A program made the translations under genes and the position numbers. Below the pieces are notes generated by a model that did not search any database, was not told where the DNA came from, and saw only the letters and a list, made by a program, of their open reading frames with translations. From Octopus bimaculoides (taxonomy: Eukaryota), in NCBI RefSeq assembly GCF_001194135.2, contig NC_068993.1, positions 52,612,259 through 52,676,258 on the forward strand: 64,000 bases of DNA. Reading direction: 5' to 3'. This document shows positions 1-64,000 of the stretch, in pieces; within the stretch, counting starts at the first letter, position 1; each line of letters begins with the position of its first letter.

Positions 1-225
1 TATATATATATATATATATATATATATTAGGTCGTCTCACATGAAATCTCACATCTGAAAAAGGAAACATTAAAATTGTTTTTCTTTTAGTTTTAGAATT
101 TTTATTTATTTAATCAAAATATGATCCTTGTTCATTTATGACCTTCATCCAATGTTCCTCTAAGTCATATATTCCATCTTCAGTTTTAGTAAGAAGGCAG
201 ACAAACTACATTCAGATAGATGGCC

Positions 226-775
226 CTACTTGATCTGTAGAAAAGGCGCAGATAGAAATGCCATAAGGTGTACCCAGTGCAAGCTACGGCCATATAAGAG
301 GTGCAGCAATATCAGAAGGAGGTTAACAGGGAAACTAACATTTGTACGTAGAAGATGCACAGGTATGATAAACACCAAAAATGTACAGAATATATATTCC
401 GTCAACTGCAAGGGAGGTAAGCTAGAGGTAGTAAATAGCTTCCATTGTCTAGAGGCAGATGCTCCAAGAGCAGAGATGGATGGTCCAAGAACATAGCTGT
501 AAGAATAAGAATAGCCTGGGCAAAGTTCAGAGAGCTCCTACCCCTGCAGATTGTATGATGCCTGTATGCAAACAGTTATGCTACACTGCAGTGAAACATG
601 GGTTGTGACAGCCGAGGACATGTGTAGGCTTGAAAGAAATGAAGCCAATATGCTTTGTTGGATGTGCAATGTCAGTGTGCATGTTTGACAGTGTGTAAGC
701 ATCTTGAGAGAAAAGTTGGGCATAAGAGGCATCAGATGTGGTGTGCAAGAGAGATTCAATTTTGTATAGCAAGTA
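226..775 (+). mobile_element. Degraded RTE-clade LINE fragment
   Basis: CRKGADRNAIRCTQCKL zinc-finger-like motif, then [14 protein letters not shown] and ETW...LERNEA remnants. Same family as the element at 29492-29775. Confidence 0.8.
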
Positions 776-2607
776 CACGTAGATACAAGCCTTACAATTA
801 CCCATGGTTGCAGATGTTGTTCACACATAAAATACAGAACGTAAACGTAAATGAAAAAGATGCATTTACGAAGAAAACAGAAAATAACAGAAAAGAAACT
901 AAAACCAAGCCCAAAGTCTCTATCTTATCTGATATGAACGAAATTTAACAAACACACATATGGACGCACATACTTACATATAAGCACGAACACATACGTG
1001 CGTGCACACATACGAGCATGCACACACTCACATGCTCATACCAGACAATTTCAAAACAACGCCAAATCATACATTCAAAATAAATGGAAGTGGAGAGACA
1101 AGTTACTGAAGAGATTGCAAGAGTGCAATGAAATGATTTAACAAAAAGAAAAAAAAAAAAACTAAATACTGTTTATAAATTAATAAAGGACTGAACCAGT
1201 GCGTGTGTTTATTACCGGCATAATGCCTCTCCCAAGGTTTAATTTTATTTTATTCAATTCTACATCATTTTCAAAATTAATTGAAACAGAGCCAATACGT
1301 TTCAAGCCAAGGGGTTAAAGTGTTTGAAATAAAAACCATCCATTAAAATTTCATGCTAATCTATGTTTCAACTAATAATATCAACGTTATTTGTCATTAT
1401 TAAATTTTTCATTATATTCAAAATTAATTGAAACAAAGATAATTGAATTAAGAAAATTGAAAAAGAATAGAACGCTAGGCTAAAGAAGAGACCTTTATAA
1501 TGTTAAAAGTTAAAAGATCACGAAGGACACTTCAAAAATAAATCTAGTTATAGACTAATAAATCCAGCTGAAATAGAAATATATCTCAACTGTCCATCTT
1601 CTCTGCCCTCTGAAGGTGTTGGTGGAGTCCTCAGGCATCTCCTCCACAGGGTACTCTCAGAAGCAACTACCATAAGACTTTGTGACTAGATTCCCAAGTG
1701 TGACTTGGTTTGTGGCACTCAGCAAAGCTGCCTTGCAGGAATTCCCAGTTGCCCTCTATGTCACAAGTTTGTAACTCCTCCTCCCTATATATATATATAT
1801 ATAATTTTTTATTTGAAACTGGTTTGATAAATATATATAAACACGTGTGTGTCTCTGTGTGTGTATGTGTGAGTGTGTGTGTGTGTTTACATTAGTCCTT
1901 TCCTGAAAAGTACTTAGCCATAGATGTTGATGATGTTGACATTTCTCTGTGAAGGGATTATCCACTGGCTTTGTGCCTTCATGGACATGTTGAAAAAGAT
2001 AGACCTTGCTTGAAAATCCAGGTAACAGTGGGTAAGTAACAGGAACAGCATCCAGTGGTTAAAGAATATCTCAATAATGTATTCATCTGACCCATGCTAA
2101 CACTGAGAAAAAGATGTAATAATGAGTAAATGAATGATGCACAATCCTATTTTTCTATAAAGAGTCAACCTGGGTAAAGAAATTTTAACCCATGGAACAA
2201 ACTAATTAATTCTGCATTCAAAGACAACCAAGTGAGGTTGAAATGCTAAATTTAGAACGAGGTCATCTTTCTCAAAGTCAGAAAAGTTTCCATTGTATTC
2301 CTCTTCAATTGATGAATACATAAAAACAACTTAACCTGTGAAATTCACATGAATCTTCTAGTTCAGCAATAAATTTTATAAGCTAGGCGATGTGGCTCTT
2401 TTTAAATATTTTAATTTATTTTTATCAACTATACATACCACATTATACAATGCTTTGGTGTTATCATATTTTCACATCAAAAAGCCTGCTTAGAATGCCT
2501 TCATTTTTCATTTTTTCATTTTTCTTTCTTACTTTCTTCGTTTATTTTTTTTTTGTCATTCATCTTTCAATCTTCCTATAACAACCTTTTATGGTTTTCT
2601 TAGTTCA

Positions 2608-2745
2608 TATTTATGGTCCTTGTGGGTTGCATAAAAACAATAGTCTTTTTAAGTGTGTATATGATCTTTATGGGTAACATAATAATGATAGTTCTTTTGA
2701 GCATATTTATGGTCCTTATAGGTAGCGTAATAACAATGCACATTA
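2608..2745. repeat. Three imperfect 48-bp tandem units
   Basis: atggtccttgtgggttgcataa at 2613, atgatctttatgggtaacataa at 2661, atggtccttataggtagcgtaa at 2709. Confidence 0.75.
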
Positions 2746-3181
2746 AATTTCTTTACTGCTGTTACTGGCGTATCACAAAAGAGGAAATTCGTGTTTATCT
2801 TTAGCCGAAACAATATAAAATCATTACTTTCAATCAATTATCATCAAAAGCTTTGCGTTCTTCTATCAGTGTTTTTTTTTTAGTAGGCTTTTTAGAAATA
2901 ATGGGGTGAAATTAACAGTAAAATGCATGAAACCCATGGAAACAACAAAATCTCTAATAATATACTAGGAACTGAATTATTAACTGACATTAAAAATCAG
3001 AAATATGACATGAGTAAATGGTGCAGCATTGCTAAATACTCTTTGTGCTATAAATCTGGTGCAGTTGTGCATGTGTGTGTGTATTTTATGCTGCACATCA
3101 AATTGTTATATTTGCAAAACAGTGCAAATGAAAACTTTGCTGTTATATGTATATATATATATATAGATAGATAGCTAGATA

Positions 3182-3228
<47 letters not shown>

Positions 3229-3255
<27 letters not shown>

Positions 3256-3899
3256 GAGTTATTAATATTTCTAAGTCTCTCTAAAGGAGACTACGGCAGC
3301 GGTACTGGAAATTAATAGTTATCGCCAAGCCAACATGGCAGTCCCAAAATTAGGACGAAAGCTGCCGTGAATTATCTCCAAGAAGCCATCGCCTCTAGCT
3401 AGCTATGTGACACACGAAACCTGTGTCCTTTATAACCTTCGAACAGGGGAGGTCAGCAGTGTCCCCCTGCTGGTTTGGCATCTGCAGACTAGACTAGTTT
3501 CAGGGTGTTGCCCCTTGTCNNNNNNNNNNGAGAGAGACAGAGAGAGAGTTATTAATATTTCTAAGTCTCTCTAAAGGAGACTACGGCAGCGGTACTGGAA
3601 ATTAATAGTTATCGCCAAGCCAACATGGCTTGATTCCACTGAAATTAGATAAATAACCTTCGAGCAGATAGTCAGCAGCGCCGCCTGGCTGGGGCTTGGC
3701 TGCTCTGCATTGACAAGGGGCAACACCCTGAAACTAGTCTAGTCTGCAGATGCCAAACCAGCAGGGGGACACTGCTGACCTCCCCTGTTCGAAGGTTATA
3801 AAGGACACAGGTTTCGTGTGTCACATAGCTAGCTAGAGGCGATGGCTTCTTGGAGCTAATTCACGGCAGCTTTCGTCCTAATTCTGGGACTGCCATGTT
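3229..3899. other. Duplicated flank across a 10-N gap, with a 262-bp segment (3630-3891) seen in both orientations
   Basis: The flank ending at 3339 recurs at 3530-3629. 3340-3519 is the reverse complement of 3712-3891 with 2 substitutions. Confidence 0.8.
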
Positions 3900-3951
3900 A
3901 ATGGTTCTGCCAGCTTGCTGTCGTCAATAATAATAATAATAATGATAGAGG

Positions 3952-4041
3952 ATGATCCCTGGCTTACCATCCAAGCAGGAAGTACAAAAGATTGTCTTAG
4001 CTGGTATGTCACATCTATTGAAAAAAGCATCGTCGCTGTGA
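3952..4041 (+). mobile_element. C-terminal remnant of an R4/Dong-like (REL) non-LTR retrotransposon
   Basis: IPGLPSKQEVQKIVLAGMSHLLKKASSL* resembles the QKIVLxGTAHILRK end motif. Confidence 0.6.
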
Positions 4042-4294
4042 ATTCTCTTTCCTTTCTCCCTTTTATCTTCTTTGGGTTTTTTTTCATTTTTTCTTCTTTC
4101 CTTTTTCTCTCTGTCTTTCTTCTCTTTTTTTTCTTCTATCACATGACTTTGTAAATGAACAATCTGGTGTGTTTATTTTAATGACCTACTAATGTATACA
4201 GTGAGTTTCTTTACTCTAGGTGTCAAGAAGACACTCGAGAAGAAATGGAAACAAAATTGGAAGAGGATAATGAAAATAATAATCCTTTCTACTA

Positions 4295-4480
4295 AAAGCA
4301 CAAGGCCTGAATGTTGGGGGAGTGGGGATAGTCTGATACTTAATTTATCAACCTTAATTTATCAACCCCAAAAGGATGAAAGGCAAAGTTGACCTCAGCA
4401 GAATTTGAACTCAGAATGTAGCAACAAGCAAAATACTGCCAAGCATTTCATCCAGCATACTAATGATTCAGCCAGCTCAC
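4295..4480 (-). mobile_element. SINE family B (GAGCTGGCAGAA head; GAGTTCAAATTC and TTTGCCTTTCATCC body)
   Basis: Homologous to copies at 9972-10160(+), 24520-24725(-), 25280-25480(+), 26000-26180(-), 28127-28340(+), 33520-33690(-), 36020-36230(+), 63240-63436(-). Confidence 0.7.
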
Positions 4481-5348
4481 ACATATGACAGGCTTCTTTC
4501 AGTTTATATCTAGCAAACTCACTCATAAGGTATTGGTTAGCTTGAAGCTACTGTAGAAGACATTTGCACTTGGTTCTATACAGTAGGCCTGAACACAAAA
4601 CTGTACAGTTAGGAAGCAAACATCTCAACTTCACAGCTATGCCTGCAATCAGAATAATTAATTAATAACACTATCACACCAAAAGTTAATCCTAACCGTA
4701 AAGCCACTGGTGAGAATAATGAAGATGGTAACTGTGTGTAATTGATGTTGTCTAAGTCAAACAACAGAATTGGCGGTTGAATCACATTGAAGCTGTATTT
4801 CATTGAATCCATCCAAGAAACATCTTTTGTAACAGTTTAATCAACTCTAATGCTGAACAACAGAGGCAAGTCGCTAAACATTTCTCATAATTATAGAATA
4901 ACAATCTAATGTTAATGTAATCAGCGAGTTTCTTTTAATTAACCTCTTATTAACATCTGAGAATTAATTGATAGTGTCACTACATTAGCAGCTTATGTTG
5001 TCCAGCACTAGTTATCTCTCCTTCAACCATGTCTATCTGTCTCTCATTCTTTACTTCTTCTTTCAGCAATTGGATAGCGGTCATACTGGAGCACTGCCTC
5101 AAAGTGTTCAGTCAACCAAATCAATCCCAACACTTATTTATAACTCTGGTACTTATTCTATTCTGTGAAAACATATCTGACCGAGGGGAAAAGTTACTTT
5201 GCTTGGAAACAGGAAAGAGTTGGCAACAAAAGGGATATGGGGCCAAAGACAAGTATTCCTCAATAAAAAGGCTCCAACCTATACAAGCATAGAAAAGTGG
5301 ACTTCAAAAAGATGATGATTATATATATATATATATATATATATATAG

Positions 5349-5493
5349 ATGGCGTTAGGAAGGGCATCCAGCTGTAGAAACTCTGCCAAATTAGATTGGA
5401 GCCTGGTGTTGCCATCCGGTTTCACCAGTCCTCAGTCAAATCGTCCAACCCATGCTAGCATGGAAGGCGGACGTTAAACGATGATGATGATGA
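5349..5493 (+). mobile_element. RTE-related 3' tail with (GAT)n end
   Basis: gcgttaggaagggcatccagctgtagaaactctgcc...ggacgttaaacgatgatgatg, near-identical to copies at 7830, 16716, 27190 and 28768. Confidence 0.85.
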
Positions 5494-5516
5494 TATATAT
5501 GGAGAGAGAGAGAGAG

Positions 5517-5736
5517 AAAGGGGGGTGCTGGAAAGTTTCTGGCTTTAAGGGTATCATGAAAGGCCTGGTTGGGGACCCAATGTTTCGAGTTCTTTTACAG
5601 GGCTTAGAAAAACTGAAGGACTGCTGCAATAAGTGTGCGAGTCTGAGAGGGGACTATGTTGAATAAAATCATAACTAACTAATCTGCCTGTATTTTCTTT
5701 TACCTAAAGCCAGGAACTTTTCAGCAACCTCTTGTA
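5517..5736. mobile_element. Mariner-derived MITE
   Basis: Inverted termini gtgctggaaagtttctggcttt / aaagccaggaacttttcagcaac. Retains the mariner transposase C-terminus KCASLRGDYVE*. Confidence 0.8.
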
Positions 5737-5782
5737 TATAGATATATATATACACACACACACAACTATTTATATATATATA

Positions 5783-6252
5783 AATTTTCCACAGACATAA
5801 CAAAAGTTGCCTGGATGATTCACACAGTGTCTCCTATTCATGATCTAACACAATGAATACAGTTAAAACAATAATCATGTAGAGCGAGAGATACACATAC
5901 CACACGTGACAGCAGCGCAAACGACACTGAGAGTTACCAAGAACAAACTGACGTATTTGGCACTTGCACACAATACGTCAACTCCATCTATTGCTAAACT
6001 GAATAATTAACTTTCTCATCATTCGTTTTATTGCTGTTATTTCTTTAATTTTGAATTAAGACCGCTTTTATTGTAGCAAATTTTATAATACGGCCTACAT
6101 CTAGCCAAAAGTATAGTTATAATCTTGCGCATGTGTATAACTCAAAATCCTGACTGCTAGAACAATTCTCTGCGCAGATTCAGAATCAGCATCCTCGATT
6201 TAATCTAAAACACATGCTTCTACCTCAGTCGTAAAATCTTTGTTGTCCTGTG
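5783..6252 (-). mobile_element. Left-end fragment (~470 bp) of the Chapaev3-like element at 44614
   Basis: Reverse complement of ~44614-45085. Terminus CACAGGACAACAAAG flanked by TTA/TAA. Confidence 0.8.
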
Positions 6253-7055
6253 TAATAAATGTCACTCATATTTCCTTTCATCTTCTACTTCTTTCAGTCA
6301 TTTACTGTGAGAGTGCAAGGGCACTACCTTGACGAATTTTAGTCAAGCAAATTGACCCCATACTAATTTTTTGAAGCATAGTACTTATCTCATTGGTCTC
6401 TTTTGCCAAACTGCTAAGTTATGTGGATGTAAACACAGCAACACTGGTTGTCAAGTAGTCATAGGGAACAAACACAGACGCACAGATATACAATAGGTTT
6501 CTTTCAGCTTCTGTCATCCAGTTCCTCTTATAAGGCTTTGGTCAGCCTAAGGCTATAGTAGAAGACACTTGCCCAAGATGCCATGCAGTGGGACTGAAAC
6601 CAGAACCATGTGGTTGGGAATCAACCACATGATTCTGGGATGGAGTTTTTTTATTGAGGCAGATTTGTCTGGCCAGACACCCTTCCTGTTGCCAACCCTT
6701 ATGTTTCTGAGTAATAGATTAACTATTTAATCAATATACTAATCTGCATTTATCCTGATTAATCAACTGTGTTAGAAAAAGAGACGTAGATGGACAATGA
6801 TCATTCAAAATTGAGCAATTTTAAAATAATTAAAAGTAGAGACAAACATCATTATAAAATCTTTAATAAATTTGAATCCAAGATTATTTTTTATTTAAAA
6901 TTCATTTTCATTTATGTGAATTATTTTAAAAGTTTCACAGTAATAATTTCAATGATATAAGATAATAATTACTCTCATTTTGTTAAATAAAAACATGTCT
7001 TGTTCCTCCAAGAAAATTAAATTTATAGAACATTGTTGGCTAATACTTTAAATCA

Positions 7056-7061
7056 TTTATT
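7056..7061 (-). terminator. Candidate MTIF3 poly(A) signal AATAAA (second candidate at 6890-6895)
   Basis: TTTATT on + strand about 150 and 320 nt downstream of the stop. The AT-rich background makes this weak. Confidence 0.35.
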
Positions 7062-7212
7062 TCCATTTCTAATGTTAATGGAACCCTTCAATTCATTATG
7101 TTCATTTGCTTGGTTTGTTTTTGGTAATCATTTTTGTAATCATCAGCTTCAATTGGATGAGAACACAGCCATTGAAAGAGACAGCATCCACGGAAACAGA
7201 TGACAGGACAAA

Positions 7213-7344
7213 TTATGCTGTTTTTTTACGGAGAAGTACTATTATTTCTGTGGCTGTGCTACTGGCTTCCTTAATGTTGGCTATGGAACTGGTTTCTTCT
7301 GTTATCCGTTTCATAAACTTTAATTGAATTCTTCGGCTTTCAGT
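7213..7344 (-). CDS. MTIF3: MTIF3 exon 3 (TESRRIQLKFMKRITEETSSIANIKEASSTATEIIVLLRKKTA*)
   Basis: Phase-0 acceptor ttttcaatgcag|, 43 open codons to TAA, completing IF3-C. Confidence 0.8.
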   Translation of the reverse strand, partial: TESRRIQLKFMKRITEETSSIANIKEASSTATEIIVLLRKKTA

Positions 7345-7759
7345 CTGCATTGAAAATTAAAAAATAAAATAGGCATATCAGGAGTAATGTTGGCAAAATT
7401 CAGGAAGTATGGAATTTTCGAAGGATACAGTGTCATAGTGTCCTGACAACTAACAACTGTCATGGGTAATTTATTCCATGCATCAACAATTTTGAGGGTG
7501 AAATCAAAGTTTTAGAAAGTCATAGGTGCTGCATTGTTCTGTTAAACCAATCAATCAATGTCTCTGATTTATAGAGATGGAAATTGTTGAGCAGATTTGG
7601 ATACAAGTAACAATATTGTTGACTCATATATATATGTGTGTGTGTGTGTGTTTTAGTAAAATTTTTAAAATTAATCTAAACAAGAGAGAGTTAATATTCC
7701 ATTCAGTGAATTTTGGTCAACTTTGCTGCTTGATAAAAATAGCAATATCTCTAATCAGA

Positions 7760-7822
<63 letters not shown>

Positions 7823-10800
7823 TATATACTGTAAAAGCACCCACTACACTCTCGGATTGGTTGGCGTTAGGAAGGGCATCCAGCTGTAGAAACTCTGCCA
7901 AATCAGATTGGAGCCTGGTGTAACCACCTGGTTCACCAGTCCTCAGTCAAATCGTCCAACCCATGCTAGCATGGAAAGCGGACGTTAAACGATGATGATG
8001 ATGATGATTTTAGGACAGTTAACCCTTCGTGGGCCGGCAGAGTTGGAATTACACAAAAGGCCATTGGGATCCCGAGGGACCCACACTATCCATAAAGTAA
8101 CATTTGTTTAATCTTGTATATATGTGCGAGTGCATGATATAGAACAAGAAATTTAGCATCTTATAGGTTTATATTTGTAATTATTAGCATTTAATAGAGG
8201 GGAATTAAAATATAATTCATTGACTGAAAAAATCCTTTATCGAAAGAAATCAACAGTTTTTATAGTTTTATAAACTATACATATAGTACTAAATATAAAA
8301 TAAAACAAAATTATTTAGCATACTGATTCATACCAGTACAAATAGTTATAGTTCATCAGAATATTTGAAAAAAGAACAGAAAAAAAATAATTCCACAGAA
8401 GGCCGATGGGGTCCAGTTGGGCCGCATGGAAACTTTTAACTCAGTGGCTGTGTGGTAAGTAGCTTGCTTACCAACCACATGGTTCCGGGTTCAGTCCCAC
8501 TGCATGGCACCTTGGGCAAGTGTCTTCTACTATAGCCTCGGGCCGACCAAAGCCTTGTGAGTGGATTTGGTAGACGGAAACTGAAAGAAGCCCGTCGTAT
8601 ATATGTATATATATATATATGTGTGTGTGTGTTTATGTGTCCGTGTCTATATATATGTGGTGTGTTTACGTCCCCGTAACTTAGCGGTTCGGCAAAAGAG
8701 ACCGATAGAATAAGTACTAGGCTTCCAAAGAATAAGTCCTGGGGTCGATTTGCTCGACTAAAGGCGGTGCTCCAGCATGGCCGCAGTCAAATGACTGAAA
8801 CAAGTAAAGAGTATGTGCATACATAAACTATTGACAATAAAAGTCATGATATATAAAAATCATTTACATAAAGAATAGTAAAAATTGCATAACTTATAAA
8901 ATTTGCTGAAGTCCCATGGGACTCCACCGGCTCACGAAAGGTTAATGTTCGCATTGCGATTACTGTCTGTGTGTGAATGTGTAGTGATATTAGTACAGTG
9001 AAGCTTTGGTTTATGAATGCCTCTAATCACAGACAAGTCGGTACACGAAAACGTTTCTGGTGACGAACAGTGTCTCGAATAACGAACACGCAAGCTGGCA
9101 ATGATGGTTGATAAGCCGAGAGTATCAGCGAGGGCGCGTCAGTTGTTGTCTAGCTTTTGCTTAGTGAACGAATTCTCTTGAATTTCCTATGAGAAAAATG
9201 GTTTCGGTTTACGAATATTTCAAATGACATTTAATGAACGAATTAAATTCGTTCGTTAAATGTAATTTGAAATATTCGTAAACCGAGATTCCACTGAATA
9301 GTTAATGTTTTAATGTTAGTTATAAAATGGAAGGTTTAATTATTCGCAATGATTTCGCTATCATAAATAAATAATGACCATAGCGTTAAATCAGATGATT
9401 GAAAAAATACTAAGCGTTAACTAAAATTCTCTTTCTTTTTATTCAGCAAATAACCCTCCGGAGAATTAATCTGAACCGTATGGACTCTCCGTATAACCTT
9501 TAATTACAAATAATTGTATCCATTCTATTGTGTATAGAGTATTCAATTAAACAACGGTCTTTCTCATCGAATACTGGACATATTTTATTAATAACAATAG
9601 GCATTGACTAAGTAAGGGATACGACTCTGACGTTTCTAGAGTTATTTCCCTTTATATCTAAACTTTTTTTTTAAAAATCACTTTTACTTTGGTTATTTCT
9701 AATATTGAACATATTGGAAACAGTCAAACCTTTCAGTTACGTAACTTAAAAGTGAGTTTAGTACCAGAAATTCTTAATTAAATTATCAATTAGCATTTGT
9801 ATATATATTAGCAAATGTAGCGATATTAATGTGGCAAACAAGAGAAGTGAATTAGTAAGTGTAAGAGAGGAAAAGAGGCTGAGAGGGATGAAAGAGAAGG
9901 ATGGAAGGAATGTGTGCTTATATTTAATATCTTGAATATGTTGTGGAACCTCCACATAGCTAATTTAAAGCGATGAGCTGGCAAAATCTTTAGCAACATT
10001 TCAGCTGCTCTTTTGTTTTGAGATCAAATTCCACCAAGATCAACTTTGCCTTTCATCCTTTTGGGGTTGATAAAATAAGTACCAGCTGAGCACTGGCGTT
10101 GATGCAATCGACTTACCCCTAATATCTGGAATCGTTTGCCTTATGCCAAAATTTGAAATCCATATCTTAGATATATGTGGAGGCACATGGCCTAGTGCTT
10201 AGAGCAGTGGACTCGCGGTCGAAGGATCATGGATTTGAATCTCAGACTGGGCGATGTGTGTGTTTATGAGTGAAACACCTAAGCTCTACACACCTCCAGC
10301 AGAAGGTAATGGTGAACTTCTGCTGACTCTTTCATCACAACTTTTTCTCACTCTCTCCTCCTGCATCTAGCAGCACACCTGAGATGGACCAGCGTCTTGT
10401 CCAGGTGGGGAACCCATATGCCAATGAAACTGGGAAACCGGCCTTTATGAGCCAAGCATGGCTCAAGAAGGAACAAACATCTTAGATATATAGGTATAAT
10501 TAAACTAAAGACTAAAAAAATTATTAAAGGGAAAAGACAACCAGTTTCATTGTATTTTTTCTTAACATTTAGTAAAAATCTTTAGATTTATAAAATAACC
10601 CTTACCTCGTTATCACAATTTGACACTTTTATCTTCATTCTTATATTGATATTCTTCTCCAGTAACTCTTTCATTTTGTTTAACTTAACAAGAAAATCAT
10701 GTTCCGATATGGTACTTTTTATGTGAAGAGTTTTCTCTATAGCGGATTTTTCTTTTTTGAATTTTTTCAGAGTGAGCCGAGATTCAGTTAACTGTTTACC

Positions 10801-12450
10801 TGTCATCAATTGATAATGTGGTTCTAATTCGTCCTCATTTATTTGTACTAATTTGAGGTCCTTTAATTTTGCCAGCTTCTGAGCCTCATTTTTCTCAACA
10901 ACAGGTAACAGATGACCAGTCTCATCAAATAATTTAATCAACTTTGGTATTTCTTGTTCAGTGTTATCACCAACAGGTAGTTTACTAATAGCATTACTTT
11001 TCTTATATTTTGACTGCTTCCCAGTTGAAGCAAATCTCAGCTGAATGCTGACAGGAGCTGTGCAGGGTTTTAACTGTGATAGATGTAACAATGGACGATA
11101 CAGGGAAGAAAATCTGAAAAATAGAATATTAGCTTTCATAGACATATTACAACTATGATGATGTATAGAGGATATAGAGTAGTCTGCACTTTCCCTTTCA
11201 GCTTTCTGTACACTTCGTTTGAATTGGAGTTCAAGGAAGGGTATTACTTAAGTCTTGTCTTTCTGAAAGCAGATCATGAATTTCTGCTGATTTGTCTGAG
11301 AATCAGTCATTGGACTGACATGATTTAAATCCCACTGAAGAACTTGCAGCCTGATATACTTTTGTTTTGAAATCTTCCCATAGATTGTTTGGGTCAAGAT
11401 TGATACTTTCTATAGCATTGTGGAATCTTTGTATGTTGCTTGGTAATTTGAAGTTTGCAACATTTAACTTTTTGAGTACCTCAGAACCAGACTGCTGACT
11501 TTTAGGCATTATTGAAAAGTTTTATATTTCCATGCACTAGACAACGGTCAGTCCAGCTCCCTGCTCCTCTCATGGTCCGAACACTAGAAACATCTTTCAT
11601 ATCACGCTTTCTGATCAAAATATAATCTATGGGATGCCAGTCCTTAGATCTTGGGTGGTTTTATATTTATTTTTCTGTTTGAACAGAGTGTTGTTAACAA
11701 CCAGATTATTCTCAGTACATACATATATAAACATACCTATACACACACACGCATATATATGTGTGTATGTGCATGCAAAATATATTTGTATACATATGCG
11801 TACGTATTTACCACTTTTAGCATGTCAAATGATCACGCTTTCCTGAAGAGAACTAATAACATCGAAACCTGTCCATTGCTTTAAAGACGAGGACCGCTCT
11901 CTGTTTTAACTTTATTTCCGAAACACGTCAGCTAACTGATTTACAGGAAGTTATCTCGCTTATACATTGTTTTTAGATTTTAAAAATCACGGGGTAAGCT
12001 TTTATACATTAATGACATGGGTCATCTTCAGTTTCAAAAAAAATTTTTTTTTAAACATACAAAGAAGCGACAACAGATCCAAAGAGAACAAAGACAACAG
12101 AGGTCAACGGAGCCGCTGAGCTGAATGTCGTTAATGACAAGCGTAGATATACATCGTAAACACGTAATTGAACTGACTGGTAAAAACGAGAGCCGCTGTT
12201 ACTTATTTTACACAATAATAAATACAGACACTAACCAAAATAGCAGAAATTGCAAACATCAATAAATTTACTTAAGAAACAAAACTATAATGCTTTAAAA
12301 TTTAGTAATTTTTTTTAAAGAATAAAATATGTAGATGTACATGACTGAAATTAATGCTATCCTGACCGCATACAAATATCAGTGTCAATAGATCGTAAGA
12401 AAATATCATGCAACTTACATCCTTCGTTGACCAACGGCAATTGCAGCCAT
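7213..12450 (-). CDS. MTIF3: Mitochondrial translation initiation factor 3, 3 exons: complement(join(7213..7344,10606..11113,12419..12450)), 223 aa
   Basis: Exon 2 encodes IF3-N/IF3-C-like sequence (IKLFDETGHLL, LKLVQINE, KTLHIKSTISEHDFLVKLNKMKELLEK). All introns are GT-AG with matching phases. The N-terminus MAAIAVGQRRIFSSLYRPLLHLSQ resembles a mitochondrial presequence. Confidence 0.88.
7830..8007 (+). mobile_element. RTE-related 3' tail
   Basis: aaagcacccactacactc...cgttaaacgatgatgatg. Confidence 0.85.
8019..8945. mobile_element. piggyBac-like MITE with TTAA target sites, interrupted by a SINE
   Basis: ttaacccttcgtgggccggcagag at the left end; the right end reads ttaacctttcgtgagccggtggag on the minus strand. 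Confidence 0.72.
8444..8812 (+). mobile_element. SINE family A (tRNA-derived head, central TA/TG microsatellite)
   Basis: A box TGGCTGTGTGGTAAG, B box GGTTCAGTCCC, tail ggcggtgctccagcatggccgcagtcaaatgactgaaacaagtaaa. Confidence 0.85.
8994..9298. mobile_element. pogo/Tigger-like MITE with subterminal 83-bp palindrome (9204-9286)
   Basis: Termini tacagtgaagctttggtttatgaa / ttcgtaaaccgagattccactg. Palindrome arms are 41 bp with 2 mismatches. Confidence 0.62.
9972..10160 (+). mobile_element. SINE family B
   Basis: gagctggcaaaatctttagca...tttgcctttcatcctttt. Confidence 0.7.
10178..10478 (+). mobile_element. SINE family C (tRNA-like head)
   Basis: Diverged copy of 63455-63780: gtggaggcacatggcctagtg...gatggaccagcgtcttgtccag. 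Confidence 0.75.
10606..11113 (-). CDS. MTIF3: MTIF3 exon 2
   Basis: ORF 10588..11145 trimmed to acceptor ttctatttttcag| and donor GAG|gtaag. Confidence 0.9.
11190..11635 (-). mobile_element. RTE/BovB-like LINE fragment (end of endonuclease and linker) in MTIF3 intron 1
   Basis: IDYILIRKRDMKDVSSVRTMRGAGSWTDRCLV, then after a frameshift KKLNVANFK...LWEDFKTKVYQAA. Confidence 0.75.
12419..12450 (-). CDS. MTIF3: MTIF3 exon 1 (MAAIAVGQRR + AT, phase 2)
   Basis: ATG at 12450 followed by AT|gtaagt donor. The phase fits the ttttcag|A acceptor at 11113. Confidence 0.72.
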
Positions 12451-12734
12451 GCTATTTATTATTACACCGCTAACTATTTTTTTTTTTTTTTTACATGTTA
12501 ATGCAGAAAATGTTTTCTAAAAGTAGCATACTTTTATCTTTGAAATTTCCCAACTTTTGATTTAAAATAAAAAAGACACAAACGTATAATTTTAAAATAA
12601 AGAAAGTTCTTTTTTTAAAAAAATTAATACAAGATTCGTATTAACTAAAGCATTATATGAAAAAAAAATAACTCGGAAACAAAGTCTCGTTTGCGTGAGA
12701 GTTTAGTCCGTGATTTGTTGTGTGAAGCTTAATA
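12451..12734. promoter_or_regulatory. Bidirectional promoter/5' UTR region shared by MTIF3 and FIP1L1
   Basis: Only 284 bp separate the divergent ATGs. The segment has poly(dA:dT) tracts and local CpG retention. Confidence 0.7.
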
Positions 12735-12798
12735 ATGGATGCAACTGCGCCGCCAACAGTTGACGGAGTTGAAGACGACGATGCCTGGTTGTATGGAG
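12735..12798 (+). CDS. FIP1L1: FIP1L1 exon 1
   Basis: [21 protein letters not shown], donor G|gtagg. Confidence 0.9.
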
Positions 12799-15700
12799 GT
12801 AGGCTTACTCTTGTATTTTTGTTGCTGGAGATAGTTAAGTTCGTGTGTATTCATTATATCTATTCTTCGACATATTGGATGCTTTGCACCAGTCCGGTTC
12901 CGACCTCGACCCTATCAACTTTTCCCTTTTTCTGCTTTATCTGTATTTGCCTCCCTTATAAAATTCTGACTCTAAAAACACATCAAAATATGTCATTATT
13001 TTATTAAAAAAACCCTTTCATTGCTTACATTGTATGAAATAAGGAGTTGTAATTTTCATTCCTTTCTTTAATGGCGTTGGTAATTTGAAGGAAAACAAAT
13101 TATTTCAACTGGGGATTGAAACCAGATTGCATGCTCCGTTTGTCGAAAATTTACCCTCATTCTATGTTGCAAAATTAATTTTAATTTTTTAAACACATCT
13201 TTCAGTAATTTAAATCTAAATTCAAATCTATAAAATGTTTCAATTTTCTTTAAACAATTGTGGGTTTTTTTTACATTTGCAATTGTTTTTGAGTGAGGAT
13301 TCCATCAAATTTACTGATTATTGTGAAATGTGAGAGGTGTCCACTTTGTCACTTTCCTCTATAATTCTTTTCATGTCCATCTGGTTTTTTTTTCTTTTCT
13401 GTGAAACAATTTAATACCAAATATTATTGTAACTACTTATGGGATGTATGATATCTGTTGCATTAGCACTAAGTATTTGTTTACTTTCTCTCGAAGTGGA
13501 TAATTTCATTGAAATAAATTGCATGGTATTTTGTATGGCATATCTACACGTGTATTCCCGCGAGAAAGTTTCATTAAAAAAAAAATCCATTATTCTGTGC
13601 CAGTATGAAAAATGGATGTTAAATGATGATTTTATGTGTGTGTGTGTGTTCATGCTATATTATTAGCATTATCCTGCGTTTGAGAATAAATTATTACCTT
13701 ATCTGTATCTTTCAATACATCTCAACACTTCTAAAGCAAACTTTGTTGACTTTCAAGTTTAATTTATATATATATCTATATCAAGCAGTGTCATGTGCTT
13801 ACAGTCAACCACAAAAGCATGTCTGGATTATTTGACATTTTGCATAATCTTTATAAGCAAAACTTCATAACTATGTCCAGGCTGTTTTGTTGTTTGATAG
13901 ACTGTGAGATTACTAATTTGCTTGGATGCAAGTGTGGGTTAGCAACAGAAATAGGATCTGGTCATAGAAAAATCTGCCTTAACAATTTTGTCTGACCCAT
14001 GCAAGCATGGGCAAGTGAATCTTAGAATGATGATGATACAAAATAATTCATTTCAACTATTAGTTGATGTTGTATTTTATTTGTATCTTATAGTCATCTC
14101 TAAATTTATTGTTATTTTGATTTGTTCTTTTTTTTTTTTTTCTAGATTCTGAAAGTAAAGAAAATTCAGAACCTCCTCCAACTAGGTAAGTGTTTCCTTG
14201 AAATTGATTTTTAAGGCTTGCTCTGGTTATCTTAGAGCATTGATTTTCAACCAGGGTCCATATAAGATTTAGTTGTTAAAATTTATGTGCAATAAATTGA
14301 CTATGTATTTACAATACACTAAATATTTAATTATAAAAATATAAGAGGATTTTTTAAACATTGAATGGCTATGGGGGTCCACCTGAGTAAGATAGGGATC
14401 AAAGGGGCCCATGAGTAAATACTGGTTGAGAATCACTGCTTTAGAAGAAAACTTCAAACATTTGATGAACAAATTTTTAAGAACTGAAGTGGAATGACAT
14501 AGAGGCTGTTTGGCAGCCATGAATACTTGCACAAAAGCCGTGGTTGCTGACCACACATACCTTTGCTACATGCCATGGAGGCCATCATATGTCTCTGTGA
14601 CAGCCATAGATGTTGTCTGCTGCACATTCTTGATCGGTAATAGTGTGAACATGTGGTATATCAAAGATACTATATGAACATGCCTGTGTGATATATCATG
14701 GATACTGTCTACAGACTATGCCTTATGTCCTTAGTAAGATACGTAACTGTGAACCAAGCTGGAAAACCACAACCCTGATACACTATAAATTGTTCAGTTT
14801 TTAGAATAGATTCTACTTGAAACCTAATGTGTTTGAACAAATCTCCATCTCATGAAACAAATTGGATGTAGAACAAAAATTACTGATCAATTCTCATAAC
14901 CAAATTGAATTTTGTGTTTTTTTTTTTTCTTCGTTTGTTTGTCTGTAAACTTTTGAGAACAATTTCTGCAATAAATGTAACAAATATTTTTGTTTTATGT
15001 TTAGTGATGGCAGAAACGATGCTGATGAAAGCGTAAAATCTGAAGGCTCAGTAAAAGAAAGTAGTCCTCCATCGGCAACTAATGGATCTAGTCAGGCCAA
15101 ACCTAAAGACCCTGATGATAAGGAAGCGGGAGAATTGGTAAGTCTGGTCTCGCATTATAATTTCAATCACTGTGATCTGTGAAATATTTGTATTTCATTC
15201 AAATCGTGTAGTGCCCATTTGTCGAGCTTTTTTGATTTTCCAATTGCGTGCAAATGGTTGCAGGCAGTTTTCTAACTAACTTGAAGTTCTTTTGCCAGTT
15301 CTCAAGTGGTTTTACATGGATCTTTCTCACTGACAGTCTTTAATTGACCGTCATCGATGACAGTTGGACGTTCACTATGCTCATGATCTTCAAGGCTCAG
15401 GTCTCCACTGCGAAATCGTTTAAACCATTTTTGAGCTGACCACTCACTGGTCATTTCCTCATCAAATGTTTCGTTGATATCGTGAGCAGTTTCAGCTGCT
15501 TTATGTCCTTTTTTTAAAGTTGAATATCAAAATCGCTCGAATATCGTGCTTTGACAGTCCCATTTCAGATTATTGTAACAATGGTGAAAAATATATCAAT
15601 GTTGATTTATTGATGCATTTGGGCAAGTCCATGTCTGTATTATCAGACAATTGAAAAAGAAATGTTTAAAATAAATTCAAAACTCTGCAAAAATCCCATA

Positions 15701-18700
15701 CAAATTCTTCATGGTTCAAAACGTTGCTTACTTTTTACTAAACCTGATATATATTTATAAATATGATGGGCTTCTTTTAATTTCTGTCTACCAAATATCC
15801 ACTCAAAAGGCTTTCATTGGCCTGGGTTTGTAGTAGAAAACACTTGCCCATGTAGTGGGGCTGAACCTGAAATCACATGATTGGAAACAGATTTGTTAAC
15901 CACACAACCAATGATTTAAAATGTTTGTTTCCTTTCTGTCTCCCATGTGATTCTCTTCTGAAGTTAGTGATAGTCATCTGTTGATGACCTTTTGACTTTT
16001 GTTGAAATGAACGTGTAACATTTTGTATTTCCAGAGCGGAGAAGAAGATCTTGGTGACCGGAAAGAAGATGACGATTCCGATGATGATGATTTGGTCCAG
16101 GTTACGATTGGTGACATCAAGTCAGGACCATCAGTCTATGAGTAAATTGCCATCTTTCTTTTCTAAAGAAATAGAAAATATCTCAGAATTTAATCATAAT
16201 AGTTATACTGACCCTAGAGGCATCTAAATCTCTTGGGTGACCCACAGATTCAACATAACAGCTTTGGTAATGTGGCACTCTGTGTATGTGTTTGTGTAAG
16301 AGTAATTTTGTCTCTGATCAAATGTTTGATGCAAAAAACATTCTATGTCTGATATATTACCAACATTAATTTGAAACCTGAAATCGAAATCGAATCGAAT
16401 CCGATGACTGGCACCCATGCCAACCTCTCCTTCATTGGACACTAAACTCTGCTTGCGAAGACCTGTTGGGGCAAGTGAAATCGAAATTGAACCATCCCCG
16501 ATGACTGGTCACCGCGCCAGTGGAGCACTAACAGCACTGTCGAGCGTGTTCATTGCCAGAGCAGCTGTCTGGCTTCCGTGCTAGTGGCCCGTAAATAGCA
16601 CCATTAGAGTGTTATCAGCGTTGCCTTCTAGCACTTGAGCTGGTGGCACGTTAGAAAATCTTTCGAGCAAGGTCCTTGCCAGTGCCGCTGGACTGGCTCC
16701 TGTGCAGGTGGCACGTAAAAGCACCCACTACACTCACAGAGTGGTTGATGTTAGGAAGGGCATCCAGCTGTAGAAACTCTGCCAGATCAGATTGGAGCCT
16801 GGTGCAGCCTTCTGGCTTGCCAGTCCTCAGTCAAATTGTCCAACCCATGCTAACATGGAAAGTGGACGTTAAACGATGATGATGATGATGATGATCAATC
16901 CTTTAGCATTTAAACTGGATGTATCCAGTCAAAATATTCTACTTTTTTTATGTTCAAAGTGGCCAAATCTGACATCTCACACCTACACTAGAATGTTATT
17001 TTGAACATAAACAATCACATCATTGGAATATCAAGGTTACAAGATAATGCAGGATAAATTCAAAATAATGTGAATAAGCAAGCATTACATTTGGCAGAAT
17101 AATCTGAACACTAAAAGGTTAAATGGAATGGTTCTATTATTCAGAAGCATTTTGCTATCTTTTAGCACTTGTCTTCACATCTCGCCTTTGTTTAATTAAC
17201 TACAATTAAGTGATACTTAAAAAAATATTAAACTTTATTCACTTTATTAAAAGTTTTTTATAAAATAGCTTGCTTCCAGTCAGCCATCATAATCATCCAT
17301 TTTCACATGCTTGCACAGGTGTAATAGAATTTGATGAGGTAGATTTTCTATGGCTAGATGCCATTACTGTTGCTACCCCGCACATGTTTCTAAGCAAGGT
17401 AATATTTCTCCATGACAGCGATGTTCATTTGCAACCCTCACGATAAGTTGAGACAAGAATATGTCTACCATATCTACTTGTGTGCTCTTTGTCGACCTGG
17501 GGCTACAGTAGAAGACACTTGCCCAGGGTGCCATGCATTGAGACTGATCCCAAGATCACATGGTTGGGAAACAAGCTCCTCAATCACATAGCCAATACTG
17601 TGCCTTGCCATGACAAGTATTGTAGAATAATAGTTTGTTCCTAGTCAGCTCTTTGACCTGAGTTCAATTCCCAAATGAGCCATTGCAGTTCTCCAGACAT
17701 AGTTAATGACCACAAAAAAAAAAGATCTTCCAGATTTATTTACCTTCAATAACAGATTTTCATTAAATTATTTTGGTTTTTATTGGATTTGTTTTGTTTC
17801 ATGTTTTTTTTTTAATTCAATTATATTTATTTATTTATTCCAGGACACCAAGAATTTTCAAACAGGGCACTGGTTATAACAAATCTTCCTCAGGTAATTC
17901 ATATTGTTGAATTAATTTAATTGGAAACTTGAATCAATAAACTGTCTTTAATCTCTAGTTTAATGTGTGCAAAAACATTGTCTTAGTTTAGATGTATATA
18001 AAATCTTTCTTATGATTGATTACATAATCCCTTTTAATTCAAGATATATTTTTATAATTCGCAGGAACAAGTGGCTTAAACAAACCTCAAGGAAAAGGAA
18101 TTGATTTGGAAGCTGTTGGCACAAATAATGGTGTTCCTACATATGACTTTGATTTTGATAGCCTTCAAGCAGAAGATAAACCTTGGAGGAAGCCTGGTGA
18201 GTTATTTAACCCTTTAGCATTCAAACCAGCAATATCTGACCTAAATATTCTACCAGTCTTATGTTAAAACTGGCCAGAGCTGGCCTGTTACACCTATCCT
18301 ACAATGTTTTTTATAAAACTAAGCAATCACATCATGTAAATGTCTTAGCTACAAGATAATGCATGATTAATTCAAAACAATGGGAATAGATAAGCATTAC
18401 ATTTGAGAGAGAGTAATCTAAACACTAAAGGGTTAGCTCTTAGTTTTATGATACCACAATAAAAGCACCCAGTACACTCAGTAAAGAGGTTTGCATTAGG
18501 TAGGGCATCCAGCTGTAGAAGCCATGCCAAAGAAAACAAGGGAGTTTACTGCAGTCCTGTTGAACTGACCAACCCATGCTAGCATGGAAAAATGAAAATT
18601 AAAAATGATGTGTCTAGGTACAATACTGGTTACAGGTAGGGAAGGAAAGTCATATTATTTTCAGTGACTGGTTTACCAATATCATTTTAAAGTGCAGAGA

Positions 18701-21700
18701 AAGTGCATGGCTCAGAGGTTAGAGCATCGGGATCACAATCATGAAGTAGTGAGTTCTGTTACTAGGCTGAGCTGTGTGTTGTGTTCTTGAGCAAGACTCT
18801 TTATTTCACATTGCTCCAGTTCACTCAGCTGTAGAAATGATTTGTGAAGTCACTGGTGCCAAGTTGTCTCAGCTTTTGCCTTTCCCTTGTATAACATCGG
18901 TGGCATGAAGAGGGGAGAGTGGTATGCATGGGCGACTGCTGGTCTTCCATAAACAACTTTGCCCAGATTTGTACCTCGGAGGGGAACTTTCTAGGTGCAA
19001 TCCCATGGTCTTTCATGATCAAAGGGGCTCCTTGTAAAGTACAACAAATGGATCTGTGAAGGACAATTACAGTGGCCTAAGTTTAGAAAGTCACTGGGTT
19101 TTATCAAAGTTATTGCAGTATTGGATAAGGTGCAATGTGGGTTTGGTATCAGGATATGGAAAACTCTAGATGCCTTAGTTCAAAGCAAGCCAACTACAAG
19201 GGAAGTTCTTTGGTAAGAACACACAATTTTGCTTTTGATCGGGACCTATTCTCTGATAGGAGCTGAGAAAATGGGATGGTAGTAAACGGCTTGAGAAGAA
19301 CAATTCAATCTATCCCAGTACAAATGCTTTCGTAAGACATGGGATGAGGTGGTGAAGCATGACCTTCGAATGTTGGACGTCACGAAGGCAATGACAAGTG
19401 ACGGAGACCTTCGATGATATGCTGTGCTTGAGAAAACTCATCGAGTGAAGTGAAACTGTAGTCGTGGCTTGGAATAGTCGGCGTTAGGAAAGGCATCCCA
19501 CCATAGAAACCATGCCAGATCAGACTGGAGCCTGTTGCAGCTCTTTGGCTTACCAGTTCCAGTCAAACCATCTAACCCAGTGCTTCGCAGACCGGCGTTG
19601 GTCTGCGAGCCATCAGCTGCTGGTATGTGGTTAGTTTCCAGAAAAGAAAGAGACATTATAAAATGCTTATGTAATATTGTATTATTTGTTTACAAAATAG
19701 ATATACGATAAAAAAAATTGTCAGTTTTTATTATATTCATTATATATATTGTTTCTGGTATCAATTAATATTACTAAGAAATATTACTGGTGCCTGGCAC
19801 ATTGGGGAAAAAAACTGCTAGTACGCCACATCAGATAGTTTGAGAAGCACTGTTCTAACCTATGCCAGCATGGAAAGCGGATGTTAAATGATGATGATGA
19901 TGATGACAGTAGAACAGTCCCAGTCCTAACTAACTTGGGTTGAACTGATCTTTACTGCTTAATCCTATATGAAACCTAACCTTTTGGGTTTGATTTTAGT
20001 TTTTTTTTTATCACAAATATTTCAGTAAACACAGCACAGTCTCAATGGTTGTAAGTAAATCTACATTTTCTTGGTAAGAAGCATCCAGAAATCTAGCAAC
20101 AATTTTCCATTAACCAGTCACCAGATAATTCATCTGATACAGATAGTGCTTCCAGAAAATTGGCATCTCTGTTGATTGTTGTTGTTTCTGTGTATCCCAG
20201 GTGCTGACATAACTGACTATTTCAATTACGGTTTCAATGAAGACACTTGGCAACAGTACTGTGAGAAACAGCGGCGATTACGTATGGAGAATCAAACCAA
20301 CAAAATAATGGTTAGTACTTTCTGTCAACTGTTTTCCTTTGCTTTGGATGGATAGGTTTGCAACATTATATATTTTTATATGATTATGTATATATCTGCT
20401 GTGAGCTGAATTCGGATGTTTAAGGCAAGAACATTCTTCTCTGTAAAAGTTGGGTAGTTTTAAATGTGTGTGTGACTGTGAGTGTGTGTGCGTATGTGAG
20501 AGTGTGTGTGAGTGTGCTTGTATGTATAAAATGGGCTTCCATACATTTTCTGTCTTGTAAATTTCTCATGTGTATGACTTAAAATTGCATCCAGTATTCG
20601 GTCCCTGGTGAGGAAGTGCCAGGCTTTTGGGGGAGTGTGGAACCACTTCTTAGCCACTATTGTTCCTAGGTCTACTCTGACCTGGAGTAGTGGCACCTGT
20701 CAGGGTTCCAGCTATGGGGTAAGTTAGCATATAAATAGAAGTCAGCTGTGAATACAGGAATAAACAGCTCCAGGCCGAATCATGGGTGGCCCCTTGGCAA
20801 GGCCTAGCACTCGGTAACTACCCAAGCCAGGGGTTACAGCATGGTGGATGTGAACTATTTCAACAGTAAATATAGCTAGATGCTGAGAGGATGAACAGTG
20901 TCACTGGCCAGGATTATCCATTTCAGTTAGTGAACTACCACCATCATTTGTAAGTTGTGTCATGTGCAGGCAAGACGTTCAGATTTTAAAAGAACCAGTA
21001 TGAATTATCAGTTTGGGCAAGCCAGCCAACTAGATGACGAAGGTATTTCACTGACAAATTATTAGTCAACTTGGGGCCGTGGTATAAAACACTCACCCAA
21101 AGTTCAGCGTTGTGAGATTTGAACCAGAAACTATACGGTTTTGAAGTAAATTAATCAGCTATACAGCTAAACTTGAGTTTATTGAATGATTGAGGAATGT
21201 AAGTAAACCTCTAGTAGGAAGGGATATGATCATGGATACATTGATCTGAGACTTAATTTTTAGTCAGGCTTATTGACTTCCTGGTTTGAGATGAAGTTGT
21301 TTACAGAGGTATTTAATCCTCAATGTGAAAACATGATAGCACTACCTTTCATCTACTTAAACTTAACAATAAGGGAAGAGATTATATAATATTATTTAAA
21401 ATATTATATTTGTCTGGACAGTGGGGGATGGCTCAGACAATACAATATATTTAACCTAATACTTTGATATTCTTAGCTCAAGTCCTACCCTGCTGTTTGA
21501 TGAAAATAAGTGCCAGGATCATTTCTCATTCTTTGACAAATTTGGTTATTTTTCTAGTCAGAGAAAATCATTATTGTCACTGTATGTTAATTAAACATTT
21601 TTCTATTAAATAATTTCTTTATTTCAGGTTCACCATGCTGGTGCTCCAACACCTGTTGTTAACTCCCGAAGTACACCTGAAGAAAAACCAGCTGTATTAA

Positions 21701-24700
21701 ACAGTAAGATTTCAAAAAATTTTATATATCAATATATATGTGTGTATGTATGTATATATGTTGTTGCTGTTGTTTTAGCATTCACTTTTCCTTGCTTGCT
21801 ACGGTCAGATGGAATTCACCGACAGATTTTCTACAACTCGATGCCCTTCCTGTTGCCAACCTTCACCTGTTTCCAAGCAAGGTGATATTTCTGTGGCTGG
21901 ACATGTTATCACAGGAGACTATAAAACAAGAGACACCACTTGCTTACAAATTATGCATGATGTCATGACAAGGAGAAACAAAGACACCAGTATGTGTTTA
22001 TACACATGCATACATATATGATATGCTTCTTTCAGTTTCCATTTGCAAAATCTACTTTACTCAGAGTGCTGTACAGAGGGACGGAACCCAAAATCATGAG
22101 GTTGAGAAGTGAACTTCTTAACCACCCAGCCACGTCTTAGCCTACATACATATATCTATGTGTGTGTGTATTTGTTTCTCCTTGTCTTGATATTGTGCAC
22201 TAATTGTAAACAAACGTTACTGATATACAAACAGTATCATTTGTTTGTAATCTTCCATCTAAGTATGTCCAGCCTTTGTGTTTCTCATGTTCAAAGAGCT
22301 AGGAGAAATATTTCCTTGCTTGGAAACAGGTGAGGGTTGATGATAGGATGAGCATTCAGCCATAGAAAACCTGCCTCAACAAGTATCATTTGACCATGCA
22401 GGCATGTAAAAGTGAACGTTGACATGAATCTTTGTAAAATAAAAGCTATAACGACCAAATATGTTTTGATTTCTTTTGATGTTTCTCTGAATTGCTGGTG
22501 ATTTTTAATGTTTTTCACAGATGCTGGCAATACTCCTGTAAGTTTACTGGGTAAGCGAGCTGCACCTCCTCCTAACAGAAAAATGTCTGGTACAATAGAC
22601 GTGATTGGAACTACAGCTAGAGACTCAAGAAGACCAGCTCAGTCAGCTAATAATAGTGAACCCATACCAACCACAGATTCCAATGATTAGTGAGTAATGT
22701 TACACCACCCTAACTCTTTCTTTTAACTTACATATATATACTTGTTTGTCTTTTAAGCTTCATCATCATTTCAATGTTCACTTTTCCCTGCTTGCATGGC
22801 TCAGACGGATTTGTTGAGGCAATCTTTCTATGGCTGGATGCCCTACTTGGTGCCAACCATCACCTGTTTCCAAGCATGGTAATATTTTCCCATTGCCAGA
22901 TGTGTTTTTACAGAAGACTGAAAATGAAGGGCACTGTTTGTATGGCAGTGATGCTCACCTACAAACATCACAGGGCATCAAGACAAAACACTAACACACA
23001 CACACACACACACACATACACATATTGGGCTAGCCAGGTGTCTCCTCTCCTGCAAGACACCTGTTTTTGTCTCTCTGTCATACTCTAATCTCTCATCACC
23101 TGGAGAAAGTCACTACTTCAATACTCCTCTACACATAACACACCTCTTAGCTGGTGCTACATAAAAAGCATCCAGCACATTCTATAAAGTGGTTGGTTTT
23201 AGGAAGAGCAACCTGTCATAGAAGCACTGCCAAAACAGTCGGTTCTGGTTGGTGCATTCTTCTGACTTGCCAGCTTCTGTCAAACTGTCCGCTCCATACT
23301 AGCATGAAAAGCATTAAAAATTTCTTTCTGCTGTAGTCTCTTATAGGCTTTTCCCCTGTTGTTTCTTAATTTCCACTCAGTACCAAGCTTGACATTGCTC
23401 GTTTGTTTACAAAATGTGTTTTAAAATGTTTACAAAACATGTCAACTATTGTTGACTAAATATTTTGACTGTTATCAGTCTCCTTCCAATCTTCTTACTG
23501 GACAACAGCAGCACCAATAAATCTGCTTTGGTTTGTTTATTTATTTTTTTCAAATTTTTATATATTTTAGCCGCAAGCCATATTCTGGAGTTGCACCTTC
23601 TGGTATTCAACCGCATCATCCCCATTTGGCACAAATTCCTGAATATGGACTACCTCCACCTGGCATGCCACCCCCTGGTATGCCACCTCCAGGTCAGTAT
23701 TGCTATGGTGCAAGCTCATCCTCAAGAAACACAAAAGTTTATTTTAATCTGCCATTTTATGCATGTGTGAACTGGATGTTTCCACTGATCTTAGTAATCA
23801 CATGGAATACTTTATTAATGTTAGTACCCAGATGGACTTAGGTGGAGAAATAGCCAAAACTGTAAAGGATTGCACTAAATAATTACCAGTATTTAGTAGT
23901 TGCTTTCTAAATTCTGTTTTAGATTCCATCTGTGAGTTCAGTGAAATGTTATGTGCATAAATTAGTTAAATTAACTGCATCAAGTATGGCTGTGTGGTTA
24001 AGAAGTTTGCTTTACAACCATATGGTTTCTGATTCAGTCCTCATGCACATCACCCTGAGTAAGTGTGGGCAGGTATCTACTACCGTCCTCAGGCAAGTGT
24101 CGTCTTCTATAGCCTCAGGCTGACCAAAGTGGATTTGGTAGATAGAAACTGAAAGAAACCCATATATATGTGTTTCTCTCCCCCCCCCCCCCCNNNNNNN
24201 NNNNNNNNNNNNNACTTGACAACTGGTGTTGATGTGTTTATGCCCCCATATTTTAGCAGTTTTTGGCAAAAGGGACCGATAGAAAATGGAAACAGTACCG
24301 GGATGAGTTCATTTGACTAAAACTTCGAGGTGGTGCCCCAGCCTGGCCACAATGTAATGAATGAAACAAGTAAAGGATAAAAGATATATGAATCCCTAAT
24401 CGCCTGCCTCAGAACCACATGGTTAGGGACTTGGTCCCACTGTGTAGATGTCAGCTAACATCCTATACTGTAGCCATAGGTTGACCAGTGCCTTGTAAGT
24501 GATTGAAAAATTCTTTTCTACTCTAGGCATAAGGCCTGAAATCTTTGGAGAGGGGGCCAGTCGACTAGTTCAACTCCATTATGCAACTGGTACTTAATTT
24601 ATAGACCTCGAAAGGATGAAAGGCAAAGTCGACCTTGGCAGAATTTGAACTCAGAACATAAAGACAGACAAAATACCGCTAAGCATTTCGCCTGGTGTTC

Positions 24701-27700
24701 TAACATTTCTGCCAGCTCACTGCCTTATGATTAAGTGATTGAAAAATTAACATAGCTATTACCATATTGGGCAGTTACTATATTAATAGCAATTACCATT
24801 CTCGGCACTCATGTTAATAAATGAGTTAGAGAAAATAAAGCAGCTAGCATATGCCCCTTTGATACCTTCTTTACATAATATTCTATTGATGTTTGCTTAT
24901 CTTTTACAGGTATGCCTCCACCTCCAGGAGTTGCAATGATCCCCCCAGCTTTCCCAGTACCCCCACCTACAACTGATGGCTATGATTGTAAGTATTACAC
25001 AAACTACGTGTTTCTAATATGTCTTTAACTTTATATACTGGGTTGTTGTTTCTCTAGATTAACTTTTGTCTTTAAAACCTTATAAAATTCTTGAAATGGA
25101 AGAGCAATTCATATCACATCTTATATTAATTCACATCCAGAATTGAGTCTTAGTTCTGTGTAATATTCAAAACCTTGTTCGAGGTTCCACCATTTGGTGC
25201 TCTCTCACTCTTTAAATCTTTCGAACAGCTTACAGTTACTGAAAATGTTTATTTTCAGCTGTCTCATTTTCCAACAGGGTAATTGAGTTGGCAGAATTGT
25301 TAGAGCATCACACAGAATGCCTTTCATTAATTTACATTCTGAGTTCAAATCTGATTGAAGTCAAGAAGTCTATTATGCTTTATCTCCTTCCCGTATTGAT
25401 AAAGTACCATTCAAGTACTCAGGTCAATTGTAATCAATTAATCCCCTCTCCTTCAATTTACTGGCCTTGTGTCTAAATTAGAAATCATTAGTAAATTTTT
25501 CAACAGAGTGGTAGATTGACAAAGTCCCTTTTTTTTTTATTTCTTGTGGCTCTTTACATTCTGAGTTCAAATCCCACTGAGGTTCATCCTTCCAGGGTTG
25601 ATAAAGTACCATTGAAATACTGTTGTTGAAGGTAATGACTAAGCCCCCCCCCCTCCCACTCAGTTTGCTTGATCCTCTCAAGTTAGAAATCATTATTAAC
25701 TTCTACCAACAATCTGATGGGTTGGCAGAATCAGTTGAGCATCTGACAAAAGGCCTTTCATTATTTCTTTTGGCTCTTTGTTGTAGGAGTTCAAAGTCAG
25801 CTGAGGTCAACTTTGCCTTTGCCTTTCATCCTTCTGGGGCTTTTATAAAATCAAGTATCAGTCACTTATTTTTTTTTCCAAATTTTTTTTGAATCCTAAG
25901 ACTTGAAAGGCCAGTTAACTGTTTTTTTGTTTTTTTTGGCCTATAAGTGACTGAGACTACAATGTTTCCCTTGAATGAGATGCCAGCCCTTTCCAAGGTT
26001 CAAGGTCAACAGTTTTCAGGGGAGAGGGCAAGTCAATTACATCAACCCCAGCACTTGACTGGTACTTTATTAACCCTGAAGGGATAAAAGGCAAAGTTGA
26101 CCTTGGTGTGATTTGAACTCAGAAGAAATGCTACTATGCATTTTATCTGACGTACTAACAATTCTGCCAGCTTGCTACCTTATCAGTCAACTACTAGGAT
26201 TAAAATAATCCACTTTACTCCTTCCCTAAATTTCAGGCCTTACGCATGTGTTAGTAATTATTATTTACTCTTTCCATTAAGAGAGATGTAATGGAGTAGA
26301 GATAAACTGCTAATTGTTAGTTGGTAACCTTGTATGAGTTTCCATTTACGTCACAAATAGCTTTTATAGAAGGCTTGAATGTCTTGGAAGTCTCTGGCTT
26401 TGTACATATGCAAGAGATCTTTTATTTCTCTTTTTGTTTTTAAAATAGCTGTTGGTATATGTAATCGTGCTACAATTGTTCACATGTTAATTCCAACTTA
26501 CCAATGGCTGATGCTACCTGTTGTTATGTTCTTATTGCAGAAATAACATCAGACTTGAAGTGGTGTTTTAAGTTACTGAAATACATTAAATTCTTTGATT
26601 TCTCTCTGATTCTTTTTGTTATTTTTAAAGAATTATACTGTTTGAAATATTTCTTTTTTTTTTTCTCTCTTTTCAGCTTATTATCAGCCACAGAACCAAC
26701 CATCTGATCGGTAAATATTACTTTTTATTATAATTTGTTTGAATATTTTCAGTGCCATACATTACAATGTAAACTGTAAACTATGTAATCAATTAAAAAA
26801 AAAAAGTGGGGGGCCTTGATGCAAGCGAGGTAGTGTGGTTGAGAAGGTTGCTTCCCAACCTTGTGGTATTAGGATCAGTGCCCCAGCACAGCACCTTGGG
26901 TGGTTGTGTTCTACCATAACCCTTGGCTAACCAAAGTAACGCTAGTATCTGATTAGCCACTGTTTTTTCTATATATCGAGACAGAAGTTTGGCTAGCATA
27001 TGGTGGTAGTGCATACCTGTTGCTGATGAAATGCAAGCATGCAGAAATCACTTGATCTAGCAATTTTTGCCCACTATTGATATTTCTGTGCTTTTTAGCA
27101 CTATACATCTGCATGAGATACTTTCTCGAGATGGATACTGCAGTATTATATTTTAAGTATATATATATATTAAGAAGGATATGTAGATTGCTATCATCAT
27201 CGTTTAACGTCCGCCTTCCATGCTAGCATGGGTTGGACGATTTGACTGAGGACTGGTGAAACCAGATGGCTACACCAGGCTCCAATCTGATTTGGCAGAC
27301 TTTCTACAGCTGGATGCCCTTCCTAAANNNNNNNNNNNNNNNNNNNNNNNNNNNNNNNNNNNNNNNNNNNNNNNNNNNNNNNNNNNNNNNNNNNNNNNNN
27401 NNNNNNNNNNNNNNNNNNNNNNNNNNNNNNNNNNNNNNNNNNNNNNNNNNNNNNNNNNNNNNNNNNNNNNNNNNNNNNNNNNNNNNNNNNNNNNNNNNNN
27501 NNNNNNNNNNNNNNGCTATCATCATCGTTTAACGTCCGCCTTCCATGCTAGCATGGGTTGGACGATTTGACTGAGGACTGGTGAAACCAGATGGCTACAC
27601 CAGGCTCCAATCTGATTTGGCAGACTTTCTACAGCTGGATGCCCTTCCTAAAGCCAACCACTCACAGAGTGTAGTGGGTGCTTTTACATGTCACCTGCAT

Positions 27701-30700
27701 TGTCACTAATATCACTTCTATCTCTAATAACTAATAAAATGGTCAGATATTGTTAGTATTCATAAGGCAACAAGCTGGCAGAATTGTTAGAATGTCAGAA
27801 ATATTGCTTAGTGACATTTCTTCTGGCTCTATTCATACTGAGTTCAAATCCTGCTGGGGTCTACTTTGTCTTTCACCTTTTACAATCAACTTACACTCAC
27901 CTCAGAGTTTCTAGCCTTGTGCCAAAAACATTAGAATTATTATTATACTTGTTATTCATATTCAACCAAGGTTGACTTTGCCTTTCATCCTTTCAGAGTT
28001 GATGAAATAAATAGCAGTCAAATACTGTGGTTGATGTGACCAATTAACCCCCTCTCACGAAATTTCAAGCCTTGTGCTTATATTCTAAAGGATTATTATA
28101 CTTGTTATTATGTTGAACTCTCCCAAGGTGGCGAGCTGGCAGAATTGTTAGCTCATTGGACAAAACGCTTAGCAGTATTTTGCCCATCACTACATTCTAA
28201 GTTCAAATTCCACCGATGTCGACTTTGCCTTTCATCCTTTCAGGGTCAATAAGTTAAGCATCAGTGAAACAAACACTGGGGTTGATATAATTGACTAGTC
28301 CCCACCCTCACAGATTTGAGGCTTTGTGCTTCCAGTAGAAATGATTGTTGACCTCTCCAGTTGCCACATTTTATCCAATTATTTTTTTACACGACATTTA
28401 TTGCAGCAATTCTAGCTATGAGGAACGACAATCCTACAACTACGATAACAACCATCCATATTCCAATACATATTCAAACCCACCTCCACACTGGGAGAAC
28501 AGGTATTGTGCTTAATTTATCATTGTATTCTGAATAGGTTAAGATTGTAATTAATGACAGGAATTTTAAGAGATTGTTGTTTCCATGCCCCTTTTTTTCT
28601 GTAAATGTAGTGGAACTCTGCTTCAAATTTTATTTGTGTTTATCTCTGCACTGCTACAACAGTTTAATATTGATTGGGGAGCAGTTACATTTTGCTTAGG
28701 CTACTTCCATAAGCTATAGCTGTCTGTCACTTGCAAGTGAATCTAACCTGATAAGATAAGCATGGACCATCATCATCATCATCGTTTAACGTCCACTTTC
28801 CATGCTAGCATGGGTTGGACGATTTGACTGAAGACTGGTGCAACCGGATGGCTACACCAGGCTCCAATCTAATTTGGCAGAGTTTCTACAGCTGGATGCC
28901 CTTCCTAACGCCAACCACTCAGAGAGTGTAGTGGGTGCTTTTACGTGTCACCTGCATGAAAACGGCCACGCTCGAAATGGTGTCTTTTATGTGCCACCCG
29001 NNNNNNNNNNNNNNNNNNNNNNNNNNNNNNNNNNNNNNNNNNNNNNNNNNNNNNNNNNNNNNNNNNNNNNNNNNNNNNNNNNNNNNNNNNNNNNNNNNNN
29101 NNNNNNNNNNNNNNNNNNNNNNNNNNNNNNNNNNNNNNNNNNNNNNNNNNNNNNNNNNNNNNNNNNNNNNNNNNNNNNNNNNNNNNNNNNNNNNNNNNNN
29201 NNNNNNNNNNNNNNNNNNNNNNNNNNNNNNNNNNNNNNNNNNNNNNNNNNNNNNNNNNNNNNNNNNNNNNNNNNNNNNNNNNNNNNNNNNNNNNNNNNNN
29301 NNNNNNNNNNNNNNNNNNNNNNNNNNNNNNNNNNNNNNNNNNNNNNNNNNNNNNNNNNNNNNNNNNNNNNNNNNNNNNNNNNNNNNNNNNNNNNNNNNNN
29401 NNNNNNNNNNNNNNNNNNNNNNNNNNNNNNNNNNNNNNNNNNNNNNNNNNNNNNNNNNNNNNNNNNNNNNNNNNNNNNNNNNNNNNNNNNNGGTATGCAC
29501 ACTGACATTACACATCCAGCGGAGCATACTGGCTTCATTCCTTGCGAGCTTACGCATGTCCTCAGCAGTCACAGCCCATGTTTCACTGCCATGTAGCATG
29601 GCTGTTCGTACGCATGCGTCATACAGTCTGCCTTTTACCCTGAGTGAGAGTCCCTTTGTCGCCAGCAGAGGTAAGAGCTCTCTAAACTTGGCCCAGACTA
29701 TTCTTATTCTAGCAGTCACACTTTCAGCGCACCCACCCCGACTACTAACTTGGTCACTTGCTTTAGTTGTGTGTATGTGGTCATGAGCAGACACAGGCAG
29801 TGTCTCAACCTTCCTTAACTTCACCTAGCAGAACATCAGTGCTGTGACAGTTGGAAGGACAAAGTTTCACCAGCAGTTGACTGAACAGGAGAAACATGAA
29901 ATGAAGCGCCTTGCTGAAAGACGCAACACACTGCCCAGTCCAGGAATTGAACACAGGGCCTAATGATTGTAAGCCCAACACCCTGAGCATTAGGTCGTGT
30001 GCTATTGTGACTACGTATTAAATATTTTATTCTTTTTCTGAAAGTCATCTTGTCTCGGCTATCTTTCCTTTCCTGGGACAGATGCATTTTGTCAAACTCA
30101 TTTTAAGTATTATTGTCATGTAGGGTTAAATATCATGGTTGATGTAGAATATCTCTCTTGGAATGTGAAGTGGAAAAGATGTCCTGGTTGTTTTTCCTGG
30201 AACTTAACCTAATTTAACCACATCATGTGCTGGCCACTTGTTTAATATTAAGACATCTGAGTGGGACCTTATATAATTTCAGTGGTCACTCACTCTGCTA
30301 AAAGTAGCAGCTAAATCACTCCCTACTGTTTTCTAGATGGAATGGACACATTACATAATGTGTCCAGTCCATGTCTGACCCAAGTTAAACAATATAATAT
30401 CAGTATTAACTTGCTCAGATGTTGGCCCGCCTGTGTCTAACTTTACTCTTGCTTGGGAGCTCAAGAATAATGATTGAAGGCAAACTAATGGACAGAATCA
30501 GCTGCATTTTTTTCTCTGTATTTTGTTTATCATTGCTTTACCGAAAATCTGGCAGAGATGACTTTTAACCGATTCCCTCTTGAAATGTATCATTTCTACT
30601 TTGCCATATTTCTTCAGTTTCATTTGCTTGTCTCAAAATGACAATAATAATAATGTCTGATTTGTCACTCTACAGGCATCCCACAAGTCAGTCCACTCAC

Positions 30701-32625
30701 AGGTTTGTTTATTCTTTATATCCTAGACAGACTGGCTGAGGGTTTTCTAAAGTAAAGCAAAAAAACTTAAGCATTAATAATGGTCATTTCAGAATATATA
30801 AACTTCTACCTAGCTTATATTATGCATGTTCAAAGTTGCAGTGGTTTGGCTTTTAAAAAAAAAAAAAAAAAAAAAAAAACGCTAGTGTNNNNNNNNNNTA
30901 GTGTAGTCCTAGCCTGCTTCTCCTGCCCCCTTTTTTGTGTGCCCTCTTATTTTCACTGCTGCTTTTTTTTCCAACTTTACCCACTTGGAGATTTAAAAGG
31001 AGTAAGTTTTCAACCCCCTTTTACTCTTTAAGAAAAAAAAAAAAAGCTTCAATTTTCAAAATTCTTAAGCCAACAGCACCAAAAATGATGCTTCAGAACC
31101 TTCCTTGTAGAGCATATTCTTTTAGATAGGTAAGGGATCTATCTGGATTAAGCCTAATGCATCCTTTACCTAACAGATAAGAATTAGCAAAAGGAAAAGC
31201 GTCCAACATTAAAACACTGTCCCAATAATATCTAACCCATGCTGGCATGGAAAAACAACCATAAAAACAAATGAATGTAATGACATTCCTCTGCAACTTA
31301 AATGATATAACTGCTCTTTATCACCATTTAATGACATAATTTAAGCTATCCTATATTTCAAAATAAAATAGTAATGTCCATCTTAAACCATGCCAGCATA
31401 GTTATAAATACAATCAAAACAACAATTCAGTAAGCGATAATGGTAAAAAGTTCTTTTGTAAAGTAGCATTCTTTAAAGGTCTGTTAGCCTTCTGTGAATG
31501 TAAACTATGAACTTGTTTCACCCAAACGTAATTTAACTTGTTCACAAAATAGAATTTTTAAAAAAGTTGGTACTGTGCAGTGTTGTTTTCACTATGCTCA
31601 AATTCCTAGCCCTCCCTCTCAGTTATTCTAACATTGTAAAAACTGCTCTAACAAATTAATGTGTTTCATTTTCAATAATCTTCTTTTCTTGTAATTAGAA
31701 GCAACAACTTTGAGAGGTGGGACTATAACAGAGACCGTAGCCCTCAACGAGAATCTGATTACAACAGGTGACATTTGTACTTTATTCTGAAAATTTGCTT
31801 GAACATTTTAAGAAAAAAATTTTAGTTTAGAATGCAAAAATCCTATTTTATTCCACCAATAAACGCCCAACATGTAGAATTTGGAGTTTTTATTTATAAA
31901 AATAGTCAGATTAGAAATGAAATTGGCAGTTTGAAAAGAAAGTTTTAATAGTGTTTTTTTTTATGACTGACTTCCCTCGTGAGACCTTAAGATTTACTAA
32001 ATATTTAATTAGGTCTGCAGATTTTAATTGTATATTTTATGAACATTGTGCTAGTTTTATAATAAAAAGCAACTTTAGGAGAATATTAAGTCCAAATTAA
32101 ATTTAGTATAAGGGAAAAAAAAACTTGAAGGCTTAATTTTATTGTTTGTACAACTTTTCACAAAATAATTTTAAATATAGGTTTCTTTTCTTGTGATAAA
32201 ACTTCGCTATATATTTAATTTGATATTTATTTCTGTTATTATGAGGAGTGGGTACCGCCGTGACCGTGAAAGAGAACGGGATCGTGAGAGAGACAGGTCT
32301 TGGTCAAGAGATCGTGAACGCACTCGAGAACACAGACATAGAGACAGAGAAGACAGGCACCGTTCACGCAGGTAAGGAATACTTGTGATGACTGGTCTTT
32401 TAAAGTTTACTGCTAAAATTCTCGTTTGTCTCTTAAATTTTAATTGCCAAAAAACATTGTCTTTCTTGTTGCTGTAGGAAACATCGGGATGAAGAAGAGA
32501 CAAATGAACATCACCGTTCTAAACACAAGAAAGCAAAGAAGTCAAAACGAGAAAAAGAAGAGGAGGGTAATGATAGCTCAGGCTTAGCTGTAGGAGGAAA
32601 TGTCCCTCCTGAAGATGTTCCTTGA
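12735..32625 (+). CDS. FIP1L1: Pre-mRNA 3'-end-processing factor FIP1, 17 exons: 12735-12798, 14146-14185, 15005-15137, 16035-16141, 17844-17893, 18065-18196, 20201-20310, 21628-21703, 22521-22689, 23571-23692, 24910-24987, 26677-26710, 28407-28502, 30676-30702, 31699-31767, 32246-32371, 32478-32625 (1581 nt, 526 aa)
   Basis: N-terminal EDDDAWLYG; acidic [18 protein letters not shown]; Fip1 motif [36 protein letters not shown]; TIDVIG; Pro-rich region; RD/RE/RS repeats; [10 protein letters not shown] tail. All phases are consistent. Confidence 0.95.
14146..14185 (+). CDS. FIP1L1: FIP1L1 exon 2
   Basis: Poly-T tctag acceptor, [13 protein letters not shown], donor AG|gtaagt. Confidence 0.8.
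14238..14438. mobile_element. hAT-like MITE
   Basis: TIRs cattgattttcaaccag / ctggttgagaatcactg, with degenerate 8-bp flanks tcttagag / ctttagaa. Confidence 0.6.
15005..15137 (+). CDS. FIP1L1: FIP1L1 exon 3
   Basis: [10 protein letters not shown]...EAGEL, donor TTG|gtaagt. Confidence 0.85.
15185..15750 (-). mobile_element. Mariner transposon 5' part (TIR and HTH region, disrupted)
   Basis: [31 protein letters not shown]...[23 protein letters not shown]. Hsmar-like TIR tatcaggtttagtaaaaagtaagcaacg. Confidence 0.85.
16035..16141 (+). CDS. FIP1L1: FIP1L1 exon 4
   Basis: [35 protein letters not shown]. Confidence 0.92.
16375..16895 (+). mobile_element. RTE-related 3' UTR with (GAT)n tail
   Basis: Repeated ggtggcacgt motifs leading into the common tail. 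Confidence 0.8.
16896..17122. mobile_element. piggyBac-like MITE (~225 bp)
   Basis: cctttagcatt...cactaaaaggttaa; homologous to 18206-18436. Confidence 0.65.
17844..17893 (+). CDS. FIP1L1: FIP1L1 exon 5
   Basis: ttccag| [16 protein letters not shown] |gtaat; phases 2 and 1 fit the neighbouring exons. Confidence 0.8.
18065..18196 (+). CDS. FIP1L1: FIP1L1 exon 6
   Basis: [33 protein letters not shown]. Confidence 0.95.
18206..18436. mobile_element. piggyBac-like MITE (~225 bp)
   Basis: TTAA|CCCTTTAG...CTAAAGGG|TTAG. Confidence 0.7.
18700..19025 (+). mobile_element. SINE family D (degenerate tRNA head, gttcactcagctgtag core)
   Basis: catggctcagaggttagagcatc head; cttgagcaagac and ccagttcactcagctg motifs. 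Confidence 0.55.
19335..19575 (+). mobile_element. RTE ORF C-terminus and tail fragment
   Basis: [29 protein letters not shown] followed by ggcgttaggaaaggcatcc. Confidence 0.7.
20201..20310 (+). CDS. FIP1L1: FIP1L1 exon 7 (Fip1 motif)
   Basis: [37 protein letters not shown]. Confidence 0.96.
21628..21703 (+). CDS. FIP1L1: FIP1L1 exon 8
   Basis: tttcag| [25 protein letters not shown] |gtaag. Confidence 0.8.
22521..22689 (+). CDS. FIP1L1: FIP1L1 exon 9
   Basis: [29 protein letters not shown]..., donor TA|gtgagt. Confidence 0.87.
23571..23692 (+). CDS. FIP1L1: FIP1L1 exon 10
   Basis: [40 protein letters not shown]. Confidence 0.87.
23983..24385 (+). mobile_element. SINE family A (spans a small N gap)
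   Basis: tggctgtgtggttaagaagtttgct head; gaatgaaacaagtaaaggataaaaga tail. Confidence 0.75.
24910..24987 (+). CDS. FIP1L1: FIP1L1 exon 11
   Basis: ttttacag| [26 protein letters not shown] |gtaagt. Confidence 0.85.
26677..26710 (+). CDS. FIP1L1: FIP1L1 exon 12
   Basis: Long polypyrimidine tract + cag, [11 protein letters not shown], donor CG|gtaaat. Confidence 0.78.
27190..27700 (-). mobile_element. RTE-related tail, duplicated across an N gap (probable assembly overlap)
   Basis: 27190-27327 is identical to the start of the post-gap contig at 27515. Confidence 0.75.
28407..28502 (+). CDS. FIP1L1: FIP1L1 exon 13
   Basis: [31 protein letters not shown], donor AG|gtattg. Confidence 0.82.
28768..29775 (-). 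mobile_element. 5'-truncated RTE LINE spanning an N gap
   Basis: [27 protein letters not shown]...[22 protein letters not shown]...MLRWMC, with the 3' UTR and (GAT)n tail at 28768. Confidence 0.88.
30676..30702 (+). CDS. FIP1L1: FIP1L1 candidate 27-nt microexon 14
   Basis: ctctacag| (R)HPTSQSTH |gtttgt; frame-preserving, phase 2-2. Confidence 0.5.
31699..31767 (+). CDS. FIP1L1: FIP1L1 exon 15
   Basis: [22 protein letters not shown]; TAGAAG tandem acceptor. Confidence 0.85.
32246..32371 (+). CDS. FIP1L1: FIP1L1 exon 16 (RD/RE/RS-rich)
   Basis: [41 protein letters not shown], donor AG|gtaagg. The acceptor must be GAG. Confidence 0.85.
32478..32625 (+). CDS. FIP1L1: FIP1L1 last coding exon
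   Basis: [30 protein letters not shown]...EDVP*. Confidence 0.9.
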
Positions 32626-32676
32626 GGACCAAAAGGTGTATGTCAACCGTTTCTTTCCAAAAGTTATTTCCTAAAA

Positions 32677-32835
32677 AATAAAAAAAATTTAAAGAAAAAA
32701 AAAAAACATCAACCATGATGTTATATCACTTGTTTTTGTAATAAAAAAATTATTTCAAATTTGTTATGTTTGCATTATTTTTCTGCAGTTACAATAGGCT
32801 GAAGTAAATATTTGTAGGTTATACTTCTGAATAAA
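32677..32835 (+). terminator. Three tandem AATAAA signals in the FIP1L1 3' UTR (32677, 32740, 32830)
   Basis: TGTA motifs at 32737 and 32813 precede the second and third signals. A G/U-rich tract follows the third. Confidence 0.6.
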
Positions 32836-33021
32836 GTTATTTTAGTGATTTTGTTTTTTTTTCCCCTCTTCTATCTATCCTTACATATTTGCATGTTAAG
32901 TTGTCCCTCCCTTAGTAGACTGCATATTCTAGGGTTATTTGTAATGTGTTGGTCTGGAGCTTTCATCAATGAATAGTCAAGCCAAACATAGTACGTGAAC
33001 TTAGCATTAAATGCAGGTTAT

Positions 33022-33027
33022 TTTATT
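33022..33027 (-). terminator. Candidate formin poly(A) signal
   Basis: The only TTTATT (+ strand) I found between the two stop codons, about 100 nt after the formin stop. Confidence 0.5.
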
Positions 33028-33126
33028 GACATTGAAAGTTTTTTGTTTCATTATTCACTGGGAAAAACTGTTGGCAGGAATTTGCTGGTTGACTGGTCCT
33101 CGTAGGGGTAATAATTTTCAGAGGCA

Positions 33127-33212
33127 TCATTCGACGAAACCATTTGCAATCATACTTATCAAACTTCCCATGATATCCGAGTCATCAACGTGACGTCTCC
33201 GTCTGCGGCCTT
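33127..33212 (-). CDS. INF2: Formin last exon (DAD-like)
   Basis: ttccag| [28 protein letters not shown]. Confidence 0.83.
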
Positions 33213-36200
33213 CTGGAATATACAAGGGAAAAAAAATCGTTTATTATTATTATCTATTATAAGGTTGAAATGGAAATAGTGTGGCTACTAAAATAGAGAA
33301 ACAAGGAAAGCAGTGACTGGAAAGTAAATTTGTAAGGGAGAAGAAAAGGTTTTGTTTCACGAGATAGGATAAAAGTAAGCTGTAGGGTTATGAAGCTCAC
33401 TTTGCAATCACAGGGATTTGGGTTCACTACTTCTGCATTGCCTTGGGTAAGTGTCTTTTGCTATAGTTACAGGCAGCTCAATGCCTTGACTGGACTACTG
33501 TTTTTTTTTCCTACTCTAGGGACACGGTCCGTCGTTTAGATCAATCCCAGTATGCAACTGGTACTTTATTGGCCCTGAAGGGAAAGGCAAAGTCGACCTC
33601 AGTGAAATTTGAACTCAGAACGTAAAGACAGACGAAATACTGCTAAGCATTTTGCCCAGTGTGCTAACAATTCTGCCAGCTCTCCAGCCTTCTCTGGAGG
33701 TCTGTGATCATGTGTACAACACTCTAATCACTAATGTATGACCTTAAGTACTCAGTACATGATCTAAAGTGGCTCTCTTTAGGAAGGGCGTTCAACTGTA
33801 GAAACCATAGCAAGGCAGACACTAGTGCATGGCAGAGTAAAAGATGTTTTGGATTTTATCAGCTTGTTCTATTAAAACTTTCATAGCACTCTAGTAATGG
33901 CCATAATCCAATGATTGAAATAAATAAAAAGAAATATAAAAGACTTGCTTTCATGACACAGCAAAATTACTTACTTTCATCCAGTTCTGTCTTTGAGTTT
34001 AATTCTTTTCTTTTGTTCATCAGTTTTTGTTGTTCTCTTTTCTTTTGGCTCTTCTGTTGCATTTCCAACCGAATTTTGTATTGTTTGTTATCCTATGACA
34101 TAATAATAATAAAGTTATTGAAGCATTGATGATGATTATACACCAACAATACCTTCCCACAAGGGAGGTGGAAGAGAGGTCCTTAAAAATAGCTGTAGGT
34201 GGGATACTTAAGGCAGATCTCTAAAAGCAGGGATCCAACTGGAGAGAAGCAAAAAAAGACAACCTAGAATCAAGGATCTGAGTGAAAAGTCACTGATGGT
34301 CTAGGCTCCATAGGGAGTGAAAGGCTTAAATAAAAGTAAAATGGTACATAACTACTAAGTCATCTGCTCACTTGTGAGTGATGGCCATGGTTAGGGTTGT
34401 GTTATTCAGAGTTGTAGGTCACTAATACTTTCAGACTGTCAACTTGTTTATTATATTAATATTTTGAGGCAACCATGTGACTTGGCCATTGTTAAGTGGC
34501 TAAGAAAGGATTGTCAGTCAATGTTGGTACAGAAATGTAATTCATAATCATTGACTCATGAATAGTACAAATACCAAAGTTCAAGTCTGGCCACTGCCAA
34601 ATAAACATTCTTTTATTTACACCAGTGTGTAAAATTCAAGTTGACAATTTCTTTGTTAATCACATGAGGGTCTTAACTATTTACCGTTTTAGCTATGTTA
34701 ATAATTAAGGTTACGTTTCAAAGATTTCCATAAGAAATGGAAAGGTGGTTGCACTGTAACCTGGAGAAATACCAATTTTAATTGAGTTTGGTTAACAAGT
34801 TACGTTAATGTATATGTAATAGACGGAAGGTGGAACTGAACCTGATGTTAAACCTAATATATGGTTATTGTTAAATTTCTATTGGCTTATTTACACCAGC
34901 AAATATTAACAGCTATCCAAGAACACATTTAAGAAACTACATATATAAAGTAGCTACTTAGAAAATCTCTATAAGAGTTGATAGTAGTAACTCTACTGAG
35001 AAGTAGTGTTCATTACCACATCAATATGTGCTATTCAATGTTACTACCGTTTATATATATATATAAACGTAAAATTCCACGGTACACGTGTTTCAAGCTT
35101 TATACCCAAACAGTATCATTATATGAGTATATAATTGATATACAGGATGGTTTAAAGCTATCTTCAGCCGCAAATATATTCTGTCCCAAGATTACATCAC
35201 AAAGAAAAAATCACAAGATATATATATATATATATATATGCATATATATATATCCATCCATCCAAATCTTCAACTATTTTCTTTCCTGTTCTAGAAAATT
35301 GAAATCTACCTTTTGACATTGCTTGGCACTTTGTAGGAAGTTGCTGAAACTGCTGAGGAATTCTTCCAACTTGAAGTCCTTTTTCTTCTCACAAAAATGA
35401 CCCCTTAACTTTTGAACCTTATCATCAATTTCTTTAAATTGGTCTTCAGTTTCTTGTATTTCCAATAAAGTTTCCTAGAAATTGAAGCAAAAAGGAAAAA
35501 TAGTCAAGCAAGCAAGAAATATGAAACCTGCAAGATTGCAAAATGGTAATTCAGAAACGGTGCAAGTCTGATAATTGGTTGCCTCCAAAATAAATGTATT
35601 ATATTCATGCTCCAAACAGGACTTTCTGTCTTTTTGTGTTTTGTGATGGTAGGCACCCCATCAGCTGGAATTCTACATACTTTGACACCTTCTCCAGCAG
35701 CAACTTGCTGTGTTCAGCTACCAGCCCAGGCTCTGCTGCTTGTTGGGCTGAGAAAGGCAAACTGTCAAAGCATTGAACACTCTGACAGGTTCATGGTCGA
35801 GCCTGTGGCAGTGGAGACCTCTGGCATCCTCAGCATAATTATAATCTATTCCATCGAAAACCAATCTCTAGAAAATTTCGTTTAAAAAATTATTCTTCAG
35901 AAATATAAGACATTCATCCTACACCATTTATGTTAATTCTGTGTGTATAGTGCAAAGAGTGACTGAAGAACTCAACCAACCAACATTGATAGTGGTTATT
36001 AGATAAAGGTTTAGAGCAGTGAGCAGACAGAATTGTTAGCACACTGATCAAAATGCTTAGAGGCATTTCCTCTGACTCTTCATGTTCTGAGTTCAATTTC
36101 TGCTGAGTTTGACTTTGCCCTTCATACACTTGGGCTGATAAAATAAGTACCAGATCAGTACTGGGTTGATGTAATCAAATCACTCACTCATCTCAATATT

Positions 36201-37016
36201 GCTGATTTTGTACAAAAATTAGAAAGAATTATTATATAAAGATTTTATGAGTAAAACAGAAACAATACAGACAACCTCTATGTTACATTGCTGATAATCT
36301 TACCATGAGAAAGAATTCTGTAACTTAATCAGATTTTGTTTTAACTTCTTAACTTTTCTCTAAAACCACAGACTTTTAGCAAATGGATTATTAAACAAAA
36401 CCGAAAAACACTGTTCATTTGTGAAAGACTAAGAGAGTGTGTTTGTGTGTGAGAGCAAGAGATTGTGTTCTATATGTGTGTGTACGTACTATATAAACAT
36501 GGAAAAGCATTGAAAAAATCATCTTATAAAATCCTTGAGGAATTCATCAGGAAATAGATGAACCTCTGCAAGATATGACTCACCTTAATGAAATCACTGT
36601 ATTGACCCTTTTCCTCAGTAGAGTTAATATCGGTGCTAAATCTTTTGACATTGGCTTTAAATACACCCAAGTCTTTCTGTAAGGCATCAATTGACAACCT
36701 GCAAAAGAGCAATACATCCTGAGTTATACATTTTTAGTAAATATATATATATATTTATACACACTATTACATATATACACACACTATCATATATATACAT
36801 GCATACACAAGATTATATATATACACACACTATCATATATATATACACACACATATATATATATACACACACTATCTTATATATAAACTATTTTATATAT
36901 ATATATATATATATATACACACTATTTTATTTATATATACATATACACATATATAGACACACACATATATACATATATATATATGCCCATATACACACAC
37001 ATCTATACATATACAT

Positions 37017-37063
<47 letters not shown>

Positions 37064-38360
37064 CATATGTGCTCAGTTCCTAAAACATCGTGCAAAGAAT
37101 ATAAGTAGCGATCGTGATACCCACCACGAAGAACTGGTGAAGCTCAGTAGCAATCTATTAAGCAACAACTACCCCAAAAACATACTATCCACTCCAATTA
37201 TGAAAAAAAAGAGAGGATGAAGCCAATAAACTGTCCACAGTCTGTCTACCCTATGTGAAAGGCCTCTCCGAAAAGATATGCGGCCCATATGACATCAGGA
37301 CAGCGTTCAAGAGTAATACAACACTTCGCAAATATCTCCTTCGAGTAAAACCACCAATAGAAGAAAATATGACCAAAGACTGCGTGTACTCCATCCCATG
37401 CAGCTGTGGTAGGTTATACAAAGGCGAAACATGCCGCCCCCATCAAAATAAGTTTAGAGGAACATTGCAAATCTGTGACACGAGGAGATATTGATAAATT
37501 GGGTATCGCTGATCATGTATAGAAAAATGGAGCCCATTTCCCCTTGTAAGTTAAAAATAATAGAGAACACTACTCGAAAATACGAAAACTAAAAGAAGCA
37601 GCACATATGCTAAGATACAGCAAACTCATAAGCAGACCGAGTGCAGATATGAGCACCATATGGGAACCAGTATTAAGGAAGGATAGATTTGTTTGAATAA
37701 ACCCTTCAAGGTGGCGCCACAGCATGACCACAGTTCAATGAATGAAACAAACAAATGATGAAAATGATCCAAAACAGTTGCTTGATCGAACAATTAACCA
37801 TATTTCTAAGTTACTATCTGAAATATTGAAAATAGGTCAAAGTGAAAAGGTTATGTTGCCACGTTTTTTTTTTTTAATATTTTATTTTAAAACTAAAATG
37901 TATAATATATTATATCAAGCCATAGGAAATTGCATAACTATGTGTGTGCGTGTGAGTGAGTAAGAGCGTTTTTGATTACTGTTTTTAGGCTGTTGACATA
38001 AACATGACACACACGTAAATTTTAAAGCTTTCTGTATTTTATTGAAAAACAAAGCTGTATTTTAATAAAACATGACGACGTAGCCCTATTTTAATACTTA
38101 TATATCTTATAATAATTTTGCTTGTCATTTCATTACTTAGCTCGTCGGTAACGCTTTCATGTGATTAGAGAAAAAGAGGGCGAGACGAAAAGAGGCAGAG
38201 AGAAGCGTCAATGACGTGAGGTAGAGGGAACGTAATATCTATTATGTGGTTAAAAAAATTAGTTGAAGGTAGTGATGATATAGAAAAGAGTTAAAGATAT
38301 TTTAGCAGAGGGGGTGATGTTCAGATGGTGAGGTTAAAGAGAGAGAGAGAGGAGGGAAAG

Positions 38361-38402
<42 letters not shown>

Positions 38403-41400
38403 TACTGGTAGAGAGGGAGGTGGTGGCTATTGGATAGTGAAAAGTGTCTTTTTATAATTTAATTAACTTTTTTATATCACCTATCACTTAACGCATAAGT
38501 GCAATTCCGTGAAATATTCACGCTTATTTACGTGACAGATATACGCAATTTAAATAAAAGTTCTATCATATGTACGGGATTTTTTTTTTAATGAGAAAGA
38601 GTGAATTTCATGAGTGCTGTGTATTAAGTCTATAAAATTGTGCCTAGAGTATATATATAAAGTGCATTAAGTAATCATGGTATTCTAATTTCTTTCACTT
38701 TTCAATGAATAGCAGATGAGCGACTATCTTTCCATACAGACACATCACAGGCTACGTTTTCAGGTTTATTAGATTAAGTTTTCAGAAATAACCCAACAGG
38801 TTTACCATTAATTCCAAGAAATATCCACGGGTTCCGCTAGTTTTTAAATATTTTCTGTAATGCACCTTATTTACTTGTATACAAATTTCACTATCTAATC
38901 CATGATTTTAACTGTAAAAATGGGATGCGACTTATGCACAGGATAAATCTAAAACTATGATGAACAAAAAATAATTGAATGCGACTTACACGAGTAAATA
39001 TTATTGAATTTTGAACAGACCAACTGATAGTTCGAATAGTAATACACACACGCACTACTAAATGCTTTCGATAAATTGTAATTGCGCTTCGATCAACTTT
39101 ACTATGTCCAATTATATATTTCATCTGGGCTCCTCAACAATTTATAACATTAGAATTACCTCCCTTACATTCTAGAGTTACGATGAATAAAGTTGATTTC
39201 TTTTCTTCTTTGATATATTTGAGTGAAACAATTGACAGCTCTCGTTTGCGGTGTCTTCATACTCCAGCTTTATTTAAAATTGGATTAACTGGAGAATTAT
39301 CAGATGTTATTGCAAGCAAATCCAAAAGACACGAGTGTTTACTAGCGTTATTGGATAAACAGACTGGAAGTATGGAGAATAAATTATAATAGTATAAGTA
39401 AAGAATAACAGAGGAAGGGGTGAATGGATAGTCTAAATTAGAATGAAACGACCTACTTGCTTGCACTGTTTATTATAGGCTGGAGTTCTTCGACAAACAA
39501 GAAATTATTGGATTCCTCAGCTTGATTGACAAGGAAATGTAATAACGTAACACCTGTCTCATTTGATTTGGTTTCCTTGAAGAGTTTTAGAGCAGAACTA
39601 ATTTCAAAACCAACAGCATTCCCTGCAAAACGTCCCTGGAAAGAATAACAAATTAAGTTCAATGGAGAATTACAAATATTGATGTCATCTCATGGAAGGA
39701 TTCTTTCAAAGTTACATTTACAAAAAAAAAAAATTTCTCGATATGTCAGTACTGCAAGAATAATTTATAGATCCAAATAGAACGCTTTTGATTTTGTTAC
39801 ATAGGTGTGGCTGTGTGGTAAAGAAGCTTTCCTCCCAACCACATGGTTCTGGGTTCAGTACCACTGCATGGCACCTTGGGCAAGTATCTTCTACTATAGC
39901 GTCGGGCTGATCAAAGTCTTGTGAGTGGATTTGGTAGACGGAAACTGAAAGAAGCCCCTTATATTTGTAAGTGTGTGTATCCCACTATTGCTTGATAACC
40001 AGTGTTTGTTTACGTCCCCGTAATTTAACAGTTCAGCAACGGAGACCGATAGGATAAGTACCAGTTTCTTTTTTAAGTACTGGGATCGATTCATTCAACT
40101 AATAATCCTGCAAGCCAGTGCCCCAGCTTTGCCATAGTCTAACAATCAAAACAAATAAAAGATAGCTTTTTGTGTGTGGTGGGGGGGATTCTCCTCTGTT
40201 GTAGTTTTGTATCTTAATTATAAAAATTACGTTCATGTTTTGGAGATATCAATATTAAAAGAAAATTAAAGATTAAATGATTTGAAGAAGAAAACTTTAA
40301 AGATTGAAATACTTTCTTTGGTACATATACATATCTACATACATATACATTATACGTCAATTTGATTGGTTGATTTACTGAATGCCTGGTTATGTGGCTA
40401 CGGCCACACCACAGTGCCTGTGCTTGGATACAAGGTGTCAACATCCGAGATATTTTAAATCAAGAACGTATTTTTACATAACCTTGTCAAAGAATGAAGA
40501 TCGGTGCCTTTATCATAACCAGCACTCGACTAGGACCCTCACAATTACTCCGTTTATTGGGTCTCACTATTTCTGATGATCTAGTCTGTTAAAAGTACAT
40601 CCTTAACAAAGCTAGGACTACCTTTCTTTTCAGGGTCAGAGGAGAGTACTCTCTATTGACACTTCACAAAACACAAGGAATATTCACAATGGAGTATTGC
40701 TCTCACATCTACGACAGTGATGCTGCTGCTGCTCATAAATATATTTAAAAACCTTCAAAAGTGGGCCATTTGACTGATTGGTGTAAAGTTACTCACAGAT
40801 ATGTCCCAACTTCAGGCCTATAGACTTGCTGTCTATTCTTTCTGTCCTTTTTACTAGCACTATAATGGCCTCTGCTCTTGGGAGCTGGCTGCCCTCCTAC
40901 CATTACAATTCAGTTATTTTGGATCCACTGGTCTTTCCCTCACTCATCCCCCTTGTATTTAAATCCCTCTGCCCCAGACCCTTCAATAAACATTATGTCC
41001 AGTCCTTCATTCCCCAAATGTTATCCCTCTGGAATTCCCTCTCTGCTCATGTCTTTCCCCACATGTCGATTAAGAAAGGTTTAAGAGAAATATTAATGGC
41101 ATCAACTTCAACCAGTATAGGAGGGTCTGCAAAGAACTGGTCACTGCCTTTTGCTCCAGATCTCAGTGATTTGTGAGAGGAAGTTGTCTTAATACTTGAA
41201 AACTGATCTCAAAACTGGGGTCTGTGAAAATAATCCAATTAAACTGGGTGATAGAATAAGTTTAAGTATCCAATTTGATCCTGCACAAGAACCTTCTCAA
41301 TGTTAGACAAAGGAGCCTATCTGAAATAAATGCTTACATTATTTATGTCTTAAATACCTCTGGATTATATTTTTATTGCTGTAGACGTTTTGGCTTATCA

Positions 41401-44400
41401 ATAACTATGACAGCTATTCTCATCAAATATTGGAACTGCAAAGATTCCTTACAAAATTTGACTATTTTCAGTTCATAGCTAAACATAATCAACAAATGTA
41501 ATATTAATACCACAGATGTTAAAAATACTGGGTGATAACCTACTTAGGTCTGAAATAAAATATAACTTACAGAGTTCATATAGTTGCCAACATCAAGACT
41601 GATTGCAAAGAAAGCCTTAAGGTTTTTGTTTTCTATCAGAACTTGACAAGTTTTCTTCAAAGTTTCAAGGTTCGGTTTTAGAGTTTGCATTAACACTTTC
41701 CTCTCTTCCTTCAGTAACATGCCATCAATGCATAGATGAATGTTGGGGATTTTTGATAACAACAAAAAGAACTTTTCTGGATTTCCCAAGTCTTCTTTGT
41801 CACCTTGGTAAGCATTCAGTATAGAGAGCTAAATAGTCAAAGAATGAAGAAGGATTCAATGTATAACCAAGTGGTAATTAGATACAGTAGAGAACCGGTT
41901 AAGTTATTGATGATTCAAGCGAAACAATAACTGACAAAAGAACAGTTTATATAGTTGACAATCTTTTATCCAAAGTGCTTGGAATTTGTGTTTTAAATTT
42001 CGTTTCGTGGGCATTTTGGAATGGTTATATGCATTTACAAAATGGGGAAGCTTGGGCACAGAACCCAAATCTAAACACATTGTCCATTTATACTTCAAAG
42101 AACAGTTGATACATATTCTGTGAAGGTCGTTTTATATAAATTTATTGTAAGCCTAGTTTTGCGTATGTAACTGTGATTTGTGAGAACATTTCACTTTTAA
42201 CCAAAGCAAACCCACCTTCAAACATCCCCTGCATTACAGAAGTGTTGCATTCCTAAAAATTCTTGCTATAATGTGGGATTCAAGAATGCAAAATGAATTT
42301 CCCGTTGACCTCCTTGCAACACAAAAATCATCCTGATTCAATGTACCTTTTTCCATGTTGACATGGGTTGGACAGTTTGATAGAAGCTGATGAGCCAAAC
42401 AACTCACACTCCAATGTTTACTTTGGCATAGTTTGTATGGTTAGATGCCCTTCCTAACGTCAATGCAAAAGTTGTTTTACTTTGCAGCAAGATTTTTCAG
42501 AACCACATTGTTTCTGTAATACAAGGGATACTACCAATATTATACTTTTACTCCATTTTGTCAACCTCATAACAGCCCCACATCACTTTCACTTCTGCTT
42601 GTCTACAAAATATCGCTTTAAAAATCTGAGTACATTCAGGTATTTCTCTACTATTAGTGCTTCTCTCACAAGAAAACGCTTTGGAATTTGGAACTTTGGA
42701 TAAAGGATTGTCAAGTGTATTTAATTAATTACATAAAAAATGTATTTGTTTTAACATAGGATTTTTACATAAATTCTTTGTCAAATATACCAGTCCTACG
42801 TACACACCTGTGTACATGTCCAGGAATATAATACCCGATGACAATCAGAAATCAATTGAAATGTAGATATAAATATTGATCTAACAAAGGTACAAGAACT
42901 ACAATATAGTAATTATTTTACCGTTCCTAGAAGGATGTGATGTAAAGCCAGAGTTGACTTCACCTTTAACCCAAAGTGATAAGCTATGCTACGTTTGAAC
43001 ACACTACACTCAGTTAATGCAATTTTAAATCTTATATCAGATGATATGCGATTTAACTAGAACATACCTCACTGTCAGTTGGTAGAATTTTCTGCATCCG
43101 TCGTAACATTTCCAAGTCAAGATCCTTGCTTGTGCCTTCCTTAATCATTTCAACTATTTTCTCTTGTGAGGCATTACATTGTTTCAAGAAGATGTCTATG
43201 TCTAGAGCACGTTCCAAAAGATTGACCTGAAGAGTAAACAATACATATTATTAGTGGTGCTGGGCCACTGAATTTACTTGTGCAATATTCAGAGAGGAAA
43301 TTAAGTTAGAAAATAATTCCAATCTGTTAAATATGTAAGCCATTTGCAGTACAAAATAAATATTAACAATAAAATGAATGCATTTGATAATCAAATAGCT
43401 AAGAATTTGAAATTTGTTAAATATTTCACTTACTTTTTTCGGAATATTTTTCTTCTTCACTTTTTGTTCATCAACTGATGCCGACTTTTTGGGAGGAGTT
43501 TTCATACTGAACATATCTTCAAGAGTTTTATAGTCAACATCCACAGCACTGTTACTTCTCATATAATATACATCTTGCCAAAGGTTGCCTTTTTCTGAGA
43601 AAACAAAAAAATGCAATGCAAATGATTGAGATAAGTATAAAATAATAATGTAATAGAAGTATCAAATAATAATATAAGTATAAAATAGCATAAATGCTTG
43701 AGATAGGTATCAAATAGTAGAAGTGAAAGGAATTTAGGGTTGTATACCCTGGTGGCCAGTTATTGCAAGGGAGATAATTATTTGATAAATTTTGGTGGGA
43801 TTATAGAAAGTTTCAATTTTGAATTGACAACCAAGGAATAAGATGCATAGGATATACATGTCTAATCATTTATGTCTTACCCATTACCTTTATTCAAAGG
43901 AATTCATTCATTTAACATCCATTTCCCCCATGCTAGCAGGGCCTGGACAGGAACTGAATTTGAAGCAGGATTTTGCAGCTGGATGCTCTTCCTGTTACCA
44001 ACCCTTACCTACTTTCTCAGCTAATGACATTTTATTTTTCACAGGTCTTTGAAAGCACAGAGCAACTGGTCAAAATGTCAGCCAGGAATGTCAACATTAT
44101 CATCACTTTAACCACAGAATGACAAGCAACACATCAACATTCGCGCTCGCGCACACACGTACGCCAAGCTCAATAGAGTTCCCATCTATCAGTTTCACTC
44201 GCAGGGCCTTGATTAGTCAGGAGCGATAGCAGCAAACACTCCCCCAAAGTGTCATATAATCATACAGCAAATGATTTTGAAGCAGGAGTTTGCAGCTGGG
44301 TGCTCTTTTTGTCACTAACACTCACCTGCTTTTTCAGGTAATGTAATTCTATTTTTCGCAGGTCTTTGAAAGCATAGACCAACTGGTAAAAATGCCAACA

Positions 44401-47400
44401 AAGAATGTTGACATCACCGCCACTTCGCTCAAACAATGACAAGCAAAAAATCAGCATTCACACGTAGACACATACAAACACACGATAAGCTTAATACAGT
44501 TTCCATCAAACTGTTTCACAGACACCATTAGGAGCGATAGCAAATGACACTTGCTCAAAATGTCACACACTCACACTGTTGTTAACAATCATGTTGAAAC
44601 ACATCTTACATTATAATGGACAACAAAGATTTTGCTACTGGGGTAAAAGCATGTGTTTTAGACTAAATCGAGGATGCTGATTCCGAATCCGCGCTCAGAA
44701 TTGTTCTAGCAGTCAGGATTTTGAGTTATGCGCATGCGCAAGATTATAACCATACTTTCGGCTAGATGTAGGCCGTATTATAAAATTTGCTAGAATAAAA
44801 GCGGTCTTAATTCAAAATTAAAGAAATAACAGCAATAAAACGAATGATGAGAAAGTTCATTATTTAGTTTAGCAATAGATGGCGCTGATGTACTGTGTGT
44901 AATGCCAAATACGTCAGTTTGTTCTTGGTAACTCTCAGTGTCATTTGCGCTGCTGTCATGTGTGATATGTGTATCTCTCGCTCTGCGTGATTACTGTTTT
45001 AACTGTGTTTATTGTGTTAGATCAGGAATAGGACAGGCTATGTGAATCACCCAGACAACTTTTGCTGTGTCTGTAGAAAATTTGCTCCACATGACTAGCG
45101 GGTGAACATTGCCACCAAATAAAAAACTGCCTATAAATATTATTTCAGGTGTAAAATTGAGGAACAAGACAAGGGGTAGGCACTTCATATATGCTGCACC
45201 ATGTGTTACTCAGGGCTTACTTAGTGGCTGAATGGAAAACAGAAGAGAATGCCTTTTGCTGCACTAATGGTATGGCGTGAGCCAACCAATCATGTCTCTG
45301 TTACTTTTGCATGACTAATATTAGTAGCTTCTCAAAGAAAATCAAAGCAATGTATGCAAATTGTAAGTCGGCTCCAAAACTGGTCCCACATGACTTCGAG
45401 AACCCTGTCCCAATAACCCTCTCACATGATTCACTTGAAGACCTTGATACGTCGCATGATGAACATACTGATGCTCTTATGGACGAAGAGTACATAGTTG
45501 ATTCTGAGAAAAACAAGCCATGCTTGTTTAATCAAGAAGATTTGAACGATTTAGTAAGAGACCCAGCCCTCTCAAAGGAGAAGGCAGAAGTTTTGGGATC
45601 GAAATACAGCAATGGAATCTCCTACGGCAAGGTACGAAAATTCCCATTTTCCGTTCCCGCCATAGAAGCTTCTCTTTTTTTTTTTTCAAGCAAGAAAATA
45701 ATGCTTGTTTCTGTACTGACATTAATGCATTCATGCAAACATTAGGACATGTGCATGTGACTAACAAATGGGAATTGTTTATAGACTCCAGTAAGGTTAA
45801 CCTCAAAGCTGTGTTGTTACATAGTGGTAATGAAAAACCTTCCATTTTTGTGAGTCATATTGTCGGTATGGAAGAAACTTATGAATCGATGGAACTCATT
45901 CTGAAAAGAATTAATTACTCAGTTCATAAGTGGAATATTTATGGTGATTTAAAGGTGATTTCCCTCCTCCGAGGACTGTACACTGGGATACACCAAAAAT
46001 ATGTGCTTCTTGTGTGTTTGGAACAGCCACGACGACAACAATCATTATACTGTAAAAGACTGGCCTAAAAGAGATGAGCTCATAGTTCGTCGGTACAATG
46101 GGCAGCATATGTTACGGGAAGACCTGTAAATTATCTTTCCACCCCTTCACATCAAACTCAGCCTCATGAAAAACATCGTAAAAGCAATGACAGACGATGG
46201 TTGTGGCTTCTAGTATCTAAAAGTAAAATTTGGTGCAGAGAAAAGTGACGCAAAATTGAAAGCAGGCATTTTCATTGAACCCGAGATCAGAGAATTGATA
46301 TCTGATAGCAAATGCAGAGATAAATTTAATCCAGTTAAGCTGATGGCATGGGATTCATTCATGCTAGTTAAACAGAACTTTCTTGGAAATCATAGAGCTG
46401 AAAACTATGCTGATTTAATAAACAACATGCTAATAGCGTATGAAAATGGGGATGCCGAATGCTCCTTAGAATGCACTTCTTGCATTCTCATCTCAATTTT
46501 TTTCCAACTAATCTTGGTGCTGTTAATGTTGAGCATGGTGAGAGGTTCCACCAGGACATATATGAGATGGAAACAAGGTATCAAGGCCGGTTCAATCCAC
46601 ACATGATGGGTGACTACTGCTGGTCCCTACAACAGGAGACCATCACAACGCATAAGTGCAAGAGCAAGTGTCACAAACATTTCTGAGCTGAGCATATCAA
46701 AAATACAGTGAGTATTCCCTTAACATAAATATACTTTGTACCATTATATTATATTTACCTTGAACATAAATATACTATATACAGTACTAATATACTATTA
46801 TAATAATTATTTACCTTGAACTTAACTTTTCCTGATACTAATATAGTATTAATACACAATTATGCGCATAACTCAAAATCCTGACATGCTACAGCAATTC
46901 TGAGTTCAGATTCGGAATCAGCGTACTCAATTTAGTTTGGTACAGCACCAGTTGTCTGAGTAGCAGACATATATTTTTTTTGTTCTTTGCCCCAGTGAAC
47001 TCCAGATCAAGGTTCACTAAGGGTAATTGACAATACTGTAATAGTAGCACTAGTAGTATAGTGGTAATAGTAATAATAGTAAAGTAGTGAAGGGAGTAGG
47101 GATAGTGACAATAGGGGTGGCGGGTGGTAGTGGTGATGGTGGTAAATATGGTAAAAAATGATACATTACCATTGATGATATTGGGTGGGACTTTGTGCCA
47201 TTGGAAAGAACGAAGTTTCTGTGTTGGTGCCAAGACTGGTTTACCATGTAACCTGGCTGGCAACGTCGCAGACGAGTATTTGCTTGGTGATAACGATGTT
47301 GTTGATGACGGAGGTGGAGGTGGAGCAGGAGGAAAACCCCTGGAGCCAGGAGGTGGAGGTGGAGGTGGAGGAACCCCGGGTAAACTCTTAGACCCTGGGG

Positions 47401-50400
47401 GTAGTGGTGGAGGAGGTGGCGGAGGTGGTGCTGAACTGTGGGAAACCCCAGATCCTGGGGGTAATGGTGGTGGTGGTGGTGGAGCTCTAGGTAAATTTCC
47501 AGACCCCAGGGGTAGTGGTGGTGGAGGTGGTGGTCTGCAGAAATTCCCAGAGTTTGGGAGTGGAGGTGGTGGAGGTGGTGGAGGTGGTGGCGGTGGAGGA
47601 GCCCTGGGAAAAACACCAGACCCAGGGTTTAGTGGCGAATGTAGGGGAGATGGTGGAGGAAGAGGAGGAGGAGGTGGTGGTGGTGGAGAAGCCTTGGTGA
47701 TGGCTTCAGGCTGTATAATAGAAGTGCCAGATTCGGAAATTGTTGGATGTGGAGGTGACTGTGAAACATCAGTCTTTGAATGACTAGCAGACTTTGTCAG
47801 CTTTTCCACCTCTGGAACAATGCTGGCCTTTGATGACCCATCTGCCTCTTTTAATGCATTGGACTCTGATGGCACGTTTTCCTCCGGTGCAGCAGCAAGC
47901 TCTGACTGTACGTCTGCCACTGGAGTATTTTTAGAGTCTGAAACAGTGGTAAGCTCTGATAGTACGTCTGCCTTTGACGGCACATCTTCGTCCATTGTGG
48001 TGACTGGCTTTGATGACACGTCTGCTTCCACAATAGCGGTGGACTCTGATGGTACGTCTGCCTCCAGAATGGAGGCGGGTTCCGACAGAGTATTCACCTC
48101 CGAATCAGAAGTAAGCTCTGAGATCATGCTCACCTTTGGGGTTAAATGGGTTGATGGGGGTTTTTTAGATACGATTTGGGCTGATCTAACTAGTGCAAGT
48201 AAAGATGGAGAAGCTGGTTTAAGAGTATCCTCCTTAATTTCTGTTGATGCGTGAAGCCGTTTTGTTTGGGGCGTTTGTAATGTTTGAGAAGATGGTCCGG
48301 GAGAGCAAGTTGATTGTAGTACAACTGGTGATGAACAAGAGGGATTCTGTAGTGTATCTGATGTGATTGAAGAAAGAGTTTCTGGTTTGTCAACATTTTT
48401 TTCATTTGTATTTTCAGTAGAAAAAGATTGTTGTGATGTGGTAATGGAATGAAGCGTCTCGGGCGTCAGAGGTGGACAGGGTTCGAGATTTTCTGCCACT
48501 TCAGGTTTGTCATTTTCAGAAAATCTGTCTTTCCTGTTGCTTTTAATTGGTGAAGAATATATTTTCTTTGATGTGTTCTCTGTGTGTTTCTCTTTGCCCG
48601 CCTGTGGAGCAATTTCGGACAACGTCGGTTCTTCTGTTGATTTGGAACTTACATTGGGGGTTTGGTTTCCTTCTAGTCGAATTTGAGAAGATTTTTCGTT
48701 CATTTGCGTCGACTGTAGAACCAGTTCAGATAGAGATTTAATTTTCTTCGGGCTACTCTCGATAACAGAGCTATTCAAGGGTTCTTCTACAGATGTCACT
48801 GCTTCGTTTATTGTCATGGATGGTTCAGAATTTTTCTGGAGCTCTGTTTTATGGACGTGTTTTTGATTCTCAGAATCTGATGGAATTTTGTGGTATTTTG
48901 ATAACTTTTCTGGCGTTTGATTTTCTACAACATTTGATGAATTCGAAGTTGATTTAGGAGATGATGTTTCAACGAAGTTTTCTGGAAGATCAGGTTCTTC
49001 CAAGTCGAACGAGGATGTAGTGGTTTGTGACTGGAAATTATAGCTTCCTGAACCAGAACCGGTGATCTCTTCCGTCTCAGAGCCATATGTAGAATCAACT
49101 GTTGTATTGACTTGCTTTCTTTGGTCTTCAGTAGTTCTATTGCTTCTACAACGCTGTAGTTCTATTTCAGTCTTTATGTCAACCAAAAGTTTCTCAAGAA
49201 ACAAAGATTTGTCCAAGTAAAGTAAGTTTTGTGCCACTGACTCCATTACAAACCATTGGTAATCACTGAAGAATAGGAGACAAATATTTTGTTTTTAGAC
49301 AAACAAAGACATGAGGGCAATCAACAGAGATTATTTACTGAAATATATCCAAACTAAACTCATTACATGAAGAGAGAGCTATCCATCGACATCATCTGGT
49401 GTAGGCAGCGTGTGATCCACACTTTACATTTAAGGCGAGGAGCGTATAGTTGACACCTAACAACTGAAGGGAGAAACATACGAGGAGATGCTGAAAAGTT
49501 CCTGGCTTTGGGTAAAAGAATACAAGAGGATCAGTAAATTACGATTTTATTACACATATTCCCCTCTCAGATTCACGCACTTATTGCAACGGTCCTTCAT
49601 TTTCTCTAAGCTCTGTAAAAGAACTCGGAAAGTTGGGCCCCCCAAAAGGCCTTCGCAACACCCTTAAAGCGAAGAACATTTCAACACCCCCTCGTACGCT
49701 CTTCATCCATTTCTTGGACGAAGAGCTTATGTATCCATATTCGACATCTGGGGAGAAATGCATGTGTACCCACCTCAGACATGGGTTCAAGAGTACCTTG
49801 TCTACACTCGACCTGTAGGGTAAGGAGCAAATATTTACCAATGATGCTACACCCAGTAAAATATTAGCCGTCAATATGTTAATAAACGATCGTTAGTCTT
49901 AAATAGAGTCAGACATAGTATTGTATATACCATGAATGGCATCCATAATAAAATATCAAAATTTCACTAATATTTCAAAGACAGAGCTGTCAGATCTGTT
50001 ATGAAACTTAAGGAAGCTAGTGGACTCCTATCTCTACAGTGTTAAGAGAAAGAGATAACGTCTTGATAGCACGTTAGTCCATCATAGCTGATTTCCTCAG
50101 AAGTCGAAATATCTACTCTAGACAGCAGTGTAATCACCGGCTCATTTAATAGGGCAGATGTTTCGACATACAACGAAAGTCCCGTAGCAAATTTAACCCA
50201 CAAATCACTAATTAGTAGCAAATATACCAGCAACCACTTCACTTCTAGTGAGGTAAGCAAAAACTATCTATAGTTAATGCATAAAAGAAGCCTTTGGTGT
50301 CAAACATAAGAATAACTGTGGCTTGAATACGAATGACAAGGAACTTACCTGATTTCATTCTCAGGGTCAATTTGTTGAAGAGACTTCAGAATGCTGAGAA

Positions 50401-53400
50401 AAGATTCAGCGTGTGGAGTACCCAGAACCTGAAATCATAAAACAAAGAAAGAAACATGCAAACATATTCTTGATGTAGTAAAATGAATAAAAAAAAAACC
50501 GTGGGTTAAACCAGTGCTGCAAAGTTTAATGTTATATTTTGTACGTTTAAAGAAGCACATGTTAGTTTAGGTTAGTTTTGTGTGGCAGTTACCATATAAG
50601 AATTGATGCCATGCTGTTTAGGGTTCGAAGGCAACCAATTACTAAAACCCATTATGAAGTCATCTGAACAAAAAAAAAGGGGGGGGNNNNNNNNNNGGGG
50701 GGTGATTAATGATAATTTAGTTTAAGCTTTTTAATTTTTTATAATAAAATGAACAATAAACAGCAAATGCAAAACAACCAATCCAAGGGAAAAAGGAAAA
50801 AATAATTTTAAATGATTCTATAACAAACTAGGTGTACATTACAAGATTTCGAAACATCGGTAGAATTTAAGTAAATTACTTTTTAACGTGAAACTCGAAG
50901 TAGATATAGCTATAAATAGAATGCAGAATATCGGGTTCAAAACCACTTGGGTAGAGAAAACGTTGAAGGCTGTCCGTTGGGTACGAATCCACATCTGTGG
51001 ATATGGCGGGTGTACTAATCGTTATACCAAAGCAACGCTTCGAAGTTTCTCCATTAGAGCTTTGTTCTCACTAGTGAAAATTGTAAGATGTTTACATTAC
51101 AAGAATTTCGAAACTTCGAGAGAACTGAAGGATAAATTACATTTTTATGGTGAAACTCGAAATTAAAGCTATGAATAATAGCGTGTTGAAGACTAAAAAA
51201 ACCCTTTAGATGGGAAAAAAGTCGAAGGCTGTTCGGAGTTTGTTTTATGCAAGGGTTCTTTTTCTTTTTTATTCCATACGCAATATTATATATGTTGTTA
51301 TTTATAGCTTTATCTACTTAGTGTTCCACCGTAAAGATTAGTTTATTTTAATTTAATAAACTATATGTCGAAAAATGTTATTTCTTCCTTACACGATACT
51401 TGGGACGACTTTGACAAAATGTGAGGTGTATTCCGAAAAAATTTCGTCCATGAGCGCCACCCTAGTATTATGCATTTGGAGTGCCATTTAACAAGGAAAA
51501 AATTTAGTTCGCCGAAAGAGAGGTAGAGATAGTGGAGGAAGAAAGTTACAGTAAATAGGACATCCATTTAGGATCAAATTAACTGCAATCTATGAATTCT
51601 GAAAATATGATACCTTTGCAAAGCATCTTCTCAACTATGAAGTACCCAGATATTCCACTTGGTAAGAAGTAAAAATATTTTAAGCAAAATTGCAGGTACA
51701 CCAATCCTTGGCAGCGCTCACTTTCGATCCAAACAATTGTTAGATTGTAACTACTGTGCACCCCCGACCACTGCATCTTTGAGTGTTTTTTTCTTTCTTT
51801 TATCTCACATCTCCTGCACAATGTTCATGGTTTCAACCCCCTGGTAGGATCTCGAAACGGTTGCTGAATATATCTGTAAAATGCCACAAAACTTACCGTA
51901 GAATAAACCTTTTGGAAGATGATGCAAACTGGAACAGTACCTGGGGAGAGTTTTCAGTCTTGCATTCTTCAAGCAATATGAGGAATCTTTACAATCATTA
52001 TATACGCCTATTCACCGTCCGAATCTCATAAATTTTTGTTTGTATAGCAGAAGATATACCGTACAAGCACAACAAGAAAGAAAAATCCCTCACACGTATA
52101 ATATAACTGTCACTCCGTCGGTTACGACGACGAGGGTTCTAGCTGATCCGATCAACAGAACAGCCTACTCGTGAAATTAACGTGCAAGTGGCCGAGAACT
52201 CCACAAACACGCATATCCTTACCCTAGTTCTCAAGGAGAGTCAGCGTGACACAGAAATGTTGCTAGGCCGGCCCTTTGAATTACAGGTACAGCTCATTTT
52301 TGCCAGCTGAGTGGACTGGAGAACGAGTCGCCGGGCATTGAAATCACGACTTTACGATCTTGAGTCGAATACTCCTTACCACTAAGCCACGCGCCTTCAC
52401 ACGCACAATATACACACAAATATGTATACACAAACACATAGACATTAGCACAAACGTAGGTTTTAACATATACATTCACACGCATATATTAAAGCACACA
52501 TTTATAGAATAAACATGTATACGTGTGTGTGTTTTACTCGTTCAATAAAGCTCGTTCGTAACACTACCTCAATAGCGGTAGGCAAATTGTTATGTACCAC
52601 CATGATGGCTACCTCGGTGTATATTGATACAAGAAATGATTTGTGATGCATAACCTAGCCATTTGCAAGTATTTTCAGGACGCTGTCCAGCCACCCGATT
52701 ATCTACCAATCTGGTGAACACGTAAGACAGAGTTCATACAGATCAATAATCGAGATAAACTGATAATTATGAATGTCCCATCATGCTGTGGGCCATAGAT
52801 AGAATGTTGTCTTGAGCAAAGTTCTAACCCGATGGAAGGTGGAATGTTAAAGCAAATAGAGCTTTTGGAATCTTAGAATAGGGGGGGGAATTCGGTAGTG
52901 GGGGGGAATTCGGTAGTAGTGGGGAAGCTAAAAGAGAAACTAAGCAATAAATAGCACGGAAGGAAGCCGAAAGTAAGAGGTTTGCCAATATTCTACGATG
53001 AATGGGTTAAAAGGTGAAGTGTTTTGAAATTACAAAGCTGTGTACTAGTGTGTCAATTTGAATCGAGATGTCTTTGTGGAGAAATATGTTCGGAATGAGA
53101 GTGACACACTAACATTTAAAGAAAAGATGCTTGGAAATGTTACAACGAGAGTTCGTTAAATGTATAGTAAGTAGAGTTCCTAACCTAGGTAGACCCAATT
53201 GTGGGGCCAAGTTTTAAAGTTAATAGTTATATGGTTGAAAGGGCGATTAAAGTACGAAGGTACGGAGGGCCGCTAGATCATAAGGAATAGTCACTGTGAT
53301 GCTAAAAATATCTGGAGTAGTGTATACTCTAATCTCTCGCATAGTCATTGAAATATCACAGGGAGGTCCCACGCCAAATGATTTGTGTTGCTGTATCACC

Positions 53401-53740
53401 AACTGTTACGAAGGAATAAGGTGATACTCTAGGAAAATGCCCAACTACAATAGAAAGGTAACTTTGGGCATGACTGATTGTATGACATTAGTGTACAGAA
53501 TACGATGTGTGTAGGGAGAAATGATTATTGAATGCAAAGGATGTGCAAAGGTTGCAAAAAGAAAGAAAGAGGCATGCATGTTCTGTTAGATACCTTATGG
53601 CATGGCTGATTGGACATTCACTCCGTTATGACGATGGTACTTTTTGGCGTTTGAGGCAAACCCACAAACATGCACGCGCACAGAGGAATGAGAGAGAGAG
53701 GGGGGAAGACAGAGAGAAAGAGAGGGAGAGGCAGAGAGAA

Positions 53741-53777
<37 letters not shown>

Positions 53778-55738
53778 GAGAGAAAGAGAAAGAAAAGAGA
53801 GAGAAAGAAAAAAGAGAAAGTGAAAGAGAAAGAGAGAAAGAAAAGAGAGAGAAAGTGAAAGAGAGAAAGAGAAAGAGAGAGAGGGAGAGAGAGAGAGAGA
53901 GAGAGAGTAGGTGAGAGAGAGAGAGAGAGAGAGAGAGAAGGAGAAAGAAAGAGCGAGAGAGATTGCGATTGCAATTTATTAATTGAATGATGACATGAAC
54001 ACTTTCCCCTGTCTCCATGCACATAAACAGAAATATGCTTCGGCAAATAAAGAGAAAGAGAGAGAGAGGTGAGGGATGAAAGAAACATGAAAACGTCTAA
54101 TATCAAAAAAGGTAAGCGTCGAGTCAGCAACACCAAAACGGAGGTGCGAAACCCTAATGTTAGCGAGCAAGAATCACTGAACACAATCAGAAGAACGGCA
54201 TGTAACGTAAAAAAATAGCCAACTGCACCGGTAAGAGGACGTGAAGCGTAGTGTATGGAGAATAACGTTTGGTTAAAGAAGCGAAATAGTGGTGGCAGGA
54301 AGGTGCAGAAGCGGGGGGAAAGAGTTAGATGTGGACAGAAGTTATCAGAGAAGATCTAATGAAAGGGGAAAAAAAGTATTTGCAACGAGGAGCTGGGTGT
54401 TATATGGGAAAAGACCTTCCCAACCCACGCATGCATGGTAAAGGGCGTAAAATATTATCTATACCACACATATAAACTTACAGGTAGATATATACACATA
54501 CATACATACATATATACATACATACATGTAGAAACATACATATGCGCACGCGAAAATATATAGATATGCATATATATGTGCATATGTGTGTTCGTATATA
54601 CTGGTAAAAGTTTGTGTATATATATATATTTAGAATAAGGAAATCAGAATGTTAGATTATTATATATATTTTTTATTTACATTTTTTAGCGCTTTCTTCC
54701 GTTATCGATTTCATCAAAAAGTGGTTTAATATTAGATACCTTGGCCTTTTTATATATAAAGAATTTTGTGGGGTTTGCCAAGAAAGGGAGAAGAAAACCT
54801 TTTTCTTTTTGAGAAGGAAGGGGAGGTGAAGAGACGTAGCTTTTGTATTGGTATGGTCAGACTTGTTTGTTTAGTACTTCGTGGCTTTTAAGGTGGGGAA
54901 GGAAAAAGAATTTTCGTATTTGAATTGGTCAAGGTTAAAAGTTAAAAGACCAGATGTGTTTGACTTTCTTCAGTAAAAATTATAATTACATTTCCAGGTC
55001 TTGTTCTTTTGTATTCATTAAAGAATAGTTGTATGGATGTGGTCAACTTTTTTTGATTGAAATTCTAGTTGTTTTCGAAAGAGTGATTCATTGCTGTGTG
55101 AGTGTATAGTGGACTCAAAAATCACTCTTTCGAAAACAACTAGAATTTCAATCAAAAAAAGTTGACCACATCCATCCAACTATTCTTTAATGAATACAAA
55201 AGAACAAGACTGGAAATGCAATTATAATTTTTACTGAAGAAAGTAAAAAACATCTGGTTTTTCAATTAAAACATTGACCAATTCAAATACGAAAATTTCT
55301 TTTCCTTCCCCACCTTAAAAGGCCACTAAGTACTAAACAAACAAATCTGACCATACCAATACAAAATCCATGCTTCTTTAGCTCCCCCTCAGTCTCAAAA
55401 AATGCTTTTTTCTTCTCTTTTGCATGGCAGACCCCGCAAAATTATATATAAAAAGGCCAAGAAATTTAACTTCAAACCTCTTTTTGATAAATCCAATAAC
55501 GGAAGAAAGCGCTAAAAATATACAAATAAAAATATATATATAATCATCCAACATTCTGACTTCCTTAGCGGTTCGGTAAAAGTGACCGATAGAATAAGTA
55601 CTAGGCTTACAAAGAATAAGTCCCGGGGTCGATATGCTCGACTAAAGGCGGTGCTGCAGCATGGCCGCCGTCAAATGACTGAAACAAGTAAGTAAAGAGT
55701 AATATCTGTACACCACTTCAAAAACTCTCTCTCTGATA

Positions 55739-55773
<35 letters not shown>

Positions 55774-56774
55774 GTGTATATATATATATATATTATATAT
55801 CCACGTTCATAATGGTTAATATAGTCATGTGTAACCCTTCTATCTATCATTAACTATCATAATTTAAATAAAAATGAGCGAAGAATGATAAATCAGAGTA
55901 TCCAGTGACGTGTATATGAGCAACATAGATAAATGCAGGTATATCAAATACCATACAACAAATTCTTGAATTCTCGAATCAGCAGCGACAAAACCGCTGT
56001 CCTACCTTAGTGCACTTCTTTGATATAGCTGAATATTCATACACTAGCTCGTTCGTATGTGTTGAAGCGCAGTCGTGGCTGTGTGGTAAGAATTTTGCTT
56101 CCCAACCATAAGACTCCGGGTTCAGTCCCTCTGATGGTATTTTGGGCAGCTGTCTTCTACAACCCCAGGCTGACCAAAGCCTTTTGAGTAGATTTGGTAG
56201 GCAGAAACTGAAGAAAGCTGGTCATATATAAGTGCACGTTTGTGTTTGTCCCCTACCACCGCTTGACCGATGGTTTGTTTACGTCCCCATATCTTAGTGG
56301 TTCAAAGAAACCGATACAATCAGTATCGGGGTTAAAAAAAGTGAATACTGGTGAGGTGTGATTCGTTCGGTTAAATTCCTTCAAGACAGTGCCCTAGCAT
56401 GGCCACAGTACAGGTAATCACATCCTTGATCGTCGTTTTACCTGAGCTCCAACGATATTCTGAGACTGGCTTCACAGTTGTTCCAAAAATCTTGATTTTC
56501 GTTGTGGAATTATGGCGACAAGAAGTTCTTTTAGCGTTTATTTAATAGGATTATGCCAGGGATTCAATCAAGTTTCGTTGTGGTGAAAAAAATTGTTATA
56601 TTGACACTCGTTATAACGGAGTTTCATCTGTATGACTGTATGTGTGTTCACATGCATACACATTTTAAAGTCGTTTATATAGAAATTCACACACACACAA
56701 TACACAAATATATTCACATGTATACACATTTTTACATTGTATTTTCATCTTCAGATATTTAGACAAATACGCAC

Positions 56775-56812
<38 letters not shown>

Positions 56813-59800
56813 NNNNNNNNNNNNNNNNNNNNNNNNNNNNNNNNNNNNNNNNNNNNNNNNNNNNNNNNNNNNNNNNNNNNNNNNNNNNNNNNNNNNNNNN
56901 NNNNNNNNNNNNNNNNNNNNNNNNNNNNNNNNNNNNNNNNNNNNNNNNNNNNNNNNNNNNNNNNNNNNNNNNNNNNNNNNNNNNNNNNNNNNNNNNNNNN
57001 NNNNNNNNNNNNNNNNNNNNNNNNNNNNNNNNNNNNNNNNNNNNNNNNNNNNNNNNNNNNNNNNNNNNNNNNNNNNNNNNNNNNNNNNNNNNNNNNNNNN
57101 NNNNNNNNNNNNNNNNNNNNNNNNNNNNATATATATATATATATATATATAAATAAAATGCCCTGCTCTTAAAGTACACCAAATAAAAAGCCCATTACAT
57201 GCATATGTTTAGAACCAAACACCACTCGAACATACCCTCATCATCTGGGCCTGTACTATTTGCTCGTTGGTATCATTTCCGTCAGTATCCCATTGAAAAA
57301 TTTCTAGAGAGTTCTCCCTCTCCATTTCCGATGTTGGGGGTGGCACGTGTTCGAAAGACACATGGACGGGGCAGCGGTGAGTCAACCGCTCCACCCAGCT
57401 GCAACACGAGGCTATGCCACAATTATTTTTCATTAACGAATGAAACTGTCAAGAAGAAAAGGACAAATATATATATATATAAAAGAAGGTCCCAGATGGT
57501 TAGAGACACCGTCGGAAATAGGGGTTCAGAAATTGACACTGTTCCTATGGGATGAGGGACTGGAAGTGATTTGTCTATTGTGCAGAATACAAGGGGAAAA
57601 ATAACCTGAGAAAAGCTAGCAACTTTTATAACGCTGAAGTCCAGACATAACAGAACCGAAAAGTATGTTTAGTAATTTTGTAAAATATTTGCTTTCTATT
57701 AGAAAACCTTTTTTTTATATATAAATGTTAGTTGGAAGGCAAATTACTAGTGCATGACTGTTAAAGGTTGAGAATTATCTATTAATCTTTATTCGCTGTT
57801 GCCAAATGCAAATGTCTTACTTTAAAGTTGTGATTAATAAATAGTATACTGTAATATCTAAAATGCCTTTGATAAAACCCTTGATTCAGATAGAAGTGAT
57901 AACAAATTTCATGTAACGTAGGGTACTATTCCAGTTGGCATCACATCACAGTTTCTAGTGAGTTGTTAAATAAGATGCAATTATTTCTTTTCCAAAAGAA
58001 AATGGCAAACAAATAGAATCAAAGATCGATTTCAGCTCGAATATTTTTCTTTATCTAGTCACAATACACAGTTCGAGCAGATTGTATTAAATAAAAAAAG
58101 GCAATCAAAATTAGAAAAATAAATAAAACGAGGTATATATGACGTTCACAAAGAAATCACTTACATTCTGACATATCGACAAGAACATGCTCTGATGGCG
58201 ACTGATGTCTCCTTTATTTGTGTTATTAATCAGTGTTAAAATGGCGTCATCATGGCGTTTATCTTGTTCGTAAGTATCACATTGCACACAAAGTCTTTTA
58301 TCTTCTAGCTGTCGGAGTTCTTTTAGGACGGACCCCAAATTCAAATCTGTAAAGAATAAATATAAGCCATTATAAATTTGAGACACAAAATAAAACGTCT
58401 CTGCCAAAAGGTTACTTATCCAATTCGATGTCATTCCAATATGTGTGCATGTAATCTGATCAACCAAATATATTACTGGTATTAGACTGAACTACTAGAA
58501 AGATTTCAAGTTTTATGCAGAACCACGAAGCTTTATCGTAATGAATTTTTCCCACTACTTCCTTGTCAAATAAAATTAAACGTAGAAATCTCGATCTAGA
58601 TGTGGAAGTTTTGACAAGTGATTTGCATCTCACGCTTGCGAAAGTTTTGCTAATGTCAAAGTCAACAACACTGATTTTCAAATCTACCGTGTGTGAGTGT
58701 ATATGTGTATGTAATATAGGAATTTAAGTCTCTGGGAGATCTGGTTTTACGAGAGCTGTGGTAGTTGTAATTATGAAAGGAGAGATGGAGATTTAAGATG
58801 TTAGAGAAAGTTATCAACGGGTACCTCCATCATTGAACTATTAGATGTAAGAGAGTTGGTAGGGTCTAAGGGATTGGCTTTGTTGGAGTTGTACAAACTG
58901 CTGTGCATTTTCAATGATTGGAATATATTCCTATAGAGAAAGAAAAATTAAAGAGTTTAATGGGGTTTGAGGCTAGTAATAGAGAGCATTGTTAGAGATT
59001 AATGAAAGAGACATCGTTAGGAACGGTGGCTTAGATGCATTCAACTGACAGGAGGTAATTTTGCAATCGCTTTCTAAGGCTGCTTGATGGAGTGGAAGAA
59101 GGGCGGAAGTAATTTGGGAAAAGAGTTTCTCAATGTAGACTGAGTGGACTTGGGTGCAAAGCGGGTTGCGAATGTGGGCGCTTCCTCCGCAAAAGTATTT
59201 CATGATTGTGAAGTCGCTGAAAAAAGGATTTAGCAATGGTTGGTAGCGATCTTTGTGACAAGAATCAAAAATTGGTTGTAGTTTGGGAGGCAGGAGAGAT
59301 TGTGGGTTGTATGAGGCACGGAGGTAACTTTCATGCTTTGGATAATCTTCCGAGAGTTGCGGCACATGTTAAAGTCATCCAGTTTGTATGGATGGACGAT
59401 TCTGTGTGTAGGGGAGAGAGAGAGAGAACAAACTGCCATATGTCACTCCTACGAGCGTCAATGATTATGGATCTTCATCCACTTCTGTCCCACGGCAACT
59501 TATTGGGCGGGTCTTCCCAATTGTTATGAAGTATTCAAGGCTTATATGGTTTCCAATGAACTTCACTGGTTGCCTTAACTGCTAAGTTTTCCTACTTTCC
59601 TAAGTGATTTCAATGTTTGTCTGTCAGTTTGTGTATCTTAAGCAATTATCTTAACAACATCTCTGCAGCACTGGTAGCCATTTGTACGTGCTTGCTAATG
59701 TTCCAAGTCAGACAGCCCTATGTAACGATAGGTTCTATGTATGTTCCTTTCTCTCTCTCTCTCTCTCACCGATGGCTGCTTATTTGACAATGCGCTTCAT

Positions 59801-62800
59801 CTCGCTGAGATCAGACTTGGATCGTCCAAGACAAGTTAGCAATTTTTACAAGAATCGTTATGCTAACAGTAAACTATTCTCACGACACATATAAAGAAAA
59901 ATGGTTTCGTAACACAAGCACAATTTAAATCGTCTAAACGAATTGCAAAGAAGGCGAAAGCAAACATCGAAGGAATGATTGATAAAGAATGTATAAATTT
60001 CTGTTGCATGTTTAGGAAAACAAGTATCAGATTGTTTGAGAATGTTGGTTTATAAGACAGGACAGGTTGAGAGTATAAAAGATATTGGTAAGTATGTGTG
60101 TCGTAGAAACAAGTAGAATCAGAATTTTTTTTTTTTTTTTTATTCAATAGCTATGGAGGAGGCATATAAAAAAATCTAGTACAGTTGTTTATAATTGGAT
60201 ATTATTTTGATATCCAGATTTAATGGTTCATCTATTCAGGAATCATACAAATCCGAAGCATAAACTGAAAATTTTCCACTTTTGAAGAAATCACAAATTG
60301 AAAATCGCATCATTGATTTTTACCATTTAATGGATTGAATAATTTTTCCTCAACACTAAATTTAGCCAATAACAAGTACTAAACTTTGACAACCTTGTTA
60401 NNNNNNNNNNNNNNNNNNNNNNNNNNNNNNNNNNNNNNNNNNNNNNNNNNNNNNNNNNNNNNNNNNNNNNNNNNNNNNNNNNNNNNNNNNNNNNNNNNNN
60501 NNNNNNNNNNNNNNNNNNNNNNNNNNNNNNNNNNNNNNNNNNNNNNNNNNNNNNNNNGCATTTAACTTTCTGATTAATTGATATATCTTTTATCTTTTGT
60601 TTCGGTTATTAGAATGCAGCCTTGCTGAGACCGCTTTGAAGAACTTTTGGTCGAAAAATCGATCTCAGTCCTTTTTTAAACCTGGTACTTATTCTGTCGG
60701 TTTTTTGACGAAGAGTTAAATTACGGGGACTTAAACAAAACCACACCGGTTGTCAAGCGGTGGCGGAGTACGAACACAAAGACACAAACACACACACACA
60801 CACACACACACGTGTGTTTGGATTCTTTCAGTTTCTGTCTACCAAACCCACTCACAAAATTATGGTCTGCTGGAGGCTGTAGAAGACATTTGCCTAAGGT
60901 GCCGTGTAATGGGACTGAAACCGGGACGATGTGGTTGGGAAGCAAACGTCTTAACACACAGCTACGCCTGCGCAGCAGTTTAATTAATGCTGAGTAGCAC
61001 GATTTCGAACATATCTATGAATTTATAAAATTAAGGATCTAAATCTTTCCTTGGTACAAATTTCACCGACCCTCACAGGTTCTTATGAGTTTGGAATTCG
61101 CTCCTGGATTAAAAAGAGCTCCCCTGTCCGATTTAACTTACTTTGAAATATTATTTCACGAATTAAAAAAAAAAATCCAAATCATTAAAACTACATCGCC
61201 CTGTGTCCCCAAAATTTCAGTTAATATATTTCGTATATCTTGTGTTTTCGGTCCAAATCAGTGCTGTAAGCATATTGGGTTCTTGTTTAGACAAAGATGC
61301 AAGGTTTCAATTTTTTTGGTGGGGTGGGGCGGGATTTTGTGACATTATTAGTTTTATAAGTAAAAAGAAAACAGCAAGAACTGGGAATTGAAACGCAATA
61401 GTTATCGATGACTTATGTGTAATACAAAAGCCATGTTATAAGAGAAGCTTTTCATCCATAGATAAGCCTCAATATAAGCAATACTTATTTTATTGACCTG
61501 GGAGAGATAAAAGGAAAAATCGCAAAAAGGGCTTCAATACCTATTCATGTTATGTGTATTCATGTCGTCATATCGATAAACATTAAAATGCATCTACTCT
61601 GTCTTTTTACTGGCCGAATTATTTTGCAAACTATTAACAAGCTAAAGAAATATAAACGGACAACCAAAATTTAAATTATTTCTCAATTTAGCTGAATGTT
61701 AAGCAAAGAAATGTATGGAATCAGAAAGATTATTACTAACCTTTGAAAGTATTTGAAAATAAAATATACTCAAATATCTTCTTGAATCCAACTCGCAACT
61801 GCATTTTTTACCAACGGATTTTAATTACAAATACAATTTCTAATAATGTTAGAATTTAGTTAATAATTACTAAAGAATTTCTGTTAAGTTTTAGTGATTT
61901 GAAAAAAATCCTATGAAAACTATACATATTAGTCTAAAAATGTAATCGACAAAATTGTCTGGTCATAATTTCAGTTACTTTTTCCTCAAAACTGATTAAT
62001 GTGTTTAATGCTTTAAAAATCTCGGGTAAAGCTATCATTTCAATAGCTGTAAGAATATATACAATTGAAACGAGTAAATAGAAAGTGAAAAATTAAGATA
62101 ACCGAATTGAAGACAAAGGTGTTTTTAAAGAAGGCTTTATGACTTTGAATGCGATATGTATTGTAATAAGGAGAGTCCATTACAGTTTAAGAGGGTTTCT
62201 GATTTGACGTCCAAATATTGTCTCTCGACAAACTGTGCGGAGTCAGTTTCGATTCTTGTTGAAAGCCATTTCACTTCACTACCATTGCAAAATCATAAAT
62301 GACGCCAAAATAATCTCGTTCCTCGCACTAAAAATGTAGTTGTGTCATCTAAGGTTGAGAAAAGCGGAATTAATCAGGACAGTTGTCAGTTAACTGGAAG
62401 GCAACCCAGTTCAAATTCCAGCAGGATTAAACAGGAATTTTTCTTTTTCGTGACGGGGATAAAATGCTGAGTTACGGTTTTCTGACGTGAATTCCATCCA
62501 CAACTAGGATACAATTTAAGAATCTTGATCGACCTCGGAAGGATGACAGACAAAGTTAACCTTAGCAGATATGAACTCAAAATACAATGAGCCATAACTA
62601 AATATCACAAAGTTTCTTCGGCTAATCTATCTTGAACTTCAAAAGGATAGACTCTACATTCGTTACTTGCGGACGAGAGAGAGAGAGAGAGAGAGACAGA
62701 GTATCAACATACTATAGGGCGTCCTTTTGCTTAATATTGTCAAAACCATTGCAGATTTCACAGGTGTTCAGAGGTTTTGAATTTATAGATGAGAAAAATG

Positions 62801-63992
62801 AGATTGCGCGATGCTTTTGAGCATCTAAACGACATCATCAACGTGAGTGGCTCAAAAGGAGAGTCAAAATCGGCTCACTGGAAGTTCACATTCATTTTAC
62901 GGAGCTCTCGTCTATTATTCTATATAATCTTTAATACTGTAAAACGCACGATTCTTTGTTTTTGTCGCTGTAAGAAACCTTAGAAAGAAAAATCGTTCAT
63001 AGTGCTAAAGCAGATTTACTTTTAGATACACTTACTCTAAACAGCATCAATTTGAGTTATTGCTATTAATTAAAGAGTTTGAATTCGATCTTTTCTACAA
63101 AAGTACCCGCTGATCAAGCAACTTTTACTGAGAGAACAGGAAACATAGTCAGCTGGCGAATCACAATGGAAAAGCAAGAAAACAGTTTAGCGTTTGATTA
63201 TATAAAAAATTGTTAAGAATGTATGAATAATAATTTCAAATTTTGGCACAATTCGGGGGGAAGGAGTAAGTCGATTTCCTCAACCCCCAGTACTTAACTG
63301 GTATTTATTTTATCGTCCCCGAAATTATGAAATGCAAAGTCGACCTCGACAGAATTTGAACTCAGAACGTGAAGACGGATGACATGCTGCAAAGCATTTT
63401 GCCCGGCGTGCTAACGATTCTGCCAGCTCGCTGCCTTTGATAATAATGTTTGTTTAAAACATTATTTATTTATGTGCCCTTTTAAAGCTTAGCCATGCTC
63501 ATGGGCCCGGTTTCCCGGTTTCTATGGTGTATGTGTCCCCCACCCCAGCTGGACGGGACGCCAGTCCATCGCAGCTTTACTCAAGAAATAGGAAGAAAGA
63601 GTAAGAGAAAGTTGGGGGCGAAAGTGTACGACAGGGATCGCCACCATCCCCTGCCGGAGCCTCGTGGAGCTTTAGGTGTTTTCGCTCAATAAACACACAC
63701 AACGCCCGCTCTGGGAATCGAAACCGCGATCCACCGACCACGAGTCCGCTGCCCTAACCACTGGGCCATTGCGCCTCCACTGTTTAAAATATGGGCATAC
63801 TAAAATATAAATTGTAGTTAAAAGATGTATACCTCTAAATTCCACACGAATTTGTACACGCTTGTAGAGATCTTCAGTAGCAAACAATATACAGTTAATG
63901 AAGGCCATTAAATTACGTTTATAAGTGACTATATCCGTGGTTTTCAGTTCTTTCACGATGAAACTAAATCTGTAGCGCTCATTTTTACTGAC
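33127..63992 (-). CDS. INF2: Inverted formin-2-like protein (DID/DD-linker-FH1-FH2-DAD), 5'-partial. 12 exons: 63833-63992, 58165-58346, 50349-50428, 47170-49265, 43434-43594, 43068-43226, 41571-41828, 39457-39635, 36584-36698, 35310-35474, 33975-34092, 33127-33212 (1252 aa in window)
   Basis: DID sequence [11 protein letters not shown]...[22 protein letters not shown] parallels human INF2 QYRFSIVMNEL...[22 protein letters not shown]. Also polyproline FH1; FH2 [26 protein letters not shown]...VTLLHFL; C-terminal DAD-like helix. All phases are consistent. Confidence 0.88.
33975..34092 (-). CDS. INF2: Formin exon (end of FH2 helix)
   Basis: [25 protein letters not shown]..., donor A|gtaagt. 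Confidence 0.85.
34150..34335 (+). mobile_element. Degraded RTE 3' end
   Basis: PQGRWKRG(R)PKNS..RWD remnant resembling the RTE C-terminal GRPK motif. Confidence 0.55.
35310..35474 (-). CDS. INF2: Formin FH2 exon
   Basis: [47 protein letters not shown]. Confidence 0.9.
35640..35835 (+). mobile_element. Restriction-like endonuclease remnant of a HERO/Utopia-type non-LTR retrotransposon
   Basis: [36 protein letters not shown], then frameshifted [15 protein letters not shown]; matches the WDxTxxDT..S...GxAAxxAExxKxxKY...FxPVAxETxG pattern. Confidence 0.65.
36584..36698 (-). CDS. INF2: Formin FH2 exon
   Basis: [20 protein letters not shown]...YSDFIK |gtgagt. Confidence 0.88.
36740..37070. repeat. 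Compound (TA)n/(CA)n microsatellite
   Basis: Direct inspection. Confidence 0.9.
37090..37690 (+). mobile_element. Penelope-like element fragment (GIY-YIG endonuclease)
   Basis: [32 protein letters not shown]...[17 protein letters not shown]. Confidence 0.85.
39457..39635 (-). CDS. INF2: Formin FH2 exon (post)
   Basis: [36 protein letters not shown]. Confidence 0.92.
39804..40170 (+). mobile_element. SINE family A
   Basis: gtgtggctgtgtggtaaagaagc head; ccagtgccccagc tail. Confidence 0.8.
40555..41085 (+). mobile_element. 3' part of a CR1/Jockey-group LINE, degraded
   Basis: [16 protein letters not shown] and [23 protein letters not shown] motifs. Confidence 0.75.
41571..41828 (-). CDS. INF2: Formin FH2 exon
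   Basis: [24 protein letters not shown]...LDVGNYMNS. Confidence 0.92.
43068..43226 (-). CDS. INF2: Formin FH2 exon (knob, conserved Ile)
   Basis: [16 protein letters not shown]...KILPTDSE. Confidence 0.92.
43434..43594 (-). CDS. INF2: Formin FH2 exon
   Basis: EKGNLWQDV...[13 protein letters not shown]...IPKK |gtaagt. Confidence 0.9.
44614..46997 (+). mobile_element. Near-complete Chapaev3-like (CMC superfamily) DNA transposon fossil, ~2.4 kb
   Basis: Disrupted transposase at ~45040-46685: [75 protein letters not shown]. Ends CAC(A/T)GG with inverted subterminal block gctgattccgaatc...gtcaggattttgagttatgcgcat. Family assignment is from memory of the motifs. Confidence 0.78.
47170..49265 (-). 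CDS. INF2: Formin 2096-nt exon (end of DD, long linker, FH1, FH2 lasso)
   Basis: ORF 46889..49246 trimmed to acceptor ttcttcag| and donor AATG|gtaatg. Confidence 0.92.
47305..47690 (-). repeat. FH1 polyproline repeats (unit ~[18 protein letters not shown])
   Basis: Seven or more polyproline tracts separated by GSG-type spacers. Confidence 0.9.
47800..48075 (-). repeat. Imperfect 36-bp (12-aa) coding repeats, (E/A)D/N-V-x-S-E/K, in the formin linker
   Basis: [60 protein letters not shown]. Confidence 0.7.
49479..49696. mobile_element. Mariner-derived MITE with TA target duplication (same family as 5517-5736, opposite orientation)
   Basis: TA|cgaggagatgctgaaaagttcctggcttt ... aaagcgaagaacatttcaacaccccctcg|TA. 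Confidence 0.82.
50349..50428 (-). CDS. INF2: Formin exon (DD)
   Basis: [26 protein letters not shown], parallels INF2 [22 protein letters not shown]. Confidence 0.88.
50833..51240 (+). repeat. Diverged direct duplication, period ~258 bp
   Basis: tacattacaaga(a)tttcgaaac..taaattac..gtgaaactcgaa..aaggctgt occurs near 50835 and 51092. Confidence 0.65.
52105..52380 (-). mobile_element. tRNA-headed SINE (family E)
   Basis: Minus strand gaaggcgcgtggcttagtggtaagg head, ccagtccactcagctggc core. Confidence 0.7.
52930..53520 (-). mobile_element. Highly degraded LINE 3' remnant (CR1/Jockey-group?)
   Basis: Weak similarity to the 40555-41085 motifs, many stops. Confidence 0.35.
53690..53960. repeat. 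Polypurine (GA)n/(GAAA)n tract
   Basis: About 270 bp of almost pure A/G on the + strand. Confidence 0.92.
54636..55567. repeat. Long inverted repeat, arms 54636-55088 and 55120-55567, 31-nt spacer
   Basis: Inner junction gagtgatt / aatcactc; outer ends taaggaaatcagaatgt / acattctgacttcctta. Confidence 0.92.
55564..55700 (+). mobile_element. 3' half of SINE family A abutting the inverted repeat
   Basis: cttagcggttcggtaaaagtgaccgatagaataagtact...gactgaaacaagtaag. Confidence 0.8.
56070..56410 (+). mobile_element. SINE family A, diverged
   Basis: gtggctgtgtggtaagaattttgc head. Confidence 0.72.
58165..58346 (-). CDS. INF2: Formin exon (DID/DD)
   Basis: [30 protein letters not shown]...[11 protein letters not shown] |gtaagt. 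Confidence 0.9.
58400..59530 (-). mobile_element. Degraded CR1/Jockey-group LINE (linker and N-terminal RT)
   Basis: [12 protein letters not shown] and [19 protein letters not shown] (RT xDISKAFDxV motif); [10 protein letters not shown] linker remnant. Confidence 0.7.
60590..60965 (-). mobile_element. SINE family A
   Basis: Reverse complement of the 8444 family, with a (CA)n centre. Confidence 0.8.
63240..63436 (-). mobile_element. SINE family B
   Basis: Minus strand ggcagcgagctggcagaatcgttagcacgccgggcaaaatgc. Confidence 0.8.
63455..63780 (-). mobile_element. SINE family C (tRNA-like head)
   Basis: A box TGGCCCAGTGG, B box GGTTTCGATTCC, gcgatggactggcgtcccgtccag core. Confidence 0.82.
63833..63992 (-). 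CDS. INF2: Formin exon (DID)
   Basis: tatttcag| [53 protein letters not shown] |gtatac. Confidence 0.9.
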
Positions 63993-64000
63993 CTGAAATA

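What the first reader, a model, noticed from the sequence alone, without database searches (positions are those of the whole stretch)
7213..32625. MTIF3-FIP1L1 pair may be a relic of the ancestral ParaHox neighbourhood
Seen: MTIF3 and FIP1L1 are immediate head-to-head neighbours. Established: human MTIF3 lies beside LNX2 at 13q12 (MTIF3-LNX2-POLR1D-GSX1-PDX1-CDX2), and human FIP1L1 lies beside LNX1 at 4q12 (FIP1L1-LNX1-CHIC2-GSX2-PDGFRA). These are two paralogous ParaHox regions. Inference: the two genes were adjacent in the bilaterian ancestor, were separated in vertebrates by reciprocal loss after genome duplication, and the pair survived in a lineage known for heavy genome rearrangement.
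Basis: partly seen in the sequence, partly recalled or inferred. Interest (0 to 1): 0.72.

Follow-up and report, generated by a model that had tools for sequence, protein, structure and literature searches.

The report
Ancient MTIF3–FIP1L1 head-to-head gene pair
In this octopus sequence the genes for a mitochondrial translation factor (MTIF3) and an mRNA 3'-end processing factor (FIP1L1) start 284 bases apart on opposite strands; abalone, oyster, an annelid and amphioxus have the same pairing, so it predates the split of these animal groups, and vertebrates most likely separated the two genes by losing opposite copies after genome duplication.

Summary
MTIF3 (minus strand, 3 exons, 7213-12450, 223 aa) and FIP1L1 (plus strand, 15 coding exons, 12735-32625, 505 aa) are head-to-head, with 284 bp between their start codons. 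All four assembly gaps lie in FIP1L1 introns, and no exon is missing.

The pair is not specific to octopus. An IF3-type gene sits head-to-head with Fip1, 91-1039 bp away, in Octopus vulgaris, Haliotis rubra, Ostrea edulis, Owenia fusiformis (the weakest case) and Branchiostoma belcheri. In amphioxus a TFIIIA-type gene also lies beside MTIF3, as GTF3A does at human 13q12. The pair is absent in an ant (Neugrin instead) and was not detected in a coral. In a bird, FIP1L1 is followed by a RING+PDZ gene (LNX1) and no IF3 gene is nearby.

The ParaHox link outside vertebrates is not shown. The window holds no LNX, CHIC, SCFD2 or homeobox gene. The downstream neighbour is an INF2-like formin, and the outer neighbours differ in every spiralian checked.

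This is a new member of a known kind (a conserved bidirectional pair with reciprocal ohnologue loss). Interest is moderate.

The parts
7213..7344 (-). MTIF3 exon 3 (last 43 codons plus TAA; the stop codon ends at 7213)
   Evidence: tblastn to O. vulgaris IF-3 P0002 residues 180-222 at 91% identity. AG acceptor read. Spliced ORF verified.
10606..11113 (-). MTIF3 exon 2 (most of the protein: IF3 N-domain and the start of the C-domain)
   Evidence: Pfam IF3_N 33.9 bits. 88% identity to P0002. AG/GT junctions read.
12419..12450 (-). MTIF3 exon 1 (MAAIAVGQRR-, start codon at 12450-12448)
   Evidence: Matches the O. vulgaris N-terminus MAAIAVGQRRI. GTAAGT donor.
12451..12734 (.). Intergenic region of 284 bp between the two start codons; presumed shared bidirectional promoter
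   Evidence: 24% G+C, 7 CpG. About 89% identical to the O. vulgaris counterpart across 12400-12840, which also includes both first exons. Promoter activity is inferred, not tested.
12735..12802 (+). FIP1L1 exon 1 ([22 protein letters not shown]-)
   Evidence: WLYG(G) motif shared with Lingula, Haliotis, Ostrea, amphioxus and human FIP1. Only a GC donor at 12803 keeps the frame. The sequence is identical in O. vulgaris.
15005..15137 (+). FIP1L1 exon 2 (acidic/Ser-rich, ends ...DDKEAGEL)
   Evidence: 'KEAGEL|SGEE' is conserved in other invertebrate FIP1 proteins. 4 of the 5 substitutions I read in the alignment against O. vulgaris are synonymous in this frame.
16035..16141 (+). FIP1L1 exon 3 (…[14 protein letters not shown]…)
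   Evidence: tblastn to P0126; junctions.
17844..17893 (+). FIP1L1 exon 4 ([16 protein letters not shown])
   Evidence: tblastn to P0126 at 94% identity; junctions.
18065..18196 (+). FIP1L1 exon 5 (first part of the Fip1 motif)
20201..20310 (+). FIP1L1 exon 6 (core of the Fip1 motif: [16 protein letters not shown]…)
   Evidence: Pfam Fip1 63.7 bits alone and 85.6 bits spliced to exon 5. 97% identity to P0126.
21628..21703 (+). FIP1L1 exon 7
22521..22689 (+). FIP1L1 exon 8 (…[19 protein letters not shown]…)
23571..23692 (+). FIP1L1 exon 9 (Pro-rich)
24194..24213 (.). Assembly gap 1, in the intron between exons 9 and 10
   Evidence: It lies inside one copy of repeat family A (24092-24171 and 24328-24375, same orientation and order).
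24910..24987 (+). FIP1L1 exon 10 (Pro-rich, ends …DGYD)
26677..26710 (+). FIP1L1 exon 11, a 34-nt micro-exon ([12 protein letters not shown])
   Evidence: Found by a motif search. It restores the reading phase between exons 10 and 12 and matches P0126 residues 288-298.
27328..27514 (.). Assembly gap 2, in the intron between exons 11 and 12
   Evidence: Flanked on both sides by copies of repeat family B.
28407..28502 (+). FIP1L1 exon 12
29001..29491 (.). Assembly gap 3, in the intron between exons 12 and 13
   Evidence: A family B repeat copy ends 57 bp before it.
30889..30898 (.). Assembly gap 4, in the same intron (exons 12-13)
   Evidence: It follows a run of A (a run of lysine codons just before the X's in the ORF listing).
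31699..31767 (+). FIP1L1 exon 13
32246..32371 (+). FIP1L1 exon 14 (Arg/Asp/Glu-rich)
   Evidence: ORF; frame and junctions.
32478..32625 (+). FIP1L1 exon 15 (Lys-rich C-terminus; the stop codon ends at 32625)
   Evidence: ORF. Resembles the amphioxus C-terminal exon. Frame verified.

Best explanation
MTIF3 and FIP1L1 form an ancient divergent (head-to-head) gene pair that was already present in the last common ancestor of protostomes and deuterostomes.

The two start codons are only 284 bp apart here, and the called genes are 91-1039 bp apart in the other species. Both genes are therefore most likely driven from one short shared bidirectional promoter region. A breakpoint between them would probably damage at least one promoter, which would explain why the pair survived even in the heavily rearranged octopus genome. 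This promoter mechanism is inferred, not shown.

In the chordate ancestor the local order was GTF3A(+), MTIF3(-), FIP1L1(+). LNX probably followed further on in (-) orientation. After the two vertebrate genome duplications each gene could be lost from a different copy without touching a promoter in use. One paralogon kept GTF3A-MTIF3-LNX2 (human 13q12, beside GSX1-PDX1-CDX2). Another kept FIP1L1-LNX1 (human 4q12, beside CHIC2-GSX2).

Shown here: the gene models, the adjacency in six assemblies, the TFIIIA neighbour in amphioxus, and the FIP1L1-LNX1 arrangement without IF3 in a bird. Inferred: promoter sharing, selection against separation, and reciprocal loss as the way the pair was split.
For: - Gene models and the 284-bp spacing.
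- O. vulgaris chromosome OX597826.1: Fip1 gene and IF3_N gene head-to-head, 294 bp apart. The window is collinear with it at 84-93% DNA identity.
- Haliotis rubra: a gene with Pfam IF3_N and IF3_C, head-to-head with Fip1, 215 bp apart. It scores 107.7 bits against my animal-MTIF3 HMM.
- Ostrea edulis: a 215-aa gene head-to-head with Fip1, 332 bp apart. It scores E=1.4e-15 against the MTIF3 HMM; tblastn hits.
- Owenia fusiformis: a 224-aa gene head-to-head with Fip1, 1039 bp apart. Only the C-terminal domain matches, E=3.7e-8.
- Branchiostoma belcheri: TFIIIA-type zinc-finger gene (+), IF3 gene (-), Fip1 gene (+), with 91 bp between the last two. Pfam IF3_C E=2.5e-8 and IF3_N E=7e-6.
- Bird: FIP1L1(+), then a convergent RING plus multi-PDZ gene 1.6 kb downstream, and no IF3 signal in 57 kb.
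- Literature: LNX1, CHIC2 and GSX2 lie between FIP1L1 and PDGFRA in human (PMC8588648). MTIF3, LNX2, POLR1D, GTF3A, USP12, RPL21 and GSX1 fall in one 0.5-Mb cattle interval, with PDX1 and CDX2 nearby (PMC8520274). 13q12 and 4q12 are ParaHox paralogy regions made by two genome duplications (PMC2944030).
- Own knowledge, not tested here: the human strands are GTF3A(+), MTIF3(-), LNX2(-) and SCFD2(-), FIP1L1(+), LNX1(-). These are exactly what deletion of FIP1L1, or of GTF3A and MTIF3, from the amphioxus-like order would leave. RASL11A/RASL11B and USP12/USP46 bracket the interval on the other side.
Against: - The pair is not universal. In the ant Atta colombica, Fip1 is head-to-head with Neugrin and no IF3 gene lies within 10 kb. 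In the coral Acropora digitifera the upstream gene shows no IF3 similarity.
- The Owenia match covers only the C-terminal domain, and Pfam itself does not recognise the oyster or Owenia products.
- No promoter, transcription start site or co-expression data were available, so the constraint mechanism is inference. The intergenic DNA is not more conserved between the two octopuses than nearby introns.
- LNX is not adjacent to FIP1 in any invertebrate locus fetched. In amphioxus no PDZ or RING ORF stood out in a by-eye reading of the 5 kb downstream of FIP1.
- Only ±10 kb around each gene could be seen. Linkage to ParaHox genes was not testable.
Confidence: 0.8

Rival explanations
1. The pair is ancient, but vertebrates separated it by an ordinary rearrangement (translocation or inversion) unrelated to genome duplication. 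On this view the position of each gene beside an LNX paralogue is coincidental.
For: No vertebrate with both genes together on one paralogon was found: the lamprey and fish look-ups failed. Ohnologue status of LNX1/LNX2 was not tested here.
Against: MTIF3 and FIP1L1 occupy equivalent positions next to LNX2 and LNX1, in regions accepted as paralogous (PMC2944030). GTF3A-MTIF3 adjacency is shared by amphioxus and mammals. From my own knowledge of the human map, the orientations fit simple deletion from the amphioxus-like order, and a translocation would need two independent coincidences.
Confidence: 0.1
2. The pair is an ancient neighbourhood kept by chance (slow neutral decay of gene order), with no functional constraint from a shared promoter.
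For: The intergenic DNA is not unusually conserved between the two octopus species. The pair has been broken in an ant. No expression data are at hand.
Against: All outer neighbours have changed in octopus, oyster, abalone and Owenia, while this one junction survives with a gap of at most about 1 kb. Survival in octopus, where gene order is known to be heavily scrambled (own knowledge), is hard to explain without some constraint.
Confidence: 0.08
3. The adjacency arose independently in molluscs, annelids and amphioxus, or is an artefact of assembly or annotation.
For: None beyond the weak Owenia match and the lack of Pfam hits for the oyster and Owenia gene products.
Against: Same two genes, same divergent orientation and a sub-kilobase gap in six independent assemblies (and the window). 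The junction region of the window has no gap and aligns base for base with a gap-free stretch of an O. vulgaris chromosome.
Confidence: 0.02

Closest known systems
Human/mammalian 13q12.2 segment USP12-RPL21-RASL11A-GTF3A-MTIF3-LNX2-POLR1D-GSX1-PDX1-CDX2 (the ParaHox cluster region)
   Same: It holds MTIF3, with GTF3A beside it as in amphioxus.
   Different: It has no FIP1L1, and MTIF3's upstream neighbour is LNX2. In the octopus window there is no GTF3A-like zinc-finger gene in the 7 kb beyond MTIF3 and no ParaHox gene.
Human/bird 4q12-type segment SCFD2-FIP1L1-LNX1-CHIC2-GSX2-PDGFRA (a ParaHox paralogy region)
   Same: It holds FIP1L1, whose 3' end faces LNX1 (bird; human gene content).
   Different: It has no MTIF3, and the head-to-head partner of FIP1L1 is a different gene (SCFD2 from my own knowledge; shown here only to be non-IF3). 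In octopus the gene facing FIP1L1's 3' end is an INF2-like formin, not LNX.
Conserved bidirectional (head-to-head) gene pairs and ancient metazoan microsynteny blocks (e.g. Irimia et al. 2012 Genome Res; Simakov et al. 2013 Nature; cited from own knowledge)
   Same: Two unrelated housekeeping-type genes in divergent orientation, less than 1 kb apart, kept together across phyla while the surrounding order decays.
   Different: I found no paper whose main text names this pair in that context; supplementary tables were not searched. The pair is absent from vertebrates, so screens anchored on human would miss it.
Amphioxus CHIC-SYCP1 putative bidirectional promoter beside the ParaHox cluster (PMC5803294)
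   Same: A proposed shared bidirectional promoter involving a ParaHox-neighbour gene in an invertebrate chordate.
   Different: That pair is recent, formed by a retrogene insertion within amphioxus. The MTIF3-FIP1L1 pair is ancient and found across phyla.

Membership tests
Mitochondrial translation initiation factor 3 (bacterial-type IF3 family) | IF3 N-terminal domain | tested here: met
   Pfam IF3_N 33.6 bits against a cut-off of 26.9.
Mitochondrial translation initiation factor 3 (bacterial-type IF3 family) | IF3 C-terminal domain | tested here: inconclusive
   Pfam IF3_C 24.6 bits, E=2.4e-5, below the 34.8 cut-off. NCBIfam infC 47.7 bits over profile positions 15-159 of 170, below its cut-off of 60. 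A custom animal-MTIF3 HMM covers both domains at 134 bits.
Mitochondrial translation initiation factor 3 (bacterial-type IF3 family) | Closest named relatives are MTIF3 | tested here: met
   90% identity to O. vulgaris 'translation initiation factor IF-3' and 57% to Argonauta 'IF-3, mitochondrial-like'.
Mitochondrial translation initiation factor 3 (bacterial-type IF3 family) | N-terminal mitochondrial targeting peptide | not tested
   The first 28 residues are basic with no acidic residue, which fits a presequence, but no predictor was run.
FIP1 / FIP1L1 (pre-mRNA 3'-end processing factor) | Fip1 motif | tested here: met
   Pfam PF05182 81.9 bits against a cut-off of 22.7, residues 147-191.
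FIP1 / FIP1L1 (pre-mRNA 3'-end processing factor) | Acidic N-terminus with a WLYG(G) motif, and an Arg/Asp/Glu-rich C-terminus | tested here: met
   Compared with the Lingula, Haliotis, Ostrea, Argopecten, amphioxus and Owenia proteins and with the full model.
FIP1 / FIP1L1 (pre-mRNA 3'-end processing factor) | One uninterrupted reading frame across all exons | tested here: met
   A 505-aa ORF from 15 exons. It requires a non-canonical GC donor after exon 1; the GT two codons earlier breaks the frame.
Conserved bidirectional gene pair | Divergent orientation with start sites less than 1 kb apart | tested here: met
   284 bp between start codons. Gaps between called genes are 91-332 bp in four other species and 1039 bp in Owenia.
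Conserved bidirectional gene pair | The same pair in distant lineages | tested here: met
   Mollusca (3 classes), Annelida (weaker) and Cephalochordata. Absent in an ant and undetected in a coral.
Conserved bidirectional gene pair | Shared promoter activity or co-expression | not testable with these tools
   No transcript start or expression data are available.
ParaHox neighbourhood (paralogon) genes | Vertebrate orthologues lie beside ParaHox loci | tested here: met
   Literature. Bird FIP1L1-LNX1.
ParaHox neighbourhood (paralogon) genes | Linkage to LNX, CHIC, SCFD2 or Gsx/Xlox/Cdx in this genome | tested here: not met
   Within the 64-kb window the only other gene is an INF2-like formin, and no C2H2 zinc-finger motif was found outside FIP1L1. 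No LNX, CHIC, SCFD2 or homeobox ORF stood out in a by-eye reading of the ORF lists; no targeted scan was run. Beyond the window this could not be tested.
ParaHox neighbourhood (paralogon) genes | Linkage of the pair to the ParaHox cluster in an unduplicated chordate or another invertebrate | not testable with these tools
   Only ±10 kb around each gene could be fetched. In amphioxus CHIC-SYCP1-Gsx is known (PMC5803294), but its position relative to FIP1 is unknown to me.
Reciprocal ohnologue loss after the vertebrate genome duplications | An unduplicated outgroup has both genes together | tested here: met
   Amphioxus L001.
Reciprocal ohnologue loss after the vertebrate genome duplications | Each survivor sits at the equivalent position between retained ohnologue pairs | tested here: inconclusive
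   LNX1 next to FIP1L1 was shown in a bird. MTIF3 with LNX2 and GTF3A comes from the literature. Strand orientations and the RASL11A/B and USP12/46 brackets come from my own knowledge. No gene trees were made.

The most novel reading that the evidence does not exclude
The bilaterian ancestor already carried GTF3A-MTIF3-FIP1L1(-LNX-CHIC) next to its ParaHox cluster, and the MTIF3-FIP1L1 pair is held together by selection on a shared promoter. If so, the octopus pair marks the 'ghost' of the ancestral ParaHox locus in a genome where the cluster has dispersed. It would also mean that whole-genome duplication was the only route by which vertebrates could split the pair.
Probability: 0.25. Interest if true: 0.55.

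Novelty: new member of a known kind. Interest (0 to 1): 0.42.

Why it matters
- It adds three ordered, oriented markers (GTF3A, MTIF3, FIP1L1) to the reconstruction of the chromosome segment that carried the ParaHox cluster before the vertebrate genome duplications.
- It gives a clean example of duplication allowing a tightly coupled bidirectional pair to be split by reciprocal loss.
- It provides a small, easily scored anchor for asking where the ancestral ParaHox region went in cephalopods.
- It is a neat detail rather than a surprise. Conserved head-to-head pairs and reciprocal ohnologue loss are both well-known phenomena.

Tried and rejected
- Look-ups that failed because only the longest product of a gene is on record: Argopecten, Lingula, Lampetra and a teleost. 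So there are no scallop, brachiopod, cyclostome or fish data.
- A short Fip1-motif query returned only short fragments, apparently because of a length filter, and cost one of the three protein searches.
- Pfam alone did not recognise the oyster or Owenia neighbour gene. I therefore built an animal-MTIF3 HMM from 153 representatives. It confirmed oyster strongly, Owenia for the C-terminal domain only, and found nothing in Acropora.
- The canonical GT donor after FIP1L1 exon 1 was rejected because it gives 13 in-frame stops. Assembly error was rejected as the cause because O. vulgaris has the same bases.
- I considered that the formin downstream might be a Diaphanous orthologue, since the DIAPH genes lie on ParaHox-paralogon chromosomes. 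It was rejected because its FH2 domain is closest to INF2.
- I looked for a GTF3A-like zinc-finger gene beyond MTIF3 in the window and in O. vulgaris. None was found, and the O. vulgaris neighbour looks like a transposon-derived ORF (my reading, not searched).
- Rfam and tRNA scans of the window found nothing.
- Literature searches for the two genes together, or either with ParaHox or microsynteny, found no relevant paper.

Full report
**What the window is.** It is AT-rich animal DNA (about 35% G+C) with eight runs of N. The MTIF3 product is 90% identical to the Octopus vulgaris protein. The DNA is collinear with O. vulgaris chromosome record OX597826.1 at 84-93% identity. The source is therefore an octopus other than O. 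vulgaris.

**MTIF3.** It lies on the minus strand in three exons (12450-12419, 11113-10606, 7344-7213) with canonical GT-AG junctions, and gives a 223-aa product.
- Pfam IF3_N scores 33.6 bits, above its cut-off.
- Pfam IF3_C scores 24.6 bits, below its cut-off.
- NCBIfam infC aligns over nearly its whole length, E=1.4e-12.
- An HMM I built from 153 animal MTIF3-like representatives scores 134 bits.
- No assembly gap touches this gene.

**FIP1L1.** It lies on the plus strand from the ATG at 12735 to the stop ending at 32625. I placed 15 coding exons using a cephalopod FIP1 protein (P0126) and the splice signals.
- A 34-nt micro-exon at 26677-26710, too short for tblastn, was found by a motif search. 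It restores the reading phase between its neighbours.
- The spliced frame is open for 505 aa, and the Fip1 motif scores 81.9 bits.
- One junction is odd. After exon 1, only a GC donor (AG|GCTTAC at 12803) keeps the frame; the GT four bases upstream (12799) gives 13 stops. O. vulgaris has the same bases at both ends of this intron. Of the five substitutions I read in exon 2 of the alignment, four are synonymous in the coding frame. So this is not an assembly error.

**The gaps, tested first.** All four gaps in the finding's span fall in introns: between exons 9 and 10, between 11 and 12, and two between 12 and 13.
- Every residue of P0126 is accounted for outside the gaps, in order and on one strand. 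The scaffold joins are therefore consistent with one continuous gene, and no coding sequence is hidden.
- Gap 1 lies inside a single copy of a roughly 370-bp interspersed repeat.
- Gap 2 is flanked by two copies of a roughly 175-bp repeat, and gap 3 follows another copy of that repeat. This explains why the assembler broke there.

**The observation.** The two start codons face away from each other across 284 bp of 24% G+C DNA. The finding's coordinates are exactly the two stop codons.

**Is the pairing special to octopus?** No. I used invertebrate FIP1 proteins found to fetch their loci with 10-kb flanks.

| Species | What lies head-to-head with Fip1 | Gap between called genes | Evidence that the neighbour is IF3 |
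|---|---|---|---|
| O. vulgaris | IF3_N gene | 294 bp | Pfam IF3_N |
| Haliotis rubra (abalone) | gene with IF3_N and IF3_C | 215 bp | Pfam; HMM 107.7 bits |
| Ostrea edulis (oyster) | 215-aa gene | 332 bp | HMM E=1.4e-15 |
| Owenia fusiformis (annelid) | 224-aa gene | 1039 bp | C-terminal domain only, E=3.7e-8 |
| Branchiostoma belcheri (amphioxus) | IF3 gene | 91 bp | Pfam IF3_C E=2.5e-8; HMM 104.5 bits |

- In amphioxus a TFIIIA-type zinc-finger gene lies on the far side of the IF3 gene, convergent with it.
- In the ant Atta colombica the head-to-head partner of Fip1 is Neugrin, and no IF3 gene lies within 10 kb.
- In the coral Acropora digitifera the upstream gene shows no IF3 similarity.

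By parsimony the pair existed in the protostome-deuterostome ancestor. It has been lost in at least one insect lineage, and its presence before bilaterians is open.

**Vertebrates.**
- In a bird (Lamprotornis), FIP1L1(+) is followed 1.6 kb downstream by a convergent RING plus multi-PDZ gene, which is LNX1. There is no IF3 signal anywhere in the 57-kb locus.
- The bird's upstream neighbour was not identified by Pfam. From the human map I expect it to be SCFD2.
- Published data place LNX1, CHIC2 and GSX2 between FIP1L1 and PDGFRA in human (PMC8588648).
- MTIF3, LNX2, POLR1D, GTF3A, USP12, RPL21 and GSX1 fall in one 0.5-Mb cattle interval, with PDX1 and CDX2 close by (PMC8520274).
- 13q12 and 4q12 are accepted ParaHox paralogy regions produced by two genome duplications (PMC2944030).
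- From my own knowledge of the human map, the strands are GTF3A(+), MTIF3(-), LNX2(-) and SCFD2(-), FIP1L1(+), LNX1(-). Deleting FIP1L1, or GTF3A and MTIF3, from an amphioxus-like GTF3A(+) MTIF3(-) FIP1L1(+) ... LNX(-) order gives exactly these two arrangements. RASL11A/RASL11B and USP12/USP46 bracket the interval on the other side.
- Reciprocal loss of ohnologues is therefore the simplest account.

**How it most likely works.** Two broadly needed genes share a very short divergent intergenic region, so almost any breakpoint between them would disrupt a promoter. That would hold the pair together while everything around it is reshuffled. The outer neighbours do differ in octopus (INF2-like formin), oyster, abalone and Owenia. 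Genome duplication removes the constraint because each gene can be lost from a different copy. This mechanism is inferred. I had no transcription start site or expression data, and the intergenic DNA is not more conserved between the two octopuses than nearby introns.

**What is not shown.** Nothing links the pair to ParaHox genes outside vertebrates.
- Apart from the two genes and repeats, the window holds only an INF2-like formin gene running from about 35.3 kb to the end of the window on the minus strand.
- No LNX, CHIC, SCFD2 or homeobox ORF stood out in a by-eye reading of the ORF lists, no Pfam hit pointed to one, and no zinc-finger gene was found. No targeted PDZ, RING or homeobox scan was run.
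- In amphioxus, no PDZ or RING ORF stood out in the 5 kb beyond FIP1 (read by eye).
- The tools gave only ±10 kb per locus, so chromosome-level linkage could not be tested.
- "Relic of the ParaHox neighbourhood" is thus justified at the level of the chordate ancestor, from vertebrate paralogy plus the amphioxus trio. It remains open for the bilaterian ancestor and for octopus.

**Novelty and verdict.** No paper in the searchable library names MTIF3 and FIP1L1 together in a synteny context, or either of them with ParaHox beyond a passing mention of fip1l1 as a zebrafish ParaHox-region marker. Supplementary tables of microsynteny screens were not searched. The phenomenon belongs to two well-known kinds: conserved bidirectional pairs and reciprocal ohnologue loss. 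I class it as a new member of a known kind. The core inference carries a confidence of about 0.8, the ParaHox extension is untested, and interest is moderate (0.42).

Noticed in passing
window 12798-12808 and 15000-15010: The first FIP1L1 intron seems to be a GC-AG intron with a weak donor (AG|GCTTAC). The nearby GT donor breaks the frame. O. vulgaris has the same bases at both ends of the intron, so this is not an assembly error; an undetected micro-exon is the alternative.
   Followed up: partly
window 26677-26710: A 34-nt FIP1L1 micro-exon ([12 protein letters not shown]) that tblastn missed. It is needed to keep the reading phase between the flanking exons.
   Followed up: yes
window 8443-8813 (seed) and 10 further places; 7831-8005 (seed) and 9 further places: Two interspersed, SINE-like repeat families of about 370 bp and about 175 bp, also present many times in the O. 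vulgaris locus. Copies flank or contain three of the four assembly gaps in FIP1L1, which explains those gaps.
   Followed up: partly
window about 35277-64000, minus strand: An INF2-like (inverted formin) gene convergent with FIP1L1. It has FH2 exons, a 2.4-kb exon (46892-49294) with long poly-proline FH1 runs and a long Ser/Thr/Glu-rich stretch, and a Drf_FH3 exon at the window's end. The gene runs off the window.
   Followed up: partly
window 45281-46683, plus strand: Three long ORFs (130-178 aa) in an intron of the formin gene. The two scanned (45281-45742 and 46214-46603) have no Pfam hit. I suspect the remnant of a transposable-element protein.
   Followed up: no
L007 (Atta colombica KQ976662.1) 6333-12225: In the ant, Fip1 is head-to-head with Neugrin, and MRPL52 is next to that. 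MTIF3 has been replaced as neighbour by two other genes of the mitochondrial translation apparatus. This may be coincidence or a hint of shared regulation.
   Followed up: no
L003 (Owenia fusiformis) 7310-8961: The Owenia gene next to Fip1 matches only the C-terminal domain of MTIF3. Its N-terminal 110 residues show no IF3 N-domain similarity. Either the domain has been lost or has diverged, or the gene model is incomplete.
   Followed up: partly
L006 (O. vulgaris OX597826.1) 27031-27498: The gene called beyond MTIF3 in O. vulgaris looks to me like a fragment of a helicase-type transposon protein, not GTF3A. This reading is by eye only; no search was run. The GTF3A-MTIF3 adjacency seen in amphioxus and mammals was not found in octopus.
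   Followed up: partly
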